Source: Clostridia bacterium (GTDB taxonomy: Bacteria > Bacillota > Clostridia > TANB77 > CAG-508). From it: a stretch of 64,000 bases of DNA. This document shows, piece by piece, positions 1-64,000 of this stretch. Numbering within the stretch: position 1 is the stretch's first letter; every line of letters starts with the position of its first letter. Both the position numbers and the translations under genes were made by a program. The DNA is taken from assembly GCA_900753245.1 (NCBI GenBank), contig CAADYJ010000080.1, forward strand, positions 3,228-67,227. The letters are read 5' to 3'. The notes under the pieces were generated by a model. It worked only from the letters and a program-made list of their open reading frames with translations, was not told the DNA's origin and did no database searches.

Positions 1-576
1 TGGTATTCTTGCTCCCATTTCTGTGAATTTTCTAGGATTTTTTAAGAATTCTACTATTTCTTCTAATTCTTCTTTTTCTTCATCTACACCTGCAACATCT
101 TTAAATGTTACCTTTGCTTTATCTTGTGGATTTATCATTTTTGCTCTATTTTTTCCAAATGTCATTGTTTTATTTCCACCATTTTGGTTTCCACTCATTA
201 GGAAGAACCAGAAGACAATAAATATAGCTAATATTCCAATTGGTGTAAGTAAACTTAATCCCATCATTAATATAGATTCAGACTTTTCTGTTACTTTTAC
301 ACTCTCTGTTTTCATTGATTCTTGTAAATTATCCATTAAACTTTCAATACTTGGTATATTTACTTCTTTTGGTGTATTATCGTTTTTTAATGTTACTTCT
401 GCACTTGTTCCTTTAGAGTCTATTTCTATTTCTTTTACTTCTCCTGCTTCTATTTTAGCAACTAATTCAGAATATGCTAATTTATTGTTAGAATTATCTA
501 ATATTGATGTCACTACAACAATAAATATTACTAAAATAATTAGCCACATTGCTAATGTTTTTATACTATTTTTCAA
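1..576 (-). CDS. ftsH: ATP-dependent zinc metalloprotease FtsH, N-terminal ~190 aa only. The gene runs off the window start. TTG start at 576 sits behind an AGGAGG RBS
   Basis: Minus-strand translation by hand gives [22 protein letters not shown]...[11 protein letters not shown]...[35 protein letters not shown]. This is the typical FtsH N-terminus: a TM segment, a periplasmic loop, a second TM, then the start of the AAA module. The ORF track only shows an antisense ORF here. The order tilS-(hpt)-ftsH matches Firmicutes synteny. Confidence 0.8.
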
Positions 577-725
577 TTTGTTTTTCCTCCTTTTGGATAT
601 AAGTTATAATTTCACTTTTCCTGAAATATAACATATGAATATTTTATTTGCAAGTGTTTTTCATAAAGTTTTTTTGCTTCAATCCTTCTATTTTCAAGGT
701 TTTCTTACGGAACTTTATAATTTAA

Positions 726-1742
726 CTACATAATTTTTTTGAAAAAAATTTTTCCTTTATTTACAACAATTTTTATGTTTTTATTTGGTGTTAAAAATTT
801 ATTTCCAATATTATTTTCGCATAATTTTACAATGTCTGAAATATGTATTTTTCCAATGTTTTGGTGATTTTTTAAAAGTCTATTAATAGTATATAGCACA
901 AGCCTATTTTTTATTACTAATTCTTCTTCGTTAAACTTTCTCAAATCTAATATTATTTCTTCTTTGCCTTCTAATGCTTTATTCCCTAGCTTTTCTTCTA
1001 TTAATATTTTATTATATTCCATTTTAGTTTGATTTTGTATATACTCGTTTTCATTATAAGCAAGTTCTGATAGTCTATTTAACGTTACTATTATATTTGG
1101 ATTAAACTTTTCTTGTATAAAAGGTATTAATTCATTTCTTATTTTATTTCTTGTATAAATATTTTCTTTATTAGTTTTATCTTGTCTTGGATCTAATTGT
1201 TCTTTACTACAATATTCTTCAATTTCGTTTCTTTCACATTTTATTAAAGGTCTTATATATTTATTTTCTCTTTTTATTTCTATTCCTTTTAATCCTGCTG
1301 TTCCACTTCCCCTAATTATATTCATAAGAACTGTTTCTGCATTGTCATTTGCATTATGTGCAGTTGCTATTTTGCTAGCTTTAGTTTTTTCTAATACTTC
1401 TTCAAAAAATGAATATCTAAGTTTTCTTCCAGCTTCTTCAGTTCCTATCTTCTGTTTTTTTGCAAGTTCTTCTACTTTTTCTTTTTTTATATAACAAGGT
1501 ATTTCTCTGTTTTCACAAAATTTTTGTACAAACTCTGTTTCTTCATCTGCTTCTTTTCTTATTCCGTGATTTATATGTGCTACTACTATTTTGCAATCTA
1601 TTTTTCTATTTTTATTTAAATTATATAGTGAATTTAATAAAGCCATAGAGTCTGGTCCTCCAGACACTCCTATGACTATAGTATTTCCTTTTTCTATTAA
1701 TTCATACTTTTTGATTGTATTTAGTACTTTATCTTCTAACAT
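726..1742 (-). CDS. tilS: tRNA(Ile)-lysidine synthetase
   Basis: PP-loop motif GVSGGPDSMALL near the N-terminus; about 340 aa; lies upstream of ftsH as in Bacillus and Clostridium. Confidence 0.85.
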   Translation of the reverse strand: MLEDKVLNTIKKYELIEKGNTIVIGVSGGPDSMALLNSLYNLNKNRKIDCKIVVAHINHGIRKEADEETEFVQKFCENREIPCYIKKEKVEELAKKQKIGTEEAGRKLRYSFFEEVLEKTKASKIATAHNANDNAETVLMNIIRGSGTAGLKGIEIKRENKYIRPLIKCERNEIEEYCSKEQLDPRQDKTNKENIYTRNKIRNELIPFIQEKFNPNIIVTLNRLSELAYNENEYIQNQTKMEYNKILIEEKLGNKALEGKEEIILDLRKFNEEELVIKNRLVLYTINRLLKNHQNIGKIHISDIVKLCENNIGNKFLTPNKNIKIVVNKGKIFFKKIM

Positions 1743-1788
1743 TTTTACCTCTTATTGTGGCAAAAGGGTCACCCCTTTTTACCACTTT

Positions 1789-3120
1789 TTACTCTCTATA
1801 TTTTTCTATATTAGCAAATTTTGTGTAATTTCCAAGCCATAATAGCTCTACTGTTCCAGTTGAACCAGAACGATGTTTTGCAAGTATTACTTCTGCTATA
1901 TTTTTCTTTTCACTATCTTCGTTATAATAATCATCTCTATATAAAAACATAACAATATCAGCATCTTGTTCTATAGCTCCAGACTCACGAAGGTCAGATA
2001 GCATAGGTCTATGGTCTGGACGTTGTTCAGGTGCTCTAGATAGCTGTGATAAAGCTATTACAGGTACATTTATTTCTTTTGCTAATATTTTTAATGAACG
2101 ACTTATCTCTGAAATTTCCTGTTCACGAGAAGAACCTCTTTTTCCACTTCCTTGTACTAATTGTAAATAGTCAATAACTACTAATCCTATATTTTGTTCT
2201 AACTTTAGCTTTCTACATTTAGCACGTATCTCCATAATAGAAATGCCCGGCGTATCATCTATAAATATTTTTGATTCTGAAAGAGTTCCAGATGCTTCTG
2301 CAAGTTTTCCCCAATCATCATCATCTATTTTTCCTGTTCTTACCTTGTTACTATCTACCATTGCTTCACTACATAAAATACGATTTACCATCTGCTCTTT
2401 TGACATTTCTAAGCTAAATATTGCAACTGGTGTATTACCTCTAGTTGCAGCATATGATGCTATATTTAATGCAAAAGCAGATTTTCCCATAGCTGGTCTT
2501 GCAGCAACTAATATTAGGTCTGAATTATGAAGTCCTGCTGTTTTATAGTCCAAATCTGCAAAACCTGTAGGTACCCCTGTTATGTGTTGTTTTTGATTAT
2601 ACAATTGCTCTAATTGTGTGAATGTATCTACAAGTACATCTTTTATAGATGCATATCCCTTTTGATTTCTAGATTGTATTGTATCAAATATTCTCTTTTC
2701 TGCTTGGTCCATTAACATGTCTACTTCTTGAGTCTCATCATAACCTAATTTTATAATATCATTTGCTGTTTTTATTAAATTTCTAAGTAATGATTTTTCT
2801 TCTACTATTTTTATGTATTTTTCGACATTAGCAGTTGTTGGTACTTTATCTGGTAATTCTGCTAAATATTCTAGTCCTCCTACTGCTTCTAGCTTTCCAA
2901 GAGATGAAAGTTCTGATTTTAGTGTAATAATATCTACTGGCTCTGCACGATTATATAAATTTAGTATTGCACCATATATTGTTTTATTATCTTCTCTATA
3001 AAAATCTTCTTCTTTTAGTACTTCTATTGCAGATATAATTGCATCTTTGTCTGTAAGCATACTTCCTATAACTGCTTGTTCAGCTTCAGTATCATGTGGT
3101 GGCACTTTTCCTACTTCCAT
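1789..3120 (-). CDS. dnaB: replicative DNA helicase (DnaB family)
   Basis: 443 aa. N-terminal DnaB domain (AEQAVIGSML), Walker A GARPAMGKSAFALN, and the IDYLQLV and RDDYY motifs. Synteny rplI-dnaB. Confidence 0.9.
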   Translation of the reverse strand: MEVGKVPPHDTEAEQAVIGSMLTDKDAIISAIEVLKEEDFYREDNKTIYGAILNLYNRAEPVDIITLKSELSSLGKLEAVGGLEYLAELPDKVPTTANVEKYIKIVEEKSLLRNLIKTANDIIKLGYDETQEVDMLMDQAEKRIFDTIQSRNQKGYASIKDVLVDTFTQLEQLYNQKQHITGVPTGFADLDYKTAGLHNSDLILVAARPAMGKSAFALNIASYAATRGNTPVAIFSLEMSKEQMVNRILCSEAMVDSNKVRTGKIDDDDWGKLAEASGTLSESKIFIDDTPGISIMEIRAKCRKLKLEQNIGLVVIDYLQLVQGSGKRGSSREQEISEISRSLKILAKEINVPVIALSQLSRAPEQRPDHRPMLSDLRESGAIEQDADIVMFLYRDDYYNEDSEKKNIAEVILAKHRSGSTGTVELLWLGNYTKFANIEKYRE

Positions 3121-3167
3121 AAAATTTCTCCCTTTTTTCTAAACTAAAATGATTCGTCCCTATTAGT

Positions 3168-3614
3168 TTAGTCAGCAATAATTTGGACTTTTAGTTTTCC
3201 TATAACTCCTTCATATAGTTTTATTTCTACAGTTAGTATTCCTAAGTTTTTTATTGTTTCTGCTAATATTATTTTTTTCTTATCTACTTCTATTTGATAT
3301 TGTTTTTTTAAATTTTCGGCTATTTCTTTAGATGTAACTCCTCCAAATATTTTTCCGTTTTCTCCTGCTTTTACTTTTATTACTAATGCTAAATCTTTTA
3401 TTTTATTTGCTAACTTTGTAGCTTCTTCTTTTTCTACATCTTTTCTATATTGATTTGATTCTTGCTTTGCTTTTAAATTTCCTAAGTTTCCTGCATTTGC
3501 TTCTACTGCTAATTTTTTAGGAAATAAATAATTTCTAGCATAACCATCATTTGCATTTATTATCTGTTCTTTTTTTCCTACACCTTTAATATCTTGTAAT
3601 AATATAACTTTCAT
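3168..3614 (-). CDS. rplI: 50S ribosomal protein L9
   Basis: [36 protein letters not shown] is the classic L9 N-terminus; 148 aa. Confidence 0.9.
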
Positions 3615-3769
3615 TTTATTTACCTCCTTAAGTAGTATGATTATATCACAATTTTACAGTAATAGGAATAGTTTTATCAACTTTTTAAAGTGTTTTTTTT
3701 ATTTAACTAAATATAAAAGAATTACCCCAGAAGTACCAGGTACTTTTGGGGTAATTTAAAATTTAAAAA

Positions 3770-4090
3770 TTATTTATTTAATGTTTTTTTAAATATGTTT
3801 CTTGTTAAATCACTTATAACTGGTAATTCATAATCTTCTTCTTTGTAAGCTTTTACCATACCAATTATTAATAATACAGACATAAGTATACTAATTATAC
3901 TTCCAATAAATCCTACATATGGGATATATCTTAATACTATTGATACTATAAGTCCACCTGCTGAAATTACTATTGATTGACAAGCATTGAATTTTGTTCT
4001 GTCATCATTATCTTTAAGTGCTAATAATACAACTAGCCCTCCAACCCATCCAAATAGGTATGCAAGTAGTCCTCTTATTTTTTGCTCCAT
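3770..4090 (-). CDS. small membrane protein, DUF4870-like
   Basis: 106 aa with the LAYLFGWVGGLVVL...KFNACQS pattern and 2-3 TM helices. The family assignment is from memory only. Confidence 0.45.
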   Translation of the reverse strand: MEQKIRGLLAYLFGWVGGLVVLLALKDNDDRTKFNACQSIVISAGGLIVSIVLRYIPYVGFIGSIISILMSVLLIIGMVKAYKEEDYELPVISDLTRNIFKKTLNK

Positions 4091-4171
4091 TTTTTTCTCC
4101 TCCTTTTATTTAATATATATTAATATTACATATATAATATTATTTAAACATATAATTTGTGTTTTGTCCAC

Positions 4172-6205
4172 TTAATTTGCTATTTCACTAAAATATTCAT
4201 TTATTCTTATTATTAGTTCTTGTTTTACTTCTTCTATTGTCATTCCTTCTACTTGAGCTCCTGCAAGAGTTATATGTCCTCCACCTCCAAGTTTTTCTAA
4301 GATTAGTTGGACATTTATATCTCCTATCGAACGACCACTTATGCATATTTTATTTCCTAGGTTTCCTATAACAAATGACGCTGTAATATCACTTATTGTT
4401 AATAGTTCGTCTGCCGCTTTAGCACATATAACATTGCTGTTACTATCTGCTTTATCATATACAGATATTCCTATTGTATCATTTGTTATTTCTGCATTAG
4501 CTACTATTTCTGATATTTTGTTGTATGTTTCTAAATCACTTTGGAACCATTTTTTTACTTTTATTATATCTACTCCACATTTTCTTAAATATGCAGCTGC
4601 TTCAAATGTTCTTACTCCTGTTTTAAATGTAAAGTTTTTTGTGTCCATCATAATTCCTGCATACAATCCTTCTGTTTCTAATTGTGTTAAATTAATTTCA
4701 TTTTCTGAATATTCTAATAGTTCAGTTACTAGTTCACAGGCAGATGATGCATATACTTCATGGAATGTAAGTATAGAATTTTCTATAAAGTCTGTGCTTC
4801 TTCTATGATGATCTATAACAACAATTTTATTTGTTTTTTCTAATAATTCTGGTACTTCAACATATGTTGTTTTATGTGTATCTACTACTACTAGTAAAGT
4901 TTCCTTTGTTATTATATTTATTGCTTTTTCTTTGTTTATAATTATATCTTTATATTCTTCTTCACTTTTGGCTGCTTCTATAAAATTGTCTACACTAAAT
5001 CCTGATGTATTATTTACTACATAAGCTTGTCTTCCTATTGTTTTTGCTAATCTATAAATACCAAAACATGAACCCATAGCGTCTATATCACTGTTTGTAT
5101 GTCCCATTACAATTACTTGGTCTGCTTCTTGCATTAATTCTTCTAAAGCGTGTGCTACAATTCTTGCTTTTACTTTTGTTCTTTTTTCTAATTCTTGAGT
5201 TCTTCCTCCAAAGAATGTATATTTTCCGTCTTTTCTAAGAACTGCTTGGTCTCCACCTCTACCTAATGCAATGTCTATAGTAGCTTGTGCTGATTTATAT
5301 TTTTCGTAATTTGAATCTCCTTCAGTTGATATTGCAATACTTAATGTTGATTGTATTTTTCCTGGTATTGAAATTTCTTTTATTTTGTCTAATATATTGA
5401 ATTTTTCCTCTTCTAACTTTTCAATATATTTTTGCTCTAATATAATAATAAATGTATCTCTTTCAGATTTTATTATTAATCCTTCAAATTCTGTTGCCCA
5501 GTCATATAAGTTTCTTTCTATTTGTGCAATTAACCCTGGTCTATCTTCGTCTGAAACCCTTTGCATTATTTCATCATAATTGTCTATCATAATGATTCCA
5601 ACACATAATTTAGAATCTTTATATTTTTTTTCTAATTCTACGTCTTTTGTTTCATCTATAAAGTAAAGGGTTGTCATATATTCGGTTTCTTTTTTCTTAT
5701 CCTTTTCTTTAGATTTAACATATTCTCCTAATATTTTATAATTTTTGTCTCCTATTTTTATTTGCTTATATATTAGTTCTTTTAGTTCTCTTTTATTTTC
5801 TTCGCTACTATTTTCTATTTCTAGTTTTATTTCTTTTACTATGTTATTTAAATAATTGTTTATATCAATGTTTGCAAATTCATGTATAAATTTTGAACTT
5901 TTCCAAATGATATTTCCATCTGTTTCTATTATTACTAATGGGAAAGGTGAATTAATTAGAGTACTTTTCGCAGCATTATCTACTGTCAAAGTTAAATCTT
6001 TAATATGTTCTGATAGTTCAGCTTTTCTTCTATTGTTTGTCCAGTATGCATACATAATTACTAAAACATATAAAATTATTGATGGTGTAATAAAGTTAAT
6101 TTCATAACAGCATAATGCAATTAATAAAACAGCTATAATAACTAAATATATTTTTGTTTTTGATACTAACTTATTAAATAATTTTCTATTTGTATTATTC
6201 GGCAT
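4172..6205 (-). CDS. gdpP: cyclic-di-AMP phosphodiesterase GdpP (2 TM + PAS-like + degenerate GGDEF + DHH/DHHA1)
   Basis: 677 aa. Two N-terminal TM helices, a DHH motif (VVIDHH), DHHA1 GGGGH (LGGGGHITLAG), and the conserved yybT/gdpP-rplI-dnaB neighbourhood. Confidence 0.8.
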   Translation of the reverse strand: MPNNTNRKLFNKLVSKTKIYLVIIAVLLIALCCYEINFITPSIILYVLVIMYAYWTNNRRKAELSEHIKDLTLTVDNAAKSTLINSPFPLVIIETDGNIIWKSSKFIHEFANIDINNYLNNIVKEIKLEIENSSEENKRELKELIYKQIKIGDKNYKILGEYVKSKEKDKKKETEYMTTLYFIDETKDVELEKKYKDSKLCVGIIMIDNYDEIMQRVSDEDRPGLIAQIERNLYDWATEFEGLIIKSERDTFIIILEQKYIEKLEEEKFNILDKIKEISIPGKIQSTLSIAISTEGDSNYEKYKSAQATIDIALGRGGDQAVLRKDGKYTFFGGRTQELEKRTKVKARIVAHALEELMQEADQVIVMGHTNSDIDAMGSCFGIYRLAKTIGRQAYVVNNTSGFSVDNFIEAAKSEEEYKDIIINKEKAINIITKETLLVVVDTHKTTYVEVPELLEKTNKIVVIDHHRRSTDFIENSILTFHEVYASSACELVTELLEYSENEINLTQLETEGLYAGIMMDTKNFTFKTGVRTFEAAAYLRKCGVDIIKVKKWFQSDLETYNKISEIVANAEITNDTIGISVYDKADSNSNVICAKAADELLTISDITASFVIGNLGNKICISGRSIGDINVQLILEKLGGGGHITLAGAQVEGMTIEEVKQELIIRINEYFSEIAN

Positions 6206-6280
6206 AAATATCTCCCTTTTTTATTTGAATACTTTATCTATTTTACTATTTTTACCCTATTTTGTCAAATTTAACGCCTC

Positions 6281-7564
6281 TTATTTCCTTATTCTTTCCA
6301 TTATTTTCCTGCATTTTTCAAAAACTTCTTTTTCATCTTTTTTTATTTTTCTACTTTCCATTAGTATGTTTCCGTTTATTATTGTTGTTTCTACATTTGT
6401 TCCTTTTGCATTATATACTATGTCTGAGACTATATCATTTACAGGATTTGTTACCACATCATTTAAATTCAATATTATTATATCTGCTATTTTTCCCTCT
6501 TGTAAACTTCCTATTTTATCTTCTAAATTTAGAGCTTTTGCGCCATTTATTGTAGCCATCTTTAAAACTTCATACGCTGGCATACTTACTGCATTTTCTT
6601 GTATTCCTTTTTGAAGTAAAGCTGTAAACTTCATTGTTTCGAATAAGTCTAAATTACTTCCACTTCCTTGTCCATCTGTACCTAATGAAACATTAATATT
6701 ATTTTCTATCATTTCATTTATATTTGCAATTCCACATCCTAATTTTAAGTTACTTACTGGGCAATGAGAAACACTTATATTTAATTTTGAAAGTCTTTTT
6801 ATATCTTCTTTAGACAATTTTACGCAATGAGCTAGAATTGATTTTACTCCTATAAATTCTTTTTCTAATATATCTATTGGATTTTCTTTATATATATTTT
6901 TTATATCTTCTACTTCTTTTTTATTTTCACAGAAATGCATGTGTACTAAAAGTTCTTTTTCTTTTGCAAATTCAATACACTTTTCCACATATTGTAGATT
7001 TGTTGTGTATAATCCATGTATTCCTGCATTAAAAGTAATTAATTCATTCTTATTTCTATATTTTTCTAGTAATTCATCTAATTCTTTTAGTCTTTGTATT
7101 CCATCTTCTTCATTCATGTTCATTAATGTTCTAGTTGTCTGTAATCTTATTCCTGTATCTATTGCTGCATTTATAATATCATCTGTCATAAAATACATAT
7201 CATTTATAGTTGTACATCCGGTCTTTATCATTTCTATAAAGGATAGTTTTGAACCATAATATATGTCACTTTCTGTTAATTTATCTTCCATTGGCCATAT
7301 TTTCTTTTCTAACCAATCTTGTAAATTATAGCCATCTAATGTTTCTCTAAATATGCTCATTGGAACATGACTATGTGTATTTATTAGCCCTGGCATAACT
7401 ATTTTTCCTGTTGCATCTATTACTTTTTCTTCACTATCAGATTCTATATTTTTAGCAATTTGGGTAATTTTATTATCCGTTATTTCTATGTCTACATTTT
7501 TTTCTATTTTTTCTCTTTCTTCATTCATTGAAATAAGCGTAGCATTTTTTATTAATATTTTCAT
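6281..7564 (-). CDS. amidohydrolase of the MtaD/SsnA/chlorohydrolase family (5'-methylthioadenosine/SAH deaminase-like)
   Basis: 427 aa. Metal-binding HSH (LINTHSHVPMS), HxH...HC and D motifs typical of the guanine-deaminase/MtaD amidohydrolases. Confidence 0.7.
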   Translation of the reverse strand: MKILIKNATLISMNEEREKIEKNVDIEITDNKITQIAKNIESDSEEKVIDATGKIVMPGLINTHSHVPMSIFRETLDGYNLQDWLEKKIWPMEDKLTESDIYYGSKLSFIEMIKTGCTTINDMYFMTDDIINAAIDTGIRLQTTRTLMNMNEEDGIQRLKELDELLEKYRNKNELITFNAGIHGLYTTNLQYVEKCIEFAKEKELLVHMHFCENKKEVEDIKNIYKENPIDILEKEFIGVKSILAHCVKLSKEDIKRLSKLNISVSHCPVSNLKLGCGIANINEMIENNINVSLGTDGQGSGSNLDLFETMKFTALLQKGIQENAVSMPAYEVLKMATINGAKALNLEDKIGSLQEGKIADIIILNLNDVVTNPVNDIVSDIVYNAKGTNVETTIINGNILMESRKIKKDEKEVFEKCRKIMERIRK

Positions 7565-7643
7565 ATGGCTCTCCTTTTATTTATTAGTATCCATTTTTTC
7601 TTGTATTTTATTTAGATATTTTTATAACATTCTCTTTGCATTT

Positions 7644-8532
7644 TTATAAATTGTTTATTTCAGTTTTAGATAAACCTGTAATTGATAGGATACTTTCTAT
7701 ATCCATTCCTTTATTTTTCATTTTTTTAGCTATTTCCATTTTTTCTTTTTTTCTTCCGCTTTTGCATTCCGCTTTTGCATTCCGTTTTTCCATTCCGTTT
7801 TTCCATTCCGTTTTTCCATTCCGTCTTCTTAAACCTTCTTTTTGTGCATAGTTTAATCTAGAATTTTCCTCTAATTGTGCAGACAACCTATATTCATAAA
7901 GTTCCCTTACTTCTTCATTTGCTAATAATTCTTCTAACTCTTCTACTGCTTCTTTTATTATTTTATCTTTTTCTTTAGCCATTTCAATCAACTCCCCCTT
8001 TCCATCGATTAAGGCTAACCAACACTCTAATTTATTTGCTAATCTTGGTCTTTCTTTTCTGAACTTTGGTAATTCTATAAAATAATATGTTATATCTTTT
8101 ATTATTTCGTACTCTCTATGCTTGTCTGCTACTGTTACAGTTTTTGTACAATACTCTGGCAATTCTAACATATTATAATTTAAAATATTTATTAATATAA
8201 CAGGTTTTAGTGTAATATAATCTTCATTTTTTGCCATTTGCTCTGCTATCAATTTACCACCATAAAATTCGCTTCTTTTATCCATATTTTTGTTATCTCG
8301 TAATTGCATCTCAATGTCTATTATTTTGCTTTTATTTATTGTAGCTTTTATATCTATCCTTCCTGCTTTTTCTTCTTTTGTAAGCTTAATTAGGCTTACT
8401 TCTCCGTATGATTTCTATTTTATCAATTTTCTCCTTTAATAAAGCTTCTAGGAAGCTTTTTAAATATTTTTCGTTGCCTTTTTTAGTAAAAAAAGCCTTA
8501 AATACAATATCATTTTTTAAATTAAGTTCCAT
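7644..8532 (-). pseudogene. Rpn-family (YhgA-like, PD-(D/E)XK) recombination-promoting nuclease / putative transposase, frameshifted
   Basis: The C-terminal 221-aa ORF (7644-8309) aligns to the intact paralogue at 45567-46568. This covers ...IDIEMQLRDNK... through to the conserved C-terminal ...ITGLSKTEINNL. An N-terminal piece (MELNLKNDIVFKAFFTKKGNEKYLKSFLEALLKEKIDKIEI, ATG at 8532) lies in another frame. It ends at a TAA near 8390, and the continuing frame (SLIKLTKEEKAGRIDIKATINKSKIIDIEMQ...) is open across that point. This places a ±1 frameshift near 8385-8400. Confidence 0.7.
7754..7831. repeat. Six tandem copies of a 13-nt unit (ATTCCG[C/T]TTTT[G/C]C) inside the Rpn pseudogene coding region
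   Basis: Read directly: cttccgcttttgc attccgcttttgc attccgtttttcc x3 attccgtcttctt. The unit length is not a multiple of 3. Three units (39 nt) restore the frame, so the protein shows a 13-aa periodicity. Confidence 0.8.
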
Positions 8533-8830
8533 CTATTACTTCCTTTCTAATATTAGCATGCATGTCAAAAAAGCACAATACATATATAATAAAAATTTGT
8601 TTTTCTTACTTAATTCAAAAAAGCTTTTTTTACCTCCTTTACTTAAATTTTTATAATACATTAACATTTATATTTTTTGGGAAATATTAGATTTAAAGAT
8701 AATTTCACAAAATATTTGAATTAACTTGTTTGATTCTTTATTTAGATTTAAATTGAATTAAATAAGATAGAAATATTATATCATTTTTTTCGATTTTGTA
8801 AATAGTTTTATGTAAATATAATAACATTTA

Positions 8831-8867
8831 AAAAGTAGTTTAAGAAAATTTTTCTTAAACTACTTTT
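8831..8867 (-). terminator. Rho-independent terminator downstream of rpoC
   Basis: Near-perfect inverted repeat AAAAGTAGTTTAAGAAAA / TTTTCTTAAACTACTTTT lies immediately 3' of the rpoC stop. A T-rich tract follows on the minus strand. Confidence 0.6.
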
Positions 8868-8873
8868 TGCTTA

Positions 8874-11800
8874 TTATTCTTCACTAGCTGTTTGTTCTTC
8901 AGTATTTTCTACTGTTTCCTCTCTTACTTCATTTTGTTCTGTGCTAATGTGTGTATTTCTATATTTAGCAAGTCCTGTTCCAGCTGGAATTAATTTACCT
9001 ATAATAACATTCTCTTTTAGTCCTATTAATTCATCAACTTTTCCTTTAATTGCTGCTTCTGTTAATACTCTTGTTGTTTCTTGGAAAGATGCTGCAGATA
9101 AGAAACTATCTGTTGCAAGTGATGCTTTTGTAATACCAAGAAGTACACGTTTTCCTGTTGCAGGACGTTTTCCTTCTTCTATTGCTTTTTTGTTTATGTC
9201 TTCAAATTCATACATATCAACTAATGAACCTGCAAACATTGGTGTTTCTCCATTATCTTCAACTCTTACTTTCTTAAGCATTTGTCTACCAATAACTTCA
9301 ATATGTTTATCATTAATATCAACACCTTGATTTCTATATACTTTTTGTACTTCTTGTACTAAATAATTATATACTCCTTCTGGTCCTTTTATTAATAATA
9401 ATTCATTTGGATTTATAGATCCTTCTGTTAAAGGCTGTCCTGCTACTACTTCGTCACCATCTTTTACTCTTAGTTTAGATCCAAATGGTATAACATATGC
9501 TTTACTATCATCTTTAGAAGTAACATTAACTGTTTTTCTCTTCTTATCTTCTGATATTTTAACAGTTCCGTCAATTTCAGAAATAATTGCAAGTCCCTTT
9601 GGTTTTCTAGCTTCAAATAACTCTTCAACCCTTGGAAGACCTTGAGTAATATCGGCAACACCAGCAACACCACCAGAGTGAATAGTTCTCATTGTAAGCT
9701 GTGTACCAGGCTCACCAATTGATTGTGCTGCAATAATTCCGATAGCTTCACCAATATTAACTTCTTCATGTGTAGATAATCCCATTCCATAACATTTTGA
9801 ACATACTCCGTTTTTTGTTCTACATCCAAATACGCTACGTACTTTAACCGTTTCAATTCCTGCATCAACTATTGCATCTGCAATTTTTTCATTAATCATT
9901 GTGTTTGTATCTACTATAAGCTCTTTAGTTTCTGGATTTACTATATTCTCTAATGGATAACGTCCAATTAATCTTTCTTGTAAGCTTTCTATAACTTGAT
10001 TTCCATCTTTAATTGCTGTTAATTCAATTCCATCATGTGTTCCGCAATCATGTTCTCTAACAATAATATCTTGAGAAACATCAACTAATCTTCTTGTTAA
10101 GTATCCAGAGTCAGCTGTTCTTAAAGCTGTATCAGATAAACCTTTACGAGCACCATGAGCAGAGATAAAGTATTCTAGAGCATCTAGACCCTCTCTGAAT
10201 GATGATTTAATTGGTATTTCAACTGTTTTACCAGTAGTACTTGCCATAAGTCCACGCATACCTGCAATTTGTTTTAATTGGTCTAAGTTACCACGGGCAC
10301 CAGAGTCAGACATCATAAACATTGGGTTTAATTGTGTAAATGTATCTTTCATTGCATTTTTTACATCATCTGTTGCTTTTTCCCAAATTTTAATTACTGA
10401 TTGATATCTTTCTTCTTCTGTTATTAAACCACGTTTATATTTCTTTAATATATTATCAACGTCAGCTTGTGCTTGTGCTAAAATTTCTTTTTTAGCTTCT
10501 GGTACTTTAACGTCTTCGATTGAAACTGTAATACCACCTGTTGTTGAATATTTGAAACCTGTCGATTTAATGTAGTCTAATAATTCTGCTGAACGGCTTA
10601 ATCCATATTGATTTATACTCTTTTCAACTATTTTTCCTAATTTCTTTTTATTTACAACAAAGTTGATTTCTGGTTCAAATTCGTTTTCTGGATTTGTTCT
10701 ATCTACAAATCCTAAGTCTTGTGGAATTCCTTTATTGTAGATTATTCTACCAACTGTAGTTTCTACTTTTTTATGTCTTTCATTTCCTTCTTCATCTACT
10801 TTTACCATACGAACAAATACTTTTGCATGCATTCCAACTTCTTTGTTTTCATATGCAATTATTGCTTCTTCTGGTGATGAGAAGTAATTTCCTTCACCTT
10901 TTTCCCCTTGAACTTCCATTGTTAAGTAGTAACTTCCTAAAATCATATCTTGTGTAGGTATTGTTACTGGTTTACCATCTTGTGGTTTTAATAAGTTATT
11001 TACAGATAACATTAAGTATCTTGCTTCTGCTTGAGCTTCTGGTGATAATGGAACGTGAATTGCCATTTGGTCACCATCGAAATCAGCATTGAAAGCTGTA
11101 CATACTAATGGGTGTAATTTTATAGCTCTACCTTCTACTAAAACTGGTTCAAATGCTTGAATACCAAGTCTATGAAGTGTAGGAGCACGGTTTAACATTA
11201 CTGGATGGTCTTTAATTACATCTTCTAATATATCCCATACTTCTGGACGTAATCTTTCTACCATTCTCTTTGCATTTTTAATGTTGTGTGCTATTCCTCT
11301 TCCTACTAATTCTTTCATAACAAATGGTTTGAATAATTCTACTGCCATTTCTTTTGGAAGACCACATTGATATAATTTAAGTTCTGGTCCTACAACGATA
11401 ACTGAACGTCCTGAATAGTCAACACGTTTTCCAAGTAAGTTTTGACGGAAACGTCCTTGTTTTCCTTTAAGCATATCTGATAATGATTTTAAAGGTCTAT
11501 TTCCAGCACCTGTTACAGGTCTACCTCTTCTTGAGTTATCTATTAATGCATCTACTGATTCTTGTAGCATTCTTTTTTCGTTTCTTTTAATAATTTCTGG
11601 TGCTCCAAGTTCAATTAATCTTTTTAAACGATTATTTCTGTTTATTACTCTTCTATATAAATCGTTTAAGTCAGATGTTGCAAATCTACCACCGTCTAAT
11701 TGAACCATTGGTCTTAATTCTGGTGGAATAACTGGAACAACATTCATTATCATCCATTCTGGTCTATTTCCAGATAATCTAAAAGATTCTACTGTATCTA

Positions 11801-12431
11801 ATCTTTTAATTAATTTTGCCTTTTTTTGTTCACTTGCGCTTTCTAATTCTTTCTTTAATTTTTCTGATAATTTTTCTACATCTATCTCTTTTAATAATTT
11901 TTCTAGAGCTTCTGCTCCCATCTCTGCTTTAAAGCTACCATAACCGTATTTTTCTACTGCATCATGATATTCTTTTTCTGTTAATACTTGACACTTCATT
12001 AATCCTGAAGTTCCTTTATCTGTAACTATATAAGATGCAAAATAAACTATTTTTTCCAAATTTCTTGGAGAGATATCAAGCATTAATGCTATTCTTGATG
12101 GAATACCTTTAAAATACCAAATATGTGCTACTGGAGCTGCAAGTTCGATATGTCCCATTCTTTCACGTCTTACTTTTGATTTTGTAACTTCTACACCACA
12201 ACGATCACAAACTATACCTTTGTAACGAACTCTTTTATATTTACCACAATGACATTCCCAGTCTTTTGTTGGTCCAAATATTCTTTCGCAAAATAGTCCA
12301 TCTTTTTCTGGTTTTAAAGTTCTATAGTTAATAGTCTCTGGTTTTTTTACTTCTCCCTTTGACCATTCTCTAATTTGTTCGTCTGATGCTAATCCTATTT
12401 TAATTTTATCAAATACTTCTAATTCATCCAC
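8874..12431 (-). CDS. rpoC: DNA-directed RNA polymerase subunit beta'
   Basis: 1185 aa. Zinc-binding [23 protein letters not shown] and catalytic [14 protein letters not shown]. It sits directly downstream of rpoB. Confidence 0.95.
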
Positions 12432-12624
12432 TTTTTAATTAGCCCCCTATTTATTAATTTCTTGGGTAATTTTAAAATAGATTTCAAGTTCTATCCACTG
12501 CTGGTGCAAATTTTATTGTCGCCTTTTATCTTTTTAAAATTTATTCAGTTATTTTTCTCAATTAGGAACTGTACCTAATTGCTACTTTTTCCCAATTGGG
12601 GATAAATCCCCAATTGGAATTTTT

Positions 12625-15600
12625 TTAGTTTTCTTCGTCAAAATCATCTGTATCAAATAATTCTTCATCATCTAATCCAGCAAATAATTCATCTGATTCA
12701 TCTGTATCTAGTAGCATTGCTTCTGCATCTTCGTCTGCTTCTATATAGCTATCTTCTAATTCTGCTTCATCTACTACATTTTCTCCAACTTTAGCTTCTT
12801 CGTAATCTATTCCTTCATCTATATGTTCTTTTAGTTCTAATTCTTCATCATTTTCTGAGTATAATTTAATGTCTAGTCCTAAAGATTGAAGTTCTTTTAT
12901 TAATACTTTAAAGCTTTCTGGAACTCCTGGTTCAGGAACATTTTCACCTTTAACAATTGCTTCGTATGTTTTAACACGTCCAACAACGTCATCTGATTTA
13001 ACTGTTAACATTTCTTGTAATGTGTAAGCAGCACCATATGCCTCTAATGCCCAAACTTCCATTTCACCAAAACGTTGTCCACCAAATTGTGCTTTACCAC
13101 CTAAAGGTTGTTGTGTAACTAATGAGTATGGTCCAGTTGAACGAGCATGTATTTTATCATCTACTAAGTGATGTAATTTTAACATATACATTACACCAAC
13201 TGTAATTGGGTTATCAAATTTTTCACCTGTACGTCCATCATAAACTATTGCTTTTCCATCTTCACGAAGTCCTGCTTCTTTTAATAATTCTTTAATTTCT
13301 TCGTCTGATGCACCATCAAATACTGGTGTTGCTACTTTCCATCCTAAAGCTTTAGCTGCCATACCTAAGTGAACTTCTAGAACTTGACCTAAGTTCATAC
13401 GAGATGGAATACCTTGTGGATTTAATACTATATCTACTGGTGTACCATCTTCTAAGAATGGCATATCTTCTACTGGAAGTATTCTTGAAATAACACCTTT
13501 GTTACCATGACGTCCGGCCATTTTATCACCAACAGAGATTTTTCTCTTTGTTGCAATATAACAACGAATTACTTGGTTAACACCAGGTCCTAATTCATCT
13601 GAATTATCTCTAGTAAAGATTTTTACATCTACTATTGTTCCAGCTTCACCATGTGGAACTCTTAAAGATGTATCTCTAACTTCTCTTGCTTTTTCTCCAA
13701 ATATTGCACGAAGTAATCTTTCTTCTGCTGTAAGTTCTGTTTCTCCTTTTGGAGTAACTTTACCTACTAATATATCTCCTGGTCTTACTTCTGCACCTAT
13801 TCTTATAATTCCGTTTTCATCTAGGTCTTTTAAAGTATCATCTCCGACATTTGGAATATCACGAGTAATTTCTTCTGGACCTAACTTTGTGTCACGGCAT
13901 TCGCAATCATATTCTTCAATATGTATTGATGTATAAACATCTTCTTTAACTAATCTTTCGCTAATTAATACAGCGTCTTCGTAGTTGTAACCTTCCCAAG
14001 TTGTGAAAGCTATTAAAACGTTTCTTCCTAAAGCCATTTCTCCATCTTTTGTAGATGGTCCATCTGCTAAGATGTCTCCTTCCTTAACTTTTTCTCCTCT
14101 TGTTACAACTGGTCTTTGGTTAATACATGTACCACCATTTGTTCTTTTGAATTTACGTAGCTTGTATGTATCTATATCACCTTTTTTATTTCTAACTTGT
14201 ACTTCATCAGCTGTTACTTTTTCTACTACACCTTCATTTTTAGCTGTTACAGTTATTCCAGAGTCTTTTGCAGCTCTATATTCGATTCCTGTTCCAACTA
14301 TTGGAGATTCTGGCATTAAAAGTGGAACTGCTTGACGTTGCATGTTAGATCCCATAAGTGAACGTTTAACATCATCATGCTCTAAGAATGGTATCATTGC
14401 TGCTGCAACAGATACTAATTGCTTTGGAGAAACATCTACATAGTCAACTTGACTTGCATCAACTTCTGTAATTTCTTCTTTATGACGTACACGAATTCTC
14501 TTATTTTCGAATTTTCCATCTTTGTCTAATGGTTCTGATGCTTGAGCTATAATATATTTATCTTCTTCATCAGCTGGCATGTATTCTACATTATCTGTAA
14601 CTTTTCCATCAATTACTTTTCTATATGGTGTTTCTATAAATCCATATTCATTTATAACTGCAAAAGATGATAATGCAGAAATAAGTCCAATGTTTGGTCC
14701 TTCTGGAGATTCTACTGGGCAAAGTCTTCCATAGTGAGTATAGTGAATATCACGTACTTCGAATCCTGCTCTCTCACGAGAAAGTCCACCAGGTCCTAAT
14801 GCTGAAATTCTTCTTTTATGTGTAAGCTCTGATAATGGGTTTGTTTGATCCATAAATTGTGATAATTGAGAGCTTCCAAAGAATTCTCTAATAGATGATG
14901 TAATAGGTTTTGTATTAATTAATGTCTGTGGTGTTACAACATCTAAGTCTTGAATTGTCATTCTTTCACGTACAACTCTTTCAAGTCTTGTTAAACCAAT
15001 TCTAAATTGATTTTGTAATAATTCACCAACACATCTAATACGTCTATTTCCTAAATGATCTATATCATCTATGTTTCCTATACCATGATCTAAATTAAAT
15101 AAATAATTTATAGAAGCTATGATGTCTTCTGTTGTTATATGCTTTGGAATTAATTCTTCTTTTCTTTCTTTTAATACTTTGTGTAAATCTTTTTTGTCAG
15201 TTGTATCTAATATTGATTTTAATACTCCATAATTTACTTCTTCTTTAAAATGTAAATCTGAAATATCAACATCTGTTACAAAGCTATGAATATTTACTGT
15301 TCCATTACCTATAATTCTTGCTTTGTTTTCGCCAACTTTAATATCTACAATATTTAAACCTGTATTTTGTATATCTTCTGCTACTTCTTTTGAAATAACA
15401 CTATCTTTTTCTACTAATACTTCTCCTGTTGATGGATCTATAATATCTTCAAATGCTACTTTTCCTGTAATTCTTGTAGCTAAATTCAATTTTTTGTTAT
15501 ATTTATAACGACCTACTTTTGCTAAGTCATATCTTCTTTCATCAAAGAATAATCCATTAAATAAACTTCTTGCAGCTTCAACAGTTGGAAGTTCACCTGG

Positions 15601-16320
15601 TCTTAATTTTTTGTATATTTCAATTAAAGCTTCGTCTTGAGTTTTAATTGTATCTTTTTGAATTGTTGCCATTAATTTGGGTTCTTCACCAAATAAAGAT
15701 ATCATCTCTTCATCTGTAGTTAATCCAATAGCTCTTAATAAACAAGTTACAGGTATTTTTCTTGTTCTATCTACTCTTGCCCAGAATACATCGTTTCCAT
15801 CTGTTTCATATTCTATCCAAGCACCACGAATTGGCATAACAGTTGATGTAAATATCTTTTTACCTGTTTTGTCAAATTCTGAAGCATAGTAACATCCTGG
15901 TGAACGTACTAACTGACTAACAACAACTCTTTCGGCACCATTTATAATAAATGTTCCGCTATCTGTCATTACTGGGAAATCTCCTAAATAGATTTCTTGT
16001 TCTTTAATTTCACCTGTTTCACGGTTAATTAAACGAACTTTTACGTGTAGTCTTGTTGAATATGTTGCATCTCTTTCTTTTGCTTCTTCAACAGTATATT
16101 TAGTTTTGTCTTCCATGTAATAATCGAAAAATTCAAGAACTAAATTTCCTGAGTAGTCTACGATTGGAGAAATATCTTTTAATACTTCACCTAATCCTTC
16201 TTCAATAAACCAATCGTAAGAATCTTTTTGAACCTTAATAAGGTTAGGCATTTCTATGAAATCGCCAATTTTTGCAAACGTTTTACGTGTGCATTTTTCA
16301 TGTTTGATATCTTTTACCAA
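12625..16320 (-). CDS. rpoB: DNA-directed RNA polymerase subunit beta. TTG start with AGGGGTGA RBS
   Basis: 1231 aa. Motifs [12 protein letters not shown] and [22 protein letters not shown]. Acidic C-terminal tail. Confidence 0.95.
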
Positions 16321-16822
16321 AACAAATCACCCCTATATTGAATTTAAAGCAGACTTAAATTTTAGCATTTATGAAATTAAATATTTTACACAAATGCACT
16401 TTTGTGAATTAAATTTTATTTAATAAATAGAAAAGTCCTTCTTGTTTTTTATTTTGCTTTTCAGAAATTCTTCTTTCCTGCTTACTTAAAGTTAAACTCC
16501 CGTAAGTAAAATAAAATCAATTCCTCTTTTCTATAAAGTTAACTAAAAATTTTGTAAAGTACTTTTAGGCAATAAAAAGGCTAGTTGGTAACATATCTTT
16601 TTTACCAACTACCTTTTGCTTTTGTACTTTATTTTTTTGAAACTAATTTTTTTCTTTTTATATTAACCAACCTCTTTATTTTCTAGGTTTTGGAGTTAAT
16701 ATTTATGTTTTATCTTTTTCATCAGGCGATAAAACTCCTTATACTATTTTAGTATACCTCATGTACGTAAGGCTTGTCAATAGTTTTTGTCCATATTTTT
16801 TATTAATTTTTCATTAAAAAAG

Positions 16823-16851
16823 TAGACTTTTTATTTTTTATATAGTACAAT
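16823..16851 (+). promoter_or_regulatory. Candidate sigma-A-like promoter for the 16889 gene (TAGACT-N17-TACAAT)
   Basis: Hexamers read by eye about 40 nt upstream of the AGGAG RBS. Weak -35. Confidence 0.25.
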
Positions 16852-16888
16852 AATTTTCGTTAATAAAATTATATTTAAGGAGTTTATT

Positions 16889-17380
16889 ATGTTAAAGAAA
16901 TATTTATTAATTTTTTTAGTATCTATGGTTCCACTTATTGAACTTAGAGGAGCTGTGCCTATAGGGCTTAGTCCTTTATTAGGTGACCCTCTTCCTATTA
17001 TACCTCTTTATATTGTTTGTATATTAGGAAACATGCTTCCAGTTCCAATTATTTTCTTTTTTGCAAGAAAAGTCTTAGTATGGGGTTCAAACAAAAAATT
17101 TATTGGAAAATTTTTTAGATTTTGCCTAGAAAAAGGTGAAAAAGGTGGTAAAAAATTACAAGCTAAAGCAGGTAGAGGTTTATATTTTGCATTATTTCTT
17201 TTTGTTGGTATTCCTCTTCCAGGAACAGGAGCTTGGACAGGAACACTTGCTGCAAGTCTTTTAGATATGGACTTCAAAAAAAGTAGTATAGCAGTTATGG
17301 CGGGAGTTGTTTTAGCAGGTATTATTATGGGGCTTGCTTCTGCAGGAGTATTTGGTGCAGTAGGTGCTATATTTAGTTAA
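16889..17380 (+). CDS. small integral membrane protein (COG2426 / putative small multidrug export family)
   Basis: 163 aa with four hydrophobic helices and the LIELRGAVPIGL motif. Good RBS AAGGAG. Family recalled from memory. Confidence 0.5.
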   Translation: MLKKYLLIFLVSMVPLIELRGAVPIGLSPLLGDPLPIIPLYIVCILGNMLPVPIIFFFARKVLVWGSNKKFIGKFFRFCLEKGEKGGKKLQAKAGRGLYFALFLFVGIPLPGTGAWTGTLAASLLDMDFKKSSIAVMAGVVLAGIIMGLASAGVFGAVGAIFS

Positions 17381-17394
17381 TTAATTTTTAAAAG

Positions 17395-17437
17395 CAAAAA
17401 AATCACAATTAGTTATATACCAATTGTGATTTTTTAT
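17395..17437. terminator. Bidirectional rho-independent terminator between convergent genes
   Basis: AAAAAAATCACAATT-(11 nt loop)-AATTGTGATTTTTTATTTT. The 9-bp stem is flanked by an A-run and a T-run. Confidence 0.6.
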
Positions 17438-17439
17438 TT

Positions 17440-18681
17440 TTATTCTTCTACTTTTTCTCCACAGTTTGGGCAAAATTTAGAATCTTCTGCAAGTTTTCCG
17501 TTACATTTTTTACAAACCTTTGGTTTCTTACTTCCGCAATTACTGCAGAAATTTCCTTCATTTTCTTTTCCACATTGACAAGTCCATGTTGATTTTACTT
17601 CTTGCTTTGGCTCTTCTGTTACTACTTCTGTTGTTTCTTTTACTGGTTCTTCTACCTTTTGCTCTTCTTGTTTGCTTAAATCTATTGTACTTTTTTGTGT
17701 ATCTTGCCATGGATTTGCTACTGCATTTCCCATTACATTTCCAGTAGCCATATTCATTACACCAACTCCCATGAATCCATTTAAAGCTCCAGATTCATTT
17801 TTAGCTGCATTTTTTACCGCTTCTGAATATGCATCAACCATTTTACCTTGTTGCATATAAGCATTTGAACTTAATTCGTAGTCATCTATTTTCTTTTCTG
17901 ACTCTTCATCTAAAGTAACTGACTCTACAGCAAAGCTTTCAATTTTCAATCCTCTTTCACGTATTTTTTCATCAAATACTTTTTCATCCATCATTTCTCT
18001 TATTTCGTCTGTTTGACTAGGCATTTCTAAAACAGGAACTTTATATTTACTGTTTCCTAATTCATTTACTACATTTTGGAATACTGCTATTACTTCACTT
18101 CTAATTTGTTCCTCAATTTGATTTTTTCTATAAATATCTGCTGTTCCTGCAATTTTTGACATAAATAATGCTGGATTCATAATACTAAATGTATATTTAC
18201 CATAGCATTTTATCTCAACTCTTAATGGAGTAATTGTATTTGTCATTTGATTTGGAATTGGATGTGACCAATCTTGGAAAGGAATTGGAGAAGCTGTTCC
18301 GAATTTATTATCGACTATTTCTTTGATATTAAAGAAATAAACTGCTTGCTCTTTTGCTGTTCCTCCGTTATATGTAAATCTTTGCCACATTTCTTTAAAT
18401 ACTGCTCCAAATTGTCCTGCAAAGAATGATGGTGAAGATGATTCATCAAAAGTATAAAATCCATCTTCGGCAGTAGCATCAATTATTCTACCATTATCAA
18501 ATATAACAGCACATTGACCAGGTGCTACTATAATTGTACTTTTATTAGTTATAACTCCTGTAGGAGTTGTCTTTTTTACCATAAGTACATCATTCGTCAT
18601 ATTTTCGCAACGAATGGCCTCTTTCCATTGATCTGCCATTGTTCCTTTAATAGCTTCTTTAGCTGCTTTTATTAATCCCAT
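17440..18681 (-). CDS. SPFH/band-7 (flotillin-like) domain protein with a C-terminal double zinc-ribbon (YdjI-like)
   Basis: 413 aa. The C-terminus has CQCGKENEGNFCSNCGS...CKKCNGKLAEDSKFCPNCG. The N-terminal two-thirds resembles the B. subtilis YdjI-type SPFH family. Confidence 0.55.
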   Translation of the reverse strand: MGLIKAAKEAIKGTMADQWKEAIRCENMTNDVLMVKKTTPTGVITNKSTIIVAPGQCAVIFDNGRIIDATAEDGFYTFDESSSPSFFAGQFGAVFKEMWQRFTYNGGTAKEQAVYFFNIKEIVDNKFGTASPIPFQDWSHPIPNQMTNTITPLRVEIKCYGKYTFSIMNPALFMSKIAGTADIYRKNQIEEQIRSEVIAVFQNVVNELGNSKYKVPVLEMPSQTDEIREMMDEKVFDEKIRERGLKIESFAVESVTLDEESEKKIDDYELSSNAYMQQGKMVDAYSEAVKNAAKNESGALNGFMGVGVMNMATGNVMGNAVANPWQDTQKSTIDLSKQEEQKVEEPVKETTEVVTEEPKQEVKSTWTCQCGKENEGNFCSNCGSKKPKVCKKCNGKLAEDSKFCPNCGEKVEE

Positions 18682-18735
18682 ATTTTTTCCTCCTTTTTAA
18701 TATAACTATATGGTAGACCGAAAGGGATATTCTCC

Positions 18736-19665
18736 CTAACGGTTTAATGGTTCTAATCCAGATAATACCCAAGTATTATTTCCTGTTGTTATTACACTTC
18801 CGCAGTATGGACATTTTCCTGCTGATGTAATTTCTGTAGGAGCACCACAATTTGGGCAGTTAGTTGTTTTTACTTTGCCTGTTCCTTCTGGTGTTAATAC
18901 TCCTGTTTTTCTTTCAAAAGTCATTTTATATACTGATATTCTATCTTGTTCTTTATTTCCTTCTAATACTTCTTTAGTTGTAGCATCTATAATATAATCT
19001 TTCTTTGTTGCTTTTAATGCTATCTCTAAGATATCTCTATCTCCTTCTTGTCTAAATTTATATAGTGTAGCATAATTAACTGCTATTCTATCTACTATAT
19101 TTATACGATTTGTATCTATATATCCTTGTAATTGAGATTTATGTTGTTCAAATAAACTTTCTGTTTCAAATGGTCTCATTGGTTCCCAATCTCTTGCTGT
19201 CCATGCATTTTGTAGTTTTACATATAAATCTTTTGCCCAAGCAAGCATTTTCTCTTCCGAGAAGTTTGGATCAATTTTCTTAATTTCATCTGCCCATATA
19301 TGTGATTGACTAACATCAATTTCTGGTGTTGCATATGCTGATGAAGTAATATTTTCTGTTGATTTTTGATTATTTTTAGCTTTAATATAGTTATAAATAA
19401 TTACAATAGCTAAAGCTACTATAAAAATGATAATAGAAAATCCGTCAAAATCTGAGTCTGAATCATAACTTGAACTAGAGCTAGAACCATAATCATAATC
19501 ATGAGAACTCCAACTACTAGAAGAACCAGAATCCCAAGATGAAGATGAAGACGATCCACTGTCATATCTATCAAAGCTTCCTACATCTGCCAAACTAACA
19601 GTATGTATTTGTAGCATTATTATAAAACTTATTATAATTAAAAACAATTTCTTACTTTTTTTCAT
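18736..19665 (-). CDS. single-pass membrane protein (YdjH-like, uncertain) with a Ser-rich ectodomain and a cytoplasmic domain ending in a zinc ribbon
   Basis: Signal peptide, then DSGSSSSSSWDSGSSSSW...SSSSSSYDSDSD low complexity. TM FSIIIFIVALAIVIIY. C-terminus CPNCGAPTEITSAGKCPYCGS. Co-oriented with, and 55 nt upstream of, the SPFH gene. Confidence 0.4.
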   Translation of the reverse strand: MKKSKKLFLIIISFIIMLQIHTVSLADVGSFDRYDSGSSSSSSWDSGSSSSWSSHDYDYGSSSSSSYDSDSDFDGFSIIIFIVALAIVIIYNYIKAKNNQKSTENITSSAYATPEIDVSQSHIWADEIKKIDPNFSEEKMLAWAKDLYVKLQNAWTARDWEPMRPFETESLFEQHKSQLQGYIDTNRINIVDRIAVNYATLYKFRQEGDRDILEIALKATKKDYIIDATTKEVLEGNKEQDRISVYKMTFERKTGVLTPEGTGKVKTTNCPNCGAPTEITSAGKCPYCGSVITTGNNTWVLSGLEPLNR

Positions 19666-19789
19666 TTGTTCACCTCCCTATAATTATTTTATAGTACACT
19701 TTAATAATACCTTTTTTTGTTGTTTTTTGTCAATATTTTTTGCTTTTTGTTATTAAATATTTGTGAACTTATCTTTATATAATATAAAA

Positions 19790-19818
19790 GTGAAATAAAA
19801 ATATTCTTTCTATTTCAC
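19790..19818 (-). terminator. Terminator after the histidine kinase gene
   Basis: GTGAAATAAAAA-TATTC-TTTCTATTTCAC. The stem is 12 bp with one mismatch. It lies 8 nt past the HK stop with a T-rich tail on the minus strand. Confidence 0.5.
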
Positions 19819-19825
19819 CTTTTCT

Positions 19826-21838
19826 CTATTTTTCTTTATTAAAACTAATTATTACCTTAAATAAATCTCCATCTAAATATATTCCAAACTCTCCTTTTTG
19901 TAGCTTAGTTAAGCTTTGTGCTATTGAAAGTCCTAAACCGCTTCCTTCTGTGTTTCGAGAAGATTCTCCTCTTACAAACCTCTCCATAAGTTCATTTGCC
20001 GAAATATTTAATTTTTCTTTAGAAATATTTTTTATTTCTATTTTCACTTTTTTATTTTCTTCCAGTAAATCTACATATACTCTTGAATTTTCCATTGCAT
20101 ATTTTTCAATATTTGTGTACATATTTTCCATTACTCTATACAAATATCTACTATCTGCTAAAATAAAAACATCTTCCTTTGGCATTTCTATATTTAAATC
20201 TAAATTTTTATTTTTAAATTTATCCTCAAACTCTCCTGATATTTGTTTTATCAATTCATTAACATTTATTTTTTTCATATCAAGTTTTATATTTCCTGAA
20301 GAAGCTTTTGATGCTTCTATTAAATCTTCCGTCAATCTTTTTAATCTTTGAGATTTTTGTTCTAATATATCTAGGTACTCTTTTGCTTTTTCATTCTGTA
20401 TATCTTCCTTTTTTAGTAAATCTACGTAATTTATAATTGAAGTCAATGGTGTTTTTATATCATGAGATACATTTGTTATTAATTCTGTTTTCATTCTTTC
20501 GCTTTTTAAACTTTTATCTATTGCATTAGTAAATCCCCCTGCAATATCATTTACATATATACATAATTCTTTCAAAACTCCTGTATATTCATCTTCTTGT
20601 AATCGTACCTTTGTATCTCCTTCATATATTTTTTTTACAGTATTTTTTATATTTAAAAATTTCGTAATGTTATCAAAATAATATTTAAATGCAAATACAT
20701 ACATAGCTATTAATAAAATTATTCCTGTAAATCCCCAATTCGAAAATATTAATGTAAATATTAACATACATGCTAATATTACTATAATTTTTGCAGCCAA
20801 ACTAAAATTATTAAATATGTTTTTTACTCCATTTTTTATCCATTTACACAATCTATATATTATTGTATTTTTTAATATTGTGTTTGTTTTTACTCTTCTC
20901 AGTATACTTTCATACAAAATTAAAGCTATCGAATACATTATAATTAATATTCCTATATTTCCAATAATTGTTGTTATATTTAAATTGTACGATAATTCTA
21001 TTCCTAAAAATAAAAGCATAATAAATGGAATAAACATTGCTGCAAGTATTATTTCTAAAGGAATTTTGTCTATTGATTCTAATTGTATTTCTTTAAAATT
21101 TCTTTTTCTTCCTGCATATATCGTTATCAGTATTGCACTTACTATTATTAAAACAAGTGTAATTATTATATTTATAATTGCAGTTTTAACTGAATTTGTA
21201 CATATTTTGTATGTAATATATAAATTATAATAATCATCGTGAAATTGAGTAACATCTTCATTTATTGATGTATAAATTGTACAATCATAATTTTCTTCTA
21301 ATGTCTTATAGTGATCTACATATTTTATATCTTCTATTGATAAATTACTTATATTAGTTCTTACTTCTCTATTTTCATAATTCCAATAATAAGAATTCTT
21401 AGACAATTCTTCTTTAATTTTATCTACACTATCTGTTCTCATTGTTTGTGTCAAATTTGTAATAGCTTTATTTGTTTTATTATCTATTATTAAAAATTTA
21501 AAATTTCTATTCTCTAAATATGTTTTATAATAAATATAACCATTTTCGGTTTTAAATTCTATATCTTCATTTAAATCTGTTAATATTTCTTCACCATTAG
21601 CATCTTTTACTTTTGAATAATTTGCTTCTACATTTGATAAGATTGAATTCTTATACAAATTTTCAAATCTTTGTGTTTCAAAATAGCTATCAGCTTTTTG
21701 TTTATTTTTTTCTCTAGAGAAAAAAGCCAAAGAAATTATAGATTGCAACATTACAAACCCGCAAATTGGAATTAATATATAACATATAATTCTAACTATT
21801 ATTGCATATTTATTTATATTTTTTTCCATTATATTCAC
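19826..21838 (-). CDS. sensor histidine kinase (multi-TM sensor + HisKA + HATPase_c)
   Basis: H-box NVSHDIKTPLTSI, N-box and G-box (GSGLGLSIAQ). Large N-terminal region with several TM helices. Overlaps the response regulator stop by an operon-like 6-nt spacer. Confidence 0.85.
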   Translation of the reverse strand: MNIMEKNINKYAIIVRIICYILIPICGFVMLQSIISLAFFSREKNKQKADSYFETQRFENLYKNSILSNVEANYSKVKDANGEEILTDLNEDIEFKTENGYIYYKTYLENRNFKFLIIDNKTNKAITNLTQTMRTDSVDKIKEELSKNSYYWNYENREVRTNISNLSIEDIKYVDHYKTLEENYDCTIYTSINEDVTQFHDDYYNLYITYKICTNSVKTAIINIIITLVLIIVSAILITIYAGRKRNFKEIQLESIDKIPLEIILAAMFIPFIMLLFLGIELSYNLNITTIIGNIGILIIMYSIALILYESILRRVKTNTILKNTIIYRLCKWIKNGVKNIFNNFSLAAKIIVILACMLIFTLIFSNWGFTGIILLIAMYVFAFKYYFDNITKFLNIKNTVKKIYEGDTKVRLQEDEYTGVLKELCIYVNDIAGGFTNAIDKSLKSERMKTELITNVSHDIKTPLTSIINYVDLLKKEDIQNEKAKEYLDILEQKSQRLKRLTEDLIEASKASSGNIKLDMKKINVNELIKQISGEFEDKFKNKNLDLNIEMPKEDVFILADSRYLYRVMENMYTNIEKYAMENSRVYVDLLEENKKVKIEIKNISKEKLNISANELMERFVRGESSRNTEGSGLGLSIAQSLTKLQKGEFGIYLDGDLFKVIISFNKEK

Positions 21839-21843
21839 CTCTT

Positions 21844-22545
21844 TTATTCATATTTTTCTATTTTATATCCAATTCCCCAAATTACTTTCAAATATCTAGG
21901 TTCTTTTGGATTTATTTCAATTTTTTCTCTTATATGTCTTATATGTACTGCAATAATATTTTCGGCTCCATATGCTTCATCTTCCCATACATTTTTGTAT
22001 ATTTGTTCTATAGAATACACCTTGCCTTTGTTTTTAGTTAAAAATTTTAAAATATTGTATTCTGTTGGTGTTAATTTTATTTCTTTTCCTTCAACTACTA
22101 CTTGCTTTGTATCATCATTAATAATTAAATCTCCACTTTTATAAACAATGCCTTCTTCCTTTTTGTTTTCAAAGCTTCCAAATGTTGTATATCTTCTTAT
22201 TTGTGAATTTACTCTAGCTATTAATTCTATTGGATTAAATGGTTTTGTTACATAATCATCTGCTCCAATATTCAAACCTGCAACTTTATCATAATCTTCA
22301 GATTTAGCAGATAGCATAATAATTGGTACAGATTTATTTTTTCTTATTTTACTTGCAACCTCCATTCCATCCATTTCTGGCATCATTATATCCAAAATCA
22401 CAAGATGAATTTCTTCTTCATTCATAACCTTTAATGCTTGTTTTCCATTATATGCTTCAAATATTTTATATCCTTCTTTGCTTAAATAAATCTTTATAGC
22501 TTTTACTATTTCTTTATCATCATCACATACTAAAACATTGTACAT
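21844..22545 (-). CDS. OmpR/PhoB-family response regulator
   Basis: Receiver domain (VLVCDDD...ILDIMMPEMDG) plus a winged-helix output domain (LTPTEYNILKFL...GIGYKIE). Confidence 0.9.
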   Translation of the reverse strand: MYNVLVCDDDKEIVKAIKIYLSKEGYKIFEAYNGKQALKVMNEEEIHLVILDIMMPEMDGMEVASKIRKNKSVPIIMLSAKSEDYDKVAGLNIGADDYVTKPFNPIELIARVNSQIRRYTTFGSFENKKEEGIVYKSGDLIINDDTKQVVVEGKEIKLTPTEYNILKFLTKNKGKVYSIEQIYKNVWEDEAYGAENIIAVHIRHIREKIEINPKEPRYLKVIWGIGYKIEKYE

Positions 22546-22668
22546 ATTTTTCTCCCCTTTTCTTGTATTTTAGTATAACATATTTTTATTAAGAAAAAAG
22601 TACGTAGATTATTAATTTTTTCTTAACTATACAATAAGTGAGGTAAAACATTTTACCTCACTTATTAA

Positions 22669-23808
22669 CTACTCTTCTATTTTTTCTTTTCTCTGTTCTC
22701 TATAATCTATAAAATCTTCAACTATAACTTTTAGTATAGCTATAATTGGTACTGCTAAAAACATTCCAATAATTCCAAAATAAGCTCCTCCTACTGTTAC
22801 TGCAAGAATTACTAATATAGGATTTATTTCTAAAGAATTTCCTACAATTTTTGGATTAATTATATTAGCATCAATTTGTTGTAATATAATAACAACTATT
22901 AACATCCATATAGCTTGAGATAAGCCTCCTGTAAATAGTGTAATAATTCCTGCTATAGCAACTGCTATTATTGCTCCTATGTAAGGAATTAAATTAAATA
23001 ATCCTATCATAAATCCAAGTAGCACAGCATATTTAACTCCTAATATGCTCATTGCTATAGATGTTACTATTCCAACAACTAATGCATCTAATAATTGACT
23101 TGTTAAGAAATGGAAAAATATTTCATTTGTTCTATGAAAATATTTTCCTAAATTTTTGTATGCTTTTTTAGTAAAAATTGCTCCTGCTAATTTACTTAAG
23201 AATTTTAATATTTCAGTTCTACTATTTAAAATATATACAGAAACAATAAATGCTACAAATATATCAAATATCTTAGAAGCTATACTTATCGCTCCCTGAG
23301 CATATTGAGCTATTGCTCCAATATTAATTATTTGCTTTAAGTCTATATTTTGTATTTCTTGCATTACTCTTGTTACAACTTCTGTCTTCCAAAAAGAATC
23401 TTCAGGAAGTTCATTTATTTTTCCAACAGCAATTTCATAGTATGTACTAAAATTTGTTGTTAAATCTATTATACTTTGTATTATCGGTGGAATTATAAAA
23501 TTAATTAAAATAACAATTATAATAATTACTATTAAATATACTGTTAATATACTAAGTGGTCTAGCTTTCTTTTTTATAATTTTTAATTTTTTAGTTTTCC
23601 CATATACTTCTTCTATTTTTCTACAAGGTATGTATAAAATATATGAAATTAATACTCCTGCTGCAAAAGGTGCTAAAATTCCAAGTAATTCCTTAAGCCA
23701 ATTTGTTATTTGCCCTAGATTATCAACTGTTTTATATACAAAAATTGTTGCTACTGCAAATGTAAACCAATATAACCATTTTGTCCATGTTTTAGTTTTC
23801 TTCTCCAT
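22669..23808 (-). CDS. AI-2E family transporter (PerM/YdiK-like permease)
   Basis: 379 aa, about 8 TM helices, and the characteristic C-terminal ...GMFLAVPIIAILKV block. Confidence 0.7.
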   Translation of the reverse strand: MEKKTKTWTKWLYWFTFAVATIFVYKTVDNLGQITNWLKELLGILAPFAAGVLISYILYIPCRKIEEVYGKTKKLKIIKKKARPLSILTVYLIVIIIIVILINFIIPPIIQSIIDLTTNFSTYYEIAVGKINELPEDSFWKTEVVTRVMQEIQNIDLKQIINIGAIAQYAQGAISIASKIFDIFVAFIVSVYILNSRTEILKFLSKLAGAIFTKKAYKNLGKYFHRTNEIFFHFLTSQLLDALVVGIVTSIAMSILGVKYAVLLGFMIGLFNLIPYIGAIIAVAIAGIITLFTGGLSQAIWMLIVVIILQQIDANIINPKIVGNSLEINPILVILAVTVGGAYFGIIGMFLAVPIIAILKVIVEDFIDYREQRKEKIEE

Positions 23809-23854
23809 TTTATTTTTTCTCCTTTATTTTTACTTAATGTTTTTAAGAGTGCCT

Positions 23855-24637
23855 TTAGTGTTCCAAATTTGGAATGAAAAGGTCACCTCCTAATGTTAAT
23901 TCTATTGGGCAATGGTCACTTCCCATTATTTCAGAATAAATTTTTGTTTCTTCTATTTTATCTTTTATTGAATTTGATGTAATAAAATAATCTATTCTCC
24001 ATCCTACATTTTTTTCTCTTGCTTTCATCATATATGACCACCATGTATATGCATTTTCTTTTTCAGGATACAAATATCTAAATGTATCTGTAAAACCTGC
24101 TTCTAAAAGCTGTGTCATTTTATTTCTTTCTTCATCTGTAAAGCCTGCATTATGATGATTTGTTTTAGGATTTTTCAAATCTATTTCTTTATGTGCTACA
24201 TTTAAATCTCCACAATACACTACAGGCTTTATTTTATCTAACGAAACTAAATATTTTCTTATTTCATCTTCCCATATCATTCTATAATCTAAACGTTCTA
24301 ACTCTCTTTTTGAGTTTGGTGTATAGCAATTTACCATATAAAACTTATCAAATTCTAATGTTATAATTCTACCTTCTTGGTCATGTTCTTCTATTCCAAG
24401 TCCATATGAAACAGATAATGGTTTTTTCTTAGTAAATATAGCCGTTCCAGAATATCCTTTTTTTACAGCACTGTTCCAATATTGATAATATCCTTCTAAT
24501 ATAAGTTCTATTTGTCCTTCTTGCATTTTTGTTTCTTGCACGCAGAATATGTCTGCATCTATTTGCTTAAAAAAATCCATAAATCCTTTATTTAAAACTG
24601 CTCTTAAGCCATTTACATTCCATGATATTATTTTCAT
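23855..24637 (-). CDS. xth: exodeoxyribonuclease III (Xth/ExoA family AP endonuclease)
   Basis: MKIISWNVNGLRA, CGDLNVAH and SDHCPI motifs; 260 aa. Confidence 0.9.
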   Translation of the reverse strand: MKIISWNVNGLRAVLNKGFMDFFKQIDADIFCVQETKMQEGQIELILEGYYQYWNSAVKKGYSGTAIFTKKKPLSVSYGLGIEEHDQEGRIITLEFDKFYMVNCYTPNSKRELERLDYRMIWEDEIRKYLVSLDKIKPVVYCGDLNVAHKEIDLKNPKTNHHNAGFTDEERNKMTQLLEAGFTDTFRYLYPEKENAYTWWSYMMKAREKNVGWRIDYFITSNSIKDKIEETKIYSEIMGSDHCPIELTLGGDLFIPNLEH

Positions 24638-24739
24638 TTATTTTTCTCTCCTTAAAAAAATAAAGCAAAACATTCAAATTATTGTGGATATTTTTACCCA
24701 TAACAATTTAAATATTTTGCCCCGTCTATAAAACTTCAA

Positions 24740-25732
24740 TTAAAATTCATATACATATGCTTCTACGCTTCTTCTACCATATTGAAGAGCCGCACTATGT
24801 GATCCCATATAAACATCTAATTTGCTATTAGAAATTGCTCCACCTCTATCTTGTACAACAAACCATCCACCATTTGGTTTATTTTTAAATGCTGGTATAT
24901 AAATTACTGTTCCTAGTTTATAACCATTTCCTGCTGCTAATGTATACCATGAGCTTGCTTTTGCACCAGAAGCTGTAATTCCATTTGTTTTACCACAACA
25001 TTTTGCACAAGAACAATATGCTGATGTATTAAATGTTTTTACTTTTGGTGTAATTCCTTGTACTTTTTTAGCAAGTGCTGTAGATGCTGTTGCAGCTGGG
25101 TTTGATGTTGCTGTTCTTTCTTGTGAATTTCTTGCTGTTACTTGCACTGTTCTAACTTCTACTATTTTATTTACTGGCTCAGTTATTACTGTGCATGCTA
25201 TTTGCGTTCTTTCTATTTCTACTTCATTTTGATATTTAACTTTATAAGTTACTTCTTTTAATCCATTTTTTCCATTTTGAACTACTTTATTTTGTTTTGT
25301 TCCTTCTCCTGTTGCTTCTTTTGTTATTGTTTCAAATGGTATTGTTACTTGTTCTTTAATAATTTTTTCTACAATTGTATCATAAGAACTTAAAATTTCT
25401 TCAGATGTAATAGTTGCTTCTCTTTCAGCTAATTTTATATCTTCTTCTGACATTTTTAAAATTCTTATTGTTTTATTGTCTCCTACATATTCTTCTTTAT
25501 CTGGAGATACTTTTTCGTCTTCAGCTAAAGTAATATGGTTTTCTTCTAATATATCAGATACTTTCGTTTTTGCTGTTAATACTTGCATTTCATAATCGTT
25601 TGAAAGTATAATCTTTACTTTGTTTAAACTAGCATTCGTAGCCATAACACCAATACTTGTAATACATATTAGTACTAAACTTATTCCTAGTATTTTTACT
25701 AAGGATATGGATGCTTTATCTTCTTTCTTCAT
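24740..25732 (-). CDS. YabE-like cell-wall protein (N-terminal TM, DUF348/G5-like region, C-terminal 3D domain)
   Basis: The C-terminal region ...VVQDRGGAISNSKLDVYMGSHSAALQYG resembles a 3D (Asp-Asp-Asp) domain. It sits downstream of tatD, as yabD-yabE does in Bacillus. Confidence 0.6.
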   Translation of the reverse strand: MKKEDKASISLVKILGISLVLICITSIGVMATNASLNKVKIILSNDYEMQVLTAKTKVSDILEENHITLAEDEKVSPDKEEYVGDNKTIRILKMSEEDIKLAEREATITSEEILSSYDTIVEKIIKEQVTIPFETITKEATGEGTKQNKVVQNGKNGLKEVTYKVKYQNEVEIERTQIACTVITEPVNKIVEVRTVQVTARNSQERTATSNPAATASTALAKKVQGITPKVKTFNTSAYCSCAKCCGKTNGITASGAKASSWYTLAAGNGYKLGTVIYIPAFKNKPNGGWFVVQDRGGAISNSKLDVYMGSHSAALQYGRRSVEAYVYEF

Positions 25733-25915
25733 AAAAAATTTTACCTCCCTTTTTTATGGAACATTGTTATTGTAACATTTTTTACAACAAATGTCAAATT
25801 TTGAGATATTTTGCTTTCCTTAGAGTAGTAATTGTTTCAAGTTTTGTTTTATGTTATTTACTAAAAAAAGCATTGTGCTTACTACATTATATGTGCTTGT
25901 ACTAAAAAATATGAA

Positions 25916-26710
25916 TTATTTTTTCATAATTTTGGTAAAAATTTTGTATGCGTTCTCATAACTAGCTTTTGCAACTTCTTCTATTTTTATATTTTTAAAA
26001 TCTGCTACTTTTTGTGCTACAAGTTTTACATTTCTACTATCATTTCTAGTTCCTCTTTTAGGCTCTGGCGCTAAGTAAGGGCTATCTGTTTCTATTAATA
26101 CTTTGTCTAATGGTACCATTTTTACTATGTCTTCAGCATTTTTAGAATTCTTAAAAGTAATTGGTCCTGCAAAAGATATATAAAAACCTAATTTCAGTGC
26201 ATCATGAACTAACTGCCTATTTAAAGGGCAACAATGAAATACACCTTTATTTATTACATTATTTTCTTTTAACATTGTAATTGTGTCTTCTACTGCTTCT
26301 CTTGTGTGAATAACTATTGGCAAATTATATTTATTTGCAAGTTCAATTTGCTTTATAAACATTTGCTTTTGTATTTCTTTATTTTCTTTATTCCAATGAT
26401 AATCTAGCCCTATTTCTCCTACTGCCAATACTTTATTATTTTTGTCTTCTTTTATTATTTCTTCTATTTGTTTTACATAGCTTTCTACTTCTTCTAAACT
26501 TTCTGGTACATCATTTGGTGATACCCCGCAAATAGAATATATAAATGGATATTTATTGCATATTTCTATACTCTTTTTAGAAGATTCTATATCATAACCT
26601 GCACAAACAAATTTTGTTATTCCATCTTCATATGTTTCTTTTATTATTTTTTCTCTATCTTCATCAAATTTTTCATCGTTATAATGAGAATGTGAATCAA
26701 AAAACTCCAT
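25916..26710 (-). CDS. tatD: TatD-family metal-dependent DNase/hydrolase (YabD)
   Basis: HSHYND N-terminus plus the GEIGLDY, HTREA and ETDSPYL motifs. Confidence 0.85.
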   Translation of the reverse strand: MEFFDSHSHYNDEKFDEDREKIIKETYEDGITKFVCAGYDIESSKKSIEICNKYPFIYSICGVSPNDVPESLEEVESYVKQIEEIIKEDKNNKVLAVGEIGLDYHWNKENKEIQKQMFIKQIELANKYNLPIVIHTREAVEDTITMLKENNVINKGVFHCCPLNRQLVHDALKLGFYISFAGPITFKNSKNAEDIVKMVPLDKVLIETDSPYLAPEPKRGTRNDSRNVKLVAQKVADFKNIKIEEVAKASYENAYKIFTKIMKK

Positions 26711-26721
26711 AATTTCTCCTA

Positions 26722-27099
26722 TTATTTAAATGTAACTACGCAATTTGCTATTGCATATTCTTTTATATGTGAAAGACTTATATCTATATTTTCTATTTTT
26801 TCTTCCATGTCACAATTTATAAAACTTACGTATGGTCTTCCATCTTTATTATTTAAAATTTCTATGTTTGTCCATACTATATCTGTTTTTTCTTCTAAAC
26901 TTTCAGAAACAGCCTTAAAAATAGCCTCTTTTGCAGCAAACCTCACTGCAAAATGTTGATATTTCATATTATTCTTGCTACTGCAATACTCTATTTCTTT
27001 TTCTGTATAAACTCTATTTAAAAATTTATCTTCTAAATTTTCTATAGCATCTTCTATTCTGCTTACTTCAATTATATCTACTCCGCACTTAACTTTCAT
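26722..27099 (-). CDS. acpS: holo-[acyl-carrier-protein] synthase
   Basis: 125 aa. GVDIIEVSRI...FAAKEAIFKA pattern of AcpS-type phosphopantetheinyl transferases. Confidence 0.85.
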   Translation of the reverse strand: MKVKCGVDIIEVSRIEDAIENLEDKFLNRVYTEKEIEYCSSKNNMKYQHFAVRFAAKEAIFKAVSESLEEKTDIVWTNIEILNNKDGRPYVSFINCDMEEKIENIDISLSHIKEYAIANCVVTFK

Positions 27100-27120
27100 A
27101 ATTGTCCCTTCAACTTTTTA

Positions 27121-28371
27121 TTATTTTCCTTTAAAATATAATAAAATAAAGTTTATAATATTAAATGTTAATGTAGCTGCTAATATTACTATTATTGCAA
27201 GATTTATTTTATTTGTTTTCTCTATATTTAAATCTTTATATGTAATATCATATTTATTTTTTATTTCATTATATAAATAATCTAGCTCTAATGTTTTTCT
27301 CCATTTTTCATACATTAGAGAGCCTTCCATATCATTAGTAATTTCTTGAATCCAAAAATCACTTGTAAATTTTAAAAATTTCTCTCTTGTTTGTGCAAAG
27401 TTTCTTTTTTGCATAAATTCTAAATTTATTTTCTTTAAGTATAATTTTTTATACAAAGCCAAAATATATGTATATAAATATTCTCTTTCATATATAAATG
27501 GTAATTTTGTATAATTTTCTACACTTGCACTAGAAGTTAGCAATGCTGTTGATTGCTTATTAAATCCTATTTTTGCATATTTTCTTGTTTCTAATATCTT
27601 TTCGTTTTCTAGCTTTTCATTTAAATTTACTTGATATGAACTAGGTAATACATTTGTAAATTTTATAAATTCTTCCTTTATATTTTCAAAATCATTATCT
27701 ATATTCCAACTATCTTGTTCTATACATGCATATGAATATGTTATAAACTTCTCTACGTCTAAATTCATATCTTTTGTGTTTATTGTTGGACCTGTAATTT
27801 TATTTATTATTGTAGATAATTCTTTAATATCTTTTAAATTATTTGTTTGTAATCGTATATTTTCATAGTCTTTTAAAAAACTATAATCTGCATTTATTTC
27901 CCTAAATTTATAATTAAAGTTTAATATATCAGAAAATTTATCATCATCTTCTACTATTGTTTTTAATAGTAAAAAACATATTCCACTTTTAAAACAAATT
28001 ATTTCTATTTTTTGTATATTAAAAAATATTCCACTTCCGCCTTCTTGTCCCATTTTTCCTTGTACTACATTTCCTAAAGAATATTCAAATATGTTACATT
28101 CGTTTTTAGCTAACAAATTTGCTTTAACACCGTCTTCTAATTCGTTTAAACTTTTCATTTGTCTTCTAGTACGTCCAAATGACCAAAATAGTTTTTCTCT
28201 AATATTAGGTAAAAAATATGTATATAAATTTAAATCTTTTTCTTTTTCAAATATTTTTAGTTCACACTTTTTATCTTTTAATAATTTTAATAAATATTTG
28301 TTATACTTCTTTTCCTCTACTAAATAAGGGTATATAAAGTAAGAATATTGATATTTTATCTTCTGTTCCAT
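27121..28371 (-). CDS. hypothetical protein, C-terminal single TM anchor
   Basis: 416 aa ORF with no recognisable motif. Hydrophobic C-terminus NLAIIVILAATLTFNIINFILLYF. Sits only 21 nt from acpS. Confidence 0.4.
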   Translation of the reverse strand: MEQKIKYQYSYFIYPYLVEEKKYNKYLLKLLKDKKCELKIFEKEKDLNLYTYFLPNIREKLFWSFGRTRRQMKSLNELEDGVKANLLAKNECNIFEYSLGNVVQGKMGQEGGSGIFFNIQKIEIICFKSGICFLLLKTIVEDDDKFSDILNFNYKFREINADYSFLKDYENIRLQTNNLKDIKELSTIINKITGPTINTKDMNLDVEKFITYSYACIEQDSWNIDNDFENIKEEFIKFTNVLPSSYQVNLNEKLENEKILETRKYAKIGFNKQSTALLTSSASVENYTKLPFIYEREYLYTYILALYKKLYLKKINLEFMQKRNFAQTREKFLKFTSDFWIQEITNDMEGSLMYEKWRKTLELDYLYNEIKNKYDITYKDLNIEKTNKINLAIIVILAATLTFNIINFILLYFKGK

Positions 28372-28426
28372 TTTTATCTCCTTTTACTTAAGTATGTTTA
28401 AAAAAACATCCTTAAGTACTTTTATA

Positions 28427-29941
28427 TTATTTTGTATAATAATTTGCATTTATGTCTTGTGCTAAATGCCATTTACCAATAAAGTTAACTACAACATAAT
28501 CTGTTAATTCATAAGTTGGTTCTACTACTACTTCACCTTTTTGGTTTAAAGCTCCCCATTTTCCGTCTTTTTTTACTGCTACATATCCATATTTGTTTTG
28601 CTCTGTTGCATCATCATAAATATAATTTACTACTACAATTCCTTTTGAATTTACATATCCATATTTTCCGTCCTTTTTGCTTAGGAAAATAGTATTTGTA
28701 GATAATATTTCTTGTGCTTTCTTTTCTTCTAATTTAAAGTTGTAGTATTTATATTCATCTGATACACGAACTTTAATATAGTTTTTGTCTTGGTTAATTT
28801 CACTGACTATTCCTGTTACTTTTATATTAAAGTTTCTGTCTATTAAATCACTTTGTCCGTCTTCCTTTTGAGCTTGTATAAAATCTGCTTCTTGTATGTA
28901 TTTAATGTATGTATATGTAAAGTCTAATTTTGTCTCATTTCCTACACTAACTATTCCATATTTATTATCTTTTTTTGCTATATAACAATTTGCAAAGGCA
29001 TAATTTATATCTTCATAAATAGCATCTATTTGTGCTTCTCCTTCAGTTGTAACTACTCCATATTTTCCATTTTTCTTTATTACAATGCTATCTGATTGAA
29101 TTGATTTTACATCATCAAATTGTGCTTCTAAGAATGTTTCTTTATCACTATTTACTATTTTTAAAGTTCCATTCTCTTTAACAACATACATGTTGTTTCC
29201 ATATACATTTTTTATTTCATCATAGTTTGGTTCTAATGCTATTGTTTTGTCGTAACGAACAACGCCATATTTACCATTATCTGCTTTAACTATAAATCCG
29301 TTTTCATATTTTGAAGTAAGAGGTTCTATTTCAGCATATATATTTTCACAAATTATATTTCCTACTGAATCTACTACTCCTTTTTTACCATCTTTTGTAG
29401 TTGTAAATACTCCTGATGTTCCTAACATAACTTCTATATTATCGTAATTACAACTTACAAGTTCTTTTCCATCTAAGTTTATTAGTCCATATTTTCCGTC
29501 TTTTTGTACTTTTAATACATTTTCTTCATACCATAAATTATTATTTTTGTCATGGTTTGTTAATGCTTCTACTTTATCATAACCATTAAATAATTGTTCA
29601 TTTTTTTGGTTTACTGCTTTTGATGTATATGTACCATTTTCATAATTTACATTTTCTGTACATATGAATACTGGTTTTGTGTTTTCTGGTATAACTATCA
29701 TTTCTGAATAAGTAGGTTCTATAATTACATTTTCTTTTGTGTCTATTACTCCCCATTTTCCATTTTCGTAAATTGTATAATAAGCTAATACAAATGATTT
29801 TTCTGTTTTTTCTGGTTTATCTTTTAGTATTTCTTTAATTCCTATAACAAACATAATTATTACTAGTATTGCAATTATTACGGCTGCTACTTTTTTCTTA
29901 TTTAATTTGGCTTCTGTATTATATCTTCTACCTCTGCTCAT
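28427..29941 (-). CDS. WG-repeat (KWG) protein with N-terminal membrane anchor
   Basis: Repeated ...DGKYG(L/V)(I/V)... and GKWGV/GKWGAL units of about 35 aa throughout. N-terminal TM VAAVIIAILVIIMFVIGI. Confidence 0.6.
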   Translation of the reverse strand: MSRGRRYNTEAKLNKKKVAAVIIAILVIIMFVIGIKEILKDKPEKTEKSFVLAYYTIYENGKWGVIDTKENVIIEPTYSEMIVIPENTKPVFICTENVNYENGTYTSKAVNQKNEQLFNGYDKVEALTNHDKNNNLWYEENVLKVQKDGKYGLINLDGKELVSCNYDNIEVMLGTSGVFTTTKDGKKGVVDSVGNIICENIYAEIEPLTSKYENGFIVKADNGKYGVVRYDKTIALEPNYDEIKNVYGNNMYVVKENGTLKIVNSDKETFLEAQFDDVKSIQSDSIVIKKNGKYGVVTTEGEAQIDAIYEDINYAFANCYIAKKDNKYGIVSVGNETKLDFTYTYIKYIQEADFIQAQKEDGQSDLIDRNFNIKVTGIVSEINQDKNYIKVRVSDEYKYYNFKLEEKKAQEILSTNTIFLSKKDGKYGYVNSKGIVVVNYIYDDATEQNKYGYVAVKKDGKWGALNQKGEVVVEPTYELTDYVVVNFIGKWHLAQDINANYYTK

Positions 29942-29991
29942 ATATATCTCTCCCTATTATTTTTTTACATATACACTATATCATATTTTGA

Positions 29992-30023
29992 CATAAAAAA
30001 ACAAGGTTTTTCACCTTGTTTTT
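29992..30023 (-). terminator. Rho-independent terminator 4 nt after the spoIIE stop
   Basis: AAAAAAACAAGGT-TTTTC-ACCTTGTTTTT. On the minus strand the hairpin is followed by a T7 run. Confidence 0.65.
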
Positions 30024-30024
30024 A

Positions 30025-32523
30025 CTACTTTTGTTTTATTTTTGCAACTATAACTGTCATATCATCTTTTTGTATTCCATAGTTATTGTCAATTGCTTCT
30101 TGTAAAATAATGTCTGCTATTTTTTGTACATCTTCTGTATCCATTTCTTCTAATAGGAATTTTAGCCACAATTCTTTATTTGTATATTCTGTACAAGACT
30201 CTAATATTCCATCACTACACATAACTAAAATGTCTCCATCTTCTAAAGCTCTATCATATACAACTAAATCTATATCATTTAATATTCCTGTTGGAAGTGA
30301 TAACGATTTTAGTATTTCTACATTTCTTCTATTTTTTACATATGTTGGACATGCTCCGTTTTTTATAAATTCTAATTTTCCTTCATATAAGTCAAGAATT
30401 GCTACATCTAATGTTGCGTACATATCTTCTTCTCCTGTAGCAGATAAAGTAGAATTTATTAGTCTTAAAGAGCTATCTTTTTCAAATCCTGAAGATAATA
30501 ATTTTTCAAGCATTGCTATTGCTGTTTTACTTGCTTTTCTTGCTTCTTTTCCAGAACCTTTTCCATCACTTATAGCAAGTAAATATTTGCCATCATCTAG
30601 TTTTGTTTGTAAAGATGTATCTCCTGATATACTAGAGCCTGCTTTTGTTGTTCGTGCTATTCCTATTTGCAAACTTTGCTTATCTTCTGTTACATATGTA
30701 AATGCACAAATTGTTTTATTACTTCTTAAGCCACACTCTTGTTTTTGTAATACCATTTGCTCTCCAAAAACTTTGCTTATTAATTTTCCCATTTTCTTAA
30801 TATCGCAAGGTTTCTTTTCCACATCTTCACACGTATTTGTGTATAACGTTGCTTGTATTCTTCCGCTTTCTTCCTTTTTTATAGAAATATTTTCAATTTT
30901 TATATTTTTTTCTTCAAACAAGCATTTTATTTGCTCTTTTTCTTCTGTAAATTCTTCTTTTTTGTTTTCTTCTATTTCGTCTGCAAGTGCACCTAATGCT
31001 TTAGAAACTTCTTCTAGTTGGTTTGAAACTGCTTTTTTATTTTCTTCTAGTTTCTTTTTCCATATAAAGTTTAATTTACTTACTTTATATGCTTCATTAA
31101 ATGCTTTTACTATTTGTTCTATATCTTCTTGTACTACATCATTTATATAGTCTTTTTCAAAACCTACTATATAGTTGTTATGGTCTGCAAATACTTTTAT
31201 TACATCATTTGCATCTATTTTTTCTTTCTCTAGTAGTATTTCAAAAAGATCTTCTACTGTTGTATCTTGTGGGTCATAAACATCATCAAATAATATGTTT
31301 GCTTCCATTCCTTCTAAGTTATTTTGTAGTTCTCTTTCAAATATTTTAAAATTATCTTCTTCTTGTTTTTTTAATTCTTCCTCATCTACTATTGTAGCTG
31401 CGGCCTCTTTATAAGTTTTTGCCATTTCAGATATTGTTTCTGACATATTGTTTAAACGGAATATTGCTTCTTTATTATCTTCTAAAACTCTTCCTGTTGT
31501 TTCTGGTAATAATTTTGTTTTTCCATACAAGTCTTCTATATCTATTTTTACTTTTTTAGGAACTGCAAGTAATCCTAATGAAGCTATTAAAATTTCTTGT
31601 ATATGTATTATTGAAGATGTATTTCCATTTGTTACATATGTAAGTAGAACATTTCCTAATATAAACCCTATTATTACTCCTATTTTTCCTAGTTTGTTAA
31701 ATATTCCTGCTATCATTCCTGAAAGTGCATATGTGGCTATTATTATTGGTTCTCCATTAGATATAATTCCTATTACACTTCCTATTGTAACACCTGCAGT
31801 TGCTCCTACTAATATTCCATTTTTCCAACCTAATATTAGTACTATTAATATGCATAATATGTTTCTTATGCTAAATCCAAAAGCATATAGTGAACCTAAA
31901 CTACTCACGGCTATAGCTATTAGAAGACTTGCTCCCATTATTTCTTCTATTGTATATGCTCTTTTTTCGCCTATATTTTCTATTACAGATATTGAATTTA
32001 CAAATATTTTATAGAATATGTATGCACATATGCTATACATTAAACTAAATATTAAATCGTATACATAGAATTCTTTAAAGAATATTCCTGCTGCTTGTAC
32101 TATGAAACTACTTATTAATAAACGTAAACCTAATTTTCTATTTTCATTTACTTCATTTTCAAATTTTGGTGCTCTTATTAACATACTTACTAAAACTAAA
32201 AGTATTGTTAATATTGTGTTTAGTGCGTTTGTACTTCCAAATGAAATAAATGTACCTATTATTACTACTATAGATAGTATTCCTATTGGGATGCATGAAC
32301 TTAAAGCTGCTACTAATATTGCTACTCCAAATGGTGCAAGTTTTACTGCATCTGTTCCTATTCCAACAAATGAAAGCATAAACGCTAATATATATAATAT
32401 ACATGTTTTTTTGTTAAAACATTTTTTTAGTGTTTGTTTTATATTTGTTTTTTTATTAAATTCTACATCCTCTTTTCGATTTTCTTCGAAATCTCTTGCT
32501 ATATTTTGAAACATCCTTACCAC
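30025..32523 (-). CDS. spoIIE: stage II sporulation protein E (about 10 TM helices + PP2C phosphatase)
   Basis: 832 aa. N-terminal polytopic membrane domain and C-terminal PP2C-like motifs (ISDGKGSGKEA...MCSDGILE). Confidence 0.8.
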   Translation of the reverse strand: MVRMFQNIARDFEENRKEDVEFNKKTNIKQTLKKCFNKKTCILYILAFMLSFVGIGTDAVKLAPFGVAILVAALSSCIPIGILSIVVIIGTFISFGSTNALNTILTILLVLVSMLIRAPKFENEVNENRKLGLRLLISSFIVQAAGIFFKEFYVYDLIFSLMYSICAYIFYKIFVNSISVIENIGEKRAYTIEEIMGASLLIAIAVSSLGSLYAFGFSIRNILCILIVLILGWKNGILVGATAGVTIGSVIGIISNGEPIIIATYALSGMIAGIFNKLGKIGVIIGFILGNVLLTYVTNGNTSSIIHIQEILIASLGLLAVPKKVKIDIEDLYGKTKLLPETTGRVLEDNKEAIFRLNNMSETISEMAKTYKEAAATIVDEEELKKQEEDNFKIFERELQNNLEGMEANILFDDVYDPQDTTVEDLFEILLEKEKIDANDVIKVFADHNNYIVGFEKDYINDVVQEDIEQIVKAFNEAYKVSKLNFIWKKKLEENKKAVSNQLEEVSKALGALADEIEENKKEEFTEEKEQIKCLFEEKNIKIENISIKKEESGRIQATLYTNTCEDVEKKPCDIKKMGKLISKVFGEQMVLQKQECGLRSNKTICAFTYVTEDKQSLQIGIARTTKAGSSISGDTSLQTKLDDGKYLLAISDGKGSGKEARKASKTAIAMLEKLLSSGFEKDSSLRLINSTLSATGEEDMYATLDVAILDLYEGKLEFIKNGACPTYVKNRRNVEILKSLSLPTGILNDIDLVVYDRALEDGDILVMCSDGILESCTEYTNKELWLKFLLEEMDTEDVQKIADIILQEAIDNNYGIQKDDMTVIVAKIKQK

Positions 32524-32814
32524 CCCATAAACTTTTTTATTTTTCTTTTGCTTGTCCTATTGTAGTATATTTGTGCTACATTATTTGTCGTTTTTAATAC
32601 GAAATTTAAAAAAGTTTTTTACATTTTGTGATATATTTTTATTTTTTACTCCTTTTTTATTATTCTTTTGTGAAATTCTTTTTCTATTTTATCGTAAAAA
32701 GGCTAAAAATACAAGAGATTATTTGATATTTATATTTTATCTTAATATCAAAGTTAAGATATAATCTCAAGAATATATTTGTTTTTTTGTTATTTTTTCC
32801 ATTTATTGACATTT

Positions 32815-32852
32815 ATAAAAAAACCACACACTCTTTACTAAAGAGTGTGTGG
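32815..32852 (-). terminator. Strong rho-independent terminator after the lipoprotein gene
   Basis: CCACACACTCTTTA-c-TAAAGAGTGTGTGG is an almost perfect 14-bp GC-containing palindrome. A T7 run follows on the minus strand. Confidence 0.75.
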
Positions 32853-32876
32853 TGAATCAATGCGAATATTTAGTTT

Positions 32877-33500
32877 TTATTCAGTTGGCGGTGTGAGGTA
32901 GCAAGTTAATTTTTCTTTAGTTGCAATATTTCTAAGTGAAAATTCTTGTTCTCCATCCCAGTTAGAATATTCTGGATGGTATTCTACATATTTAGGCCAT
33001 TCTGAAACTTTTGAACCTAATGCAACTTTAAATCCATATCCATCCAAACCTTTGTTAAATAGTATTTTGTCTGCTGATTTTAATTGGTAATGCTGGTTCT
33101 CTTCCATATTAATAATATACTCTTCACTTTCATTATATATTACTATTGCTGGTTTGGCAGATTCTAATTGTCCCATATAATCTTCCATCGATGTAAAATC
33201 TGTGATGTATGTTACTTCACCTGGATCTGCAGAATCTGTTTCTTCTGCTGTTGTTTCTTCCTCTACTGTCTCATCTTCACTTGTTGTTTCCTCTGTTACT
33301 GCTTCATCTTCTTTTGTTTCAGGTTCTGCAGTAGGTTCTTCTTTTACTTCTTCAGTTGCTTCTTCTACTGTTGGCGTTTCGTCTGTAGCAACTTCTGGCT
33401 GTGTTTCTGCTTTTGAATTGCCACACCCAACAAGTAAACAAGCAATTAAGCTTAATGTAACAAGTAACCGCATTGATTTTGTTTTGTAATTCTTTTTCAT
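32877..33500 (-). CDS. lipoprotein with an acidic Thr/Glu-rich linker
   Basis: Lipobox LLVGC after a basic N-terminus. Then ETQPEVATDETPTVEEATEEVKEEPTAEPETKEDEAVTEETTSEDETVEEETTAEE low complexity. Unknown C-terminal domain. Confidence 0.55.
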   Translation of the reverse strand: MKKNYKTKSMRLLVTLSLIACLLVGCGNSKAETQPEVATDETPTVEEATEEVKEEPTAEPETKEDEAVTEETTSEDETVEEETTAEETDSADPGEVTYITDFTSMEDYMGQLESAKPAIVIYNESEEYIINMEENQHYQLKSADKILFNKGLDGYGFKVALGSKVSEWPKYVEYHPEYSNWDGEQEFSLRNIATKEKLTCYLTPPTE

Positions 33501-33637
33501 ACTAATTCCTCCTGTTTTTTACCATATTGTTTTTAGTTTCATGAAAAAATTACAACTATACTTTTTCATAGATAATAGTATATCATTGTTTCCAAATTAT
33601 GTCAATCTTTTTTTTAATATTTTTTGTTTTTATGTCT

Positions 33638-33667
33638 AAAAATGGAGCCTATTTAGACTCCATTTTT
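33638..33667 (-). terminator. Terminator downstream of the B1 adhesin gene
   Basis: AAAAATGGAG-(10 nt)-CTCCATTTTT lies 9 nt past the B1 stop. Confidence 0.45.
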
Positions 33668-33675
33668 AATATTTA

Positions 33676-36600
33676 CTATTTTTTTAGTATTTTTCTTCTA
33701 ATAAATACTATTCCTCCAGCTAATAAACCAATTGCTATAATTGTTGTAATTGTAATTATAATGTATAATCCTGCATTACCAAATGGTGGTAATATTTTTA
33801 CTATTTCTGCTCTGTCTGAATCTATTTCTTGTGGTTCCATTGTTGGATCTTGATTTCCTACTACAGAATATTCGTTTCTTCTTCCTACATTGTTGCTTGT
33901 TTTTACTATTTCTACAATATTCTTGTATGTTAAATCATCTGTTTTGTTCTCTGCAGTTATTAATTGTGTTAATACTAAATTTGTACTTGCACTTGATTTT
34001 TTATTATCATAAAGATCTGGCACTAACTCTGTTTTAGCTATTGTAGCATTTTCTTTGGTTGTAATTATTGTATTATATCGTTCTACTTTTGATTTCAAAT
34101 TCTTATTTACTAAATCTTGAGTTTTATCTTGAGTTATTAACTTATCTTGAGTTATTACTTCCCAATCTGTATTTTCAGCTAAACTACTATCAAATTGTAA
34201 GTTATTTGCTACATAGTCTATTATTTGATTTGCAGTTGTTTTTACTATTGTGTTTTTATCGGCTACTGTTCCTGTGTAATAGAATTGATTATCTTTATAG
34301 TCTACTTCACCAACATTTGTTACTGTTATTTGGTAAGTAATTTGTATTTTTGCGCCATGCATTAATTCTTCATCCATGCTTAATTGAATTAATCCTAATC
34401 TAGAATCTTTTGTATTTTTTGCTCTAATGTTTGCTATACTTCCAAATTTATTTTCATCTAACATATTATTTTTATATCCTGTGTCATATTTTTTGTGATC
34501 TTTCCATAATATATTACTTGCTGTTTGTTTTGCATCAAATAGTGTAGATCCATCTGCTAATGTAAGTTTTACATTTGTTACTTCTTTATTTATTTCAAGT
34601 TGTGCTTTTGGTCTTTCTTCTAATCCTAAATCCACATTTTGAACTTTATATATTGAAGTATCTTGTACTGCATCTTTAGTATCTGTTTGTGTTCTATCAT
34701 ATTCGAATTCTATAACCATCATACCTGTTTCTGCTGTCATTTTAGTATTGTCAATTAAATCTTTTATTAAGTCTTCTCTTGAATTCATTGTATTATAATC
34801 AGCTTTATGAGCTGCTAATACTTCTGCTTTATAGTTTGTAACATTTTTTTCTGAATATTCTATTACTTTGTTTCTACGAGATTCTATATCTTTTGCATCT
34901 GATGCGTTTTGATTTTTGCTTAAAGATATACTATCCGCAGTAGTTATATCATACAAATATCCTTTTTGTTCATTATCGTTAAGTTGTTTCTTTATTGCTG
35001 TTTCATTATTTGTACAATTATCTGTATTATAAGCATGTATTTTTGTTATTATTTCTCCTTTTTGTTCTTGTCCATTTACCCATGTAGAGTTTCTTCTCCA
35101 TTCATATGTTTTGTTTTGAGGTATATCTTTTTGATATGTTGTAGATTTATAGTCTTGTCCATTGTAAGATTTGCTATTTAAGCCTCCTAATTCGCTTGGA
35201 TATACAGTTCTTACTGTATCACCATATATAAATCTTACTACATATTTACCAGGCATAAATGATTTAAATGCATATTTTCCTTTATGTTCATTTCCTAAAT
35301 CTATATTTCCTACAATGTTAGATAAACCTATAATTGGTGTTTCAGATTGTACAGTTCCTGAACCAGTTCCTTTTCCTATTGCATTTGTTCCAAAGTTACC
35401 TATTTGATTTGTTCCAAATTCTCTCCATACAAATTCTTTTCCATCATCTAATAATTCTACTAATTGTACAGTTACACCATCTATTAATGTTTCTGAGTTT
35501 TCTCTTAAACCATTTCCTATTGCTACTTTTTCTCCACTTACTTTTCTTTCATCTTCCCATACAGTTCCAGATATTACTCTATTATGATCATCATTGCGAT
35601 CTATTTTTAATTTAATATTTGGTGCTTTATCTGTATCGTCTTCAAAGTTTTTATAATTAGGTGTTCCATCTTTTGGTACATCTGTTGGATTTAAGTTACC
35701 TGGATTTGAATCTCTATCTACAATACCTGCTGGTTGTCCTGATACATCTCCTTCTACGTTTGGTATTGTTGTTCCTTCTTTATATTTAGTAGTATATCCA
35801 TTTATTTCTGCAATATTTTCTTTACCTACTCCAATTACATTTCCTGTTGCTAAATCTTCATCTAGTATAATCCAATCTTCATTGTTTTCAGTCTTTTTGT
35901 TTACTTCGAATGTTAAGTAAATATATGCTGTTTTTCCTGAAGTTAAATATAAACCTTCTGCTTCACTTCTTACATTATTTCCATTATTATCTATTTCTTG
36001 AGAGTTTTTGCCTAAACCAGTAATATATAAATTTTTATAATGGTTTATATCTGTTCTTGTTCCAGCTTGTTTATATATGCTTGCATTATTACCATTTACT
36101 AAGTATTTTTTATTGCTAACTTGAATATATGAACGTTCTGGTACATAAGTTAAATCTTCATCATAGTAATCTACTATTTCGTCTGCTCTACATAGTATGC
36201 TTTGTGATTGGTTTCTTACTCCTATTTTGTATGTAATATATACTTTTAATTCGTCATCTTTACTCTTTCCAAGTTCATTATAATTTCCGTACATACTTAC
36301 TTTGTATGCATAATCAGATGCATATAATTCTCTAGTATATTCTGTATTGTAATAACGTTTTTCTGAATCTATAAGTCCTATATCAGATAACCTTAAATCA
36401 ATATCCCATACATTTTGTACATTTTCACTTCCACAGTTTGGACATGTATTTACACCATAATCTTCTGAAAAGTTTAATTCATCATTTGTTCCTGTTCTTC
36501 CACAATTATTGCATTTAAATTTATCTAATTTATTGTATGTGTATTCATGTGTTTGACCATTTGTCTCTAGTGTTACTTTATATACATCTTTATTTAAAGC

Positions 36601-39600
36601 TAAATCTGAAGTTCTTCTTAATGTATATCCTTGATTAATGTATAAGTTAGCATCATTTTTGTATAAGTAATGTATTTTTTTTTCTATTACATTACTTCCA
36701 TTTATTTTTAACCCCTTCAATAGATTTAAATTGTATGTTGTCGTTCTCTTCTCTTGTTTATTTTTATCTTCTATTAATTCTTCATCTCCTGTAGCTATAA
36801 TAAAATTTGAATATATTGGATATAAATCGTTCTTACGCACTGTTTTATTGTTTTGTGTTACATCTTTTCCTGTATAAGAATTTAACATACAATCTTTTAC
36901 ATATTGTATCATTTCATTAATTTCAGTAGTATTACTATTTGATTTTTCTTTTATTAAGTTTCCAAATTCATCTATAACAGCTTCTTTTGTTTTTACATAT
37001 TCACCATTTTCGTTAAGAGTATAACCTTGTAATTGTTTTTTAGTAAATGTTTTATTTGTTCTATTGTTTTCTTCTGTTACAGTATAGTTTGCAGGTGATG
37101 AACCTATTGATGCAAATCTTGCATTTATTGCTTTTCTTTCTTCTTGTACATCTGTACCATTAGAATTTATATTCCAGGTTCCTTCTTTATTTTCTTCATA
37201 CTTAACCCATCCGTCGCCTTTATCAGATGGACTTACATATTCTACTGGTTCATAATATTGTGAATTATATGTAAATTCTACAAAATATTGATACATAGAA
37301 TTTATTCCTGTGAATAAATACCTACCATTAGAATCTGTTTTAGTTGGATTTTGTATTTGTTCTTTTTTTCCTTTTTTGTCTGTACCTTCATATGATGTTA
37401 ACTCAGCTTTTATTTTATTTCCATTTTTATCATATCTATATAAAGTTACAATTACGTTTGGCATAGGTTTATCAGTTTGATTATTTATTGCTTTTGATTT
37501 ATCGTATACATTATCATTTTCTGTCATCTTTCCGCCTTTTGTGTCTTCCCAAACTTGTCCGCCAAGTTCCATTGTTAAATCTAAATCATATGGTGTTATA
37601 GTTACTGTATACTTTTTCCATGTTCTTTTTCTACTTGTTAACATTGCTAATTTTTGTGCATTGTATTTTATTTTTGTATCTTCTTCCCAAGTTTGAAATC
37701 TGTATTTATAATAATAATACGTCCTTATTGTTATTTCAGTATCTCCTTCACCATCATTATCAGTATCTACCCATTTTTTATCACATCCACTTTCTGTTCC
37801 AGTATTTTCCCATTTCAATCTTCCTCTTATCTGAAGAATTCTTCCTTTTCCAGTATATGTTGTATATTTAGCTTCTGTAGTTTGTAAATATGCGAAGTTC
37901 ATTTTTACTTCTACTGATGTAGGATAATTAGCTTCTTCCGCATTAAATTTTACCCAAAATTTTTCACCACTTGTTGGATATTCATTTCCATTAAGTGTTA
38001 TAATTTGTATTTTATCTAATCCTAATTTTGTAACATTATTATTTACTGCTGAATTTTTAGTTTCTATCCATATATCTTCTATATATGAAAATTTAAGATT
38101 ATCTGGATACTGTACTGAAAAAGGTCCTGCTATATATGTCTTTTTATCTCTTTCAACTACTATCTTAGAATCCGAACTAAATGGTACTACATGATCTTCA
38201 TAATTTTTTAAATATGTATTGTAATAATCTTGATATTTATCAGCTTCTTCTTTTAAGGATGTTGCATTACTATTACTATCTGAGGTATCGTAAGCATCCC
38301 CTTCATTAAATCCAGGTTTATCCTTCCATAAAGCGTCTTGTATTACTTGTTCATCTGCTATATCACTAAATGTTGATGTATAATTTCCCTTTTTAAATTT
38401 TATTTTATCACTAGTAGGGCTAAATTCTGGTCCTGAACTTAATATATATGCTTCTTTATTATTTTTAGGTGTTGAGCTTCCCGCTTCTGACCATGTAGGT
38501 GTTTCGCAATATACGTTTCCATAATATTCATTCTCTCTAAAATCATCTATAATTGTTGGAGTTGTAAAACTAAATCCTTTATAATATTGAAATAACTGTG
38601 TTGATACATTAGTTGATGCTTTATAATAGTCTCCTCCATCTAATAGCTTTTTCGCTTCAGCTTTTGCTGAGGCTTTTCCTGCATATGTATAATAATTTAT
38701 TATTCTTTCATCTATATTTCCTGTAACATATTGATCAATTCGGTTAATAACTGGTGTAAATCTTATACTTCCATGTTTTTGTTTGCATAATAATAAACTT
38801 AGAGTATCTTTTATTGTTTTATTATTTTCTCCTCCAGATATGCTATAATTATGACTACCATTATTATAAATTGTAGGTAAGAATTCTAATTTATTTGTAT
38901 TAGCATCTGTATGTTTCCAATCATAATGTGCTGTTTTATCCCAAGAACCTGGATTTTTTGTTATTTCTGTTGTGTTAGCTGAAGCATTAAAATGTTTTTT
39001 ATTTATATCTTCTATTTCTTCAAGCGAAGCTCTCACTTTACTTACAAGTACTCTTTTTATTCCTCCACATGTATATTCAGTTACATTTCCTACTTTTACA
39101 GTTGCTGTACATTTATATTCTTTATATGTGCATTTATATGTTCTATCATTTATATCTTCAAATACTGTTACTGTTCCAAGATATTGTAATGGTCCAACAT
39201 GATTATCTGGGTCAAGTCCATAATTATATTTTTTTCCATTATAAGTATATTCTGCATTACTATATATTAAACTTGAATCTTGCACTTCTTTTTGATAATC
39301 TTGCTCATCATTTTTATACGTTTCACAACAAGGATACCATTTATGCCAAATTGCATAATTATTACATGTTGCTTTCTTTTTTCTATGCTCTATAGGCGCT
39401 TCTTCATGTTCATCTGGATTATAAACTAATTCCGTATGACTTGGATGTTTTGAACATTTATATTCTATAGCTGTTATACATGTTGGATCAGGATCGTTGG
39501 CATTGCATTTTTCTAGATAAGGTTTATGATTTTTTGAATTTATTTTTGTATCATAATCTTTTCCACATGATTTACAATGATTTTTTCCTTTAGTAACACA

Positions 39601-39972
39601 ATCCCCTTTAGAAACTGGTGTTTGGTCTCCTACATGATTATTAGGATCTATATCTCCTACATCGTAATCTTTATTACATGATGTACAATGCATTTTTTTC
39701 TTTGATATACAATTAGCTGCTGATTGTGTTTTTTGTGTTCCTGTATGGTTATCTGCATTCTTACTACCTTTTCTATATTCTTGTTTGCACTGTTTACAAT
39801 ACCATACTTCTCTACTTGTACAAGTAGCATCTGCTCTCTTTTCTTGTTTTGTATCGTCATTATGTGTACATTTAGTTGCTCCAATTGATTGAGTAGAATA
39901 TATTACTGTTAAACCTGCAAAAGCTAAGAATAACGCTATTAATATAGTTATTATTTTCATTCGTTTTTCCAC
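33676..39972 (-). CDS. giant secreted cell-surface protein B1 (2098 aa): signal peptide, Cys-rich repeats, Cna-B/SdrD-B-like and DUF11-like domains, C-terminal sorting-signal-like tail (ILPPFGN + TM + RRKILKK). Probable GTG start
   Basis: Cna-B-like units, for example QVWEDTKGGKMTENDNVYD...NVIVTLYRYDKNGNKI...TDSNGRYLFTGI and ISGTVWEDERK...GVTVQLVELLDDGKEF. C-terminal ...IQITYQITVTNVGEVDY.... Paralogous to B2 over the C-terminal ~900 aa. GGAAGGTG RBS lies 7 nt before the GTG, which is 19 nt after the A1 stop. Confidence 0.75.
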   Translation of the reverse strand: MEKRMKIITILIALFLAFAGLTVIYSTQSIGATKCTHNDDTKQEKRADATCTSREVWYCKQCKQEYRKGSKNADNHTGTQKTQSAANCISKKKMHCTSCNKDYDVGDIDPNNHVGDQTPVSKGDCVTKGKNHCKSCGKDYDTKINSKNHKPYLEKCNANDPDPTCITAIEYKCSKHPSHTELVYNPDEHEEAPIEHRKKKATCNNYAIWHKWYPCCETYKNDEQDYQKEVQDSSLIYSNAEYTYNGKKYNYGLDPDNHVGPLQYLGTVTVFEDINDRTYKCTYKEYKCTATVKVGNVTEYTCGGIKRVLVSKVRASLEEIEDINKKHFNASANTTEITKNPGSWDKTAHYDWKHTDANTNKLEFLPTIYNNGSHNYSISGGENNKTIKDTLSLLLCKQKHGSIRFTPVINRIDQYVTGNIDERIINYYTYAGKASAKAEAKKLLDGGDYYKASTNVSTQLFQYYKGFSFTTPTIIDDFRENEYYGNVYCETPTWSEAGSSTPKNNKEAYILSSGPEFSPTSDKIKFKKGNYTSTFSDIADEQVIQDALWKDKPGFNEGDAYDTSDSNSNATSLKEEADKYQDYYNTYLKNYEDHVVPFSSDSKIVVERDKKTYIAGPFSVQYPDNLKFSYIEDIWIETKNSAVNNNVTKLGLDKIQIITLNGNEYPTSGEKFWVKFNAEEANYPTSVEVKMNFAYLQTTEAKYTTYTGKGRILQIRGRLKWENTGTESGCDKKWVDTDNDGEGDTEITIRTYYYYKYRFQTWEEDTKIKYNAQKLAMLTSRKRTWKKYTVTITPYDLDLTMELGGQVWEDTKGGKMTENDNVYDKSKAINNQTDKPMPNVIVTLYRYDKNGNKIKAELTSYEGTDKKGKKEQIQNPTKTDSNGRYLFTGINSMYQYFVEFTYNSQYYEPVEYVSPSDKGDGWVKYEENKEGTWNINSNGTDVQEERKAINARFASIGSSPANYTVTEENNRTNKTFTKKQLQGYTLNENGEYVKTKEAVIDEFGNLIKEKSNSNTTEINEMIQYVKDCMLNSYTGKDVTQNNKTVRKNDLYPIYSNFIIATGDEELIEDKNKQEKRTTTYNLNLLKGLKINGSNVIEKKIHYLYKNDANLYINQGYTLRRTSDLALNKDVYKVTLETNGQTHEYTYNKLDKFKCNNCGRTGTNDELNFSEDYGVNTCPNCGSENVQNVWDIDLRLSDIGLIDSEKRYYNTEYTRELYASDYAYKVSMYGNYNELGKSKDDELKVYITYKIGVRNQSQSILCRADEIVDYYDEDLTYVPERSYIQVSNKKYLVNGNNASIYKQAGTRTDINHYKNLYITGLGKNSQEIDNNGNNVRSEAEGLYLTSGKTAYIYLTFEVNKKTENNEDWIILDEDLATGNVIGVGKENIAEINGYTTKYKEGTTIPNVEGDVSGQPAGIVDRDSNPGNLNPTDVPKDGTPNYKNFEDDTDKAPNIKLKIDRNDDHNRVISGTVWEDERKVSGEKVAIGNGLRENSETLIDGVTVQLVELLDDGKEFVWREFGTNQIGNFGTNAIGKGTGSGTVQSETPIIGLSNIVGNIDLGNEHKGKYAFKSFMPGKYVVRFIYGDTVRTVYPSELGGLNSKSYNGQDYKSTTYQKDIPQNKTYEWRRNSTWVNGQEQKGEIITKIHAYNTDNCTNNETAIKKQLNDNEQKGYLYDITTADSISLSKNQNASDAKDIESRRNKVIEYSEKNVTNYKAEVLAAHKADYNTMNSREDLIKDLIDNTKMTAETGMMVIEFEYDRTQTDTKDAVQDTSIYKVQNVDLGLEERPKAQLEINKEVTNVKLTLADGSTLFDAKQTASNILWKDHKKYDTGYKNNMLDENKFGSIANIRAKNTKDSRLGLIQLSMDEELMHGAKIQITYQITVTNVGEVDYKDNQFYYTGTVADKNTIVKTTANQIIDYVANNLQFDSSLAENTDWEVITQDKLITQDKTQDLVNKNLKSKVERYNTIITTKENATIAKTELVPDLYDNKKSSASTNLVLTQLITAENKTDDLTYKNIVEIVKTSNNVGRRNEYSVVGNQDPTMEPQEIDSDRAEIVKILPPFGNAGLYIIITITTIIAIGLLAGGIVFIRRKILKK

Positions 39973-39990
39973 TTTATTTCACCTTCCTTT

Positions 39991-42900
39991 CTATCCTAAT
40001 ATTTTTCTCTTTATTACATAAGCACTTGCTGTTATAGCACTTATTATTCCTAAACTTAATACTATAAATAATATTGTCTCACCAGTTTTTACTGTTAAAA
40101 GTACATCTGCTGAAGACATATCATCTTCTCCAGATACTTTATTTGCTGGTGTTGAGTCTACATCTTGTAAGCCTAAGTCATTATATGCTTCTTGTATTTC
40201 TGCTGTATTATTAATTAACCCTACATTTTCTTGTGTTAGCTTTTTAGTTAATAATAATGTTATTTCTTTTGTTTCTCCTGGATTAATTAAAGTATTTGCT
40301 AAACTTGAACTATAAATTGCTCCATTTTCTCCTTGATACCAATCTTTATTTAGTTCTGAATTGAATTTTAGTTCTGCTGGAATGTAGTCTGCTATTTTTT
40401 TAGCATATCCAGATACAGCACCTTCGTTAGTTACTTTAATTTTATATTCTATTACAATTGTTGTAGAATTAATTTGTTTTCCTACTAAATCACGTTTTGC
40501 AAGTTTTGTATCTTTATAATCATATGTTTTTGTTCCTGTAGAATCTTGAACTGTTATTTTTGATACTGCTTTGTCTAGTTTTAAGTCAAATTTAGGATTT
40601 ACTACTAACCCTAAGTCTATATTATAGATATTTGAATTTGTTACTTCTATTTCTTCTGTTATTGCTGCTGTTCTTTTTTCTTCTCCTAATATTATTTGTG
40701 TATCTATAGCATCTGAATTTAATGTTGAATCTACTCCTTGCTTTCTATAAGTAGTGCTACTGTAATTTGCTGTATCGTATAAGAATATTACTGTATATTT
40801 TCCTTTTGGTACTTCTGTAAATGTGTATTTTCCATCTTCTGATGTTGAAATTTTTTCTTTTTCTAAGTTTCCTGTTACATTGTTTAATAACATAACTTCA
40901 ACATTTTGCATTTTCTTTTCTTGTTCATCTTTTTGTCCATCTTTATTTTCATCTAGCCATACTTGTCCACTTATTCTTTTGTTTTCTGACACATTAGGAT
41001 TATCATTGTCTGTAATTTCTGTAGCCTTTAAAGTATGTGAAATAGAATTTATTTCTATTTCTTTTTTATCTATTGTTGCTGTTATTTTATTTGTTATTTT
41101 TGTATCTTCTTCAACATACCCTACTCTAGCATATATCTTTATTTCTTGCTTTTCACCATCCTTTAATGCTAATATAATTTTTAGTTCATTGTCTTCTGTT
41201 AAAACTATTCCTTTTATTTCTTCTTCTTTTAAATCTTTCATTATTGTAGCTTTTTCAAATACTAATTCTTTTGGAAATTTATCTATAAGTTTTATTCCCT
41301 TACTTTCTCCTGTTTTACTTCCTTTAGATTCTATTATAATTTTATATTCAAATTCTTCTGTTCCACTTATATTTTCTCCTTCTGGTATAGTACAAGATTG
41401 AGTTATACTTAAAGAATTTTTTATAATTGTTATTACTTTTTCGTCTGTATTTTCTTTTTCTACATTATCTGCATATACAGTAGTTTTTATTTTTAAATCT
41501 TTAGAATATACTTCTTCTTTTGTTTCTTTTACTTTTAAATTTATTTTTAAAGTTTGAGAGTCTTGAATTTTTAGTTCTAATCCTGTAATTTTCAAAATTT
41601 CTGTTTTTTCATCATATGTTATTTTCGATTTATCTATTTCTTGTTTTCCATATGTTGCTTTTATAAATTCTAATTCTGTAGGTATATTAATTTCTATTAT
41701 AGTATTTTTAGTTTCATAATATCCATATATGTTTAACTCATAATTAACATTCGTTCCTTCTTCTACATTTTTTATATTGTTTTCTTCATTATCTACTGAT
41801 ATTTCTTGTTCTAAAGAAAAAACCTTATTTCTTACATAGTTAGTTATTTTATCTGTTTCTATTTTGGCTTCTAATCCTTCATATTCTATTGTAGCTTGTG
41901 TCGAGATCTCTTCTTTTTCATTAATATCTCCATCTATTCTTTCTATATAAAATTTAAATATTTTTTCTATTGTTTCTCCTTGTTTTAATGTTGATATTGT
42001 ACATATTCCATCTTTAATATTTTCATCATCTCCTGAATATATTGCATTTTCAGGAGTTGGAACTGTTATTTTTAAATTATTAGCTGCTAAATCTCCAGAG
42101 TTTGTTACTTTAACTGTATATTCAATTTCATCGTCTGATAATATTGTTGCTCCATTTTCTACATTTGCACTTATACTTGCTTCTATTTTTGGTCCTTGTC
42201 CTGTTGTTGCACCAACTTTTGCTGTTTCTTGTCTATCTTCTACTGTTCCTTCTTCTAAATTATTTGAATAATATACTGCATATGTTTCAAATGAAGATTG
42301 GTTATGTTCTAGTCCTTCTTCTACATTTGCATTATAATTAAATGTTATTGCCTCTCCTGTTGGCATAACATAATCGTTTGTTACTATTAAATAAGATTTA
42401 ACTTTACTTAAATCTGTTGGTTCTGCTACCCATCCATTTGATTGTACATTTAAGTCTTTTGTTGCTTCTCCATTTTCTGAGTAATAAACTTGTACTTTAT
42501 TTGAATCTATTCCTTCTACACTTATTCCTGTTGTTAAGTCTAAATCCATTGTTGAGTTTAAATCTTTGTTGCTTAATATTTCTTTGTTTCCTGCAAATGG
42601 TGTTCTTCCTAAGATTGAAACATTTTCTATATCGTTTTTATAGTTATTCATTACACTCATTTTAAATGTTGCTTCTTTTTGGCTTGATAGTATTGGTAAT
42701 TCTGCAACTTTTTCTTCACCTGTAATTGATGTTAATTCTTCTGCTCCATCTTTATAGTTACTAATTCCATTCATTGTAACTATTCCAACTGGTGCTGAAA
42801 AACTTATTTTATTTGTTACTTCATTTATTTCTGAGTTTTCATCATTTTCGTTTGTTACTACCATTGATATTTCTGAATCTATATTTGGTGTTAGTTTGTT

Positions 42901-44904
42901 TACTGTTATGTCTGCTGTAATAACTACGTTTGTTCCTCCTGCTAAATTTTCTAAATTATATTGTGTTTGTGTTCCTTGTAATTCCAATGCTATTGTTTTT
43001 GTTCCATCTGCATTTTGTATTAAGTTTGCATTTTTTACTGTTAATTCTTTATCAAATAATACTTGTATGTTTTTTACATTAATACTTTCTATATAAGAAG
43101 GTAATTTAATTTGTATTGTTGGATTTTTATATAGTTTGCAATCTAAAGAGTTTGTTTTTAGTATTGCTTTTATTTCTACATTTTCGTTTGTTACTACTGT
43201 TGATAGGTTTTGATTGTTTATTACTAATTCTGTTTCAAAACTTGGCTCTACAAATGCTACTACTTTATTTGCTGTTTTTTGTTCTACTATTTGTCCTGCA
43301 TATATTGCATCTACAGTTGTATTTATTTCTAATGAAGTAAATTTTTCCATTTGCTTTTTGCTGTATTTTATATCTGTTTTTATTGCTTTTGTTGCTTTTA
43401 CTTTTATTTCACCTTCTGTTAATGGTTTGCTTGTTTCCATTGCAATTTCAGAGGCTTCTATATTAGATATGTCTACTTCATATTTTTCTTTGTTTATTGT
43501 GTCTATTATTGTGTTTCCTACTTTTATATTAATAAATCCATCTTCTCCTAAGAATTTATTAAACTCTTCTTTTTCTACACTTACTTTCTTAATATATTGT
43601 GTAGCTGCTCCTTTTGTTTTTTCGTCTATTACAAAGTTATCTGTATTTAAGTTTATTGCTATGCTATCTACTATATCTACTAATCCTATATTGGCTGTTA
43701 TGTTTTCTTCGTATTGTGTTTCATTTTTTTCTGTTGCTTCATAATTTGCATATATATAACCTTTGCTTAATGTTTCTACGTTAGTGTTTACTTCTGTATT
43801 TATTACGTTTCCTATTTGATCTTTTAATAGTATTTCTCCTTTTGCTTCATTTTCTATTATGTCTTCTTTTGCTCCATATGTTGTTATTTGTGCTTTTGTT
43901 TGTATTTGTATTTTATTTCCTTCTTCTGGCACATTGTTTAATATTTCTTGTGGATATATGTATGTTATTATGAATTTGTCTTCTGCATTTTTACTCCAAG
44001 AAATATTTCCTTGTTCATCTATTTTGTTTTCTACTTTTATTGTTATTTTTCCTGTTTGTTCGTCATATTGATAGTTTTCTTCGTTAAAGTTTTGTGCGGT
44101 TTCGTCTCCATTTGTTGCTTTTGTACTTTCTGCTACTATTTTTACTGAAGTTGGTTTTTGGTTTGCTATTACTGGTGCTATTATTTCTATATTTTCTTCT
44201 TTTACTGGCATAGCATTATTGGCTACTGATGATTTTATTTGTGTTTGTAACATTACTCCTTGGTTGTTTGCTACTGTATATGGTATATATCTTGTAATTT
44301 GTTCTTCTAATGCTAATGTTGTTTCTTGTGTCCAATCTAGTTTTACTTTTATTTGTGCTTTTATTTGTTTTTCTTTTCCTTTTGCATCTATGTATGTTCC
44401 TGTCAATTTCGCTATGTTTTCTTGACTAAATTGGTTTAATGTTATTGTATCTTTATTGTCAAAAGATATTGGGATTTGAACACTTACTTGTTTGTCTTTA
44501 TTGATTTGGTTTAGTTCTATGCTATTTTCTTCTTTGTTTAATTTTGCTACTGCTTTATTTTCTTGTGCTAAGTCTTGTAGTTTAAAGTTTGCAGTTTTAT
44601 TTTCCTCATTTGCTCCAAATTCTATTTTTGCATTTTTTAAATATCCAGCGTTTTTAACAGCAATACCTATGTTAATGCTGTTTTCTTCTCCTATTTTGCT
44701 TTCTTTTTCGTGTGTCTTGCTATTTTGACTTACAAAGTACGCGTCAAATTCTACATTTTCGTTGTTTGTTTTCACACCTTGTACTTCTAGTTCATTTTCT
44801 GCTGCATATACTTTTTTCGCATAAATTCCTATTGTTGATGCATATGCTAAAAGCATGACCATTACTATTTCACTTGCTATTATTTTGCGAATTATTTTTT
44901 TCAT
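39991..44904 (-). CDS. giant secreted cell-surface protein A1 (~1637 aa from the second ATG): multiple Ig-like/DUF11 repeats, a Cna-B domain, isopeptide-pilin-like C-terminal domain, C-terminal LLTVKTGE + TM + KRKILG
   Basis: Signal peptide MKKIIRKIIASEIVMVMLLAYA. DUF11-like YTVKVTNSGDLAANNLKITVP. Cna-B ISGQVWLDENKDGQKDEQEKKMQNVEVMLLNN...DGKYTFTEVPKGKYTV. GGGGAGG RBS sits before the second ATG (44904). Paralogous to A2. Confidence 0.75.
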   Translation of the reverse strand: MKKIIRKIIASEIVMVMLLAYASTIGIYAKKVYAAENELEVQGVKTNNENVEFDAYFVSQNSKTHEKESKIGEENSINIGIAVKNAGYLKNAKIEFGANEENKTANFKLQDLAQENKAVAKLNKEENSIELNQINKDKQVSVQIPISFDNKDTITLNQFSQENIAKLTGTYIDAKGKEKQIKAQIKVKLDWTQETTLALEEQITRYIPYTVANNQGVMLQTQIKSSVANNAMPVKEENIEIIAPVIANQKPTSVKIVAESTKATNGDETAQNFNEENYQYDEQTGKITIKVENKIDEQGNISWSKNAEDKFIITYIYPQEILNNVPEEGNKIQIQTKAQITTYGAKEDIIENEAKGEILLKDQIGNVINTEVNTNVETLSKGYIYANYEATEKNETQYEENITANIGLVDIVDSIAINLNTDNFVIDEKTKGAATQYIKKVSVEKEEFNKFLGEDGFINIKVGNTIIDTINKEKYEVDISNIEASEIAMETSKPLTEGEIKVKATKAIKTDIKYSKKQMEKFTSLEINTTVDAIYAGQIVEQKTANKVVAFVEPSFETELVINNQNLSTVVTNENVEIKAILKTNSLDCKLYKNPTIQIKLPSYIESINVKNIQVLFDKELTVKNANLIQNADGTKTIALELQGTQTQYNLENLAGGTNVVITADITVNKLTPNIDSEISMVVTNENDENSEINEVTNKISFSAPVGIVTMNGISNYKDGAEELTSITGEEKVAELPILSSQKEATFKMSVMNNYKNDIENVSILGRTPFAGNKEILSNKDLNSTMDLDLTTGISVEGIDSNKVQVYYSENGEATKDLNVQSNGWVAEPTDLSKVKSYLIVTNDYVMPTGEAITFNYNANVEEGLEHNQSSFETYAVYYSNNLEEGTVEDRQETAKVGATTGQGPKIEASISANVENGATILSDDEIEYTVKVTNSGDLAANNLKITVPTPENAIYSGDDENIKDGICTISTLKQGETIEKIFKFYIERIDGDINEKEEISTQATIEYEGLEAKIETDKITNYVRNKVFSLEQEISVDNEENNIKNVEEGTNVNYELNIYGYYETKNTIIEINIPTELEFIKATYGKQEIDKSKITYDEKTEILKITGLELKIQDSQTLKINLKVKETKEEVYSKDLKIKTTVYADNVEKENTDEKVITIIKNSLSITQSCTIPEGENISGTEEFEYKIIIESKGSKTGESKGIKLIDKFPKELVFEKATIMKDLKEEEIKGIVLTEDNELKIILALKDGEKQEIKIYARVGYVEEDTKITNKITATIDKKEIEINSISHTLKATEITDNDNPNVSENKRISGQVWLDENKDGQKDEQEKKMQNVEVMLLNNVTGNLEKEKISTSEDGKYTFTEVPKGKYTVIFLYDTANYSSTTYRKQGVDSTLNSDAIDTQIILGEEKRTAAITEEIEVTNSNIYNIDLGLVVNPKFDLKLDKAVSKITVQDSTGTKTYDYKDTKLAKRDLVGKQINSTTIVIEYKIKVTNEGAVSGYAKKIADYIPAELKFNSELNKDWYQGENGAIYSSSLANTLINPGETKEITLLLTKKLTQENVGLINNTAEIQEAYNDLGLQDVDSTPANKVSGEDDMSSADVLLTVKTGETILFIVLSLGIISAITASAYVIKRKILG

Positions 44905-45366
44905 AGTTCTTTTTCCTCCCCAATTTTTTGACATATTTTTGGCTTATTATATATATTAACTAAATTTTTGCATATTTTTTGTCGTTTTTCAAGGTGTTTT
45001 CCTTTGATAGCAAGCGTTACAGCGTTTATCTCTTTACGGAAACTAGTTTTCAGCTTTTTTTATTAAATTTTAGTTACATTGTTACATTTTTATTTCTTAT
45101 TGCTTTTTTGCTGTTTTTTTCCATTTTTTTATTTTTTATATTTTTTGTATTCCTTCTGTTTCTAGTATTTTATGTTTTTTATTGTATTTTTTGTTTTTAT
45201 TGATTTTTTTTATTTTTTATTTTTTTGTCTTTTTTAGCTTGTAAATACTACGGCAATTGGATTTGCGTGTTTTTTAACTTTTATCTTAATTCAACTAAAT
45301 ATCTAACTTGTACTTTTGTATAAATTGATTAAAGTTATAATTTATAATACTTTTTCTTGTTTTCTG

Positions 45367-45395
45367 TTGACATAAGTTTGTTTTTATGTTTTAAT
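45367..45395 (+). promoter_or_regulatory. Candidate promoter (TTGACA-N17-TTTAAT) for the Rpn gene
   Basis: Perfect -35 hexamer read directly. The -10 matches 4/6. Confidence 0.3.
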
Positions 45396-45566
45396 ACTTT
45401 TATTAGATTGCATAAAATGCAATTGTTTATTTTCTAATAATTTATTCAATTTTTTAGTTCTTTTTTTAATCAATTTTTTATTATTATGGTAAGTAAAAAT
45501 AACAAGGAAAGGAGGTTTATTTGTTTTATGCAATTTAAAATAATTTTGTAGAAAGGATATTTTATT

Positions 45567-46568
45567 TTGACTAAAAAAAATCTTCCAGCTCCTAAAATGG
45601 ATGTTGTTTTTCAATCTCTTTTTAAAAAGGGAAATGAAAATATAACTATGGCACTTATTTCTGACATTATAGGTAGAAAAATTAAAAAAATAGATTTAGA
45701 TAAAAACAAAAGTTTACTTAGAGAATATACTAAAGATAAATTGGGAATTTTGGATCTAATTGCTGTTTTAGACGACGGTGATATTTGTAATATTGAAGTT
45801 CAACTAGCTGATAATAAAGATATAGAAAAACGCTTATTATATTACCATTCTAAAATTTATTCTCAACAGATGTTGGTTGGTGACAAATATGTTGATTTGA
45901 ATAAGACTATTTCTATTGCTTTATTAGATTATAATTTAGAACAATTACGTCATGTAGAAAAAGCTCATACTTCATGGCATATTAAAGAGGATGAAATTAA
46001 TGGATTAATATTGACAAATGAGTTAGAGATGCATATAATAGAGTTACCAAAGATAAGAAAGATGAGTAGGAATGGTAAAAAAGATGCTATTATTGATTGG
46101 ATGTTATTTTTGGATAATCCAAATAATAAGGAGGTTTCTGAAATAATGAAAACAAACAGAGAAATAGAAGAAGCAATGCAAAAGTTAGAGGAAATCACTT
46201 CTGATGAGGAATTAATGAGAATTATTGATTTAAGACGAAAAGCAATATTAGATGAAAATCAAAGAAGATATATTGCAGAAAAAGAAAGAAAAGAGGCCGT
46301 AGAAGAAGCTGTTAAAGAAGGGCTTGAAAGAGGCATGAAACAAGGTATAGAACAAGGCATTAAAAAGGGTATTGAACAAGGCATTGAACAAGGCATTGAA
46401 CAAGGCATTGAGCAAGGAATCGAGCAAGGAATCGAGCAAGGAATCGAGCAAGGCACTAAAAATGAAAAATTTAGAATTGCTAAAAATTTGATTTCTCTTA
46501 AATATGAAATTGATAGTATTGTAAAAATAACTGGCTTATCTAAAGAAGAAATTGAAACTATTTTATAA
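45567..46568 (+). CDS. Rpn-family (YhgA-like, PD-(D/E)XK) recombination-promoting nuclease / putative transposase, intact. TTG start
   Basis: 333 aa. Contains the D...DxxxE(V)Q block (ILDLIAVLDDGDICNIEVQLAD), a coiled-coil C-terminal half, and the conserved tail ITGLSKEEIETIL shared with the 7644 pseudogene. Confidence 0.7.
   Translation: MTKKNLPAPKMDVVFQSLFKKGNENITMALISDIIGRKIKKIDLDKNKSLLREYTKDKLGILDLIAVLDDGDICNIEVQLADNKDIEKRLLYYHSKIYSQQMLVGDKYVDLNKTISIALLDYNLEQLRHVEKAHTSWHIKEDEINGLILTNELEMHIIELPKIRKMSRNGKKDAIIDWMLFLDNPNNKEVSEIMKTNREIEEAMQKLEEITSDEELMRIIDLRRKAILDENQRRYIAEKERKEAVEEAVKEGLERGMKQGIEQGIKKGIEQGIEQGIEQGIEQGIEQGIEQGIEQGTKNEKFRIAKNLISLKYEIDSIVKITGLSKEEIETIL
46344..46451 (+). repeat. 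Coding microsatellite: 9 tandem 12-nt units (GGCATTGAACAA / GGAATCGAGCAA) encoding (GIEQ)n in the Rpn protein
   Basis: Read directly. The protein shows GIEQGIKKGIEQGIEQGIEQGIEQGIEQGIEQGIEQ. Confidence 0.85.
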
Positions 46569-46589
46569 ATAAAATGTATTAATTTAATA

Positions 46590-46628
46590 ATAAAAAACCA
46601 ATTAAGATTTTTTCTTAATTGGTTTTTT
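46590..46628. terminator. Bidirectional terminator between the Rpn gene and B2
   Basis: AAAAAACCAATTAAGA-TTTTT-TCTTAATTGGTTTTTT. The 12-bp stem is flanked by A-runs and T-runs. Confidence 0.65.
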
Positions 46629-46633
46629 ATTAC

Positions 46634-49600
46634 TTATTTTTTTAAAAATTTCTTTTTGATAACAATTATTCCTATTACTAAAATTCCTACGGCTGCGAAT
46701 ATTGTGCTTGTTATAATTATTATATTCTTCATTTCACCAAATGGTGGTAATATTTTCACTACTTCTGCTTTATCACTATCTACTTCTGCTGATTCTGACG
46801 TTGGATCTTGATTTCCTACTATAGAATAACTGTTTATTCTACCTACTGTATTACTTGTTTTAACTATTTCTACTATGTTTTTATATGTTAAGTCTGAGCT
46901 TTCATTTTCTGGTGTAATACTTTGTGTTAGATATAAAGTTTCTTCTGCACTACTATTTCCTCCATTTGTTTGTGAGTAAATAACTGGTACTAATGGTGTT
47001 TTATTAATTGCACTATTTTCTGTTGTTGTTATTATTGTATTAAATGTATTTACTTTGTCTTGTAATCTAGCATTTACTAACTTTTGATTTGTTATTTCTT
47101 CTTTACTTATTACTTTCCAGTTAGAGTTTTTAGTATTATCAAATTGTAAATTATTTGCAACATAATCTATTACTTGGTTTGCTGTAGTTGTTGCTACTTT
47201 CTTTTTATCTGATACTATTCCTGTGTAATAGAATTGGTTATCATTATAGTCTGTTTCTCCTACGTTCGTTACTGTTAATTTATAAGTAATTTGTATTGTA
47301 GCACCATGCATTAATTCTTCGTCCATACTTAATTGTACTAATCCTGATTTTTTTGCATTAGAATTTCTTATTTGAGTTAATATTCCTTTTGCATAAACTG
47401 GTTCATATGTTTCATTTTTCTTCCACAATACATTTGTTGCTGTTTGCTTTGCATCAAATAATACTGAACCATCTGCAAGTACTACTTTTACATTGTCCAC
47501 TTTTTTGTTTATTGCAAGTTGTGCTTTTGGTCTTTCTTCTAATCCCAAGTTTACGTTTGCAACATTGTATTGTATGTCATTGTTTCCTTGTTGATTTCCT
47601 AATTCTATTTTATCTTTTTCTACTTCTACATTAATGTTACCTGTTTCTGCTGTCATGGCTGTTAATTGTTTAAATTTTTCTATTTGTTGTCTTAATGTTT
47701 CTTTTGTTGTTCCTTCTGGAACATTTCTATAAGATGCTAATAATTCTGCCATTTCGTTTGTTATATTGTTAGAAGAATTTTTTATTGTTTCTTGTCTACG
47801 GCTTGCAATATCTTTTGCCACAGATACATCTTTTCCGTCTAATGCTGTTATATTATATAAATATGTTCCTGTTTCATTTTGATTTGCATAGTCTTTATAA
47901 CCATATATATCTTTATTTAAATATTTTAAGTAATATTGTCCTTCTTGAGATATTCCTGGCTCATATGTTGTTGATTTATAGTCTTGTCCATTGTAAGATC
48001 TTGAATTTTTTCCTTTTGCTCCTAATGTATTTGTTACGTCTGTTTGTGTATTTGTTAATACTGTCTCATCGTTGTCTCCGTAGATAAATCTTACTATGTA
48101 GTTTCCTGGTACAAATGATGTAAATACATATTTACCTTTTGTATTATCTGTTACTGTTTGTACTATGTTATTTGAATTAATTATTGGTTCATATGTTCCT
48201 TGGCCTGTTAAAAATTCTTTCCATACGTATTGACTACCATTATCCATTAATTCTACTAATTGTACTCTTACTCCGTCAATTCCTTCTTCTCCTTTTTCTT
48301 TTTTACCATTACCTGTTGCTGTTGCTTGAGCTTTTTCATATTCTGTTCTATTATCTTCCCAAGCTGTTCCTTCTATTGTTCTGTTGTCTTTTTCTAATAT
48401 AACTCTTAAGTTTATTGCTTTATCTGTATCATCTTCAAATTTATTTACATCTACTGGTGACTCAATATTTCCTGGTACAGAATCTCTATCAAAAAGTCCT
48501 GCTACTTTATTATTATCTGTTAATCCTACGTTTGGAATTTCTGTTCCTTCTTTATATTTTGTGCTATATCCATTTATTTCTGCTATATTTTGTTTTCCTA
48601 CATCTTGTTCATCTAAATAGATAAATCTTGATGGATCCTTTCTTACTTTAAATGTTAAGTAAATATTGGCTGTTTGTCCTGATGATAAATATATTTCATC
48701 TAAGCCTGTAATATATAAGTTGTTATACCCTTCACTTTCTAATGATGTTCTTGTATTTGCTGAATATTTACTTTGTTCACTTGCTTTTACATTTTCATAT
48801 TTTACCTTGTTAGCTCCACTTCCAATTTCTATATATGAACGATCATTTACATATTCGTATTCTTTATCATAGTAATCTACTATTTCTTCTATTTTTGTTC
48901 TTATTGATTGTGATTGGTTCCTTACCCTAATTTTATATGTTACATATACTTCTAATTCTCTTTGCTCAGTTTCTCCATATTTTTGAGCTATTTGATTAGT
49001 ATTCAATGAATTTTGTTCTGAGTAATCTTCTACTTTGTATAGGTAATCTGATTTGTATATTTCTCTTGAATATTGTGTATTATAATATGCTGCATCTGAA
49101 AGTCTTACTCCTATATCCCATATTGTATTGTCGCCTTCTTGAGTTACTTGTTCCTCTTTTGCTCTTTGGTTATAGTAGTATGTTTCTTGTCTTCCTTTTA
49201 TTTCTATTGTTGCTTTTTCTATTTCTTTCATTAATGCTACATCTGCTACTTCTCTTCTTGCTAAGCCAAAGTCTATTTGTAGATGCTCTGGATATAATGC
49301 TTTATATTCTACTCCCATTATTGTTCTTGATTTATATCCTATAGTATATTTATCATATATTGGATATACTTTTCTTTGAGTATCGTTTCCTGTAAATGAT
49401 GATATTCTATTGTCTTCTATGAATTGTAATTTTCTTTTTGTTTCTTCTGTGTTTCCAAATTTTTCTAATGCATTTTTATATGCTTTTTCATAACTTTTTG
49501 TTTCTGATGCTTGATCTATTACGTATTCATATATTTCTTTTATTCCGGATTCAGATTTTTCATTTATATCACTTGTATATGTATTTCCTGATGCATTACT

Positions 49601-51313
49601 ATATTTTAATATAGTATATGCTTTATTGTATGTTCCCACTTCGTAATATAATTTTCTTCTTACTTTGTAGTTTTCTGGATATGAACCTATTTGCTCGTAG
49701 TCTAAATTATATTGTTCTCTTTGTGTTTTTATTTCTGTTGCATTTGAATATCCGCCTGATAAGTTATCTTCGTAATATGTTGGTTGATACATTTGTCCAT
49801 TATATATAAATTCTATATAATATTTGTATTTAGAATCTACTTTATCAAATTCATAATGTCCGTTTTTATCTGTTACTGTTCTTGCTACTTCTTTGTTTTT
49901 AGATGCTTCATATAGTACAACCTCTACTCCAGGTAACATTTTTTCTGTTTCATCTTTTTTACCATTTAATTTTGTCTCTTTTGTTTGTTTATCATCTTCC
50001 CATACATTTCCTGCTAATTTAATTGTTAGATTTTTCTCTCCTGGTATTTTTATATCAAGTGATGTACTTTCTAAGTGCCTTTTTCCATCTGGTTCTAATT
50101 GATCTTGATATGCAACTATTTCTTCTTGGAATTTAGTTGATACCTTGTCACTATAGCAACATCCTGAACAGTATGTTATTCCGCCTTTTCCATCTGAATG
50201 ACCATCACAATGTGCTGTATGTGAATGTGAGAATACTGCAACATATTTATGTGATTCAAAATAGTATAATTTTGCTTCTGCTTTCATCCACTTAAAGTCT
50301 ACATGTATATTTTTTATATGTATATCTTTGGGAGCTTTTATTTTTATATAAAATTGTTGTCCTGATGCTGGGTAATTTTGTGCTCCAGTATCTACTAAGT
50401 TTTTGTCATCTACTGGTGTAAAATATCTTGGTTTTATTTCTTTTTTAAAGTTTCCTTCAGAGTCTTTTACTATAAATGATTCTATTTCTATACGATCTGT
50501 TTTTTCTCCTACTACATACATATCTGATATTCCACCAAATACTATTCCATAATTTCCATTTATATAAGTCATAGAAAATGGTCCTACTAGGTATTCTTGT
50601 TTTGTATAGTCTCCTAATACTCTAACATTTTCTTCTTTTGTTGTATTTTGTGGATTCATTGTTCCATTATTTTTATCTAGTTTTCTTGCAAATTGTTCAT
50701 AATATGCTGCTTGTAATGCTAATTGTGATGCTGTAATTCCATTTCCTGTTACTTTTGGTGCTTTTTTGTTTTTATTCAATGTTGGTGTTTCCCATATTGC
50801 TTCTTGTTTTATTGCAGACCAACTATTCCAGTCTGGATCAGGATAAGTTACTATAAAAGCTTCTGTATATGTTGCTGCTTTTTGTTCTTTTAAGAAGTAA
50901 TATGGTCTAGAATAGATTTTTCCTTTTCCTGCATCTGGTGTTGTTACTTCTCCATGTGCTGATTCTTTTCCATTCCAAGTAGTTACCAAATCTTTTATAT
51001 CTTCTTTTGTCTTTCCTTTTCCACTTAAGTGTGCACCTTTAGCTGCACAATATAACTGTCTTTGATCTACTAATACTCTCCAATAACTTGAATCTCCACT
51101 TTGTATTTTTTGAAGGTTGTCTGTATTTACTTCAAAGCTTCCTCCAATGTTTCCACTAGATCCATAGTCTGCAAGTGTTGGTGCTTGTTTAACTTTTTGC
51201 AATGCTACTGTTTGTGAAATAACATTAGGGGATTTTTTTAGTAAAATATATCCTAATACTAATGTTAATAATATTATTATTGCTATACTAGTATTTTTTA
51301 TTATTTTCTTCAT
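46634..51313 (-). CDS. giant secreted cell-surface protein B2 (1559 aa), paralogue of B1. C-terminal ILPPFGE + TM + KKKFLKK
   Basis: Signal/TM MKKIIKNTSIAIIILLTLVLG. Cna-B-like LPGVEVVLYEASKNKEVARTVTDKNGHYEFDKVD. The C-terminal ~900 aa are collinear with B1 (GLEERPKAQL..., LSMDEELMHGA.IQITY..TVTNVGE.DY.DNQFYYTG...). AGGAGGGG RBS lies 5 nt after the A2 stop. Confidence 0.75.
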   Translation of the reverse strand: MKKIIKNTSIAIIILLTLVLGYILLKKSPNVISQTVALQKVKQAPTLADYGSSGNIGGSFEVNTDNLQKIQSGDSSYWRVLVDQRQLYCAAKGAHLSGKGKTKEDIKDLVTTWNGKESAHGEVTTPDAGKGKIYSRPYYFLKEQKAATYTEAFIVTYPDPDWNSWSAIKQEAIWETPTLNKNKKAPKVTGNGITASQLALQAAYYEQFARKLDKNNGTMNPQNTTKEENVRVLGDYTKQEYLVGPFSMTYINGNYGIVFGGISDMYVVGEKTDRIEIESFIVKDSEGNFKKEIKPRYFTPVDDKNLVDTGAQNYPASGQQFYIKIKAPKDIHIKNIHVDFKWMKAEAKLYYFESHKYVAVFSHSHTAHCDGHSDGKGGITYCSGCCYSDKVSTKFQEEIVAYQDQLEPDGKRHLESTSLDIKIPGEKNLTIKLAGNVWEDDKQTKETKLNGKKDETEKMLPGVEVVLYEASKNKEVARTVTDKNGHYEFDKVDSKYKYYIEFIYNGQMYQPTYYEDNLSGGYSNATEIKTQREQYNLDYEQIGSYPENYKVRRKLYYEVGTYNKAYTILKYSNASGNTYTSDINEKSESGIKEIYEYVIDQASETKSYEKAYKNALEKFGNTEETKRKLQFIEDNRISSFTGNDTQRKVYPIYDKYTIGYKSRTIMGVEYKALYPEHLQIDFGLARREVADVALMKEIEKATIEIKGRQETYYYNQRAKEEQVTQEGDNTIWDIGVRLSDAAYYNTQYSREIYKSDYLYKVEDYSEQNSLNTNQIAQKYGETEQRELEVYVTYKIRVRNQSQSIRTKIEEIVDYYDKEYEYVNDRSYIEIGSGANKVKYENVKASEQSKYSANTRTSLESEGYNNLYITGLDEIYLSSGQTANIYLTFKVRKDPSRFIYLDEQDVGKQNIAEINGYSTKYKEGTEIPNVGLTDNNKVAGLFDRDSVPGNIESPVDVNKFEDDTDKAINLRVILEKDNRTIEGTAWEDNRTEYEKAQATATGNGKKEKGEEGIDGVRVQLVELMDNGSQYVWKEFLTGQGTYEPIINSNNIVQTVTDNTKGKYVFTSFVPGNYIVRFIYGDNDETVLTNTQTDVTNTLGAKGKNSRSYNGQDYKSTTYEPGISQEGQYYLKYLNKDIYGYKDYANQNETGTYLYNITALDGKDVSVAKDIASRRQETIKNSSNNITNEMAELLASYRNVPEGTTKETLRQQIEKFKQLTAMTAETGNINVEVEKDKIELGNQQGNNDIQYNVANVNLGLEERPKAQLAINKKVDNVKVVLADGSVLFDAKQTATNVLWKKNETYEPVYAKGILTQIRNSNAKKSGLVQLSMDEELMHGATIQITYKLTVTNVGETDYNDNQFYYTGIVSDKKKVATTTANQVIDYVANNLQFDNTKNSNWKVISKEEITNQKLVNARLQDKVNTFNTIITTTENSAINKTPLVPVIYSQTNGGNSSAEETLYLTQSITPENESSDLTYKNIVEIVKTSNTVGRINSYSIVGNQDPTSESAEVDSDKAEVVKILPPFGEMKNIIIITSTIFAAVGILVIGIIVIKKKFLKK

Positions 51314-51318
51314 TATAT

Positions 51319-54300
51319 TTATCCCCTCCTTCTTGGGTATGTTATTTTTTTCATTTTGTTATAAGATACATATCCTATTGCTATTATTGCTATACAAATT
51401 AGTGCTGAAATAAATCCTACTATTCCTACTATTTCACCTGTTTTTATTGATATAACAAGGTCTGCTGATGACATATCATCTTCATTTGAAACTTTATTTG
51501 CTTCTGTAGAATCTATATCTTTTATTCCTTCTTTATTATATGTTTCATATATTTCTGCATTGTTATTTACTATTCCAGTTCCATCTTCAGCTATTTTCTT
51601 TGTTAATGTTAATGTAACTTCTTTAGATTCTCCTGGTTGTAATTCTACATTTGCTAAGCTTGCATTATATAAATCTTTGTTGCTAGATTGATACCAGTCT
51701 TTATTTAACTCTGCACTGAATTTCATATCTTGTGGTATATAGTCTACTATTTTCTTTACGTAGTTTGCTACATCGCCTTCATTTTTTACAATTATTTTAT
51801 ATTCAACTATTACTGTTGCTTTAGATAATTGTTTTCCTGGTACTTCTACTTTTGCTATTTTTGCATTGTTATATTCATTTACTTTTGTTGTGTCTCCATA
51901 TGTTAATGTTACTTTGCTTATATATTTTTCCAAGCTTAAATCTGATTTTGGTGTTACATACATACCAACGTCTATATTTCTTGCATTACTATCTTTTATT
52001 TGAATAGTATCTGATACAGCTACTATTTTATTTGTTCCATCTATGTTCATTTCCATAGAAATTGCATCTGAATTTACAATTTTACTTACATCTTCTTTTT
52101 GATATTGTGTCAAAATATATTTTGAATTGTCATATTCAAATACTACAACGTATTTTCCTTCTGGTATGTTTTCAAATGTATATTTTCCAGAGTCTGATGT
52201 AGTTGTTATATCCTTTACTAATTCATTATTTTCTTGGTTGTATAGTCTTACTTTTAGTCCTTTAATAGTTTCTTCGTCTTCATCTCTTTGTCCATTTTTA
52301 TTAGAATCTATCCATGCTGTCCCTGATATTTTATATCTTCCTTCTACATTATTGTTATCGTTATTATCTTTATTATCGTCTTCTTGATCTTCTCCATTGC
52401 TGTTATCTTGTGCATTTTTGTTGTATTCTATAATGCTTGTTATTTTGTTAGATTCTATTTTTTTAAATAAATCTCCATATATAACTGCATAGTTTTGAAT
52501 TTGTTTTTCTTTTTCTCCTGAAGTAATTTTGTTTGCTACCACTGTTAATTTTATTGTTAGCTCTTCACTTTTTCCAAAGCTTGTTCTTGTTATTTGTAGT
52601 TTATTTGAATCTATACTTGTAATTTTTTCTGTTCCTGTAGCTGTAATTATTTCTGCATTTTCAAATGTTGTTCCTTCTGGTATTTCATTTTCAAATATGA
52701 AACTGTCTGTATATACATCACTATTATTTTTTATTTTGTATGTATATGTTATTTCTTGTCCTTCTTTAAAGTATTCTTGATCTAGCTTTTGTTGTTCTAT
52801 ACTAAAGTTTAATGTTTGAACTTTATTTGAAACTATATTTGATGTATGTTCTTCAACATTTTGTGCTTTTGCTGTAACTACTGGATTTATTGTTTCTTGT
52901 GCACTTTCTACTTGTGTTTCTACTATAAAGTCTATAGAATCTTCGTTATTATATTGATCTACCTTAAATGTAACTGTATTTCCATTTGTTTGAATATCTA
53001 CTTTTTTATCTTGTGAAGATATTACTCTGTTTTTTGTTGATGTATTTGTTATTTTTAGTCCTTCAGGAACTTTTACTGTTATTTCTAATTGTTTTAAATC
53101 TTCTCCTGATGATATTTCCTCTATTCTTGTAGTGTAAGTTAATTTGCTTCCTTTTGTTAATGTGTAATCTGAAGCTTTATCGCTAGTTACCATTACTTGC
53201 ATTGTTCCTTGTGCTAATTTTAAACTATATTCATTTGAGCTAATTGCTTTTGTCATCTTATTTGCCATTACACTTGCTGATGTTTTCATTGTTAGCTCTG
53301 GTTCTACTAGTTTTCCATTTTGCATTGGTAATGATTTTTTATCAATGTTTACTTCATCTATTTTTAACTCATATTCTACTTGTTTTTCTTCTCCAGCTTT
53401 TAAGCTTCCTATTTGAATTATTTTACTTGTTTCATCTTGATCTTCATATTCAGAAATATAATCATCTTCTACAAATTGTGTATGTTTCGTTTTATATGTA
53501 GCAACCAATTTTCCTTCTCTTCCATCTAAGTTCTCTGTAAAGTTTATTTTTCCATTTTCTTCGTAATAATAAATATTTGCACTTGGTGCTGTTATATTTA
53601 ATGTTACATTTTCTGCATCCATACTACCTGTATTTTTTACAGTTGCTCTAAATTTTACATATTGTCCTTTTCTTACTACTGAATTTTCACTTGTATATGA
53701 TGTTACATATGTTTCTAGTTTTGGTGCTTCTCCTGTTGTTAAAGAAGCTCCTAATGCTACTACTTTATCATTTATAGTTTGACTTTCTTGTACGTTATCA
53801 AAATATACTGTGTATACTGAATTTACTTTTTCATTATAATTTAAGCCTTCTGGTATTTGCATTTCATAGCTAAATTTTATGCTATCTCCAGTGTTCATTT
53901 CGTAATTTTGTAATACTATTAAATAAGATTTTACATTACTTAAATTTGTTGGTTCTGCCATCCATCCATTTGATGGTAAATTTAAGTCTTTTGTTGCTTC
54001 TCCATTTTCTGAATAATATACTGTGTATTGACCTTCTGACATTTGACTTGATGTTATTTTATTTAGCATTACTGCATCAAATGTATTTTCTAAGTTTTCG
54101 TTTGATTCTGTTTTTGTTGTTTTAGTTGTTAAAGTTCTTCCTAATATGCTTATATTATTTATTTTATTTGTATAATTGTTAATTAATTGAATTTCTGACG
54201 TTGCTGTTCTTGCTGGTGCACTTACTTCAATAATTCCTTGTTCTTGGCTTCCTGCTATAGAACGAATTTGTTTGTCTTGTGCATAATTAGAAATTGTATT

Positions 54301-56331
54301 AATTGGTACTAACCCTGTTGGAGCTATATATTTTATTTCTATTTCTTTTGCTTCTTGAGCTTCATTATTGTTTGTATATTTTATTTGTACTTTGTCTGTT
54401 TTTGTTGGAGTTAGATTATTTATAGATATATTAGCTCTTATAACAATTGTTGCTCCTTCTGCTACTTCATTTATTGCATATTTTGTTTGAGTTCCCTTTA
54501 GTGTTACTCTTATAGTTTTATTTTCTGCATTTATTACTTGTACATTTTCTATTTTTAATTCATCTTCATATAATAGTTCTGTTCCTAGTATTTGTACATT
54601 TTCCATTTCTTTTGGTAATGTTATATCTATTGTTGGGTCTTTATATAAACTATCGTATTCTGAATTTGTTTTTAATGTAGCTTTTATTTCTACTTCTTGA
54701 CTTTCTAATACTGTAGAAAATTGTGTATTACTCATTTCTATTTTCATTTTTGACGTTGGTTCTACAGTTTCTATAGTTGTATCTTGATTATCTTTTATTA
54801 TTTCTGTGTTATTTTTATTTACTTGTATATTTGATGTTTCTTCTAATTTTTCTATTTTCTCTATTTGAGTTTTTGTAATATTTTCTTCTTTTATTGTTTT
54901 TTCTGCTATTATTTCTAGCATTCCTTCTTTTTGAGGTTTACTTGTTTTTATTGTAATTTCATTTATGTTGCTTGATTGTATATCTACTACAATATTTTCT
55001 TCTTCATTGCTTGTTATCCTTGCTATTTCTTTGTTGTTTGATAATACACTTATATAACCTTCTTTTCCTAAAATATCGTTAAAGTTTTGTGTATTTACTT
55101 TTAATTGTTTAAAGTATGAACCTGTTCCTATTTGTTCTTTTTGAATATTCCATTTAGCTTGGCTTGCTGTTAGTACTATTTCGTCTGCTACTTTGCTATA
55201 TGCTATATCTATATCATATTTTACTTCGTATGGTATTTCTAAGTTTGTATATAAATATCCTTTACTTATATTTTCTTTAGATATACTTTGTTTTTCTTCT
55301 ATAATGTTTCCTATTTTTTCACTTAGTTTATTTTCTTGACTATATGTTTCATTTAGTATTTTTATTTCTCCACCATATGTTTTTACATTTGCTGATATGT
55401 TTGAGTTAAAATCTATTTCTTTTTGTTCTTCTATGTTTTCATAGCGATATGTAATTATATATTCTTCTTGTGAATCCCATTCTACTTTTCCATCGCTGTC
55501 TGGTATATTACTTTGTTTTATTATTAATTTTCCATTATTTGAATTATAATTCCAATTATCTTGTGATAATATTTGTAATTCATTTTGTTTTCTTACATTT
55601 ATTTGAGGTGTTTTGTTTTCTATTTTTGGTACTTGTATTTCTATGTTTGATTCAGCTATTGGTAATGCATTATTTTGTATTCCTACTGTTAATTTTTGTT
55701 CTATTATTATTCCTTTTTCATTTTCAATTTCATATGAGTTATATTTTTGTATATTTTGATTTATTTCAACTTTTGGATTTGCAACCCATGTTACCATATT
55801 GTTTATTGTTTTTTCTATTTTGTGTTCTTTTCCTTCGTCATCCATATATGTTGCTTTTAATGTAATATCATTTTGTTTACTAAATTCATTAATATTAACT
55901 TTTTTATTTGCATCAAAATAAATAGGTAATGCTATTGTATATTTCTCTGTATTACCATTAATTTGATTTAATTGTATTTTATTATTTTCTATTTTTTGAA
56001 TTTGCTCTTGTTGAACATCTTCACCTATTTTAAAATTAGCATTTGCTTCAACACTTGCATTTTTTAAATATCCTGTATTTTTTACTTTAATATCTAAATA
56101 AAGAGTATCTTGTTTTGTAATTTCTTGTGTAAGTGTATGAGTTTTATTTTCTTTGCTTATAAAATATGCATCAAATTCAACATTTTCATTGTTTGTTACA
56201 ATGCTTTGTTTTTCTAAGTTTGAATTATCTGCATATGATATTCCTGCTCCTTTTACTATTATTGTTAAGTTTGTCATTACTATAATAGTTATTAATAAAC
56301 TTGCTATTATTTTTTTCTTTATTGTATACAT
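51319..56331 (-). CDS. giant secreted cell-surface protein A2 (1670 aa), paralogue of A1. C-terminal LVISIKTGE + TM + basic tail
   Basis: Signal peptide MYTIKKKIIASLLITIIVMTNLTIIVKGA. DUF11-like FRATVKNTGSMDAENVTLNITAP. Cna-B ISGTAWIDSNKNGQRDEDEETIKGLKVRLYN...SGKYTFENIPEGKYVV. AGGAGG RBS. Confidence 0.75.
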   Translation of the reverse strand: MYTIKKKIIASLLITIIVMTNLTIIVKGAGISYADNSNLEKQSIVTNNENVEFDAYFISKENKTHTLTQEITKQDTLYLDIKVKNTGYLKNASVEANANFKIGEDVQQEQIQKIENNKIQLNQINGNTEKYTIALPIYFDANKKVNINEFSKQNDITLKATYMDDEGKEHKIEKTINNMVTWVANPKVEINQNIQKYNSYEIENEKGIIIEQKLTVGIQNNALPIAESNIEIQVPKIENKTPQINVRKQNELQILSQDNWNYNSNNGKLIIKQSNIPDSDGKVEWDSQEEYIITYRYENIEEQKEIDFNSNISANVKTYGGEIKILNETYSQENKLSEKIGNIIEEKQSISKENISKGYLYTNLEIPYEVKYDIDIAYSKVADEIVLTASQAKWNIQKEQIGTGSYFKQLKVNTQNFNDILGKEGYISVLSNNKEIARITSNEEENIVVDIQSSNINEITIKTSKPQKEGMLEIIAEKTIKEENITKTQIEKIEKLEETSNIQVNKNNTEIIKDNQDTTIETVEPTSKMKIEMSNTQFSTVLESQEVEIKATLKTNSEYDSLYKDPTIDITLPKEMENVQILGTELLYEDELKIENVQVINAENKTIRVTLKGTQTKYAINEVAEGATIVIRANISINNLTPTKTDKVQIKYTNNNEAQEAKEIEIKYIAPTGLVPINTISNYAQDKQIRSIAGSQEQGIIEVSAPARTATSEIQLINNYTNKINNISILGRTLTTKTTKTESNENLENTFDAVMLNKITSSQMSEGQYTVYYSENGEATKDLNLPSNGWMAEPTNLSNVKSYLIVLQNYEMNTGDSIKFSYEMQIPEGLNYNEKVNSVYTVYFDNVQESQTINDKVVALGASLTTGEAPKLETYVTSYTSENSVVRKGQYVKFRATVKNTGSMDAENVTLNITAPSANIYYYEENGKINFTENLDGREGKLVATYKTKHTQFVEDDYISEYEDQDETSKIIQIGSLKAGEEKQVEYELKIDEVNIDKKSLPMQNGKLVEPELTMKTSASVMANKMTKAISSNEYSLKLAQGTMQVMVTSDKASDYTLTKGSKLTYTTRIEEISSGEDLKQLEITVKVPEGLKITNTSTKNRVISSQDKKVDIQTNGNTVTFKVDQYNNEDSIDFIVETQVESAQETINPVVTAKAQNVEEHTSNIVSNKVQTLNFSIEQQKLDQEYFKEGQEITYTYKIKNNSDVYTDSFIFENEIPEGTTFENAEIITATGTEKITSIDSNKLQITRTSFGKSEELTIKLTVVANKITSGEKEKQIQNYAVIYGDLFKKIESNKITSIIEYNKNAQDNSNGEDQEDDNKDNNDNNNVEGRYKISGTAWIDSNKNGQRDEDEETIKGLKVRLYNQENNELVKDITTTSDSGKYTFENIPEGKYVVVFEYDNSKYILTQYQKEDVSKIVNSDAISMEMNIDGTNKIVAVSDTIQIKDSNARNIDVGMYVTPKSDLSLEKYISKVTLTYGDTTKVNEYNNAKIAKVEVPGKQLSKATVIVEYKIIVKNEGDVANYVKKIVDYIPQDMKFSAELNKDWYQSSNKDLYNASLANVELQPGESKEVTLTLTKKIAEDGTGIVNNNAEIYETYNKEGIKDIDSTEANKVSNEDDMSSADLVISIKTGEIVGIVGFISALICIAIIAIGYVSYNKMKKITYPRRRG

Positions 56332-56528
56332 TACATAATCCTCCTACTATATTAAACTCTAAAATTTATTATACACTTTTTTTCCAGTTTTTTCAAGGTT
56401 TTTGTAAAAAAAATGAACTTTTTATGTAATCTTTTAAAATGTTTTTTATTGATATTATTTATTTTTATATTTTTTGTAACATTTTTTCACTTTCTTCATA
56501 TTATTATATATATATGAGGGGTGATAAT

Positions 56529-56849
56529 ATGGACGAAGATTTCCCTAATTTTGATGATTTTTGTTCTTCTTTTGAAGAACAAAATGATAATAATACTTCT
56601 ACAGATAATAATTTTTCTGATTTTTCTAATATGTTTTCAGGAATTGATATGAGTACTTTGTTAAAAATAAAAGGAATAATGGAAAAAATGAATCAAAAGA
56701 AAAATGATCCACGATCTAATTTATTATTGTCTCTAAAGCCTTATTTAAAGCCTAGTAGGCAAGATAAGGTTGATCAATATATTCAAATTTTTAATATGAG
56801 TAGTCTTCTTGAAAATATAAACTTTATGGGTGGTGAGAAAACAAAATGA
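56529..56849 (+). CDS. small acidic hypothetical protein (about 106 aa from the internal ATG)
   Basis: GAGGGGTG RBS before MDEDFPNFDDF... The upstream part of the listed ORF is an Ile/Tyr-rich extension with no RBS. The stop overlaps the next ORF's start (ATGA). Confidence 0.4.
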   Translation: MDEDFPNFDDFCSSFEEQNDNNTSTDNNFSDFSNMFSGIDMSTLLKIKGIMEKMNQKKNDPRSNLLLSLKPYLKPSRQDKVDQYIQIFNMSSLLENINFMGGEKTK

Positions 56850-57160
56850 TGTATCCGTATTCTTTTTTTGGTTTTCCCAATTTTAGGAGATATTATAATG
56901 TTCCTCCTAATCCCCATAATTTAAATTATAGTTATGTACATAACCCCAAAAGACCTCCACCTCCAAAGGTAGAAGTCCCTGTTAAAGATGTTTGTGATAA
57001 TAATACTTGTGATAATAATGATGAAAATTTTTTTGATTTTTTTGGACTAAAACTTGCTTTTGACGATTTACTAATTTTAGCAGTTTTATTTTTCTTGTAT
57101 AAAGAAGAAACAAAAGATCCTTATCTTTATATTTCTTTACTTTTGTTATTATTAAGTTAA
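56846..57160 (+). CDS. small Tyr/Pro-rich protein with C-terminal hydrophobic segment. Translationally coupled to the upstream ORF
   Basis: MMYPYSFFGFPNFRRYYNVPPNPHNLNYSYVHNPKRPPPPKVEV..., followed by LLILAVLFFLY. The composition is like spore-coat or insoluble structural proteins. Confidence 0.35.
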   Translation: MMYPYSFFGFPNFRRYYNVPPNPHNLNYSYVHNPKRPPPPKVEVPVKDVCDNNTCDNNDENFFDFFGLKLAFDDLLILAVLFFLYKEETKDPYLYISLLLLLLS

Positions 57161-57171
57161 TAATAGATTAA

Positions 57172-57201
57172 ACGAGTCTTAGTTTTTATACTAAGACTCG
57201 T
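57172..57201. terminator. Bidirectional terminator between the small-protein operon and minC
   Basis: ACGAGTCTTAGT-TTTTAT-ACTAAGACTCGT is a perfect 12-bp stem. Confidence 0.65.
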
Positions 57202-57212
57202 CATAATTATTT

Positions 57213-57836
57213 TTATTCTAATATTATTTCATCGCTTTCGCTACTTATATATGCATAACTTTTGTCTATTTCTTCCTCTTCTGGCTTTTCTATTTCTTTT
57301 ATTTTATTTGAGATTCTTATTTGTGGGCATTCTATTTTGTTTGCAGCTACTATTGCTTCTTTATTTCCTTTTGCTCCTGCATGAGCTAATCCTCTTAAAT
57401 TTCCTAATACTATTATATTTTCACTTGCAATTACTTCTGCTCCCGCATTTACATCTCCTATTATTACTATACTTCCTTCGAATTCTATTTTTTGTCCTGA
57501 ACGTAAAGAACCTCTTTGAAATTTTGTATCCGAAGACTTTATTTCTTTACGAAATGCTCTTTTTATTCCATGCAATCCTAATATTTTAGGGCTTTCAAAT
57601 TCAATTTCTACAGGTATGGTTTCAGAAATCATTGTTTGTATTTCTTCTATTTCTTTATTTTTTAATACTTTTCCTGTTACCTTTATTGGAGTCTTCTCTT
57701 CTTTATATAATTTTTTTAGTTCAGTTAATTTTTTATTTAAACATTCTTTTATTTCTTTTTGCTCCGCTTTTTCACTAATTTTTATTACTATTTCATTTTT
57801 CTTTAAGTTAATTGTTACACAATTTTTCATTTCCAC
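57213..57836 (-). CDS. minC: septum site-determining protein MinC
   Basis: 207 aa. C-terminal beta-helix repeat GSIVIIGDVNAGAEVIASENIIVLGNLRGLAHAGAKG. Follows mreBCD-PBP2 as in Firmicutes. Confidence 0.8.
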   Translation of the reverse strand: MEMKNCVTINLKKNEIVIKISEKAEQKEIKECLNKKLTELKKLYKEEKTPIKVTGKVLKNKEIEEIQTMISETIPVEIEFESPKILGLHGIKRAFRKEIKSSDTKFQRGSLRSGQKIEFEGSIVIIGDVNAGAEVIASENIIVLGNLRGLAHAGAKGNKEAIVAANKIECPQIRISNKIKEIEKPEEEEIDKSYAYISSESDEIILE

Positions 57837-57867
57837 GTCCTCCTAATTATACATATATAGTTTCTTT

Positions 57868-60006
57868 TTAGTTAACTATTTCTGTTGATGGTTTTGCTTG
57901 CATGTTTTCCGTTATTCTGTTTGCATTCATTCCAAAGTATTCTGCTATTATATCTCTTGCTGGCGTTGCTGCTGCACTTCCGTGTTGTCCATTTTCTATC
58001 ATTACTACTACTGCTATTTCTGGTTCTTCATATGGTGCGAATCCTACAAACCATGCGTTTGTAATGTTTCTTCCTTTTTCATCTTTTTTTCCTGTTTGTG
58101 CTGAACCTGTTTTTCCTCCTACTTCTATATTAAAGTTTTTAAATATAGAATATGCTGTTCCTCCTGATTCCGTAGTAACTCCTTTCATTCCTTCTCTTAC
58201 TGCATTTAAATTATTTTGATTAAATGTTATTTTTGTATCTTCTTCTTTTGTTTCTATTCCTAACTTTTCTTTTAAATATTTATTTAATTCATCTTTTGAT
58301 ACTTCTGTTCCATCTACATTTGTTACAGCTTTTATTATAGATACATCTACATCTTTTCCACCATTTGCTAACATACTTGTATATTTTGCCATTTGAAGTG
58401 TGGTAAAACTGTTATTTCCTTGTCCTATTGCTGCTGGCAATATGTCTCCTCCGTTCCATCTGCTTCCTAACATTTTTGAAGTTTCTGGAGATGCAACATA
58501 GCCCGCTTCTTCTCCTAATAGTTCAATATTTGTTTTCTTTCCTAATCCTAATGCCTTTGTGTATTTTGCTAAGTTTTGGATTCCTACTCTATTTCCTACT
58601 TCATAGAAGAAATAGTTACATGAATGAATTATAGCATCTGTTACATTTAGATAACCATGGCCTCTTCCATATGATTGATATATCCAACATTTTGGATTGT
58701 AGTCAGAAGAAAATTTGTAAATTCCGACATCATTTATTTTTTCTTTTGTTGTAATTGCTCCTGTTTCTAATCCTGCTATTGCTGTTACCATTTTGTATGT
58801 TGAACCTGGTGAAGATGGTGAACTTATTGCTCTATTTACAAAAGGATGATTTTTTGCATAATCTGATTGATTTTGATTTGTATAATATGTCCATTTTTCA
58901 TTGCTAATTCCATTAACAAAATCACTTGGATCAAAATCAGGATAACTTGCCATTGCAAGTACTTCACCAGTTTTTACTTTCATTACTACTGCAGATCCAC
59001 CTGTTACATTTACATTATTAGTTGTTGCTATTGATTGTATGCAACTTTTTAATGTGTCTTCAGTTACTTTTTGTAAATTCGCATCTATTGTAAGTATTAC
59101 ATCTGAACCTGCTGTTGCTTCTCCTGAAACATATTCGTCTGTTATTGTTCCATCGACAGCCATATCTATTTGTTTTATTCCATTTTTTCCTTTAAGGTAA
59201 TCCTCAAAAATATATTCTATTCCTGTTTCTCCTATAATGTCGTTTGCGTTATATCTATCTTCTTTACCTTTTAATTTTTCAGCACTTATTTTTCCTATGT
59301 ATCCTAATAAGTGTGATGCTAAACTTCCTGATGGATAACTTCTTATTGCTTCTGTTTCTATATTTATTCCTGGAAAACTTGCACTTTGTTCACTTATTTG
59401 TGCTAAACTTACTTCTCCTATATTACTTGCAAGTTCTACTGATTTTGTACTACTATACCCTGCTTTTTTTATGTGATATCGTAATGTCATTATTTTTCTT
59501 GCTTCTTGAATGTTTTCGTTTTCTATGTTGTATTTTTCTTTTAGGATGTAAAAACATTCTTCTGCTGTTTTCTCTTCTGATATTTTATTTTCTTTTTTCC
59601 ATGTTTTAGCAGATTCATCCCCTATTGTAAATTCAAATGGTTCTATTTTTATTGGTAATTCATCTATATAACTGTCTCCATTTGCTTCTAATACTTGTGT
59701 TATTTTTAATAAAGAATCATTTAAATCTTTATCTTCTAATTTTGTTTTATATAGTTCTAATCTATATCCTAATTGAGTTGTTGCTAATTTGTTTCCAGAT
59801 TGATCTAATATGTCTCCTCTTGCCGCTTCTAACACACTTTCTCTACTTAACCTTGTATTTGATTGTTCTCTATATTCATTTCCTTGTACTATTTGAAGAT
59901 TAAACAGTTGAGCAATAAGTATTATTCCTACTATATAAACTAATATTGATACTATATTATATCTTACATTTAAATTTCTTTCTGTGTTGTTTCTCAACTG
60001 TTTCAC
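57868..60006 (-). CDS. mrdA: penicillin-binding protein 2 (class B elongation transpeptidase)
   Basis: 712 aa. N-terminal TM, then SxxK (SSPGSTYK), SxN (HSCN) and KTG (KTGSAQ) motifs. Position after mreD. Confidence 0.85.
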   Translation of the reverse strand: MKQLRNNTERNLNVRYNIVSILVYIVGIILIAQLFNLQIVQGNEYREQSNTRLSRESVLEAARGDILDQSGNKLATTQLGYRLELYKTKLEDKDLNDSLLKITQVLEANGDSYIDELPIKIEPFEFTIGDESAKTWKKENKISEEKTAEECFYILKEKYNIENENIQEARKIMTLRYHIKKAGYSSTKSVELASNIGEVSLAQISEQSASFPGINIETEAIRSYPSGSLASHLLGYIGKISAEKLKGKEDRYNANDIIGETGIEYIFEDYLKGKNGIKQIDMAVDGTITDEYVSGEATAGSDVILTIDANLQKVTEDTLKSCIQSIATTNNVNVTGGSAVVMKVKTGEVLAMASYPDFDPSDFVNGISNEKWTYYTNQNQSDYAKNHPFVNRAISSPSSPGSTYKMVTAIAGLETGAITTKEKINDVGIYKFSSDYNPKCWIYQSYGRGHGYLNVTDAIIHSCNYFFYEVGNRVGIQNLAKYTKALGLGKKTNIELLGEEAGYVASPETSKMLGSRWNGGDILPAAIGQGNNSFTTLQMAKYTSMLANGGKDVDVSIIKAVTNVDGTEVSKDELNKYLKEKLGIETKEEDTKITFNQNNLNAVREGMKGVTTESGGTAYSIFKNFNIEVGGKTGSAQTGKKDEKGRNITNAWFVGFAPYEEPEIAVVVMIENGQHGSAAATPARDIIAEYFGMNANRITENMQAKPSTEIVN

Positions 60007-60020
60007 CTCCTTTTTTTATT

Positions 60021-60554
60021 TTAAAAATATCTTGTTAGTATTTTTTGTCCTTTAAATATATCTTCTACTTTATATCCTACTTTTTGTATTAATGGATATA
60101 AAATAATTGTTATTATAACATTATATATTATTTCTATTAGTAACACTCTCACAAAGCTTAGTACTTCTATTTGTATTGATAGTCTCATAATCGATATAAC
60201 ATAATTTCCTATTTCGTATAATAATGTTGTTCCTATTACCATTAACATTATTGTCATTCTACTATCTTTTGAAAAATTTTTATCAAAATATCCTCCTATT
60301 GCTCCTACTAGTGCATACATTATACTTGATATTCCTATACTTCTTCCTATTACTACGTCTAAGAATATTCCAAAAAATATCCCATATGCTGTTCCTATTT
60401 TTGCTCCTGCAAATAAGCTTATAAATAGAGTTAGTATTATGAATAGGTTTGGCTTTACTCCTGCTATTGTAAACCAATTAAAGAAGTTTGATTGCAAAAA
60501 ATATATTATTAAGAATGTAACAAACATTAATATAATGCTTATTGTTTTTTTCAT
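60021..60554 (-). CDS. mreD: rod shape-determining protein MreD
   Basis: 177 aa polytopic membrane protein between mreC and PBP2. Confidence 0.7.
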   Translation of the reverse strand: MKKTISIILMFVTFLIIYFLQSNFFNWFTIAGVKPNLFIILTLFISLFAGAKIGTAYGIFFGIFLDVVIGRSIGISSIMYALVGAIGGYFDKNFSKDSRMTIMLMVIGTTLLYEIGNYVISIMRLSIQIEVLSFVRVLLIEIIYNVIITIILYPLIQKVGYKVEDIFKGQKILTRYF

Positions 60555-60565
60555 GTTTTTTCTCC

Positions 60566-61378
60566 TTATTTTATAACTAGAACAGTGTCTATTTTTGCAA
60601 AATCCACTGCTGTTTCTATCATTGCATATCTATCTGTTATATTTTTTCCTGTAATAACTTTTTTTATTGTTCCTATATGAATTCCTTTTGGGTATATTCC
60701 TCCTAGCCCTGATGTTTCTATTGTATTTCCTTCTAAGACTGTTGCACTTGTTGGTATATATGTGGCTTTTAATGTAGATTTTTCTTCTAATGTTCCTCTT
60801 GCTATTACATTATCTCTAGAGGTTGTTAGTGTACAACTTATTGTGCTTGCTGTATCTACTATTGTTTGAACTTTGGCTGTTTTGCTTGTTACAGATATTA
60901 CATGTCCAACTAGTCCTTGGTCTGCTATTACTGGCATGTTTACTTCTATTCCATCATCTTTTCCTACATTTATTACTATTGTATCATTGTAATTGCTTAT
61001 ATCTTTGTTTATTACGTATGCTGGTATTGTTTCATATTCTGTATATTTATCTTTTAAATTAACGTATTCTTTTAATGTAGAATTTTCTGATTTTACAATT
61101 TCTAGTTCTCTTAAAGATTTTTCAAGTTCACTATTTTTTTTCTTTAATTCTTCATTTTCTTCTTGTAAGTTATTTATATTTGTAAAAAATGTATTGTTTC
61201 CAGACATCCAATTTTTTAAATATGTTAATCCATTTTGTATTGGCATAACAAATATTCCTGCTGAACTTTCAATAAATGCAACATTATCTATTTTTATGTT
61301 TGAAATTATTACTATTACTATTAGAATTACAATTGTTATTATAATTCCTGCGATACCTGTTTTTTTAGATTTGCGCAT
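60566..61378 (-). CDS. mreC: rod shape-determining protein MreC
   Basis: 270 aa. N-terminal TM, a coiled-coil (LQEENEELKKKNSELEKSLRELE) and a beta-rich C-terminus. Confidence 0.8.
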   Translation of the reverse strand: MRKSKKTGIAGIIITIVILIVIVIISNIKIDNVAFIESSAGIFVMPIQNGLTYLKNWMSGNNTFFTNINNLQEENEELKKKNSELEKSLRELEIVKSENSTLKEYVNLKDKYTEYETIPAYVINKDISNYNDTIVINVGKDDGIEVNMPVIADQGLVGHVISVTSKTAKVQTIVDTASTISCTLTTSRDNVIARGTLEEKSTLKATYIPTSATVLEGNTIETSGLGGIYPKGIHIGTIKKVITGKNITDRYAMIETAVDFAKIDTVLVIK

Positions 61379-61460
61379 TTTTATTTTCCTCCTATATTAT
61401 ACAAAAAATGTTCAAGGAAGAGTAAATGTTTTTACCCCTACTATGAACACTTTATAAAAT

Positions 61461-62492
61461 CTAACGTCTTTTTCTTGAGTTTATTAATACCGTTTTTAGT
61501 TTTTCTAAATCTTCTATTGTTTTTTCTGTACCCTTTACAACACAATCTAAAGGATTTTCTGCTATAAATACAGGCATTCCTGTTTTTAAGCTTAACAATT
61601 TATCTAAGTTTTGAATTAATGCTCCTCCACCTGCTAGTACTATTCCTTTTTCCATTATGTCTGAAGCAAGTTCTGGTGGTGTTTTTTCTAATGTTTGTTT
61701 TACACTTTCTACTATTTCCATTACAGATTCTTGCATTGCTTCTTGTATTTGTGATGAATAAATTATTATGTTTTTTGGAAGTCCTGATGATAAATCTCTT
61801 CCTCTTATTTCCATTGACATATCTGTCATTAAAGGAAGTGCACAACCTATTTGCATTTTTATTTGCTCTGCTGTTGTTTCTCCTATAGCTAAATTCATTT
61901 CTCTTTTTATATAATTTACTATATCTTCGTCTAATTCATCTCCTGCTACTCTTATAGAATTGCTTACAACAATTCCTCCTAAAGAAATAACTGCAACTTC
62001 TGTTGTTCCCCCTCCAATATCTACAACTATGCTTCCACTTGGTTCTGCAACATCTAAGTTTGCGCCTATTGCTGCTGCCATAGGTTCTTCTATTAGATAT
62101 ACTTCTTTTGCTCCTGCTTGTAAAACAGATTCTTCTACTGCTCTTTCTTCCACTTCTGTTATTCCAGATGGAACTCCTACTACTACTCTTGGTCTTATTA
62201 CATTATAGCGTTGGCATACTTTTGAAATTAAATTTTTAAGCATTAGCTGTGTTGCTGTAAAATCTGCTATAACACCATCTTTTAATGGTCTTACAGCTTT
62301 TATTTGCTCTGGTGTTCTTCCTAACATGTCTTTTGCTTCATGACCTGTAGCTAAAATTGCTCCTGTTTTTCTATCTATGGCTACTACAGATGGTTCTTTT
62401 AAGACTATTCCCTTTCCTCTTAGGGTTACTAATGTATTAGCTGTTCCCAAGTCTATTCCTATATCTTTACTTTTTAGTGAAAATAATTTCAT
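61461..62492 (-). CDS. mreB: rod shape-determining actin homologue MreB
   Basis: GIDLGTANTLV phosphate-1 motif and DIGGGTTEVAV phosphate-2 motif. Confidence 0.9.
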   Translation of the reverse strand: MKLFSLKSKDIGIDLGTANTLVTLRGKGIVLKEPSVVAIDRKTGAILATGHEAKDMLGRTPEQIKAVRPLKDGVIADFTATQLMLKNLISKVCQRYNVIRPRVVVGVPSGITEVEERAVEESVLQAGAKEVYLIEEPMAAAIGANLDVAEPSGSIVVDIGGGTTEVAVISLGGIVVSNSIRVAGDELDEDIVNYIKREMNLAIGETTAEQIKMQIGCALPLMTDMSMEIRGRDLSSGLPKNIIIYSSQIQEAMQESVMEIVESVKQTLEKTPPELASDIMEKGIVLAGGGALIQNLDKLLSLKTGMPVFIAENPLDCVVKGTEKTIEDLEKLKTVLINSRKRR

Positions 62493-62522
62493 TTTTTGTA
62501 TTCCTTTCTTTTTTCATTGCTT

Positions 62523-63209
62523 TTATTTTTGACTTTTGTATTTTCTTATACTTGTATATTTTCCATCTCCTATTATAATGTGATCTAAAAATTGTATATT
62601 TAGTAAATTTGCTACTTGTTCCATTTTGTTTGTTAAATTTATATCTGCTATAGATGGTGTTGCTTCTCCACTTGGATGGTTATGTACTAGTATTATCTTT
62701 GGCATGTCCATTTTTATTGCTTCTTGGAATACTTCTCTTGTTTCTACTGTTGCTGATGAATTTGTTCCTTTACTTATTTCAACTATTTTTTGTACTATAT
62801 TTTTGTTATTTAAAATAATTACTTTTACTATTTCTCTTTTTTCATATCTTAATTCATCCATTAGTAAATTTGAAACATCTTCTGGAGTTTTTATTGTTAC
62901 ATTTAAATTTAATGGTTTAGACATTCTTTTAGCAAGTTCACATACTGCTTTTATTTGAATTGCCTTTACTCTTCCTACTCCTTTAATTTCTTTTAATTCT
63001 TCTATCGATAATTCCTGAAGAAACCTTAAGTTGTTATCTTTTACTCTTGCTTTGCTAAGTATTTTTTGTGCTAACGCTACTGATGTTTCTTCTTTTGTTC
63101 CAGTTTTTATTATTATAGCCAATAATTCAGAATTAGATAATATTTTTTCTCCATACATTTCTAATTTTTCGTAGGGTCTTTCTGAATTTGGTAATTCTTT
63201 AATTTTCAT
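62523..63209 (-). CDS. radC: RadC-family JAB-domain protein
   Basis: HhH N-terminus and JAMM motif LVHNHPSGEATPSIADINLT. Confidence 0.85.
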   Translation of the reverse strand: MKIKELPNSERPYEKLEMYGEKILSNSELLAIIIKTGTKEETSVALAQKILSKARVKDNNLRFLQELSIEELKEIKGVGRVKAIQIKAVCELAKRMSKPLNLNVTIKTPEDVSNLLMDELRYEKREIVKVIILNNKNIVQKIVEISKGTNSSATVETREVFQEAIKMDMPKIILVHNHPSGEATPSIADINLTNKMEQVANLLNIQFLDHIIIGDGKYTSIRKYKSQK

Positions 63210-63252
63210 TTATTGCTTGATTCCTTCCTCAAGCCCCTTTTTATAAATTAAA

Positions 63253-63510
63253 CTACACTTTTCTATATATTAAAATTGCTATAATTACCCCTATTATACT
63301 TGCTATATTTATTTTTAGCATTAGTCCAAATGTAAGTTGTATAATATTTAAATCTAATTGAATTGGTGTTGAAAATCCAAAACTTTGTCCATATGATAGC
63401 CACCATAAGAAGTCAATGTTTTGTGCTAGTTGTCCTATTAAACCTCCTATTACTAAACCTGCTAATATAAATACTAATAAAATCCATATATTTTTTTCTC
63501 TTGTTGCCAT
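63253..63510 (-). CDS. small membrane protein (DUF4321-like)
   Basis: 85 aa, two TM helices. This family often sits beside radC/mreB in Firmicutes. Family assignment from memory. Confidence 0.4.
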   Translation of the reverse strand: MATREKNIWILLVFILAGLVIGGLIGQLAQNIDFLWWLSYGQSFGFSTPIQLDLNIIQLTFGLMLKINIASIIGVIIAILIYRKV

Positions 63511-63778
63511 ATTTTTTCCTTCCCTTCTCTTCCTTACGGAAATGTAATTTTCTTTTGTTTTTTCACCGCTCTTATTATATCTTCATTTTATGTTTTTTTC
63601 AAGTAAAAAATAAAGAAAATTTTTCCATTTTATCTTTTATTTTTTTATTTACTATGTTATATTTATTAGTACCTTTTAAATAACTGCTTCATACTATATA
63701 ATAATTACCATTTATTTCTCGTTTTCTTTTAGTATAATGCATGTTATAATATACTTATAAACTGTTAGGAGGTTATTC

Positions 63779-64000
63779 ATGAAAATAGAAAAATTAAGTG
63801 AAAATAAAATACGAGTTACATTAAGCCATCAAGATTTGGTCCAAAAGAATATTGATTCACATTCTTTTATGGCTAATTCTATTGATTCACAAGACTTAGT
63901 TTTTGATGTTTTAGATGAAGCAGAAAAAGAAATTGGTTTTGTTACTAAAAATTATCAAATAAAAATAGAAGCTATTGCTATTGCTGATGGAGATTTTATT
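63779..64000 (+). CDS. mecA: adaptor protein MecA, N-terminal 74 codons. The gene runs off the window end
   Basis: AGGAGG RBS, then MKIEKLSENKIRVTLSHQDL...VFDVLDEAEKEIGF. This matches the MecA N-terminal pattern (M-IE-..-.T.....S..D.....V.DE..EE..F). Not in the ORF track because there is no stop codon inside the window. Confidence 0.55.
   Translation, partial: MKIEKLSENKIRVTLSHQDLVQKNIDSHSFMANSIDSQDLVFDVLDEAEKEIGFVTKNYQIKIEAIAIADGDFI

Follow-up and report, generated by a model that had tools for sequence, protein, structure and literature searches.

What do four giant secreted proteins, encoded as two neighbouring gene pairs in a low-GC clostridial chromosome, contribute to the cell that carries them? 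In this work we analysed a stretch of 64 kb (hereafter the window) that contains these genes, and compared the locus with its relatives in other genomes. The explanation that we favour, with somewhat better than even confidence, is that a bicistronic surface-protein cassette, X-Y, is present at the locus in two diverged copies and pairs a stalk protein (X) with a TIE-type adhesin (Y); X and Y correspond to the A and B proteins of an initial annotation of this DNA. The cassette adds a new branch to a kind of Gram-positive surface protein already known, and is neither a pilus nor an inserted island. Its most informative feature, missed by annotation models and overlooked in the initial annotation, is the head of the Y protein.

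Organization of the locus

The initial annotation had described four giant ORFs of 1559-2098 aa filling about 35% of the window, and we recovered all four on the minus strand at exactly the coordinates it gave (Table 1), where they occupy 20.9 kb, or 33% of the window. Its reading of two co-oriented two-gene operons with short spacers and strong ribosome-binding sites was likewise correct: each X gene is followed by its Y gene after 5 nt or 18 nt, with AGGAGG-type ribosome-binding sites. So was its reading of the protein termini, as all four proteins begin with a hydrophobic signal sequence and end in a short motif, a hydrophobic helix and a basic tail. A candidate sigma-70-like promoter lies 37 nt upstream of the X1 start, and a perfect hairpin between the converging ends of Y1 and the next gene is likely to act as a bidirectional terminator. 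The region between the operons is not free of genes, since that next gene lies there; it encodes a 333-aa Rpn-family (PDDEXK_2) protein with a GIEQ repeat at its C-terminus and separates cassettes X1-Y1 and X2-Y2, and strain L008 has such a gene too. Adhesin operons of C. difficile have a c-di-GMP riboswitch in front; an Rfam search of all 64 kb at the gathering threshold returned no match to any family, a c-di-GMP riboswitch before the adhesin operons described here included.

Table 1. Coordinates of the genes, predicted domains and motifs of the X-Y locus within the window.
Feature	Position	Strand	Description
X1	51319..56331	-	1670 aa; Ig-like chain and SdrD_B
X1 C-terminal anchoring signal	51322..51450	-	S-I-K-T-G-E (aa 1628-1633), hydrophobic helix, basic tail; KMKKITYPRRRG
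Y1	46634..51313	-	1559 aa; thioester-like head and SdrD_B stalk
Y1 head	50006..51235	-	aa 27-436; predicted class II thioester domain
Y1 Cys89 in LYCAAKG	51035..51055	-	[YFL]C-Phi-zeta motif
Y1 KQEAIW	50792..50809	-	aa 169-174; TQxxPhiW-type motif
Y1 YQDQL	50090..50110	-	aa 402-406; holds candidate bond-forming Gln
Y1 sorting-type motif	46736..46753	-	I-L-P-P-F-G (aa 1521-1526), then TM helix and basic tail KKKFLKK
X2	39991..44934	-	1647 aa; X1-type architecture
Y2	33676..39972	-	2098 aa; Y1-like with Cys-rich N-terminal extension
Y2 N-terminal Cys-rich module	38968..39876	-	aa ~33-335; 4 or 5 repeats C-x7-9-C-x2-C ... N-H
Y2 thioester-like head	37573..38955	-	aa ~340-800
Y2 Cys396 in LLCKQKHG	38770..38793	-	[YFL]C-Phi-zeta motif
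Y2 IQDALW	38326..38343	-	aa 544-549; TQxxPhiW-type motif
Y2 AQKLAML	37639..37659	-	aa 772-778; candidate Gln motif AQKLA at aa 772-776
Y2 sorting-type motif	33778..33795	-	ILPPFG, then TM helix and RRKILKK
Candidate sigma-70-like promoter	56368..56396	-	TTGAAA-17-TATAAT; 11/12 matches, consensus match alone
Perfect 20-bp hairpin	46588..46632	.	between Y1 stop and Rpn gene stop
Rpn-family gene	45567..46568	+	PD-(D/E)XK nuclease / putative transposase; PF12784, E=5.5e-43
s136	56514..56849	+	small conserved gene, divergent from X1; ORF called from 56439, homologues start MRGDN
s104	56846..57160	+	small conserved gene; 4-nt overlap with s136 stop

The X proteins as stalks of nearly constant length

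X1 is composed of a signal peptide, about 13 Ig-like beta-sandwich domains of the CLIPPER/DUF11 type, a calcium-loop SdrD_B domain (aa 1335-1430) and a terminal CnaA-like domain, and ends in SIKTGE, a TM helix and a basic tail, with its sole Cys inside the TM segment. X2, with SdrD_B at aa 1323-1413, ends in TVKTGE, a TM helix and KRKILG. The domain search that the initial annotation proposed as a check found SdrD_B and DUF11, supporting its view of giant secreted surface proteins built from Ig-like adhesin or stalk domains. Its attribution of Cna-B/SdrD-B, DUF11 and SpaA/RrgB repeats to all four proteins stands in part. SdrD_B passes the Pfam cutoff of 29.7 bits in X1 (58.2), X2 (57.3) and Y1 (52.9), and DUF11 is found in X (Pfam, 40.7 bits in X2 against a cutoff of 24.6; NCBIfam TIGR01451, 36.5 in X1 and 29.7 in X2 against a cutoff of 24), DUF11/CLIPPER matches of either database being confined to the X proteins among the four. 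The part that fell is SdrD_B in Y2, which at 22.6 bits lies under the cutoff, together with the Cna_B, SpaA and pilin families, to which Pfam gave no match. Homology between X and Y amounts to a weak match (E about 1e-3) limited to their shared C-terminal SdrD_B/CnaA-like module.

DUF11, since renamed CLIPPER, has been shown by crystallography to be an isopeptide stalk domain, and isopeptide bonds were predicted for SdrD_B in the same survey (PMC12617251). In our alignment of X proteins (A2), D1530 and N1590 show no variation and K1469 almost none, and the order of the three fits an isopeptide triad, suggesting that these conserved columns may form Lys-Asp-Asn isopeptide triads. X length is about 1,680 aa, with a standard deviation of 58 aa over sequence identities of 28-44%. 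In these respects X would be a stalk or spacer of nearly fixed length, essentially free of Cys, made of an Ig-like CnaA/CLIPPER-type chain and a calcium-loop SdrD_B domain. It differs from the CLIPPER (DUF11)/SdrD_B stalks of fibrillar adhesins (PMC12617251; S. aureus SdrD, 10ps/4jdz) in lacking both a recognisable ligand-binding head and tandem identical repeats, and in a length that is almost invariant across the clade. A 'periscope' adhesin, evolving by repeat expansion, was rejected because no high-identity intragenic tandem repeats were found.

The Y proteins and their predicted thioester head

Y1 consists of a signal sequence or anchor, a thioester-like head, two SdrD_B domains with large insertions and a terminal CnaA-like domain, while in Y2 a Cys-rich extension of some 300 aa, which matches no Pfam family, comes before the head. 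The fold predicted for the Y head is that of a thioester domain (TED), a beta-barrel with a helical bundle, including the beta-sandwich insert and return hairpin of class II; structural alignments with class II TED structures are at 10-11% identity. Motif conservation points in the same direction. In an alignment of 19 Y sequences (A1), the Cys of the thioester-domain motif [YFL]C-Phi-zeta, as defined in PMC6194298, is invariant and the preceding Tyr is at least 90% conserved; the TQxxPhiW-type motif keeps its Trp (W148) without exception and shows at least 90% conservation of its Gln (Q144), with the Thr replaced by Lys in Y1 and by Ile in Y2. Both motifs occur at the right spacing in 55 of 91 Y orthologues. 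The candidate bond-forming Gln, in a weak PhiQzetaPhiPhi motif, was recognised by eye in about 17 of the 19 aligned sequences, its column not being invariant.

Sequence models do not detect this head. None of the four proteins matched the TED family of Pfam or TQXA of NCBIfam, and neither phmmer nor a profile search of the PDB returned a match. An HMM of the head, run against 1.84 billion representative sequences, gave 254 matches, of which 25 distant ones were aligned (A4) and were all Y-like; TED was absent among the Pfam matches of these 25 (E<=0.1), and no sequence bridge to known TEDs was found in this set. We infer that the Y head is a highly divergent class II-like thioester domain in which a Cys-Gln bond would form. 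If the predicted fold is correct, the thioester-domain superfamily would reach into sequence space beyond the present Pfam and NCBIfam models, and because these models miss such heads, adhesins of this type are probably undercounted in metagenomes.

The nearest known systems are the class II TIE proteins, such as BaTIE of B. anthracis (6fwv), EfmTIE86 of E. faecium (6fwy) and SaTIE of S. aureus (6fx6) (PMC6194298, PMC4450167). Like them, Y is a secreted protein whose N-terminal head is predicted to adopt the TED fold, with the beta-sandwich and long twisted hairpin of class II; it likewise has the [YFL]C-Phi-zeta and (T/K)QxxPhiW motifs, a CnaB-type stalk and a C-terminal hydrophobic anchor. 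Unlike them, Y has a head that escapes all sequence models, is three to four times longer, carries a His/Cys cluster in the Y1 head (aa 363-386) and a Cys-rich module before the Y2 head, is anchored by LPP[F/Y]G in place of LPxTG, and is co-encoded with a partner, X.

These features suggest a mechanism in which the Sec pathway would export both X and Y, and their C-terminal motif, TM helix and basic tail would keep them at the cell surface. Y would be a TIE-type fibrillar adhesin whose SdrD_B/CnaA-like stalk presents the class II-like thioester head, and the Cys-Gln thioester could react with an amine of a ligand (in host mucus, on a host protein or on another cell), locking the bacterium on covalently as a "covalent harpoon". 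Both the nature of this ligand and a cooperation of X with Y are conjectural. The head is also the variable, strain-swapped part of Y, and the stalk is conserved: in strain L008 the head allele is about 30-40% identical to that of Y2, yet keeps the three motifs, and a different Cys-rich module takes the place of the N-terminal one of Y2.

Sorting signals and the absence of a linked sortase

The C-terminal pentapeptides are non-canonical, reading S/T-[IV]-K-T-G in X and L-P-P-F-G, without Thr, in Y. T1631 and G1632 of X1 are invariant among 20 diverse aligned X proteins, and the motif [STG][IVL][KVAR]TG recurs in 120 homologues and across loci; among Y family tails, close relatives share KILPP[FY]G and distant members have xPPTG. 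In an NCBIfam scan of the isolated tails (E<=10) the only similarities, to EF0750_LPXTG and Rumino_NPXTG, stayed below threshold, and no Firmicu-CTERM or exosortase-type signal emerged. Every sortase substrate known to us has Thr at the position where Y has an aromatic residue, and the change from Thr to Phe or Tyr, in a sorting signal that is intact in all other respects, poses a concrete puzzle to sortase biology. A Pro-Pro endopeptidase (PPEP) site in ILPPFG was also considered; PPEPs require Pro at P3', and the candidate was dropped because this residue is missing.

Genes for a sortase, signal peptidase or chaperone, which the initial annotation had found wanting, are indeed absent from the 64-kb window by Pfam searches of every sizeable ORF, and neither tblastn with three sortases nor a six-frame signature scan detected a sortase there. 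Beyond the window this absence is not general, since four of 88 related loci (L006/L007 and L055/L059) have a sortase within 10 kb, none reaching the class C cutoff; at L055/L059 a neighbour protein ending in TPKTG adjoins a class-B-like sortase.

The known substrates of C. difficile SrtB, with (S/P)PXTG motifs, offer the closest parallel (PMC4155245). Like them, X and Y are clostridial proteins with a non-LPXTG pentapeptide, a TM helix and a basic tail; the xPPTG of distant Y proteins and the TPKTG at L055/L059 resemble (S/P)PXTG, and the NVQTG of C. difficile CbpA resembles the Pro-less [IV]KTG of X. Unlike them, the Y proteins of the window have Phe at the scissile Thr position, and the window has no sortase. 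In vitro, NVQTG was not cut by C. difficile SrtB (PMC4155245), so that X-type motifs likewise lack a demonstrated enzyme. The signals [IV]KTG and LPP[F/Y]G may be cut by an unlinked sortase or may belong to plain membrane anchoring. A further reading, which we consider distinctly unlikely, is that X-Y forms a clade-defining surface fibre of two proteins, independent of sortase, with LPP[F/Y]G as a new anchoring or processing signal and the Y thioester capturing X on the same or a neighbouring cell, instead of or besides a host ligand; if true, this covalent capture of X by Y would amount to a self-assembling fibre or cell-cell lock made without a pilus sortase.

The two-component pilus proposed in the initial annotation, in which a pilus-specific sortase, encoded elsewhere in the genome, would use the C-terminal motifs of X and Y to polymerise them head-to-tail, is very improbable. 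A regex scan of all four proteins found no pilin motif (YPKN) or E-box, Pfam gave no match to GramPos_pilinD1/BB/D3, FctA, SpaA or Cna_B at E<=0.01, leaving generic fold similarity only, and the window contains no class C sortase. X and Y, moreover, each have their own membrane anchor and, at 1600-2100 aa, are far above the size of a shaft pilin. Sortase-dependent pili with a TED tip adhesin, such as Cpa-FctA-FctB of S. pyogenes (2xi9), differ in these motifs and in protein size, and also in having a SipA-type gene and a class C/B pilus sortase, which the X-Y locus lacks. A paper on a 'conserved pilin' of TANB77 describes a Tad/type IV pilus cluster and is unrelated to this locus.

Conservation and evolution of the cassette

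The pairing proposed from the window proved stronger than could then be known: Y lies directly after X in 79 of 92 full-length cases (more than 80 loci), and each cassette diverges as a unit. The two cassettes are less alike than the 40-60% identity estimated by eye, X1 and X2 being 34% identical overall (48% only in the last 300 aa) and Y1 and Y2 38% over 1583 columns, 341 of them gapped. Judged by these identities, X1-Y1 and X2-Y2 are two ancient cassette lineages, because each is closer to cassettes of other species (41-49%) than to the other (34-38%). These relationships, and the Rpn-type nuclease gene between the pairs, contradict the simple old tandem duplication that had been suggested.

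The view of the locus as an island also fails, because its GC content (0.25-0.29) equals that of its flanks and 55 of 80 species-level MAGs have it in this slot, flanked by minC and a spoIIE-like gene. What had been described as an interruption of a radC-mreBCD-pbp-minCDE block is an arrangement conserved in relatives, and neither minD nor minE lies in the window. We accordingly give hardly any credence to a horizontally acquired adhesin island or the mating adhesin of a conjugative element, for which the native composition and fixed chromosomal position, with the first cassette in the ancestral slot in dozens of species, would be unexpected; nor did Pfam and Rfam detect a T4SS, relaxase, integrase or tRNA gene in the window. 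Such an origin would draw on the internal Rpn/PD-(D/E)XK gene, the only gene of mobility type, on the position of X2-Y2 nearest to cassettes of other species, and on the precedent of TED adhesins serving conjugation on plasmids such as pLS20 (PMC8092201). A later gain is conceivable for the second cassette alone.

Carriers of the cassette form a large clade of uncultured gut Clostridia with small, low-GC genomes, in which it is a conserved part of the chromosome. The clade includes Clostridium sp. CAG:508, CAG:273 and Ca. Scatovivens, takes in the CAG-508 family, and appears to overlap the GTDB order TANB77, to which that family belongs. To our knowledge, almost nothing is known of the cell surface of this order. 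The order is uncultured, occurs widely in the guts of humans and animals, and has been linked to immunotherapy response (PMC11680825). As a conserved pair of giant proteins, one of them predicted to bind ligands covalently, X-Y would be a prime candidate for the means of attachment of these small-genome bacteria to mucus, host cells or partner microbes, and also a candidate strain-variable antigen.

Conservation of the slot bears in addition on a rather unlikely alternative, that X-Y is chiefly a structural part of the envelope or spore surface (an S-layer-like coat, spacer brush or spore appendage) tied to morphogenesis. Such a role would explain the fixed place beside mreBCD-pbp2-minC and spoIIE, genes whose proximity could point there, and would suit the two conserved small genes alongside, the nearly fixed length of X, as for a ruler or structural element, and the retention of the cassette even in small genomes, such as the 1.70-Mb chromosome of a related MAG. 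However, neighbourhood alone is weak evidence where genome backbones are conserved, and at about eight loci the cassette stands in another context. Pfam found no SLH, CWB2 or other wall-binding module in the four proteins, and a strain-swapped head of predicted TED fold is the pattern usual for ligand-binding or antigenic tips and not for lattice proteins.

The two small genes, s136 and s104, lie on the opposite strand beyond X1. The s136 product is acidic at its N-terminus and conserves a C-terminal motif, NDPRxNLLxSLKPYLKxSRxxKVDQYI, and its homologues are all unnamed or 'hypothetical' proteins without domains; that of s104 has an N-terminus rich in Pro and Tyr and a hydrophobic C-terminus. 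Homologues of one or both occur in 55 of 80 related loci and, wherever mapped, lie between minC and X.

A probable bicistronic surface module

The four giant surface-protein genes are probably organized as a conserved bicistronic surface module, in which X is a stalk or spacer and Y an adhesin of the TIE type (Gram-positive adhesins with a thioester domain, TED, as head) carrying a divergent thioester head. X would serve as an Ig-domain stalk or spacer of fixed length, Y would present its divergent predicted thioester head for covalent attachment, and both would be held by degenerate sorting-type signals. The X-Y pair is a variant of the known TIE/CLIPPER-type fibrillar adhesins. The initial annotation proved largely right in what it observed; its interpretation holds for the protein class and the pairing of the genes, and is wrong in taking the region for a pilus locus, for an island and for a simple duplication.

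The coordinates of the four very long minus-strand ORFs are as first described, and ORFs of this length cannot have arisen by chance in such AT-rich DNA (GC ~27% in the window). There is no compositional break across the region, and a mobile or conjugative origin of the first cassette is unlikely. The X1-Y1 spacer is 5 nt, with AGGAGGGG lying within the 3' end of X1, and X2 and Y2 are 18 nt apart, with GGAAGGTG in the spacer. A sigma-70-like hexamer pair, a good match, is found 37 nt upstream of X1. X1 and X2 are preceded by long 5' regions, yet Rfam at gathering thresholds gave no match (no tRNA, riboswitch or leader) over positions 1..64000. The lipoprotein gene beyond Y2 encodes a signal sequence and LVGC lipobox, and is flanked by a promoter-like site of its own (33605..33577) and a strong terminator (32853..32823); its product matched no family, and BLAST found a counterpart in no related locus.

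Features of the X-Y region and of selected related loci (L-numbered contigs)
Feature	Coordinates	Strand	Remarks
Rpn copy, truncated	7644..8309	minus	second copy, 37 kb away
Acidic low-complexity lipoprotein	32877..33500	minus	207 aa; directly after Y2
Y2	39972..33676	minus	2098 aa
Zinc-ribbon-like insert	36418..36522	minus	Y2 aa 1151-1185; CxxC...CxxC
Extracellular Cys-rich module	38968..39876	minus	Y2 aa ~33-335
X2	44934..39991	minus	1647 aa
Rpn-type PD-(D/E)XK nuclease / putative transposase	45567..46568	plus	333 aa; PF12784, E=5.5e-43
Perfect 20-bp hairpin	46588..46632		between Rpn gene stop and Y1 stop
Y1	51313..46634	minus	1559 aa
His/Cys cluster	50198..50227 and downstream	minus	Y1 aa 363-386; HSHTAHCDGH...YCSGCC
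X1	56331..51319	minus	1670 aa
s136	56514..56849	plus	divergent from X1; overlaps s104
s104	56846..57160	plus	divergent from X1; overlaps s136
minC	57213..57836	minus	directly after pbp2
Class-B-like sortase and TPKTG protein	L055 10205..12367; L059 18849..21032		3' of X-Y
Leucine-rich-repeat protein	L008 2818..4080		420 aa

Stalk domains

SdrD-B, DUF11 and Cna-B/SpaA pilin repeats had been proposed for all four proteins. The first two were recovered, SdrD_B (Pfam) exceeding its cutoff in X1, X2 and Y1 but not in Y2, where the match is sub-threshold, and DUF11 (Pfam, with NCBIfam TIGR01451 in agreement) being restricted to X; the pilin, SpaA and Cna_B families matched none of the four. DUF11, since renamed CLIPPER, was identified by crystallography as a CnaA-like isopeptide stalk domain of fibrillar adhesins, and the same survey predicts isopeptide bonds in SdrD_B (PMC12617251). 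The YPKN pilin motif, E-box and canonical LPxTG are likewise absent from X1, Y1, X2 and Y2. The suggested two-component pilus is therefore disfavoured, because every pilin-defining feature tested failed. The zinc-ribbon-like insert of Y2 (Pfam Zn_ribbon_8, E=0.0046, sub-cutoff) lies within a stalk domain of this secreted protein, and Y1 lacks it.

A thioester-like head in Y

Alignment of Y homologues revealed that the Cys of Q[IL]YCAxKG is invariant and that KQEA[IV]W, ~80 residues on, is conserved; the two are consistent with the motifs by which TEDs are defined, [YFL]C-Phi-zeta and TQxxPhiW (PMC6194298). A Gln near the end of the head, in a PhiQzetaPhiPhi context (YQDQL, YQKLM, FQRLL and similar), would fit the weak motif of the bond-forming Gln in TEDs (PMC6194298) and is a candidate for that residue. 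Modelling of Y1 aa 27-440 with AF2, based on a 19-sequence alignment, reached a pLDDT of 82; for this model Foldseek at E<=1e-3 returned only the two chains of the EfmTIE86 class II TED (E=1.7e-6, probability 0.99), with BaTIE next in the list. The modelled secondary structure agrees with that described for class II TEDs, showing an inserted sandwich and a very long, twisted hairpin in addition to the head.

Against TED membership, sequence models are blind to this head: Pfam TED and NCBIfam TQXA were missing both from the matches for X1, Y1, X2 and Y2 and from the families listed with 25 distant Y relatives, and PDB sequence and profile searches gave no match. A head HMM recovered only 254 representatives from 1.84 billion, and the 25 distant matches aligned were all Y-like. 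The label is therefore limited to predicted fold and motifs, by which we describe the Y head as a divergent class II-like TED. The His/Cys cluster of Y1, conserved in many orthologues, is located in the long hairpin of the head and could be a metal site or disulfide knot. Y2 has about 600 extra N-terminal residues relative to Y1 and 29 Cys versus 5; its Cys-rich module, comprising 4 or 5 repeats (C-x7-9-C-x2-C ... N-H) N-terminal to the thioester-like head, matched no family.

C-terminal signals and sortases

As previously noted, each of the four proteins closes with a short motif followed by a hydrophobic helix and a basic tail. X-family members carry [STG][IVL][KVAR]TG[EDKG] as this motif, with T and G invariant. 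Distant Y members carry xPPTG, xPNTG or similar, ordinary tails of the (S/P)PXTG type that marks the substrates of C. difficile SrtB (PMC4155245); closer relatives, Y1 and Y2 included, carry [LVMI]PP[FY]G. With PP[FY]G in 43/79 paired Y proteins and PPTG in 22/79, an aromatic residue thus occupies the scissile-Thr position in about half of the family. On the C-terminal tails, all matches to anchor HMMs stayed below threshold.

Searches of the whole window confirmed that it has no sortase, and one occurs within 10 kb in only 4 of 88 related loci. In two of these (L006/L007), X-Y is followed by a DUF6577 protein, a sortase and a third DUF11 protein (1512 aa, ending GVSTGS); this sortase is unclassified, scoring 43.5 bits against the general model (cutoff 39.35) and, at best among class-specific models, 59 bits versus 160 for class C. 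In the other two (L055/L059, from two related species), a class-B-like sortase with a TLSTC signature precedes a protein of 390-429 aa with a TPKTG end, and the Y motif is still VPPFG. An enzyme encoded elsewhere in the genome may cleave X and Y and join them to the wall, or both may be retained in the membrane by their anchors. A further reading, which appears unlikely, takes LPP[FY]G as a new kind of anchoring signal and has the predicted Y thioester capture X itself.

Distribution and genomic context

Clusters of Y-like proteins number only 64 among 5.8 billion proteins and those of X-like proteins more than 264; none of them bears a name. An X alignment scan of species-representative genomes gave at least 544 stretches; 80 loci were retrieved, all from uncultured gut Clostridia MAGs, including Clostridium sp. 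CAG:508, CAG:273, Ca. Scatovivens and one 1.70-Mb complete chromosome. Since CAG-508 is a family within the uncultured order TANB77 (PMC11680825), we infer that the cassette-bearing clade belongs to TANB77.

ORF and BLAST mapping gave a recurring order of mreBCD, pbp2, minC, the divergent s104 and s136, X, Y and a spoIIE-like gene, with minC upstream in 55/80 loci and the spoIIE-like gene downstream in 38/80. Nine loci have a tandem second cassette and about eight a different context, the remainder being cut by contig ends. Y comes directly after X, mostly with 15-20 nt between them, in 79 of the 92 full-length cases, which upholds the proposed pairing. The region had been viewed as an island interrupting a minCDE block; given the recurring gene order, and a minC with neither minD nor minE in the 64-kb window, it is instead a clade-wide core-like locus. 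The absence of minD and minE apparently extends to related loci.

X is almost constant in length (median 1676 aa, SD 58), whereas Y lengths span 1229-3186 aa. Because locus position and X length are fixed, a structural or sporulation-linked role for X-Y, though rather improbable, remains a real rival to the adhesin module. Homologues of s136 and/or s104 occur in 55/80 related loci, between minC and X where mapped, and Pfam and NCBIfam matched neither protein. About 409 clusters make up the s136 family, with no informative name and the few named ones 'hypothetical'; the motif NDPRxNLLxSLKPYLKxSRxxKVDQYI is conserved at the C-terminal end of s136. The s104 protein is rich in Pro and Tyr at its N-terminus and hydrophobic at its C-terminus. 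The two might assist or regulate X-Y, or be sporulation/division proteins unrelated to it.

Divergence of the cassettes

X1 and X2 share 34% identity over their full length, reaching 48% only in the last ~300 aa, and Y1 and Y2 share 38% in an alignment of 1583 columns, of which 341 are gaps. In the DNA, the similarity that persists between the copies is confined to patches of 71-88% identity, mostly in the cell-proximal thirds, and no intragenic tandem repeats of high identity were found. The nearest relatives of X1 and Y1 both lie in L001, L004 and L009-L014 (41-49% identity), and those of X2 and Y2 in L022 and L025 (43-47%). X and Y of each cassette are thus nearest to the same genomes, indicating that the cassette evolves as a unit. 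The two copies are ancient lineages and not the product of a simple in-situ duplication: either they go back to an old duplication followed by differential loss, or a whole cassette was gained later.

In another strain (L008), nucleotide identity is 98-99% across pbp2, minC, X1, Y1, the Rpn gene and X2. The Y2 of this strain matches that of the window exactly in the signal peptide and at roughly 95% identity in the stalk, but falls to only about 30-40% identity from aa ~23 to ~800, covering the Cys-rich module and TED-like head. The module at this position is a different one, and the head keeps the LLLCK(Q/H)KHGSIRFTP, LIQDALW and AQKLAMLT segments. Such a head swap, with putative catalytic residues preserved, is the pattern expected for a functional ligand-binding or antigenic tip. 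The leucine-rich-repeat gene of L008, an extra gene between minC and s104, is absent from the window (~57164..57211 compared).

The Rpn gene between the two cassettes, overlooked in the initial annotation, has a GIEQ x8 repeat at its C-terminal end. Repeated recombination-promoting nuclease genes of this kind could drive the gain or loss of cassettes, or swaps of the head.

Follow-up and report, generated by a model that had tools for sequence, protein, structure and literature searches.

Sorting signals carry Thr, rarely Ala or Ser, at P1 and Gly at P1', and sortase cuts between the two residues. To our knowledge, no characterised sortase uses an aromatic residue at P1, and Thr precedes the scissile bond in every characterised class. 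The genes of pilus sortases, of class C or B, sit within or next to pilin clusters, and the pilin subunits are a few hundred residues long, with a pilin-motif Lys and an E-box in the backbone subunit. Ebh of S. aureus is a giant adhesin anchored through a C-terminal transmembrane segment, not by a sortase, and we know of no conserved LPXTG-derived motif in front of its helix.

Several described signals depart from LPXTG. In S. pyogenes, the class B sortase Spy0129 reads VPPTG and EVPTG, and Cpa is joined to the backbone pilin by a class B sortase (PMC3019223). In C. difficile, SrtB reads (S/P)PXTG and NVQTG (PMC4155245), and the Thr-containing variants SPSTG and SPQTG are not cleaved in vivo (PMC5569036); no P-P-F-G-like motif is described among the SrtB substrates in these two reports. 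Proteins with stalk domains and a signal peptide are a typical type of sortase substrate (PMC12617251). A literature search on the motifs LPPFG, LPXFG, LPXYG and LPPYG and on TANB77 sortases retrieved nothing relevant.

The A and B genes and their C-terminal signals

The window, i.e., the whole 64-kb stretch of DNA that was analysed, contains two A-B operons with the following features:

33676..39972, minus strand: gene B1, an ORF of 2098 aa counted from GTG
33778..33795, minus strand: B1 motif I-L-P-P-F-G (translation and AF2 model)
33700..33768, minus strand: B1 hydrophobic helix LYIIITITTIIAIGLLAGGIVFI (23 aa), preceded by the polar spacer N-A-G
33676..33699, minus strand: B1 basic tail RRKILKK and stop codon (translation)
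39991..44934, minus strand: gene A1, 1647 aa, with CLIPPER/DUF11 and SdrD_B domains, directly upstream of B1
40081..40092, minus strand: A1 tail motif V-K-T-G, its T-G homologous in register to the F-G of B
45567..46568, plus strand: gene for a PD-(D/E)XK family transposase, between the two A-B operons
46588..46632, strand not assigned: terminator-like hairpin with a 20-bp stem, just downstream of B2
46634..51313, minus strand: gene B2, 1559 aa; the N-terminus is a signal or anchor sequence, and the domains are SdrD_B and CarboxypepD_reg
46736..46753, minus strand: B2 motif I-L-P-P-F-G (translation)
46634..46735, minus strand: B2 spacer EMKN, helix IIIITSTIFAAVGILVIGIIVI, tail KKKFLKK and stop codon (translation)
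51319..56331, minus strand: gene A2, 1670 aa, with 5 nt between its end and the start of B2
51436..51447, minus strand: A2 tail motif I-K-T-G (tail comparison)

The minus strand of 33676-33798 translated exactly to KILPPFGNAGLYIIITITTIIAIGLLAGGIVFIRRKILKK and a stop codon, which is the C-terminus of B1, and that of 46634-46756 to KILPPFGEMKNIIIITSTIFAAVGILVIGIIVIKKKFLKK and a stop codon, the C-terminus of B2. These translations agree with the original prediction that both proteins end in LPPFG, a transmembrane segment and a basic tail. The plus strand of the two segments gave stop-ridden text only, and this reading was rejected. Both ends consist of K-I-L-P-P-F-G, 3-4 polar residues, a hydrophobic helix of 22-23 residues and a K/R tail. 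The 41 codons are the C-terminal anchoring signal of B in a conserved A-then-B fibrillar-adhesin module, the hosts of which are uncultured, low-GC, spore-forming gut Clostridia.

The true start of B1 is likely the ATG at 39960, from which 'MKIITILIALF...' reads as a signal peptide; the B N-termini MKIITILIALFLAFAGLTVIYS... and MKKIIKNTSIAIIILLTLVLGYILL... read as Sec signal peptides by eye. A weak SdrD_B hit was the sole match in the Pfam scan of B1. The A1 protein ends in ...ADVLLTVKTGE followed by a helix and KRKILG, and A2 in ...ADLVISIKTGE followed by a helix and a basic tail. Because A has CLIPPER and SdrD_B stalks, B has SdrD_B, and both have signal peptides, the two proteins are of the typical sortase-substrate type. 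The transposase gene lies outside the signal and marks the duplication junction.

An LPXTG-class signal with the Thr replaced

The B tails resemble the LPXTG signal (TIGR01167) in their tripartite C-terminal layout, present in B1 and B2, of a motif, ~20-23 hydrophobic residues and a basic tail, with 29-36 residues after the Gly (84 tails). As in LPXTG substrates, an N-terminal signal peptide is present and the carrier is a giant multi-domain adhesin-like protein. However, Thr-Gly is absent from P1-P1' in B1 and B2, which have Phe-Gly, and across the B tails Thr gives way at P1 to Phe (or Tyr, Leu). In B, the invariant Pro occupies P2, not P3, and no sortase could be tied to the B tails. The LPPFG tails did not score with TIGR01167 (no match at E up to 10), and all the curated sorting-signal models that turned up keep Thr.

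At the same site, basal B homologues showed ILPPTG, I[IVM]PPTG and VTTPTG, and these T-type tails fell in basal groups of the B tree. Two of these B proteins, on contigs L083 and L082, have IVPPTG and IIPPTG, respectively. The ILPPTG tail of a third homologue (P0074) passed the TIGR01167 LPXTG_anchor model with 19.7 bits, for a cut-off of 15.9, and the A1 tail reached 14.1, below this cut-off. By hhalign, the paralogous A and B proteins are homologous in their C-terminal domain and tail (probability 99.4%, E 9e-22), the T-G of A falling on the F-G of B; Thr preceded the Gly in 59/59 A tails. Because of the [ILVM]PPTG basal tails and the alignment of the A T-G on the B F-G, we assign B to the LPXTG/VPPTG class. 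On sequence grounds, the LPPFG tail is an LPXTG-class signal, nearest to the VPPTG/QVPTG type with its P2 Pro, in which the P1 Thr has become Phe, sometimes Tyr or Leu. This is what had been proposed from the two window proteins, LPPFG being read as LPXTG with the scissile Thr replaced; the proposal that A and B carry two different signals also stood.

The register x-[VP]-P-T-G and the invariant P2 Pro are shared with the VPPTG/(E/Q)VPTG signals of the S. pyogenes FCT region (Spy0129), where partner proteins of one gene cluster also use two different motifs. All FCT motifs keep Thr, in contrast to B. The SrtB system of C. difficile offers a clostridial setting and a single unlinked sortase reading non-LP motifs, and the A-type tail [ST]-[VIL]-[KV]-T-G resembles a hybrid of C. 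difficile SPKTG and NVQTG. Unlike LPPFG, the SrtB motifs keep Thr-Gly, and the cut has been shown between T and G.

Conservation of the motif in the B family

The motif had been described as strictly conserved between otherwise diverged paralogues. The identity of the motif was confirmed, but the divergence did not extend to the C-terminal part: B1 and B2 were 37.7% identical overall and 63% identical over the last 317 residues. At 63% identity, the chance of an identical 7-residue run is ~0.63^7, or ~4% at any given position. The B1/B2 pair alone is weak evidence because the last 317 residues are already 63% identical.

The family provided a broader basis. An exhaustive profile search with the tail gave 332 clusters at 50% identity, with the motif always at the extreme C-terminus, and 190 matches in species-representative genomes, the family belonging throughout to uncultured low-GC gut Clostridia. 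The sources of the B family, with hundreds of clusters, were human, mouse, rabbit, chicken and ruminant gut metagenomes. The entropy of the motif, calculated over 84 distinct tails, was 0-0.7 bit in its six columns, compared to 1-3.5 bit for most flanking columns; ILPPFG itself was found in 69/83 tails (81 loci). Among 221 distinct sequences, the Pro at P2 and the Gly at P1' were invariant, and the residue before the Gly, P1, was F in 192, Y in 14, T in 12, L in 2 and Q in 1. Further variants of the motif are ILPPQG in GCA_964487865.1, ITPPLG in GCA_947629555.1 and ITPPFG at L085. F-type B genes are present in, e.g., the circular 1.57-Mb MAG OZ007016.1, and A-B pairs also in JBKUYM010000001.1, CAKPAI010000001.1 and CANPVM010000001.1. 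Starting from F, Y was the only recurrent change and arose at 8 or more separate positions of the tree, suggesting that an aromatic side chain is needed. The T, L and F forms occurred together within one tight clade, in tails that were otherwise near-identical.

The codons of the motif varied synonymously (ATA/ATT/ATC, TTA/CTT/CTA/TTG, GGT/GGA); therefore, selection acts on the protein. The small palindrome CCACCATTTGGTG was flagged as a hairpin in a scan of the DNA, and an RNA- or DNA-level cause was rejected on account of this synonymous variation. Together with the low entropy across the family, it bears out the earlier suggestion of selection on the motif.

The possibility that the tail is a portable signal on unrelated proteins was rejected, as it was found only on the B family among the best 150 of the 332 clusters. 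The 129 proteins newly listed among these best 150 consisted of 117 with the B C-terminal domain, 3 long divergent relatives and 9 short fragments. A word-indexed profile search for the tail returned short B-tail fragments only.

The predicted C-terminal domain

The AF2 model of the C-terminal domain was confident (pLDDT 85). In this model, the last strand covers residues 276-280, PPFG residues 281-284, and the helix runs from 286 to 313. The I-L of the B1 motif would close the final beta strand and P-P-F-G would form a hinge, placed by AF2 outside the fold in a linker of lower confidence. Foldseek gave weak Ig-like matches only (integrin calf domains, SpaD and SpaA pilins, Cna), which are not diagnostic. 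The identity within the helix was 0.27-0.35, against 0.18 after shuffling; this conservation was considered as a discriminator between a cleaved and an uncleaved tail and discarded, being modest and fitting both.

Search for a sortase or another processing enzyme

Sortases were searched for with a TLxTC + His + Arg regular expression, by phmmer with S. aureus SrtA (an approximate query sequence), in the Pfam lists of 10 locus contexts and by neighbour clustering. No sortase was found in the 64-kb window; 91 related loci (1.59 Mb) were likewise negative to a distance of ~10 kb from the A-B pair. PF04203 was absent from the Pfam lists of the 10 locus contexts, and phmmer detected no SrtA-like ORF. 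The few matches to the regular expression were all spurious, lying antisense or in unrelated genes; the three TLxTC candidates were antisense ORFs of rpoC.

Neighbour clustering gave no conserved enzyme neighbour of the A-B pair as a processing candidate. The conserved neighbours were housekeeping genes (SpoIIE, a WG-repeat protein, TatD, AcpS, MinC). Two further sets of candidate processing factors, small divergent genes that lie upstream of A and a lipoprotein-like ORF that lies downstream of B1, were set aside, with no enzyme-like family match. The L082 contig, from a close relative whose B has IIPPTG, encodes a 2974-aa SpaA-like protein ending in K-LPQTG-K, a helix and RKYVLR. The presence of this canonical LPQTG protein indicates that sortase anchoring is likely present in the clade.

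Possible use of the signal

Two readings of the LPPFG tail were considered: a novel type of sortase signal, or a former sortase signal that now serves as a permanent membrane anchor. We tentatively favour, narrowly over the absence of cleavage, the first possibility, in which B would be cleaved by a sortase whose gene lies outside the A-B locus. Once B is exported by Sec, its helix and basic tail would halt translocation and keep it in the membrane. A sortase-family transpeptidase encoded at a distance would then read the six-residue motif, cut between Phe and Gly and link B either to the wall or to A. Within the C-terminal region of B, no block varies less than the motif, which speaks for cleavage. 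A more specific version, somewhat doubtful in our opinion, is that the clade has a sortase with an enlarged hydrophobic S1 pocket, which would cut after the Phe or Tyr of I-L-P-P-[F/Y]-G and join B to the wall or to a lysine of A, the x-h-x-T-G tail of A being handled separately. Several points temper the case for cleavage. Among them are the lack of an aromatic P1 in characterised sortase signals, the absence of a sortase gene from the window and the 91 loci, and the uncleaved Thr-containing motifs of C. difficile. With an invariable Thr in A (59/59), a Phe-tolerant enzyme would have to treat A and B differently. The mixing of T, L and F in one clade would fit a P1 residue irrelevant to the enzyme as well as a tolerant enzyme. 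Lastly, judged from the tails compared, the signal is restricted to the B family and hence not portable.

The alternative of an uncleaved tail is a real possibility. The F-type tail would be a sortase signal gone refractory, B being kept in the membrane by its helix and basic tail, and I-L-P-P-F-G would serve as a rigid juxtamembrane hinge made of a strand end, a Pro-Pro kink, an interfacial aromatic and a Gly helix cap. The protein linked to the wall may then be A, whose T-G is invariant, an arrangement that had also been proposed as an alternative from the sequence alone; or the helices of A and B may pair with each other. The lack of an enzyme gene near the pair in the 91 loci, with housekeeping genes as conserved neighbours, is consistent with this, as is the absence of a spacer in the AF2 model, where the fold appears to run into the motif and the helix to begin 2 residues after the Gly. 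The strict Thr of A versus the Phe of B argues for different handling, and the swap of T, L and F inside one clade left the rest of the tail unchanged. The helix is conserved beyond its composition, and the two proteins share IKKKVL-like ends, with a Gly near the inner helix end. The top Foldseek match, a weak one, was a full-length integrin alpha chain (an Ig-like domain, then a transmembrane helix and a basic tail). Ebh, a very long rod-like surface protein with a C-terminal membrane anchor, provides a model for such a protein. C. difficile provides a precedent for motif-bearing proteins left uncleaved (PMC5569036). However, six near-invariant residues in a row, four of them in an unstructured linker, exceed the usual needs of a hinge. 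The other interfacial aromatics, Tyr at +5 and +6, are much more variable (~1.9-2.0 bit, against 0.69 bit at P1), and pure interface anchoring predicts Leu, Ile, Val, Met and Trp at P1, residues that were almost never seen.

It had also been proposed that the two signals reflect a pilus-like division of labour, one subunit being polymerised and the other forming the base or tip, with two dedicated sortases reading the two signals. The strict pairing of A and B in the operon, with two distinct signals that are each conserved, would agree with such an arrangement, and the ancestral VPPTG-like motif matches that of the S. pyogenes tip adhesin Cpa (PMC3019223). The B N-termini further contain two motifs, YC.[EQ].G with a Cys and Q.A[ILVM]W, that recall the thioester domains of adhesins, in which the Cys and the Gln of [YF]C and Q.A[IV]W motifs form the thioester. 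These thioester-like motifs were present in about half of the B N-termini; in an alignment of the N-termini, the Q, A and W columns did not vary, and conservation of the Cys column was at least 90%. Confirmation of a Cpa-like thioester domain in B was, however, obtained neither from Pfam (no match in 13 B N-termini) nor from a profile search of the PDB, nor from an AF2 model built from only 4 sequences, with a pLDDT of 42. A homologue search for the B N-terminus gave only 2 matches. Pilus sortases are encoded inside the pilin clusters, and in the FCT region a sortase and the SipA chaperone lie inside the cluster, whereas neither was found in the A-B loci. The A and B subunits, of 1500-2100 aa, are several times the size of known pilins and 5-6 times larger than the FCT subunits. 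Because no sortase was found in the window or in the 91 loci, an operon-encoded pilus sortase is not supported, and a sortase-assembled pilus appears improbable.

Processing of the tail by an exosortase/archaeosortase, a rhombosortase, or a CPBP-type or other intramembrane protease is very unlikely. By analogy, the design would be the same as in PGF-CTERM, PEP-CTERM and GlyGly-CTERM proteins, in which a short, conserved motif is followed at once by the C-terminal helix, and basic residues cluster at the very end of the protein. Superficially, LPPFG looks like PGF-CTERM (PGFG vs PPFG). But the NCBIfam models for these three signals and others gave no match at E up to 10, a sortase ancestry is indicated by the homology with PPTG and T-G tails, and no such enzyme gene lies nearby. 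Moreover, those systems are portable over many families and decorate many unrelated proteins per genome, whereas the LPPFG tail is bound to one family.

The view that the shared heptapeptide has no special function and is the mere result of a recent B1/B2 duplication is scarcely tenable: an identical 7-mer is not rare at the identity of the last 317 residues, but family-wide conservation refutes this view, the motif being kept in hundreds of clusters down to ~30-40% domain identity with codons that differ synonymously.

Significance

A widespread family has stably swapped the Thr of its sorting signal for an aromatic residue, with the rest of the signal under strong selection. Motif-based LPXTG predictors miss the LPPFG-tailed B proteins. 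If the tail is cut, as we tentatively favour, sortase chemistry would be wider than described and the tail would lend itself to protein ligation as an orthogonal tag. If a sortase with an enlarged S1 pocket exists, no earlier natural sorting signal would have lacked Thr at the scissile position, and sortase and tag would form an orthogonal pair ready for use. If the tail is not cut, it would be a clean natural case of a wall-sorting signal turned into a permanent membrane anchor, with the partner protein keeping Thr-Gly. The signal shows how the dominant surface adhesins of poorly known, uncultured gut Clostridia are held on the cell.

Organization of the A–B Operons

The genes of the giant surface proteins B1 and B2 lie on the minus strand, where they end with the codons for KILPPFGNAGLYIIITITTIIAIGLLAGGIVFIRRKILKK and KILPPFGEMKNIIIITSTIFAAVGILVIGIIVIKKKFLKK, respectively, each followed by a stop; on the plus strand the same positions were riddled with stops. 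Each is preceded by the gene of a partner surface protein, with a gap of 5 nt between A2 and B2 and of about 18–30 nt between A1 and B1. The two operons follow one another, with a PD-(D/E)XK transposase gene in between.

Genes and motif regions of the A–B operons, and transposase genes, in the window
33676–39972, minus strand: B1, ORF of 2098 aa ending in KILPPFGNAGLYIIITITTIIAIGLLAGGIVFIRRKILKK
39991–44934, minus strand: A1, precedes B1; tail SSADVLLTVKTGE, helix and KRKILG
46634–51313, minus strand: B2, ORF of 1559 aa ending in KILPPFGEMKNIIIITSTIFAAVGILVIGIIVIKKKFLKK
51319–56331, minus strand: A2, precedes B2; tail SSADLVISIKTGE, helix and basic tail
45567–46568, plus strand: PD-(D/E)XK family "transposase", full gene exactly between the A–B operons, (GIEQ)n repeat at its end
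7644–8309, minus strand: second gene of a PD-(D/E)XK family "transposase", N-terminally truncated
About 50790–51060, minus strand: Cys/Gln motif region of B2 (residues about 85–175)
B1 residues about 480–550: Cys/Gln motif region of B1

Elsewhere the window carried housekeeping genes of a spore-forming Firmicute with about 27% GC (rpoB/rpoC, dnaB, L9, GdpP, SpoIIE, MreBCD, a PBP, MinC, RadC). The N-termini of A and B were both signal-peptide-like. CLIPPER (former DUF11) and SdrD_B domains were found in A, and SdrD_B in B; CLIPPER domains build the stalks of fibrillar adhesins and are isopeptide-bonded (PMC12617251). The BLASTP alignment of A1 with A2 was confined to the last 300 residues or so (48% identity), the N-terminal 1300 or so having diverged beyond pairwise detection, and B1 and B2 aligned across about 1500 residues.

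Residues about 30–190 of B1 (39400–39880, minus strand) contained four to five Cys-rich repeats of the type C..C ... C..C ... [DN].[DN]NH.G, which B2 is without. A zinc-ribbon-like CxxC...CxxC was located inside B1 at residues 1152–1188 (Pfam Zn_ribbon_8, E 0.005), and B2 showed a Cys/His-rich stretch, HSHTAHCDGHSDGKGGITYCSGCC. These features are unusual for an extracellular adhesin. The B N-termini also had a conserved Cys in Y-C-x-[EQ]-x-G, followed some 80 residues on by [KI]-Q-x-A-[ILVM]-W; across 13 aligned sequences the Q, A and W columns did not vary, and the Cys was at least 90% conserved. These motifs resemble the Cys and Gln signature of Cpa-like thioester adhesin domains; neither Pfam nor a PDB profile search nor the AF2 model (pLDDT 42) confirmed a thioester domain.

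Conservation of the B Tail

B1 and B2 were 37.7% identical overall. The original prediction had described the motif as conserved between otherwise diverged paralogues, which is true of the full length and overstated for the C-terminus, because the last 317 residues were 63% identical; the pair by itself is hardly evidence of conservation beyond chance. The last 317 amino acids of B1 matched 106 metagenomic proteins, about 95 of them with the same kind of tail. Among 84 distinct tails, the columns of I-L-P-P-F-G had entropies of 0.37, 0.42, 0.33, 0, 0.69 and 0 bit, the flanking columns mostly 1–3.5 bit, and 29–36 residues followed the motif Gly. The tails in 81 loci were ILPPFG (69), ILPPYG (6), ILTPFG (4), VLPPFG (2), ILPPTG (1) and ILPPQG (1). 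The motif codons varied synonymously, and therefore selection acts on the peptide. With the low entropy across the family, this bears out the proposed selection on the motif: the B tail is under strong purifying selection. A nucleotide-level palindrome formed by CCACCATTTGGTG was considered as the cause of the conservation and rejected, since the codons vary synonymously and the palindrome is a by-product.

A one-genome-per-species scan yielded 190 relatives, all in MAGs of uncultured gut Clostridia (hosts: human, rabbit, mouse, chicken and ruminants); Clostridium sp. CAG:245 and one circular 1.57-Mb MAG were among them. CAG-245-like genomes probably belong to TANB77, a clostridial order of small genomes in GTDB. 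An exhaustive tail-profile search of 1.84 billion representatives yielded 332 clusters (E up to 1e-3), and the match lay at the extreme C-terminus in every case. An LPPFG-type tail on unrelated cargo was not found in two tail-only profile searches, the matches listed being B-family proteins or fragments (the best 150 of the 332 clusters in the exhaustive search); the classic case for a sorting signal, one tail shared by cargo proteins of different families, is therefore unavailable.

When the final 317 residues of B1 were modelled with AlphaFold (58-sequence alignment; pLDDT 85, pTM 0.81), I-L closed the last beta strand (residues 276–280), P-P-F-G lay in a short lower-confidence linker (281–284) and the helix ran from 286 to 313. 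Fold, motif and membrane are thus predicted to be contiguous, with no spacer. The Foldseek matches were all weak and Ig-like: integrin calf domains with their TM helix, the SpaD and SpaA pilins and Cna.

Ancestry of the Motif

The residue before the motif Gly (P1) was Phe in 192 of 221 distinct sequences, Tyr in 14, Thr in 12, Leu in two and Gln in one. Pro at P2 and Gly at P1' were invariant, and P3 was Pro in 211. The Thr-type motifs were ILPPTG, I[IVM]PPTG, VIPPTG and VTTPTG, with IVPPTG in the B protein of the related locus L083. In a crude, midpoint-rooted neighbour-joining tree of the C-terminal domain, Thr-type tails fell in basal groups, interleaved with Phe groups. The isolated ILPPTG tail of one B relative (P0074) scored 19.7 bits on the LPXTG_anchor model, passing the cut-off of 15.9; the A1 tail reached 14.1 bits, slightly below it, and LPPFG tails gave no score.

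The C-terminal domains of A and B were homologous by profile–profile comparison (probability 99.4%, E 9e-22), with ...S-V-K-T-G of A in register over ...L-P-P-F-G of B. The A consensus was [STGA]-[VILM]-[KV...]-T-G-[KED] with invariant T-G (59 distinct sequences), and the helix began almost directly after it. The basal Thr-type tails, the score of P0074 and this homology together show LPPFG to be a descendant of a Thr-Gly sorting signal. The reading of LPPFG as LPXTG-like with Phe for Thr agrees with the Thr-type relatives at the same site and with T-G of A over F-G of B, and the two signals proposed for A and B are indeed distinct, yet homologous. Because of the invariant Pro at P2, the closest described motifs are not LPXTG proper but the (E/Q/V)(V/P)PTG type, which the class B pilus sortase of S. 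pyogenes reads; the tip adhesin Cpa of that pilus has VPPTG at its end (PMC3019223). No one-step codon neighbour of Thr was observed at P1; this carries little weight, since independent changes away from Thr were few, perhaps four or five.

Gene Context and Search for a Sortase

A lay immediately 5' of B in all loci examined, several of which had two or three A–B pairs. Among the ORFs of 250 aa or more in the first 1.45 Mb of loci, those that combine a C-terminal helix with a basic tail proved to be A-type or B-type; the few exceptions were false positives, an ABC permease among them. The neighbours were housekeeping genes that differed from locus to locus (MinC...SpoIIE-WG repeat-unknown-AcpS-TatD, as in the window; rpoB/rpoC; EF-Ts). 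Pfam annotation of called genes, a TLxTC/His/Arg pattern search and phmmer with an approximate S. aureus SrtA query turned up no sortase, either in the window or across 91 loci (1.59 Mb). A dedicated operon-encoded sortase is consequently not supported as part of the A–B system, and the sortases proposed for the two signals of the operon found no counterpart there.

On the contig of locus L082, positions 1–3588 encoded a SpaA-like protein of 2974 aa that includes a poly-Asn stretch and has a canonical end, K-LPQTG-K, helix and RKYVLR. Together with A (SVKTGQ) and B (IIPPTG), three different sorting-type motifs occurred within 15 kb. Phe-type and Leu-type lineages are near relatives of this one (neighbouring thioesterase 69% identical, B proteins 37–61%). 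Because of the LPQTG protein, the clade probably has sortase anchoring.

Small genes of about 50, 100 and 150 aa lay directly upstream of A on the opposite strand and recurred in distant relatives, with no significant family match beyond a faint YlbD_coat similarity.

Small-gene set upstream of A
Window, 56439–57160, plus strand
L001, 81–1079
L082, 3627–4564
L085, 3639–4618
L088, 4179–5111

A 416-aa ORF (27121–28371, minus strand), which has a C-terminal helix and matches no Pfam family, was a conserved neighbour in 26 loci; its place is between the WG-repeat protein and AcpS. A 207-aa lipoprotein-like ORF 3' of B1 (32877–33500, minus strand) had a signal peptide with Cys and an acidic low-complexity linker. 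A promoter-like site of its own precedes it, and it is followed by a strong terminator with a 14-bp stem (32823–32853, minus strand); in other loci it was not conserved beside B.

Fate of the B Tail

With its tail, B carries a C-terminal anchor signal that descends from a sorting signal of the LPXTG/VPPTG class. B would be exported by Sec and then held by stop-transfer through the helix and basic tail. The Phe–Gly bond may then be cut by a sortase encoded elsewhere in the genome, the reading that we tentatively place first, by a narrow margin. It is favoured by a run of six near-invariant residues, of which four lie in the linker outside the fold, by the entropy at P1 (0.69 bit, versus about 1.9–2.0 bit at the tail's remaining interfacial aromatic positions), by recurrent change from Phe to Tyr only, by the LPXTG-like ancestry and by a carrier that is typical sortase cargo.

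That the tail stays uncleaved is almost as likely, and we rank it second. To our knowledge, no known sortase accepts an aromatic P1, and since A is invariably Thr, a Phe-tolerant enzyme would need to handle A in another way. Thr, Leu and Phe forms occurred together in one tight clade with otherwise near-identical tails; there was neither a linked enzyme nor a spacer, and the helix and IKKKVL-like tails were moderately conserved in A and B alike. In C. difficile, SPSTG or SPQTG proteins are uncleaved in vivo (PMC5569036). The pilus-like division of labour first proposed is unlikely, and processing by a non-sortase enzyme very unlikely; both are less likely than sortase cleavage or no cleavage.

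The B tail descends from a sortase sorting signal and would work like one; it departs from sortase substrates in lacking Thr at P1 and in its score on the curated model. In the searchable literature no sorting motif of the form LPPFG, LPXFG or LPPYG was found, and none of the curated models recognises an LPPFG tail. The tail is clearly delimited and widely distributed, and it would be informative whether it proves cleaved or uncleaved.

Follow-up and report, generated by a model that had tools for sequence, protein, structure and literature searches.

A predicted zinc-stapled Cys/His repeat array at the N-terminus of a giant surface protein from gut Clostridia

Extracellular surface proteins of Gram-positive bacteria follow a rule of cysteine avoidance. 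The 64,000-nucleotide stretch of DNA analysed here (the window) encodes two related surface proteins, B1 and B2, in which clusters of Cys and His are nevertheless evident, and the question is what these residues are doing outside the cell. The source is an uncultured human-gut Clostridia species, a sporulating organism (SpoIIE) that is presumably anaerobic, and B1 is adhesin-like. An earlier note on this DNA had pointed to a Cys-rich, zinc-ribbon-like triple repeat at the N-terminus of B1, an internal CxxC...CxxC knuckle in the same protein and a His/Cys cluster in B2, and had suggested that they form metal sites or disulfide knots at the tips of the B proteins. All three features are indeed present where it had placed them, but they are not a single phenomenon: the array belongs to the B1 lineage, the internal ribbon to B1 and three homologues, and the B2 loop to the B family.

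Layout of B1

B1 is 2098 aa long when read from the GTG at 39972, the start from which its residues are numbered throughout; the public assemblies call the ATG at 39960 instead, which gives 2094 aa. In B1 a signal peptide and the Cys-rich array are followed by a head domain, then by an SdrD_B-like/beta-sandwich core, and at the C-terminus by an ILPPFG motif with a TM span and a basic tail (Table 1). The mature N-terminus is predicted to be TKC35TH37, so that the array would begin right at the mature N-terminus. There are 19 Cys in the 278 aa of residues 33-310 versus only 10 in the remaining 1820 aa; the Cys content of the 25 other ORFs of the window is 1.1%.

Table 1. Coordinates, within the window, of the B genes and of their Cys- and His-bearing features
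Feature	Position	Strand	Remarks
Gene B1	33676..39972	(-)	giant surface protein
B1 signal peptide MKIITILIALFLAFAGLTVIYSTQSIGA	39877..39960	(-)	cleavage site predicted from the sequence only
Unit 1 (residues 37-75)	39748..39864	(-)	H37, C51, C59, C62, then NADNH76; family HMM 30.2 bits
Unit 2 (residues 76-112)	39637..39747	(-)	H76, C88, C96, C99, then IDPNNH113VG; family HMM 25.0 bits
Unit 3 (residues 113-148)	39529..39636	(-)	H113, C125, C133, C136, then NSKNH149; family HMM 12.5 bits
Unit 4 (residues 149-188)	39409..39528	(-)	H149, C165, C173, H176, then NPDEH189; family HMM 3.9 bits, in register
Unit 5 (residues 189-257), degenerate	39202..39408	(-)	putative unit; ATC203...C215C216, ~30-aa insertion, LDPDNH258VG
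Tail (residues 258-302)	39067..39201	(-)	H258, C281, C288, C302
B1 counterpart of B2 loop, CDKKWVDTDNDGEGDTE	37735..37785	(-)	acidic DxDxDG-like stretch instead of His/Cys
Internal CNNCG-x18-CPNCG (residues 1154-1180)	36433..36513	(-)	loop of B core
Gene B2, 1559 aa	46634..51313	(-)	paralogue of B1; no Cys-rich array
B2 His/Cys loop SHSHTAHCDGHSDGKGGITYCSGCCYS (residues 362-388)	50150..50230	(-)	end of head domain, just before SdrD_B-like domain

The N-terminal repeat

Directly after the signal peptide come four in-register units of the form C-x7-C-x2-[C/H]-x12-13-H with a period of 37 aa. The period is exact in units 1-3, which all have the spacing C-x7-C-x2-C-x12-13-H and the ligand sets C51/C59/C62/H76, C88/C96/C99/H113 and C125/C133/C136/H149. 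Over the four units the first Cys, the second Cys and the His are invariant and the third ligand position is either Cys or His, unit 4 being a Cys2His2 variant in which His replaces the third Cys at unchanged spacing. Every unit, the degenerate fifth included, also has a His 12-16 residues ahead of its first Cys (H37, H76, H113, H149 and H189). In unit 5 only the DPDNHVG tail scores against the family HMM described below, and its "CC" knuckle variant is also found in one member of that family, P0001. The three-Cys tail that follows may be a sixth, degenerate site. The repeat is real but not triple, and had been undercounted: there are five units plus a tail.

The pattern is matched four times in residues 33-215, and among 100,000 shuffles of this segment three or more matches never occurred and two occurred in 14. 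The array contains no tandem repeat at the DNA level, implying that the units are old and diverged; the identity between them is 19-30%. In 10 near-full-length strain variants of B1 all of the unit Cys and His are invariant, the only exception among the cysteines being the spare C156 of unit 4, which is Tyr in two of them. This invariance is weak evidence, as few other positions vary.

A widespread repeat family

Neither Pfam nor NCBIfam has a model for the repeat. An exhaustive HMM search with a profile of the four B1 units, run against 1.84 billion proteins, gave 13 matches at E<=1e-3, with family members recovered at E down to 1.7e-7. Of the 13, 11 are secreted or anchored proteins that carry several repeats of a B1-type unit. 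Tandem arrays were found in SLH-, LRR-, Flg_new- and TM-anchored proteins of Firmicutes. In P0001-P0007, P0009, P0010, P0012 and P0013, which are surface proteins of gut and rumen Firmicutes, they consist of 2-19 units with the B1-like unit and linker (DPxNHxG or PxxGH) and occur together with SLH, Flg_new/List_Bact, LRR or FIVAR domains or with a TM anchor; P0007 is a 141-aa protein of two units. All of these proteins lack a B-type core, and their arrays usually lie between the anchor and the head, whereas that of B1 is at the free end.

A family profile was built solely from 106 units of these 11 unrelated proteins, with the B1 units left out. Its consensus is ATC-x3-G-x5-C-x2-C-x14-[N/G]H; the Cys columns hold C in 100, 100 and 99 of the 106 units, and the Cys/His ligand positions as a whole are 94-100% conserved. 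Against this profile the whole of B1 scores 43 bits and none of the other ORFs of the window gives a match. The B1 units also align to 41 independently extracted family units with 97.1% probability (hhalign, E 6e-11), and in a 40-row alignment of B1 and family units H5, C19, C29 and C32 are invariant and H48 is more than 90% conserved. They have the length (~36-45 aa), the Cys, the CxxC and the flanking His in a [DN]-P-x-N-H or G-H linker that define the family. They are atypical in their first loop, which is two residues shorter (C-x7-C versus C-x9-C), in the loss from units 1, 2 and 4 of the near-invariant Gly after the first Cys, and in the weak family HMM scores of units 4 and 5. Judged by sequence, the N-terminal units of B1 are diverged copies of a Cys3-His repeat that is widespread, but uncurated, among the surface proteins of gut Firmicutes.

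Kinship with an IgA protease

The family profile matches the IgA protease of Thomasclavelia ramosa (PDB 9qa6_A, E 3.2e-8) at chain positions 851-882, 937-978 and 1101-1143, which with a +30 offset fall inside its ZBD1 (879-1008) and ZBD2 (1101-1171). There is no direct pairwise sequence match between B1 and the protease, and the link passes through the family profile. ZBD1 and ZBD2 of this M64 protease (Gomis-Ruth lab, PLoS Pathog 2025, PMC12237041) are the CTD2 and CTD4 of Tran, Frenette & Holyoak (PNAS 2025, PMC12415215). Their sites are predicted to bind Zn at subdomain interfaces through two His and two Cys or three Cys and one His (PMC12237041). The regions are predicted to be Zn-linked beta-sheet rods, with zinc binding still unproven, and ZBD/CTD2 has no structural homologue in the PDB (PMC12237041, PMC12415215). 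SAXS shows the isolated CTD2 to be an extended rod, and CTD2/CTD4 have been named "metal-associated periscope domains" (PMC12415215).

B1 and the protease share the H...C...CxxC...H unit, for which small three-stranded sheets are predicted; both are extracellular surface proteins of Firmicutes, anchored at the C-terminus, in which the units stand in tandem and have no solved structural homologue. They differ in the number and placement of the units (at least five at the extreme N-terminus of B1, 3+2 subdomains in the C-terminal stalk of the protease) and in their ligands, B1 having mostly Cys3His with a first loop of x7 and the protease mostly Cys2His2 with x9. On the evidence of the profile match, the B1 array is the same module as the ZBD1/ZBD2 subdomains. 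The known domain to which the repeat is thereby linked has been described as putatively zinc-binding, not as one with a non-metal function.

Predicted fold and proposed zinc model

An AlphaFold2 model of B1 residues 31-200, made with a 17-row alignment, is all-beta with three strands per unit (mean pLDDT 83.5), although the pLDDT of the five models spans 83.5 to 40.6 and the pTM is 0.53. Foldseek found no fold match for the B1 model in the PDB (best E 0.18, TM at most 0.18). In the mechanism that we propose each unit would form a small three-stranded beta-sheet holding one structural, tetrahedral Zn2+. The ligands of this ion would be the single Cys that follows strand 1, the CxxC knuckle that sits between strands 2 and 3, and the His of the conserved D-P-x-N-H-x-G linker. 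Since the linker His lies between units, the metal would staple each sheet to the next, end to end, to give a stiff rod. This rod would project at the mature N-terminus, farther from the cell than the head domain, while the C-terminal ILPPFG/TM/basic signal would hold B1 at the cell surface. Zinc as the ligand, the pairing of each His with a site, the shape of a rod and any function other than rigid extension are all points that we infer; zinc binding is putative for every member of the family, the IgA protease included. Overall, residues ~35-302 of B1 are probably a Zn-stapled array of five units, three canonical and two degenerate, plus a Cys tail, of the type of the IgA-protease ZBDs.

Alternative readings of the array

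Considering that the region is extracellular and Cys-rich, and that metal binding is only putative across the whole family, the units might instead be knotted, EGF-like modules held by disulfides and free of metal. We consider this improbable. Each unit has an odd number of Cys, three, together with a conserved His; unit 4 of B1 has His instead of the third Cys, and in the units of the IgA protease the first Cys is replaced and the ligands are two His and two Cys. For the 24 Cys of the protease, disulfides were neither observed nor predicted (PMC12237041), the spare C156 of B1 is lost without any change in a partner, and the host, as noted, is presumably anaerobic. Structural zinc is therefore favoured over disulfides, the metal reading being drawn from the three Cys and one His per unit, the conservation of these ligands, the Cys-to-His swaps and the IgA-protease homology, so that of the two options raised by the earlier note the metal is the better reading of the N-terminal repeats and the disulfide knots fit poorly. 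Its term "zinc-ribbon-like" fits these repeats loosely. As in zinc ribbons and rubredoxins, a CxxC knuckle sits at a beta-hairpin, but a classical ribbon has two such knuckles, and here there is one, the other ligands being a lone Cys and a His; with a single knuckle, no Pfam match and no solved fold matched, a classical zinc ribbon was rejected. It is hardly credible that the pattern is a compositional accident, which the shuffle test excludes, or a nucleic-acid-binding finger of an intracellular type (C2H2- or rubredoxin-like). There are weak local PDB matches to C2H2 fingers and rubredoxins, both for the B1 profile (E 1e-3 to 0.2) and for the family profile (E 4e-5 to 0.1), but these cover only the Y-x-C-x2-C knuckle. 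A C2H2 finger would have a second His at +3 to +5, which is absent, and a beta-beta-alpha fold instead of the all-beta model; moreover, B1 is a surface protein in which the region comes after the signal peptide, and the true homologues are all secreted or anchored.

A different matter is whether the metal sites do more than stiffen. The distal array could be an adhesive or sensing element, for example through Zn-dependent self-association as in Aap/SasG or by binding a ligand in place of a thioester warhead that was lost; both the idea and these examples seem to us unlikely. The array is at the free N-terminal end and not between anchor and head, a position that does not fit a simple "periscope" role; it is a lineage-specific acquisition, and at the Cys position of a thioester-like YC..G motif, which is Cys in 23 of 37 homologues, the head of B1 carries Gln. 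Additional functions were left open by the PNAS authors, who likened end-to-end, single-layer beta-sheet units in a zinc-linked rod to the G5-E repeats of SasG/Aap and argued that four ligands would saturate the Zn and leave no bridging site (PMC12415215). The G5-E repeats are not homologous to B1-type units: the zinc sites of Aap are on the surface, employ His and acidic residues and bridge two molecules, whereas B1-type Cys/His would fully coordinate an internal ion. Furthermore, the adhesive or sensing role is hypothetical only and the thioester-domain assignment of the head is itself putative. The full version of this scenario, in which the array is a newly acquired distal tip with such a role that replaces a head without the warhead Cys and the His/Cys loop of the family, Cys3His units defining a large and as yet uncurated class of metal-dependent rods in surface proteins of gut Firmicutes, is quite doubtful.

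Significance

Descriptions of the unit had been confined to the IgA protease of T. ramosa, where it was seen as a metal-binding fold that may be novel; what is new is that many unrelated surface proteins of Firmicutes, B1 included, contain it in long tandem arrays, and the repeat is a family worth curating. For this window the outcome is one of annotation and brings no new mechanism. The rule of Cys avoidance is nonetheless qualified, in that Cys present in the surface proteins of anaerobes may be metal ligands. Simple objects for the question of zinc and stiffness are the 150-aa, four-site fragment of B1 and the two-unit P0007. If the distal-tip reading were true, the rigidity of Cys3His rods, and hence surface display, would depend on luminal zinc.

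The other motifs and the B family

B1 residues 603-2098 align to B2 residues 231-1559 with 38% identity. The array is absent from all 225 large ORFs, 82 B homologues among them, of 76 homologous loci in 76 other genomes, and its absence from the 82 B homologues points to a lineage-specific addition in B1. The internal insertion of B1 carries the full two-knuckle signature of a classical zinc ribbon, although Pfam zinc-ribbon models stay below threshold everywhere in B1 (17.4 bits against Zn_ribbon_8, for which the cut-off is 34.4). Three homologues (L018, L019 and L021) share it with all four Cys retained, while B2 and most homologues lack it; it is a separate, small, clade-specific zinc-ribbon-like loop insertion. 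The His/Cys loop of B2 recurs in the B family and is absent from B1; it is probably a metal site, and a separate B-family feature. A location at the tip holds only for the repeat array, since the ribbon lies in the middle of B1 and the loop of B2 is at the end of the head domain.

Compared with the motifs of thioester domains ([YFL]C-psi-[DNEQ] and TQxA-phi-W), the B head has invariant Q and W in 37 of 37 homologues; at the variable thioester-like Cys column B2 reads LYCAAKG. Pfam TED matched one of the 37 heads (E 0.013), and AlphaFold2 of B2 residues 30-445 gave a pLDDT of 40. With respect to anchoring, the motifs are ILPPFG in the B proteins and [VI][KV]TG in the A proteins, neither of them the LPXTG of sortase substrates, and the anchor models of NCBIfam and Pfam gave no match. 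The tripartite layout of an anchor (motif, hydrophobic span and basic tail) is present in both B and A proteins, and each of the two motifs is kept in ~75 homologues.

The N-terminal Cys-rich array of B1

Judged by its sequence, the Cys-rich N-terminus of B1, one of the two paralogous giant surface proteins B1 and B2, is a real and largely explained feature: a divergent array of an uncurated Cys3His repeat of the "ZBD/CTD2" kind. The earlier note had described a Cys-rich triple repeat here, which was correct as far as it went, the array having more than three units. Four units are in register with a period of 37 aa, and they are followed by a fifth, whose cysteine pair resembles the "CC" units of the Firmicutes protein P0001, and by a Cys-containing tail (see the table). 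A chance origin of the pattern is excluded, since at least three matches occurred in 0 of 100,000 shuffles of the B1 segment against the four observed. Cys makes up 6.8% of B1 33-310, compared with about 0.5% of the remaining B1 sequence and 1.1% of the window's other ORFs. Identity between units is only 19-30% and Tandem Repeats Finder detected no 111-bp tandem repeat in the B1 DNA, so the array is old. None of the Cys and His residues of the units varies among 10 near-full-length B1 strain variants (90% cluster). A lipoprotein reading of C35 was rejected, there being no lipobox.

Positions of the features of the window and of its giant surface proteins
Feature	Window position (strand)	Residues or size	Remarks
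Two-component system and housekeeping genes	17-27 kb		
SpoIIE gene	30025-32523		
B1	33676-39972	2098 aa	
A1	39991-44934	1647 aa	
PD-(D/E)XK transposase gene	45567-46568 (plus)		separates the pairs A2-B2 and A1-B1
B2	46634-51313	1559 aa	
A2	51319-56331	1670 aa	
MinC, a PBP, MreD, MreC, MreB, RadC	57-63 kb		
B1 signal peptide			MKIITILIALFLAFAGLTVIYSTQSIGA; mature start TKC35TH37
B1 unit 1		C51-x7-C59-x2-C62-x13-H76	
B1 unit 2		C88-x7-C96-x2-C99-x13-H113	
B1 unit 3		C125-x7-C133-x2-C136-x12-H149	
B1 unit 4		C165-x7-C173-x2-H176-x12-H189	spacing kept, third Cys replaced by His
B1 unit 5		starts ATC203	C215-C216 instead of CxxC; insertion of ~30 aa; linker LDPDNH258VG at end
B1 tail		C281, C288, C302	after unit 5
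B1 internal CNNCG-x18-CPNCG		1154-1180	an insertion that B2 and about 30 further homologues lack
B2 His/Cys cluster	50150-50230	362-388	end of head domain, directly before SdrD_B-like domain
Head-domain motifs, B2	~50790-51135	~60-175	
Head-domain motifs, B1	~38320-38610	~455-550	
C-terminal sorting-like signals	B1 33679-33795; B2 46637-46753; A1 39994-40101		

A family of related repeats

Pfam and NCBIfam scans of B1, B2 and their paired giant surface proteins A1 and A2 gave no match to the repeat. However, when 1.84 billion representative proteins were searched exhaustively with HMMER and a four-unit B1 profile, 13 were returned at E<=1e-3; 11 of these are secreted or anchored and carry between 2 and 19 clearly related units in tandem. 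Local iteration on these 11, with no B1 sequence included, yielded a family profile of 106 units (consensus TEATCTEAGYYIYCSRCGKDTEEIEIDPDNHTGE), in which the three Cys columns hold C in 100, 100 and 99 of the 106. This profile recognized B1 units at 30.2, 25.0, 12.5 and 3.9 bits, together with the DPDNHVG tail of unit 5, and matched no other ORF of the window in any frame. In a profile-profile comparison, the B1 units matched 41 family units obtained by independent pattern extraction with 97.1% probability (E 6e-11), and the four units of B1 31-200 align in register throughout with 16 family segments. The canonical family spacing is C-x9-C-x2-C-x14-H, the first loop of B1 being two residues shorter. 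SLH, Flg_new/List_Bact, LRR or FIVAR domains, or TM anchors, accompany the repeat in the family proteins, and scans of 8 and of 7 of them against Pfam and NCBIfam found no model covering the repeat itself. The family ranges from P0007 (141 aa; a signal peptide and two units) up to 19-unit proteins, and small members such as P0007 are convenient minimal objects for metal-binding tests. In a word-indexed protein search, B1 33-327 matched nothing, though the collection contains full B1 and 13 cluster members, so that its negatives are unreliable as a sign of absence; there the family profile found only six short fragments and the B2 head domain only three matches.

With respect to solved structures, a direct PDB sequence search with B1 33-327 found nothing, and the four-unit B1 profile gave only knuckle-level C2H2 and rubredoxin matches. 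C2H2 fingers were considered for the B1 units and rejected, as were Fe-rubredoxin sites, each unit having only three Cys. The family profile has one good match, the "IgA protease" of Thomasclavelia ramosa (9qa6_A), at E 7e-6 (core profile) or 3.2e-8 (His-to-His profile). The matched stretches are at chain positions 851-882, 937-978 and 1101-1143; this chain has a His tag at its end and is offset by 30 from the UniProt numbering, so all three lie inside residues 879-1008 and 1101-1171, the regions named ZBD1 and ZBD2 (PMC12237041). These were not resolved experimentally, the cryo-EM model comprising residues 32-876, but AI models with a pLDDT of 85-88 present them as small sheets strung together and place putative structural zinc sites, ligated by either two His and two Cys or three Cys and one His, where the subdomains meet (PMC12237041). 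By SAXS, CTD2 on its own (880-1008) has the shape of a fully extended rod, in agreement with its AlphaFold2 model (PMC12415215). By this profile match, the B1 repeat belongs to a kind that was recognized in 2025 in one protein, the IgA protease, where it was described with putative zinc sites and not generalized to a family. With the B1 array, what was a peculiarity of one protein starts to become a family, and zinc binding could be tested on compact constructs.

Predicted structure, putative metal binding and position of the array

AlphaFold2, given B1 31-200 in a 17-row alignment, produced five models with mean pLDDT from 83.5 down to 40.6, the best having a pTM of 0.53. It predicts three short strands per unit (twelve in total), with the first Cys after strand 1, the CxxC at the turn between strands 2 and 3, and the linker His after strand 3. 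Foldseek found no meaningful match to this model in the PDB (best E 0.18, TM at most 0.18), which agrees with what both IgA-protease papers report for ZBD/CTD2 (PMC12237041, PMC12415215).

The cysteines of such units could in principle either bind zinc or form disulfides, and several features favour zinc. Each unit has three Cys and one conserved His. Moreover, Cys and His interchange at ligand positions, both in B1 unit 4 and in the Cys2His2 sites of the IgA protease, in which Ala replaces the first Cys and extra His residues lie beside the knuckle. The only Cys that varies among the 10 strain variants is the spare C156 (window 39505-39507), which is Tyr in two of them (P0028 and P0036) without any compensating change. 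Finally, the SpoIIE-encoding gut host is presumably an anaerobic spore-former, where extracellular thiolates are stable. A His precedes the first Cys by 12-16 residues in every B1 unit, even in unit 1 (H37), which has no preceding unit, and by inspection the arrays of other family proteins mostly have such a His at both start and end. This distribution fits a mechanism in which the linker His would complete the site of an adjacent unit and thereby staple the units together; either the His before a unit or that after it may serve its site. The B1 array is most likely a zinc-stapled rod.

Elsewhere in the family, the usual place of the array is between anchor and functional domain, as would suit a stalk. 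B1 instead carries it beyond the head, at its free end, where a purely "periscope"-like role would fit less well and the array may have a function at the tip.

With B1 as the sole query, a genome scan detected no relatives, but one with the B1/B2 alignment, covering one genome per GTDB species, identified 76 loci that hold 82 B and 72 A homologues. Since none of the 225 large ORFs of these loci matches the repeat profile, and the B homologues have a total of 0-15 Cys against 29 in B1, the array is a lineage-specific addition to the B1 N-terminus.

Other Cys- and His-rich motifs of the B proteins

The earlier note had also pointed to an internal CxxC...CxxC motif in B1 and a His/Cys cluster in B2. 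The former is probably a loop insertion forming a small zinc ribbon; it recurs in three homologous loci (L018, L019 and L021), where the CxxCG/CPxC signatures and the full set of four Cys are kept, and Pfam Zn_ribbon_8 gives it only 17.4 bits against a cut-off of 34.4. As for the B2 cluster, a near-identical motif (H-C-x-G-H-S-x-G...C-x-G-C-C-Y) is found in L036, L038 and L065, and many other homologues have different His/Cys-rich loops at this position. There, 22 of 57 homologues have at least six Cys plus His per 30-aa window, a count that never exceeds four downstream, which marks the loop as a recurrent feature of the B family and plausibly a metal site. The B1 counterpart of this loop (window 37735-37785) is an acidic, DxDxDG-like stretch, DTDNDGEGD (VDTDNDGEGDTE), suggesting that a Zn-type site was swapped for a Ca-type site in the same loop.

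Two motifs 80-110 residues apart mark the B head domain, [YF]C[IV][EQ]xG and, downstream of it, [KI]Q-x-A-[IVL]-W. All 37 aligned homologues keep the Q and W, and 23 of the 37 have C in the Cys column; B2 has LYCAAKG and KQEAIW, and B1 has Gln at the Cys position. Thioester domains are defined by a Cys motif and TQxA-phi-W, and the resemblance is offered as a lead only. Pfam TED matches just one of the 37 members (E 0.013), a profile of the 37 head domains found only a spurious designed-repeat match among PDB sequences, and an AlphaFold2 model of the B2 head from 5 sequences had a pLDDT of 40, too low for a fold search.

The C-termini of the B proteins carry ILPPFG (variants ILPPYG and ILTPFG), a TM span and a KKK tail, and those of the A proteins [VI][KV]TG[EDK], a TM span and KKKVL. 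Each motif is kept in about 75 homologues. Neither matches LPXTG, the anchor models gave no match and no sortase gene was seen within the window; by their motifs, these sorting-like signals are non-canonical.

The A/B gene pairs and their neighbourhood

The window is a Firmicutes chromosome segment (27% G+C) with nearly all its genes on the minus strand. Between SpoIIE and MinC are the four giant ORFs. Their products all have a signal peptide, contain beta-sandwich domains of the SdrD_B-like or DUF11 type, and carry a C-terminal motif ahead of a TM span and a basic tail. B1 603-2098 and B2 231-1559 align with 38% identity, and A1 and A2 have their C-terminal ~300 aa in common (48%). An identical B1 protein (start ATG at 39960) is present on 5 ENA metagenome assembly contigs and B2 on 11. 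The hosts of the homologues are uncultured gut Clostridia MAGs of human, rabbit, mouse and chicken, e.g. Clostridium sp. CAG:245 and CAG:273. The order A upstream of B recurs in the loci inspected, and several (L031, L032, L052, L073 and L076) have two A-B pairs.

Two adjacent minus-strand genes of the window (17440-18681 and 18736-19665) encode proteins with terminal zinc-ribbon domains, a Band_7/SPFH protein with a double zinc ribbon and a Tim44-like protein with Zn_ribbon_3; neither matches the B1 repeat profile, to which they are unrelated. Directly downstream of B1 (32877-33500, minus strand) is a predicted lipoprotein of 207 aa with the lipobox LVGC and a long acidic Glu/Thr-rich linker, which has no family match; the same gene also follows B1 on the metagenome contig L077.

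Follow-up and report, generated by a model that had tools for sequence, protein, structure and literature searches.

Sortase substrates have been described as carrying a motif 17–45 residues from the C-terminus, a hydrophobic segment and two or more basic residues in a row (PMC4155245). In C. difficile, the class B enzyme SrtB has been shown experimentally to cleave SPKTG, and it fails to cleave the proposed CbpA signal, NVQTG, in vitro (PMC4155245, PMC4371152). Work on the CLIPPER isopeptide domains of fibrillar adhesins covers the stalk domains and no anchoring signal, and the characterised example, in a Gram-negative bacterium, relies on an OmpA-like anchor (PMC12617251).

Here, we analysed a 64-kb stretch of DNA (hereafter the window), together with 89 related loci (~1.5 Mb), for the C-terminal tails of two paralogous proteins, A1 and A2. 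In the window, as in the related loci, A genes always have a B gene after them. The features are as follows, in window coordinates:

39991..44934, minus strand: A1 gene, ORF of 1647 aa (translated)
40081..40095, minus strand: A1 pentapeptide TVKTG (translation; AlphaFold)
40012..40077, minus strand: A1 hydrophobic segment TILFIVLSLGIISAITASAYVI, 22 aa (translation; AlphaFold)
39994..40011, minus strand: A1 basic tail KRKILG (translation)
33676..39972, minus strand: B1 gene, ORF of 2098 aa, beginning 18 nt downstream of A1
33778-33792, minus strand: LPPFG of the B1 tail, then a TM segment and RRKILKK (translation)
51319..56331, minus strand: A2 gene, A1 paralogue, ORF of 1670 aa (translated)
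51436..51450, minus strand: A2 pentapeptide SIKTG (translation)
51361..51432, minus strand: A2 hydrophobic segment, 24 residues (translation)
51322..51360, minus strand: A2 basic tail NKMKKITYPRRRG (translation)
46634..51313, minus strand: B2 gene, ORF of 1559 aa, beginning 5 nt downstream of A2
46736-46750, minus strand: LPPFG of the B2 tail, then a TM segment and KKKFLKK (translation)

Translated from the minus strand, A1 ends in ...SSADVLLTVKTGETILFIVLSLGIISAITASAYVIKRKILG (39991-40140) and A2 in ...SSADLVISIKTGEIVGIVGFISALICIAIIAIGYVSYNKMKKITYPRRRG (51319-51480). Translation confirmed the TVKTG-E and SIKTG-E ends reported by the initial annotation, which omitted the strand; the minus strand is needed and should be named, because a plus-strand reading there is riddled with stops. 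Position 39991 is the first base of the A1 stop codon. The tripartite architecture claimed for both proteins also holds, with the motif followed by a hydrophobic segment of 22–24 residues and a tail whose basic residues are KRK in A1 and KK...RRR in A2. The Gly of the motif lies 29 residues from the C-terminus in A1 and 38 in A2, and both proteins agree with the published description of sortase substrates in motif position, hydrophobic segment and basic residues (PMC4155245). Compared with LPXTG-type signals, the Thr-Gly pair is present, whereas the second position is not Pro but Val in A1 and Ile in A2.

The N-termini of A1 (MSKNWGGKRTMKKIIRKIIASEIVMVMLLAYASTIGIYAKKVYAAENE) and A2 (MYTIKKKIIASLLITIIVMTNLTIIVKGAGISYADN) are signal-peptide-like, as judged by eye. 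In A1, the signal peptide is followed by a stalk of DUF11/CLIPPER repeats, SdrD_B, a terminal CLIPPER-like domain and the TVKTG tail, with matches to Pfam SdrD_B (2.1e-15) and DUF11 (3.4e-10) and to TIGR01451 (4.9e-07). A1 scores above the cutoffs of both DUF11 (PF01345; 40.7 bits vs 24.6) and TIGR01451 (29.7 bits vs 24); A2 passes TIGR01451 (36.5 bits) and stays below the DUF11 cutoff (20.1 bits). The two proteins share 46% identity across their last 279 aa. A look-up of the exact A1 sequence gave no record, and the best relatives are 74–81% identical. Judged from sequence, the A carriers are giant proteins that resemble fibrillar adhesins, have a CLIPPER/DUF11 stalk and belong to uncultured low-GC gut Clostridia. 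Some metagenomic A genes are split, with adjoining genes intact. An alternative genetic code was considered for them and rejected: in one, a TAA stop replaces the TCA of the intact orthologue, and other cases are frameshifts or scaffold Ns.

Against TIGR01167 (LPXTG_anchor; cutoff 15.9 bits), A1 scored 14.0 bits and a GPKTG orthologue of A 15.0 bits, while a B orthologue with LPPTG passed at 21.8 bits; an LPPTG-type B tail also gave sub-threshold matches to NF033846 and NF058670. PF00746 was unmatched by the A tails, the A2 tail matched none of the sorting-signal models, and no PEP-CTERM, PGF-CTERM, GlyGly-CTERM or similar NCBIfam model was matched by 14 A/B tails at E≤10. Since all sorting-signal models of NCBIfam and Pfam miss their cutoffs on the A1 and A2 tails, the motif is undescribed in these databases. 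Literature searches on VKTG/IKTG as a sorting signal, on LPPFG and on TANB77 sortases found nothing relevant.

A genome collection was scanned with a query alignment of 16 sequences. The terminal-domain profile has 4494 relatives; the best 148 new matches were listed as clusters of mutual identity below 50%, and 115 of these have a tail. Thr and Gly are invariant in 59 of 59 aligned homologues and in all 82 A-type ORFs with a recognisable tail in the related loci (84 sources), where Thr is encoded by ACA (56), ACT (24) or ACG (2) and Gly by GGT (57), GGA (19), GGC (5) or GGG (1). Among the matches listed, TG is found in 114 of the 115 tail-bearing cluster representatives (pairwise identity <50%): a script counted 112 with and three without it, and P0198 (MPKTG) and P0254 (GVATG) were reassigned by reading the tails, leaving P0228, with SG, as the sole exception. 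Thirteen residue types precede the Thr among the listed representatives, Lys being the commonest. The Pro position is occupied by V/I/L in 104 of 112 listed representatives (~93%) and by Pro in 2, and position P5 is S/T/G, not Leu. After the Gly, most orthologues in the loci have a polar residue (E/K/Q/D), Glu in 44 of 82; many LPXTG signals read LPXTG[E/D]. The TM-cytoplasm junction is conserved as G-x-Y-x-I-K-K-x-V-L, and the basic tail has the family consensus [KRN][KR]xV[LI]. From these alignments, the C-terminal module may be written as [S/T/G]-[V/I/L]-x-T-G, a predicted TM helix of ~22 residues and [K/R/N][K/R]xV[L/I]. A free X with invariant T and G is the constraint pattern of LPXTG, unlike that of a generic helix cap.

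The kinship to (S/P)PKTG-like and LPXTG-like signals that the initial annotation had suggested is borne out by the score of A1 near the TIGR01167 cutoff and by the relatives. On one contig (L089), the corresponding site reads APKTG, SVKTG and AVKTG in three adjacent paralogues, and other family members have GPKTG, SPGTG, MPKTG or SIPTG. Judging by these tails, Pro and Val interchange at the Pro position of LPXTG.

The A1 and A2 tails are probably a proline-less variant of a sortase signal. The module may derive from an LPXTG-type cell-wall sorting signal in which Pro gave way to a beta-branched or aliphatic residue that would at the same time fill a core position in the last beta-strand. A would be exported by Sec, and its TM helix and basic tail would retain it; a sortase whose gene lies elsewhere in the genome would then cut between the invariant Thr and Gly, and the Thr carboxyl would be transferred to peptidoglycan. 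We infer these enzymatic steps and the existence of such a sortase, and consider cleavage at T|G the best reading of the A tails, with about an even chance of being correct. A candidate sortase-substrate peptide is ADVLLTVKTGETIL.

The enzyme was sought by phmmer, with SrtA and SrtB of S. aureus (approximate sequences) as queries, by a search for the TLxTC pattern and in Pfam tables computed beforehand; none of these gave a sortase in the window or in the 89 related loci. Clustering of 771 flanking ORFs gave mreC, mreD, pbp2, minC, two small ORFs, spoIIE and a WG-repeat protein as conserved (the conserved neighbours of the A/B loci are also given as mreBCD, pbp2, minC and spoIIE); there was no linked processing enzyme among them, the conserved synteny being housekeeping. 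The proposal that the enzyme would be class B-like proved to be without evidence. Since the class B sortase of C. difficile leaves NVQTG of CbpA uncleaved in vitro (PMC4155245, PMC4371152), the sole studied Val-containing precedent counts against cleavage by that class B enzyme. The lack of a sortase in the window and the 89 loci, the uncleaved NVQTG and the F, Y or L of the B tails all count against the sortase reading.

Where the motif lies in the fold also bears on how it might be read. The AlphaFold model of the C-terminal 279-aa query of A1 (pLDDT 90.6) has a strand at residues 238-248 and a helix at 250-278: T-V-K finishes the last beta-strand of the CLIPPER/DUF11-like domain, T is the junction and the membrane helix begins at G. 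Therefore, the signal proper appears to be limited to T-G, and the five-residue recognition peptide of the initial annotation does not stand, T-G alone being invariant and [TS][VI]K lying within the last strand of a folded domain. An aliphatic residue at the Val/Ile position is accounted for by the strand alone. P5–P3 lie in a confidently predicted strand that passes into the TM helix without a linker, which counts against the sortase reading: a sortase would need strand peeling or near T-G-only recognition. AlphaFold and structural comparison give the terminal domain a CARDB/CnaA-like sandwich fold; in the 202-aa terminal segment, K10, D71 and N131 are invariant (a candidate Lys-Asp/Glu-Asn isopeptide triad). 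We considered and rejected the idea that CLIPPER, the Pfam name for DUF11, denotes a self-cleavage that could release the protein.

With the strand passing straight into the helix and Thr alone between them, the A tails could instead be uncleaved type-I membrane anchors, in which T-G is a hinge or a helix N-cap and the likeness to LPXTG is ancestral or coincidental. Beta-strand periodicity and membrane proximity would then account for the residues ahead of T-G, which are aliphatic, small and basic, and among the top structural analogues are integrin alpha calf domains, after which comes a TM helix. A cap or hinge, on the other hand, should allow Ser, Asp or Asn in place of Thr, and about 200 sequences, from the loci and among the matches listed, give a single SG and no other substitute. 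The replacement of Val by Pro among the paralogues of one genome would likewise be odd at a buried strand position. Moreover, P0132, from a 70%-GC organism, has ...PPTSIVRTG, TM and RRR after a disordered Thr/Pro-rich linker rather than a beta-strand, and therefore the motif is independent of any one domain. The TM-cytoplasm junction is conserved across clusters less than 50% identical and is common to B, which counts for a permanent anchor; such conservation exceeds the needs of a discarded retention signal and counts against the sortase reading. Considering also that no sortase is linked to the 89 loci and that NVQTG is no sortase substrate in C. difficile, we regard an uncleaved anchor as possible, though clearly less likely than cleavage.

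The LPPFG ends of the partner B proteins, encoded in the same operons, were overlooked in the initial annotation. These tails have F, Y or L as the scissile residue, with LPPFG in 55 of 83 from the loci and 49 of 57 from the database; TPPTG, LPPTG and IPPTG occur in other orthologues or clades. In the AlphaFold model of B, for which database homologues were used, PPFGN forms a coil that links the last strand to the helix. A thioester domain in B was also considered, as KQEAIW and IQDALW resemble TQxA[IV]W, and rejected: Pfam TED was unmatched even at E≤10, and the PDB gave no sequence relative. A Thr-specific sortase fails to account for the F, Y or L that the B tails have as their scissile residue, and for an uncleaved anchor PP[F/Y/L/T]G would be a structural hinge rather than a sortase site. 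Another reading takes the A xTG, the B PP[F/Y/L/T]G and the KKxV[L/I] membrane-cytoplasm junction common to both tails as cognate signals of an unrecognised sortase-independent system, with a dedicated membrane enzyme, or of a Phe-accepting sortase with a radically altered S1 pocket, dedicated to the paired giant adhesins of uncultured gut Clostridia. It draws on the analogy with exosortase, archaeosortase and rhombosortase systems and on the two distinct, individually invariant motifs of obligately paired proteins that share a TM-tail junction; known sortase specificity leaves no room for the Phe, Tyr or Leu found at the scissile position in B. PPFG resembles PGF-CTERM, which may be counted in its favour, and the lack of matches to known CTERM models can be taken either way, as a sign of a new system or as the absence of any exosortase-type signal. 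No candidate enzyme emerged among the conserved neighbours, all of them housekeeping, and the B orthologues with canonical LPPTG, TPPTG or IPPTG point back to a sortase, so we find this reading rather improbable. Chance resemblance, with the tails meaning only a C-terminal TM helix, is scarcely credible: the motif is short and the A2 tail matches no sorting-signal model, but the T-G match goes beyond chance because it is invariant across 82 orthologues and 114 of 115 listed representatives, and hundreds of sequences at ≤45% identity and synonymous codon turnover contradict it further.

The A-type proteins probably serve abundant, uncultured gut Clostridia as their main adhesins. Should their Pro-less [V/I/L]-x-T-G tail undergo cleavage, sortase recognition would be wider than the accepted rule, and current searches by LPXTG/PXTG patterns and HMM cutoffs would overlook a large class of surface proteins. 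If it is uncleaved, the tail would be a clean case of an LPXTG-like signal used as, or turned into, a permanent membrane anchor, and a caution when wall-anchored proteins are predicted from motifs. The sharper puzzle is LPPFG, in which Phe occupies the scissile position, and either outcome there informs the evolution of sorting signals.

Among known systems, the A tails resemble the LPXTG signal (TIGR01167/PF00746) in the N-terminal signal peptide, a T-G motif 29–38 residues from the C-terminus, the hydrophobic segment and basic tail, the free X, the invariant T and G and the polar residue after G, and their carriers, like those of LPXTG, are long, adhesin-like surface proteins. They differ in lacking Pro (V/I/L in ~93% of the listed representatives) and Leu at P5 (S/T/G), in having the first three motif residues in a folded beta-strand, in scoring under the TIGR01167 cutoff (14.0–15.0 vs 15.9 bits) and in the lack of a sortase in the window and the 89 loci. 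SPKTG and PPKTG of C. difficile find a parallel in Lys as the commonest X of the A family and in the rare GPKTG, SPGTG and APKTG, and NVQTG of CbpA in the Val at the Pro position, both coming from low-GC Clostridia. Like srtB_target (TIGR03063), Rumino_NPXTG (NF033846) and sorting_LPXTATN (NF058670) of NCBIfam, the A motif is a lineage-specific departure from LPXTG that keeps the tripartite layout; unlike them, all of which retain Pro to our knowledge, the A tails miss each cutoff. With the CLIPPER (DUF11) isopeptide-domain fibrillar adhesins, they share matches above the cutoff of TIGR01451 (in A1 also DUF11) and a terminal CARDB/CnaA-like sandwich in which K, D and N positions are invariant. 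Unlike the characterised CLIPPER adhesin, with its OmpA-like anchor in a Gram-negative bacterium (PMC12617251), the A proteins have a C-terminal xTG tail.

The initial annotation had read the C-termini of A1 and A2, two giant adhesin-like paralogues, as ending in a non-canonical sortase signal, [TS][VI]KTG-E. Its coordinates were correct, with the strand to be given as minus, since the plus strand yields only stops. These genes, their downstream partners B1 and B2 and the motifs lie as follows.

39991-44934, minus strand: A1, ORF of 1647 aa
40081-40095, minus strand: A1 motif TVKTG
51319-56331, minus strand: A2, ORF of 1670 aa
51436-51450, minus strand: A2 motif SIKTG
33676-39972, minus strand: B1, 2098 aa
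33778-33792, minus strand: B1 motif LPPFG
46634-51313, minus strand: B2, 1559 aa
46736-46750, minus strand: B2 motif LPPFG

The end of A1 (39991-40140, minus strand) translates to ...SSADVLLTVKTGETILFIVLSLGIISAITASAYVIKRKILG and that of A2 (51319-51480, minus strand) to ...SSADLVISIKTGEIVGIVGFISALICIAIIAIGYVSYNKMKKITYPRRRG, each closed by the stop. Both match DUF11/CLIPPER (in A2 below the model's cutoff), TIGR01451 and SdrD_B, and their N-termini are signal-peptide-like as judged by eye. When the whole window was surveyed, a tripartite C-terminus (motif, hydrophobic segment and basic tail) was found in just four ORFs, A1, A2, B1 and B2, the B tails reading ...KILPPFG, a TM segment, then (R/K)(R/K)K(I/F)LKK. 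The gap from A to the downstream B is 5-18 nt in both pairs.

A 207-aa acidic, Glu/Thr-rich lipoprotein with an LVGC lipobox is encoded directly downstream of B1 (32877-33500, minus strand), and its relatives lie between or after A-B pairs in a few related loci (L005, L009). Between the two A-B pairs, on the opposite strand, 45567-46568 (plus strand) encodes a protein similar, on inspection by eye, to Rpn/PD-(D/E)XK transposase-like proteins, with a (GIEQ)n repeat close to its C-terminus and a paralogue in the same ORF cluster 38 kb away (7644-8309, minus strand); the A-B pair may owe its duplication to this gene. The N-terminal part of B1 (residues ~35-330; ~38980-39870, minus strand) holds several Cys-rich repeats (C..C...Y/D...NH.G...), which are unusual in an extracellular adhesin and missing from B2, and residues 1152-1188 weakly match a zinc ribbon. 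Resemblance to the thioester-domain Cys + TQxA[IV]W signature was seen in B2 (YCAAKG...IKQEAIW, residues ~85-175; ~50790-51060, minus strand) and B1 (LLCKQK...VIQDALW, residues ~395-560). Pfam TED did not match B1 or B2 even at E<=10; it is matched by more distant relatives (L089 and, faintly, P0141).

At 27.6% GC, and with rpoB/C, mreBCD, pbp2, minC and spoIIE recognised in it by eye, the window indicates a spore-forming Firmicute of low GC content. Homologues of the A C-terminus came only from metagenomes and MAGs (uncultured Clostridia and Clostridium sp. CAG:508, CAG:245 and CAG:780, bins that we take to belong to the GTDB order TANB77), with human (Hadza, Nepal), rabbit, mouse, chicken and deer as recorded sources. 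B directly follows A in 84 of 84 sources (83 loci and the window), and the pair, often duplicated, occupies a fixed site: mreC, mreD, pbp2, minC, two small divergent ORFs, A-B, spoIIE. These small ORFs (56430-56846 and 56837-57157, plus strand), divergent from A2, are kept in 38-42 related loci and had no Pfam match in the precomputed tables. Several strains from metagenomes have a disrupted A gene beside intact neighbours. The breaks arise from an in-frame TAA (L001 4689-4691, also L002-L004, and L084 9401-9403; the intact CAG:245 orthologue L062 has TCA) or a frameshift in an A-rich run, with further sites at L005 ~9938-9956 and L085 ~9060-9112. They could represent pseudogenisation or phase variation, and database matches consequently come as 200-490-aa fragments.

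Conservation of the T-G pair places the A-tail motif beyond chance. In a 59-sequence alignment of the last 279 aa of A1, T249 and G250 are invariant at a mean column identity of 36%. Among 82 A-type ORFs from the loci, T and G are each present in 82, with synonymous codons varying at both; position 1 is G, T or S, position 2 is V (44), I (22), L (9), T (6) or P (1), and position 3 is K (68), R (6), V (5), Q (2) or E (1). Searching 1.84 billion cluster representatives with a profile built on the terminal domain and tail gave 4494 relatives. Among the best matches newly listed (148), 115 carry the tripartite tail. T-G occurs in 114 of these 115, including MPKTG and GVATG tails, the remaining one having S-G; 13 residue identities directly precede T, and the position two before it is V/I/L in 104 of 112 representatives. 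Across ~200 sequences, Ser, Asp or Asn almost never replaces Thr. The A-type tail is widespread, being carried by >100 clusters of <50% mutual identity, and the cytoplasmic patterns of the representatives are KKYVL, NKKVL, KKKVL and KKFV[IL]. A and B share a membrane-cytoplasm junction, G-x-[Y/F]-x-I-[K/N]-K-[K/Y/F]-V-[L/I] (e.g. 39994-40020 and 33679-33705), kept across clusters <50% identical to each other, and many sister-subfamily proteins terminate exactly at ...IKKYVL.

The AlphaFold2 model of the 279 aa, built on the same alignment (mean pLDDT 90.6), comprises an SdrD_B domain and a beta-sandwich structurally matching CARDB domains, CnaA-type pilin/adhesin domains and the leg domains of integrin alpha, after which a TM helix follows. 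The new name for DUF11, CLIPPER, denotes a stalk domain of the CnaA-like isopeptide kind that occurs in fibrillar adhesins (PMC12617251). Three residues of the terminal segment, K10, D71 and N131, never vary, which is compatible with a CLIPPER-type isopeptide triad. The final strand spans residues 238-248 (MSSADVLLTVK), the helix runs from G250 to 278, and T249 is the sole residue in neither. The proposed pentapeptide therefore survives in its T-G part; [T/S][V/I]K is a strand end in the model, and strand periodicity alone explains its small-aliphatic-basic pattern. On this model, only T-G should need separate explanation, and the motif would be better put as [V/I/L]-x-T-G with T-G alone signal-specific. 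In the B1 model (pLDDT 80), the last strand stops at L223, PPFGN (224-228) is coil and a helix starts at residue 229.

Several relatives connect the A tail to LPXTG signals. Against TIGR01167 (LPXTG_anchor), the A1 tail scores 14.0 bits, below the cutoff of 15.9, a GPKTG orthologue 15.0 bits, and the A2 tail gives no match; the LPPTG tail of a B orthologue passes (21.8 bits). Pro stands at the LPXTG Pro position in GPKTG (L074, P0059), SPGTG (P0025) and MPKTG (P0198), and at X in SIPTG (P0160). At L089 (29% GC), three adjoining paralogues end in ...IIVAPKTG, ...FIVSVKTG and ...IIIAVKTG, the first two matching Pfam TED, so that a single genome has both Pro and Val at the same place in the alignment. 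P0132, from a 70%-GC genome, ends in ...TTPADPELTSSPEAQDPPTSIVRTG, a TM segment and RRR, its motif following a disordered linker rather than a strand.

The explanation that best fits T-G invariance with next to no Ser, Asp or Asn, together with this Pro/Val interchange, is that an enzyme recognises a site derived from LPXTG, and we consider the case for sortase cleavage at T|G evenly balanced. Against it, no sortase-like ORF was found in the window or ~1.5 Mb of related loci by phmmer (queries approximate S. aureus SrtA and SrtB sequences), TLxTC regex or precomputed Pfam tables, though a housekeeping sortase may lie elsewhere in the genome. The one xVxTG motif that has been studied, the NVQTG of C. 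difficile CbpA, resisted cleavage by SrtB in vitro in two independent studies (PMC4155245, PMC4371152). No linker separates fold from helix in the A model, and the TM-tail junction is conserved beyond the need of a discarded retention signal. These features would suit a permanent membrane anchor with T-G as a structural hinge, a tentative and rather unlikely reading given the Pro/Val interchange.

A further point against simple sortase processing is the residue at which sortase forms its acyl intermediate: in the co-operonic B proteins it is Phe, Tyr or Leu. Their tails are LPPFG (55), TPPTG (22), LPPYG (2) and LPPTG, IPPTG, NPPTG and MPPYG (1 each) in the loci, and LPPFG (49), LPPYG (2) and LPPLG, IPPTG and LPPTG (1 each) in the protein database. 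Phe occupies the place of the scissile Thr in B1 and B2, and among orthologues this position varies, P-P and G being invariant. A new non-sortase sorting enzyme acting on A tails and also handling PP[F/Y]G would accommodate this and is improbable beside the LPXTG-like relatives; exosortase-type and other CTERM models match none of the tails examined. Chance resemblance is scarcely credible given T-G conservation.

The probable class B-like sortase of undescribed specificity that the initial annotation proposed stays hypothetical. These tails fall outside the models of Pfam and NCBIfam (release 20), and a literature search returned no mention of LPPFG, nor of VKTG/IKTG as sorting signals. Pattern searches demanding Pro miss the A-type tail. 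In kind, this is the known tripartite C-terminal sorting signal of fibrillar adhesins; what is new is the A-tail variant, not the category.
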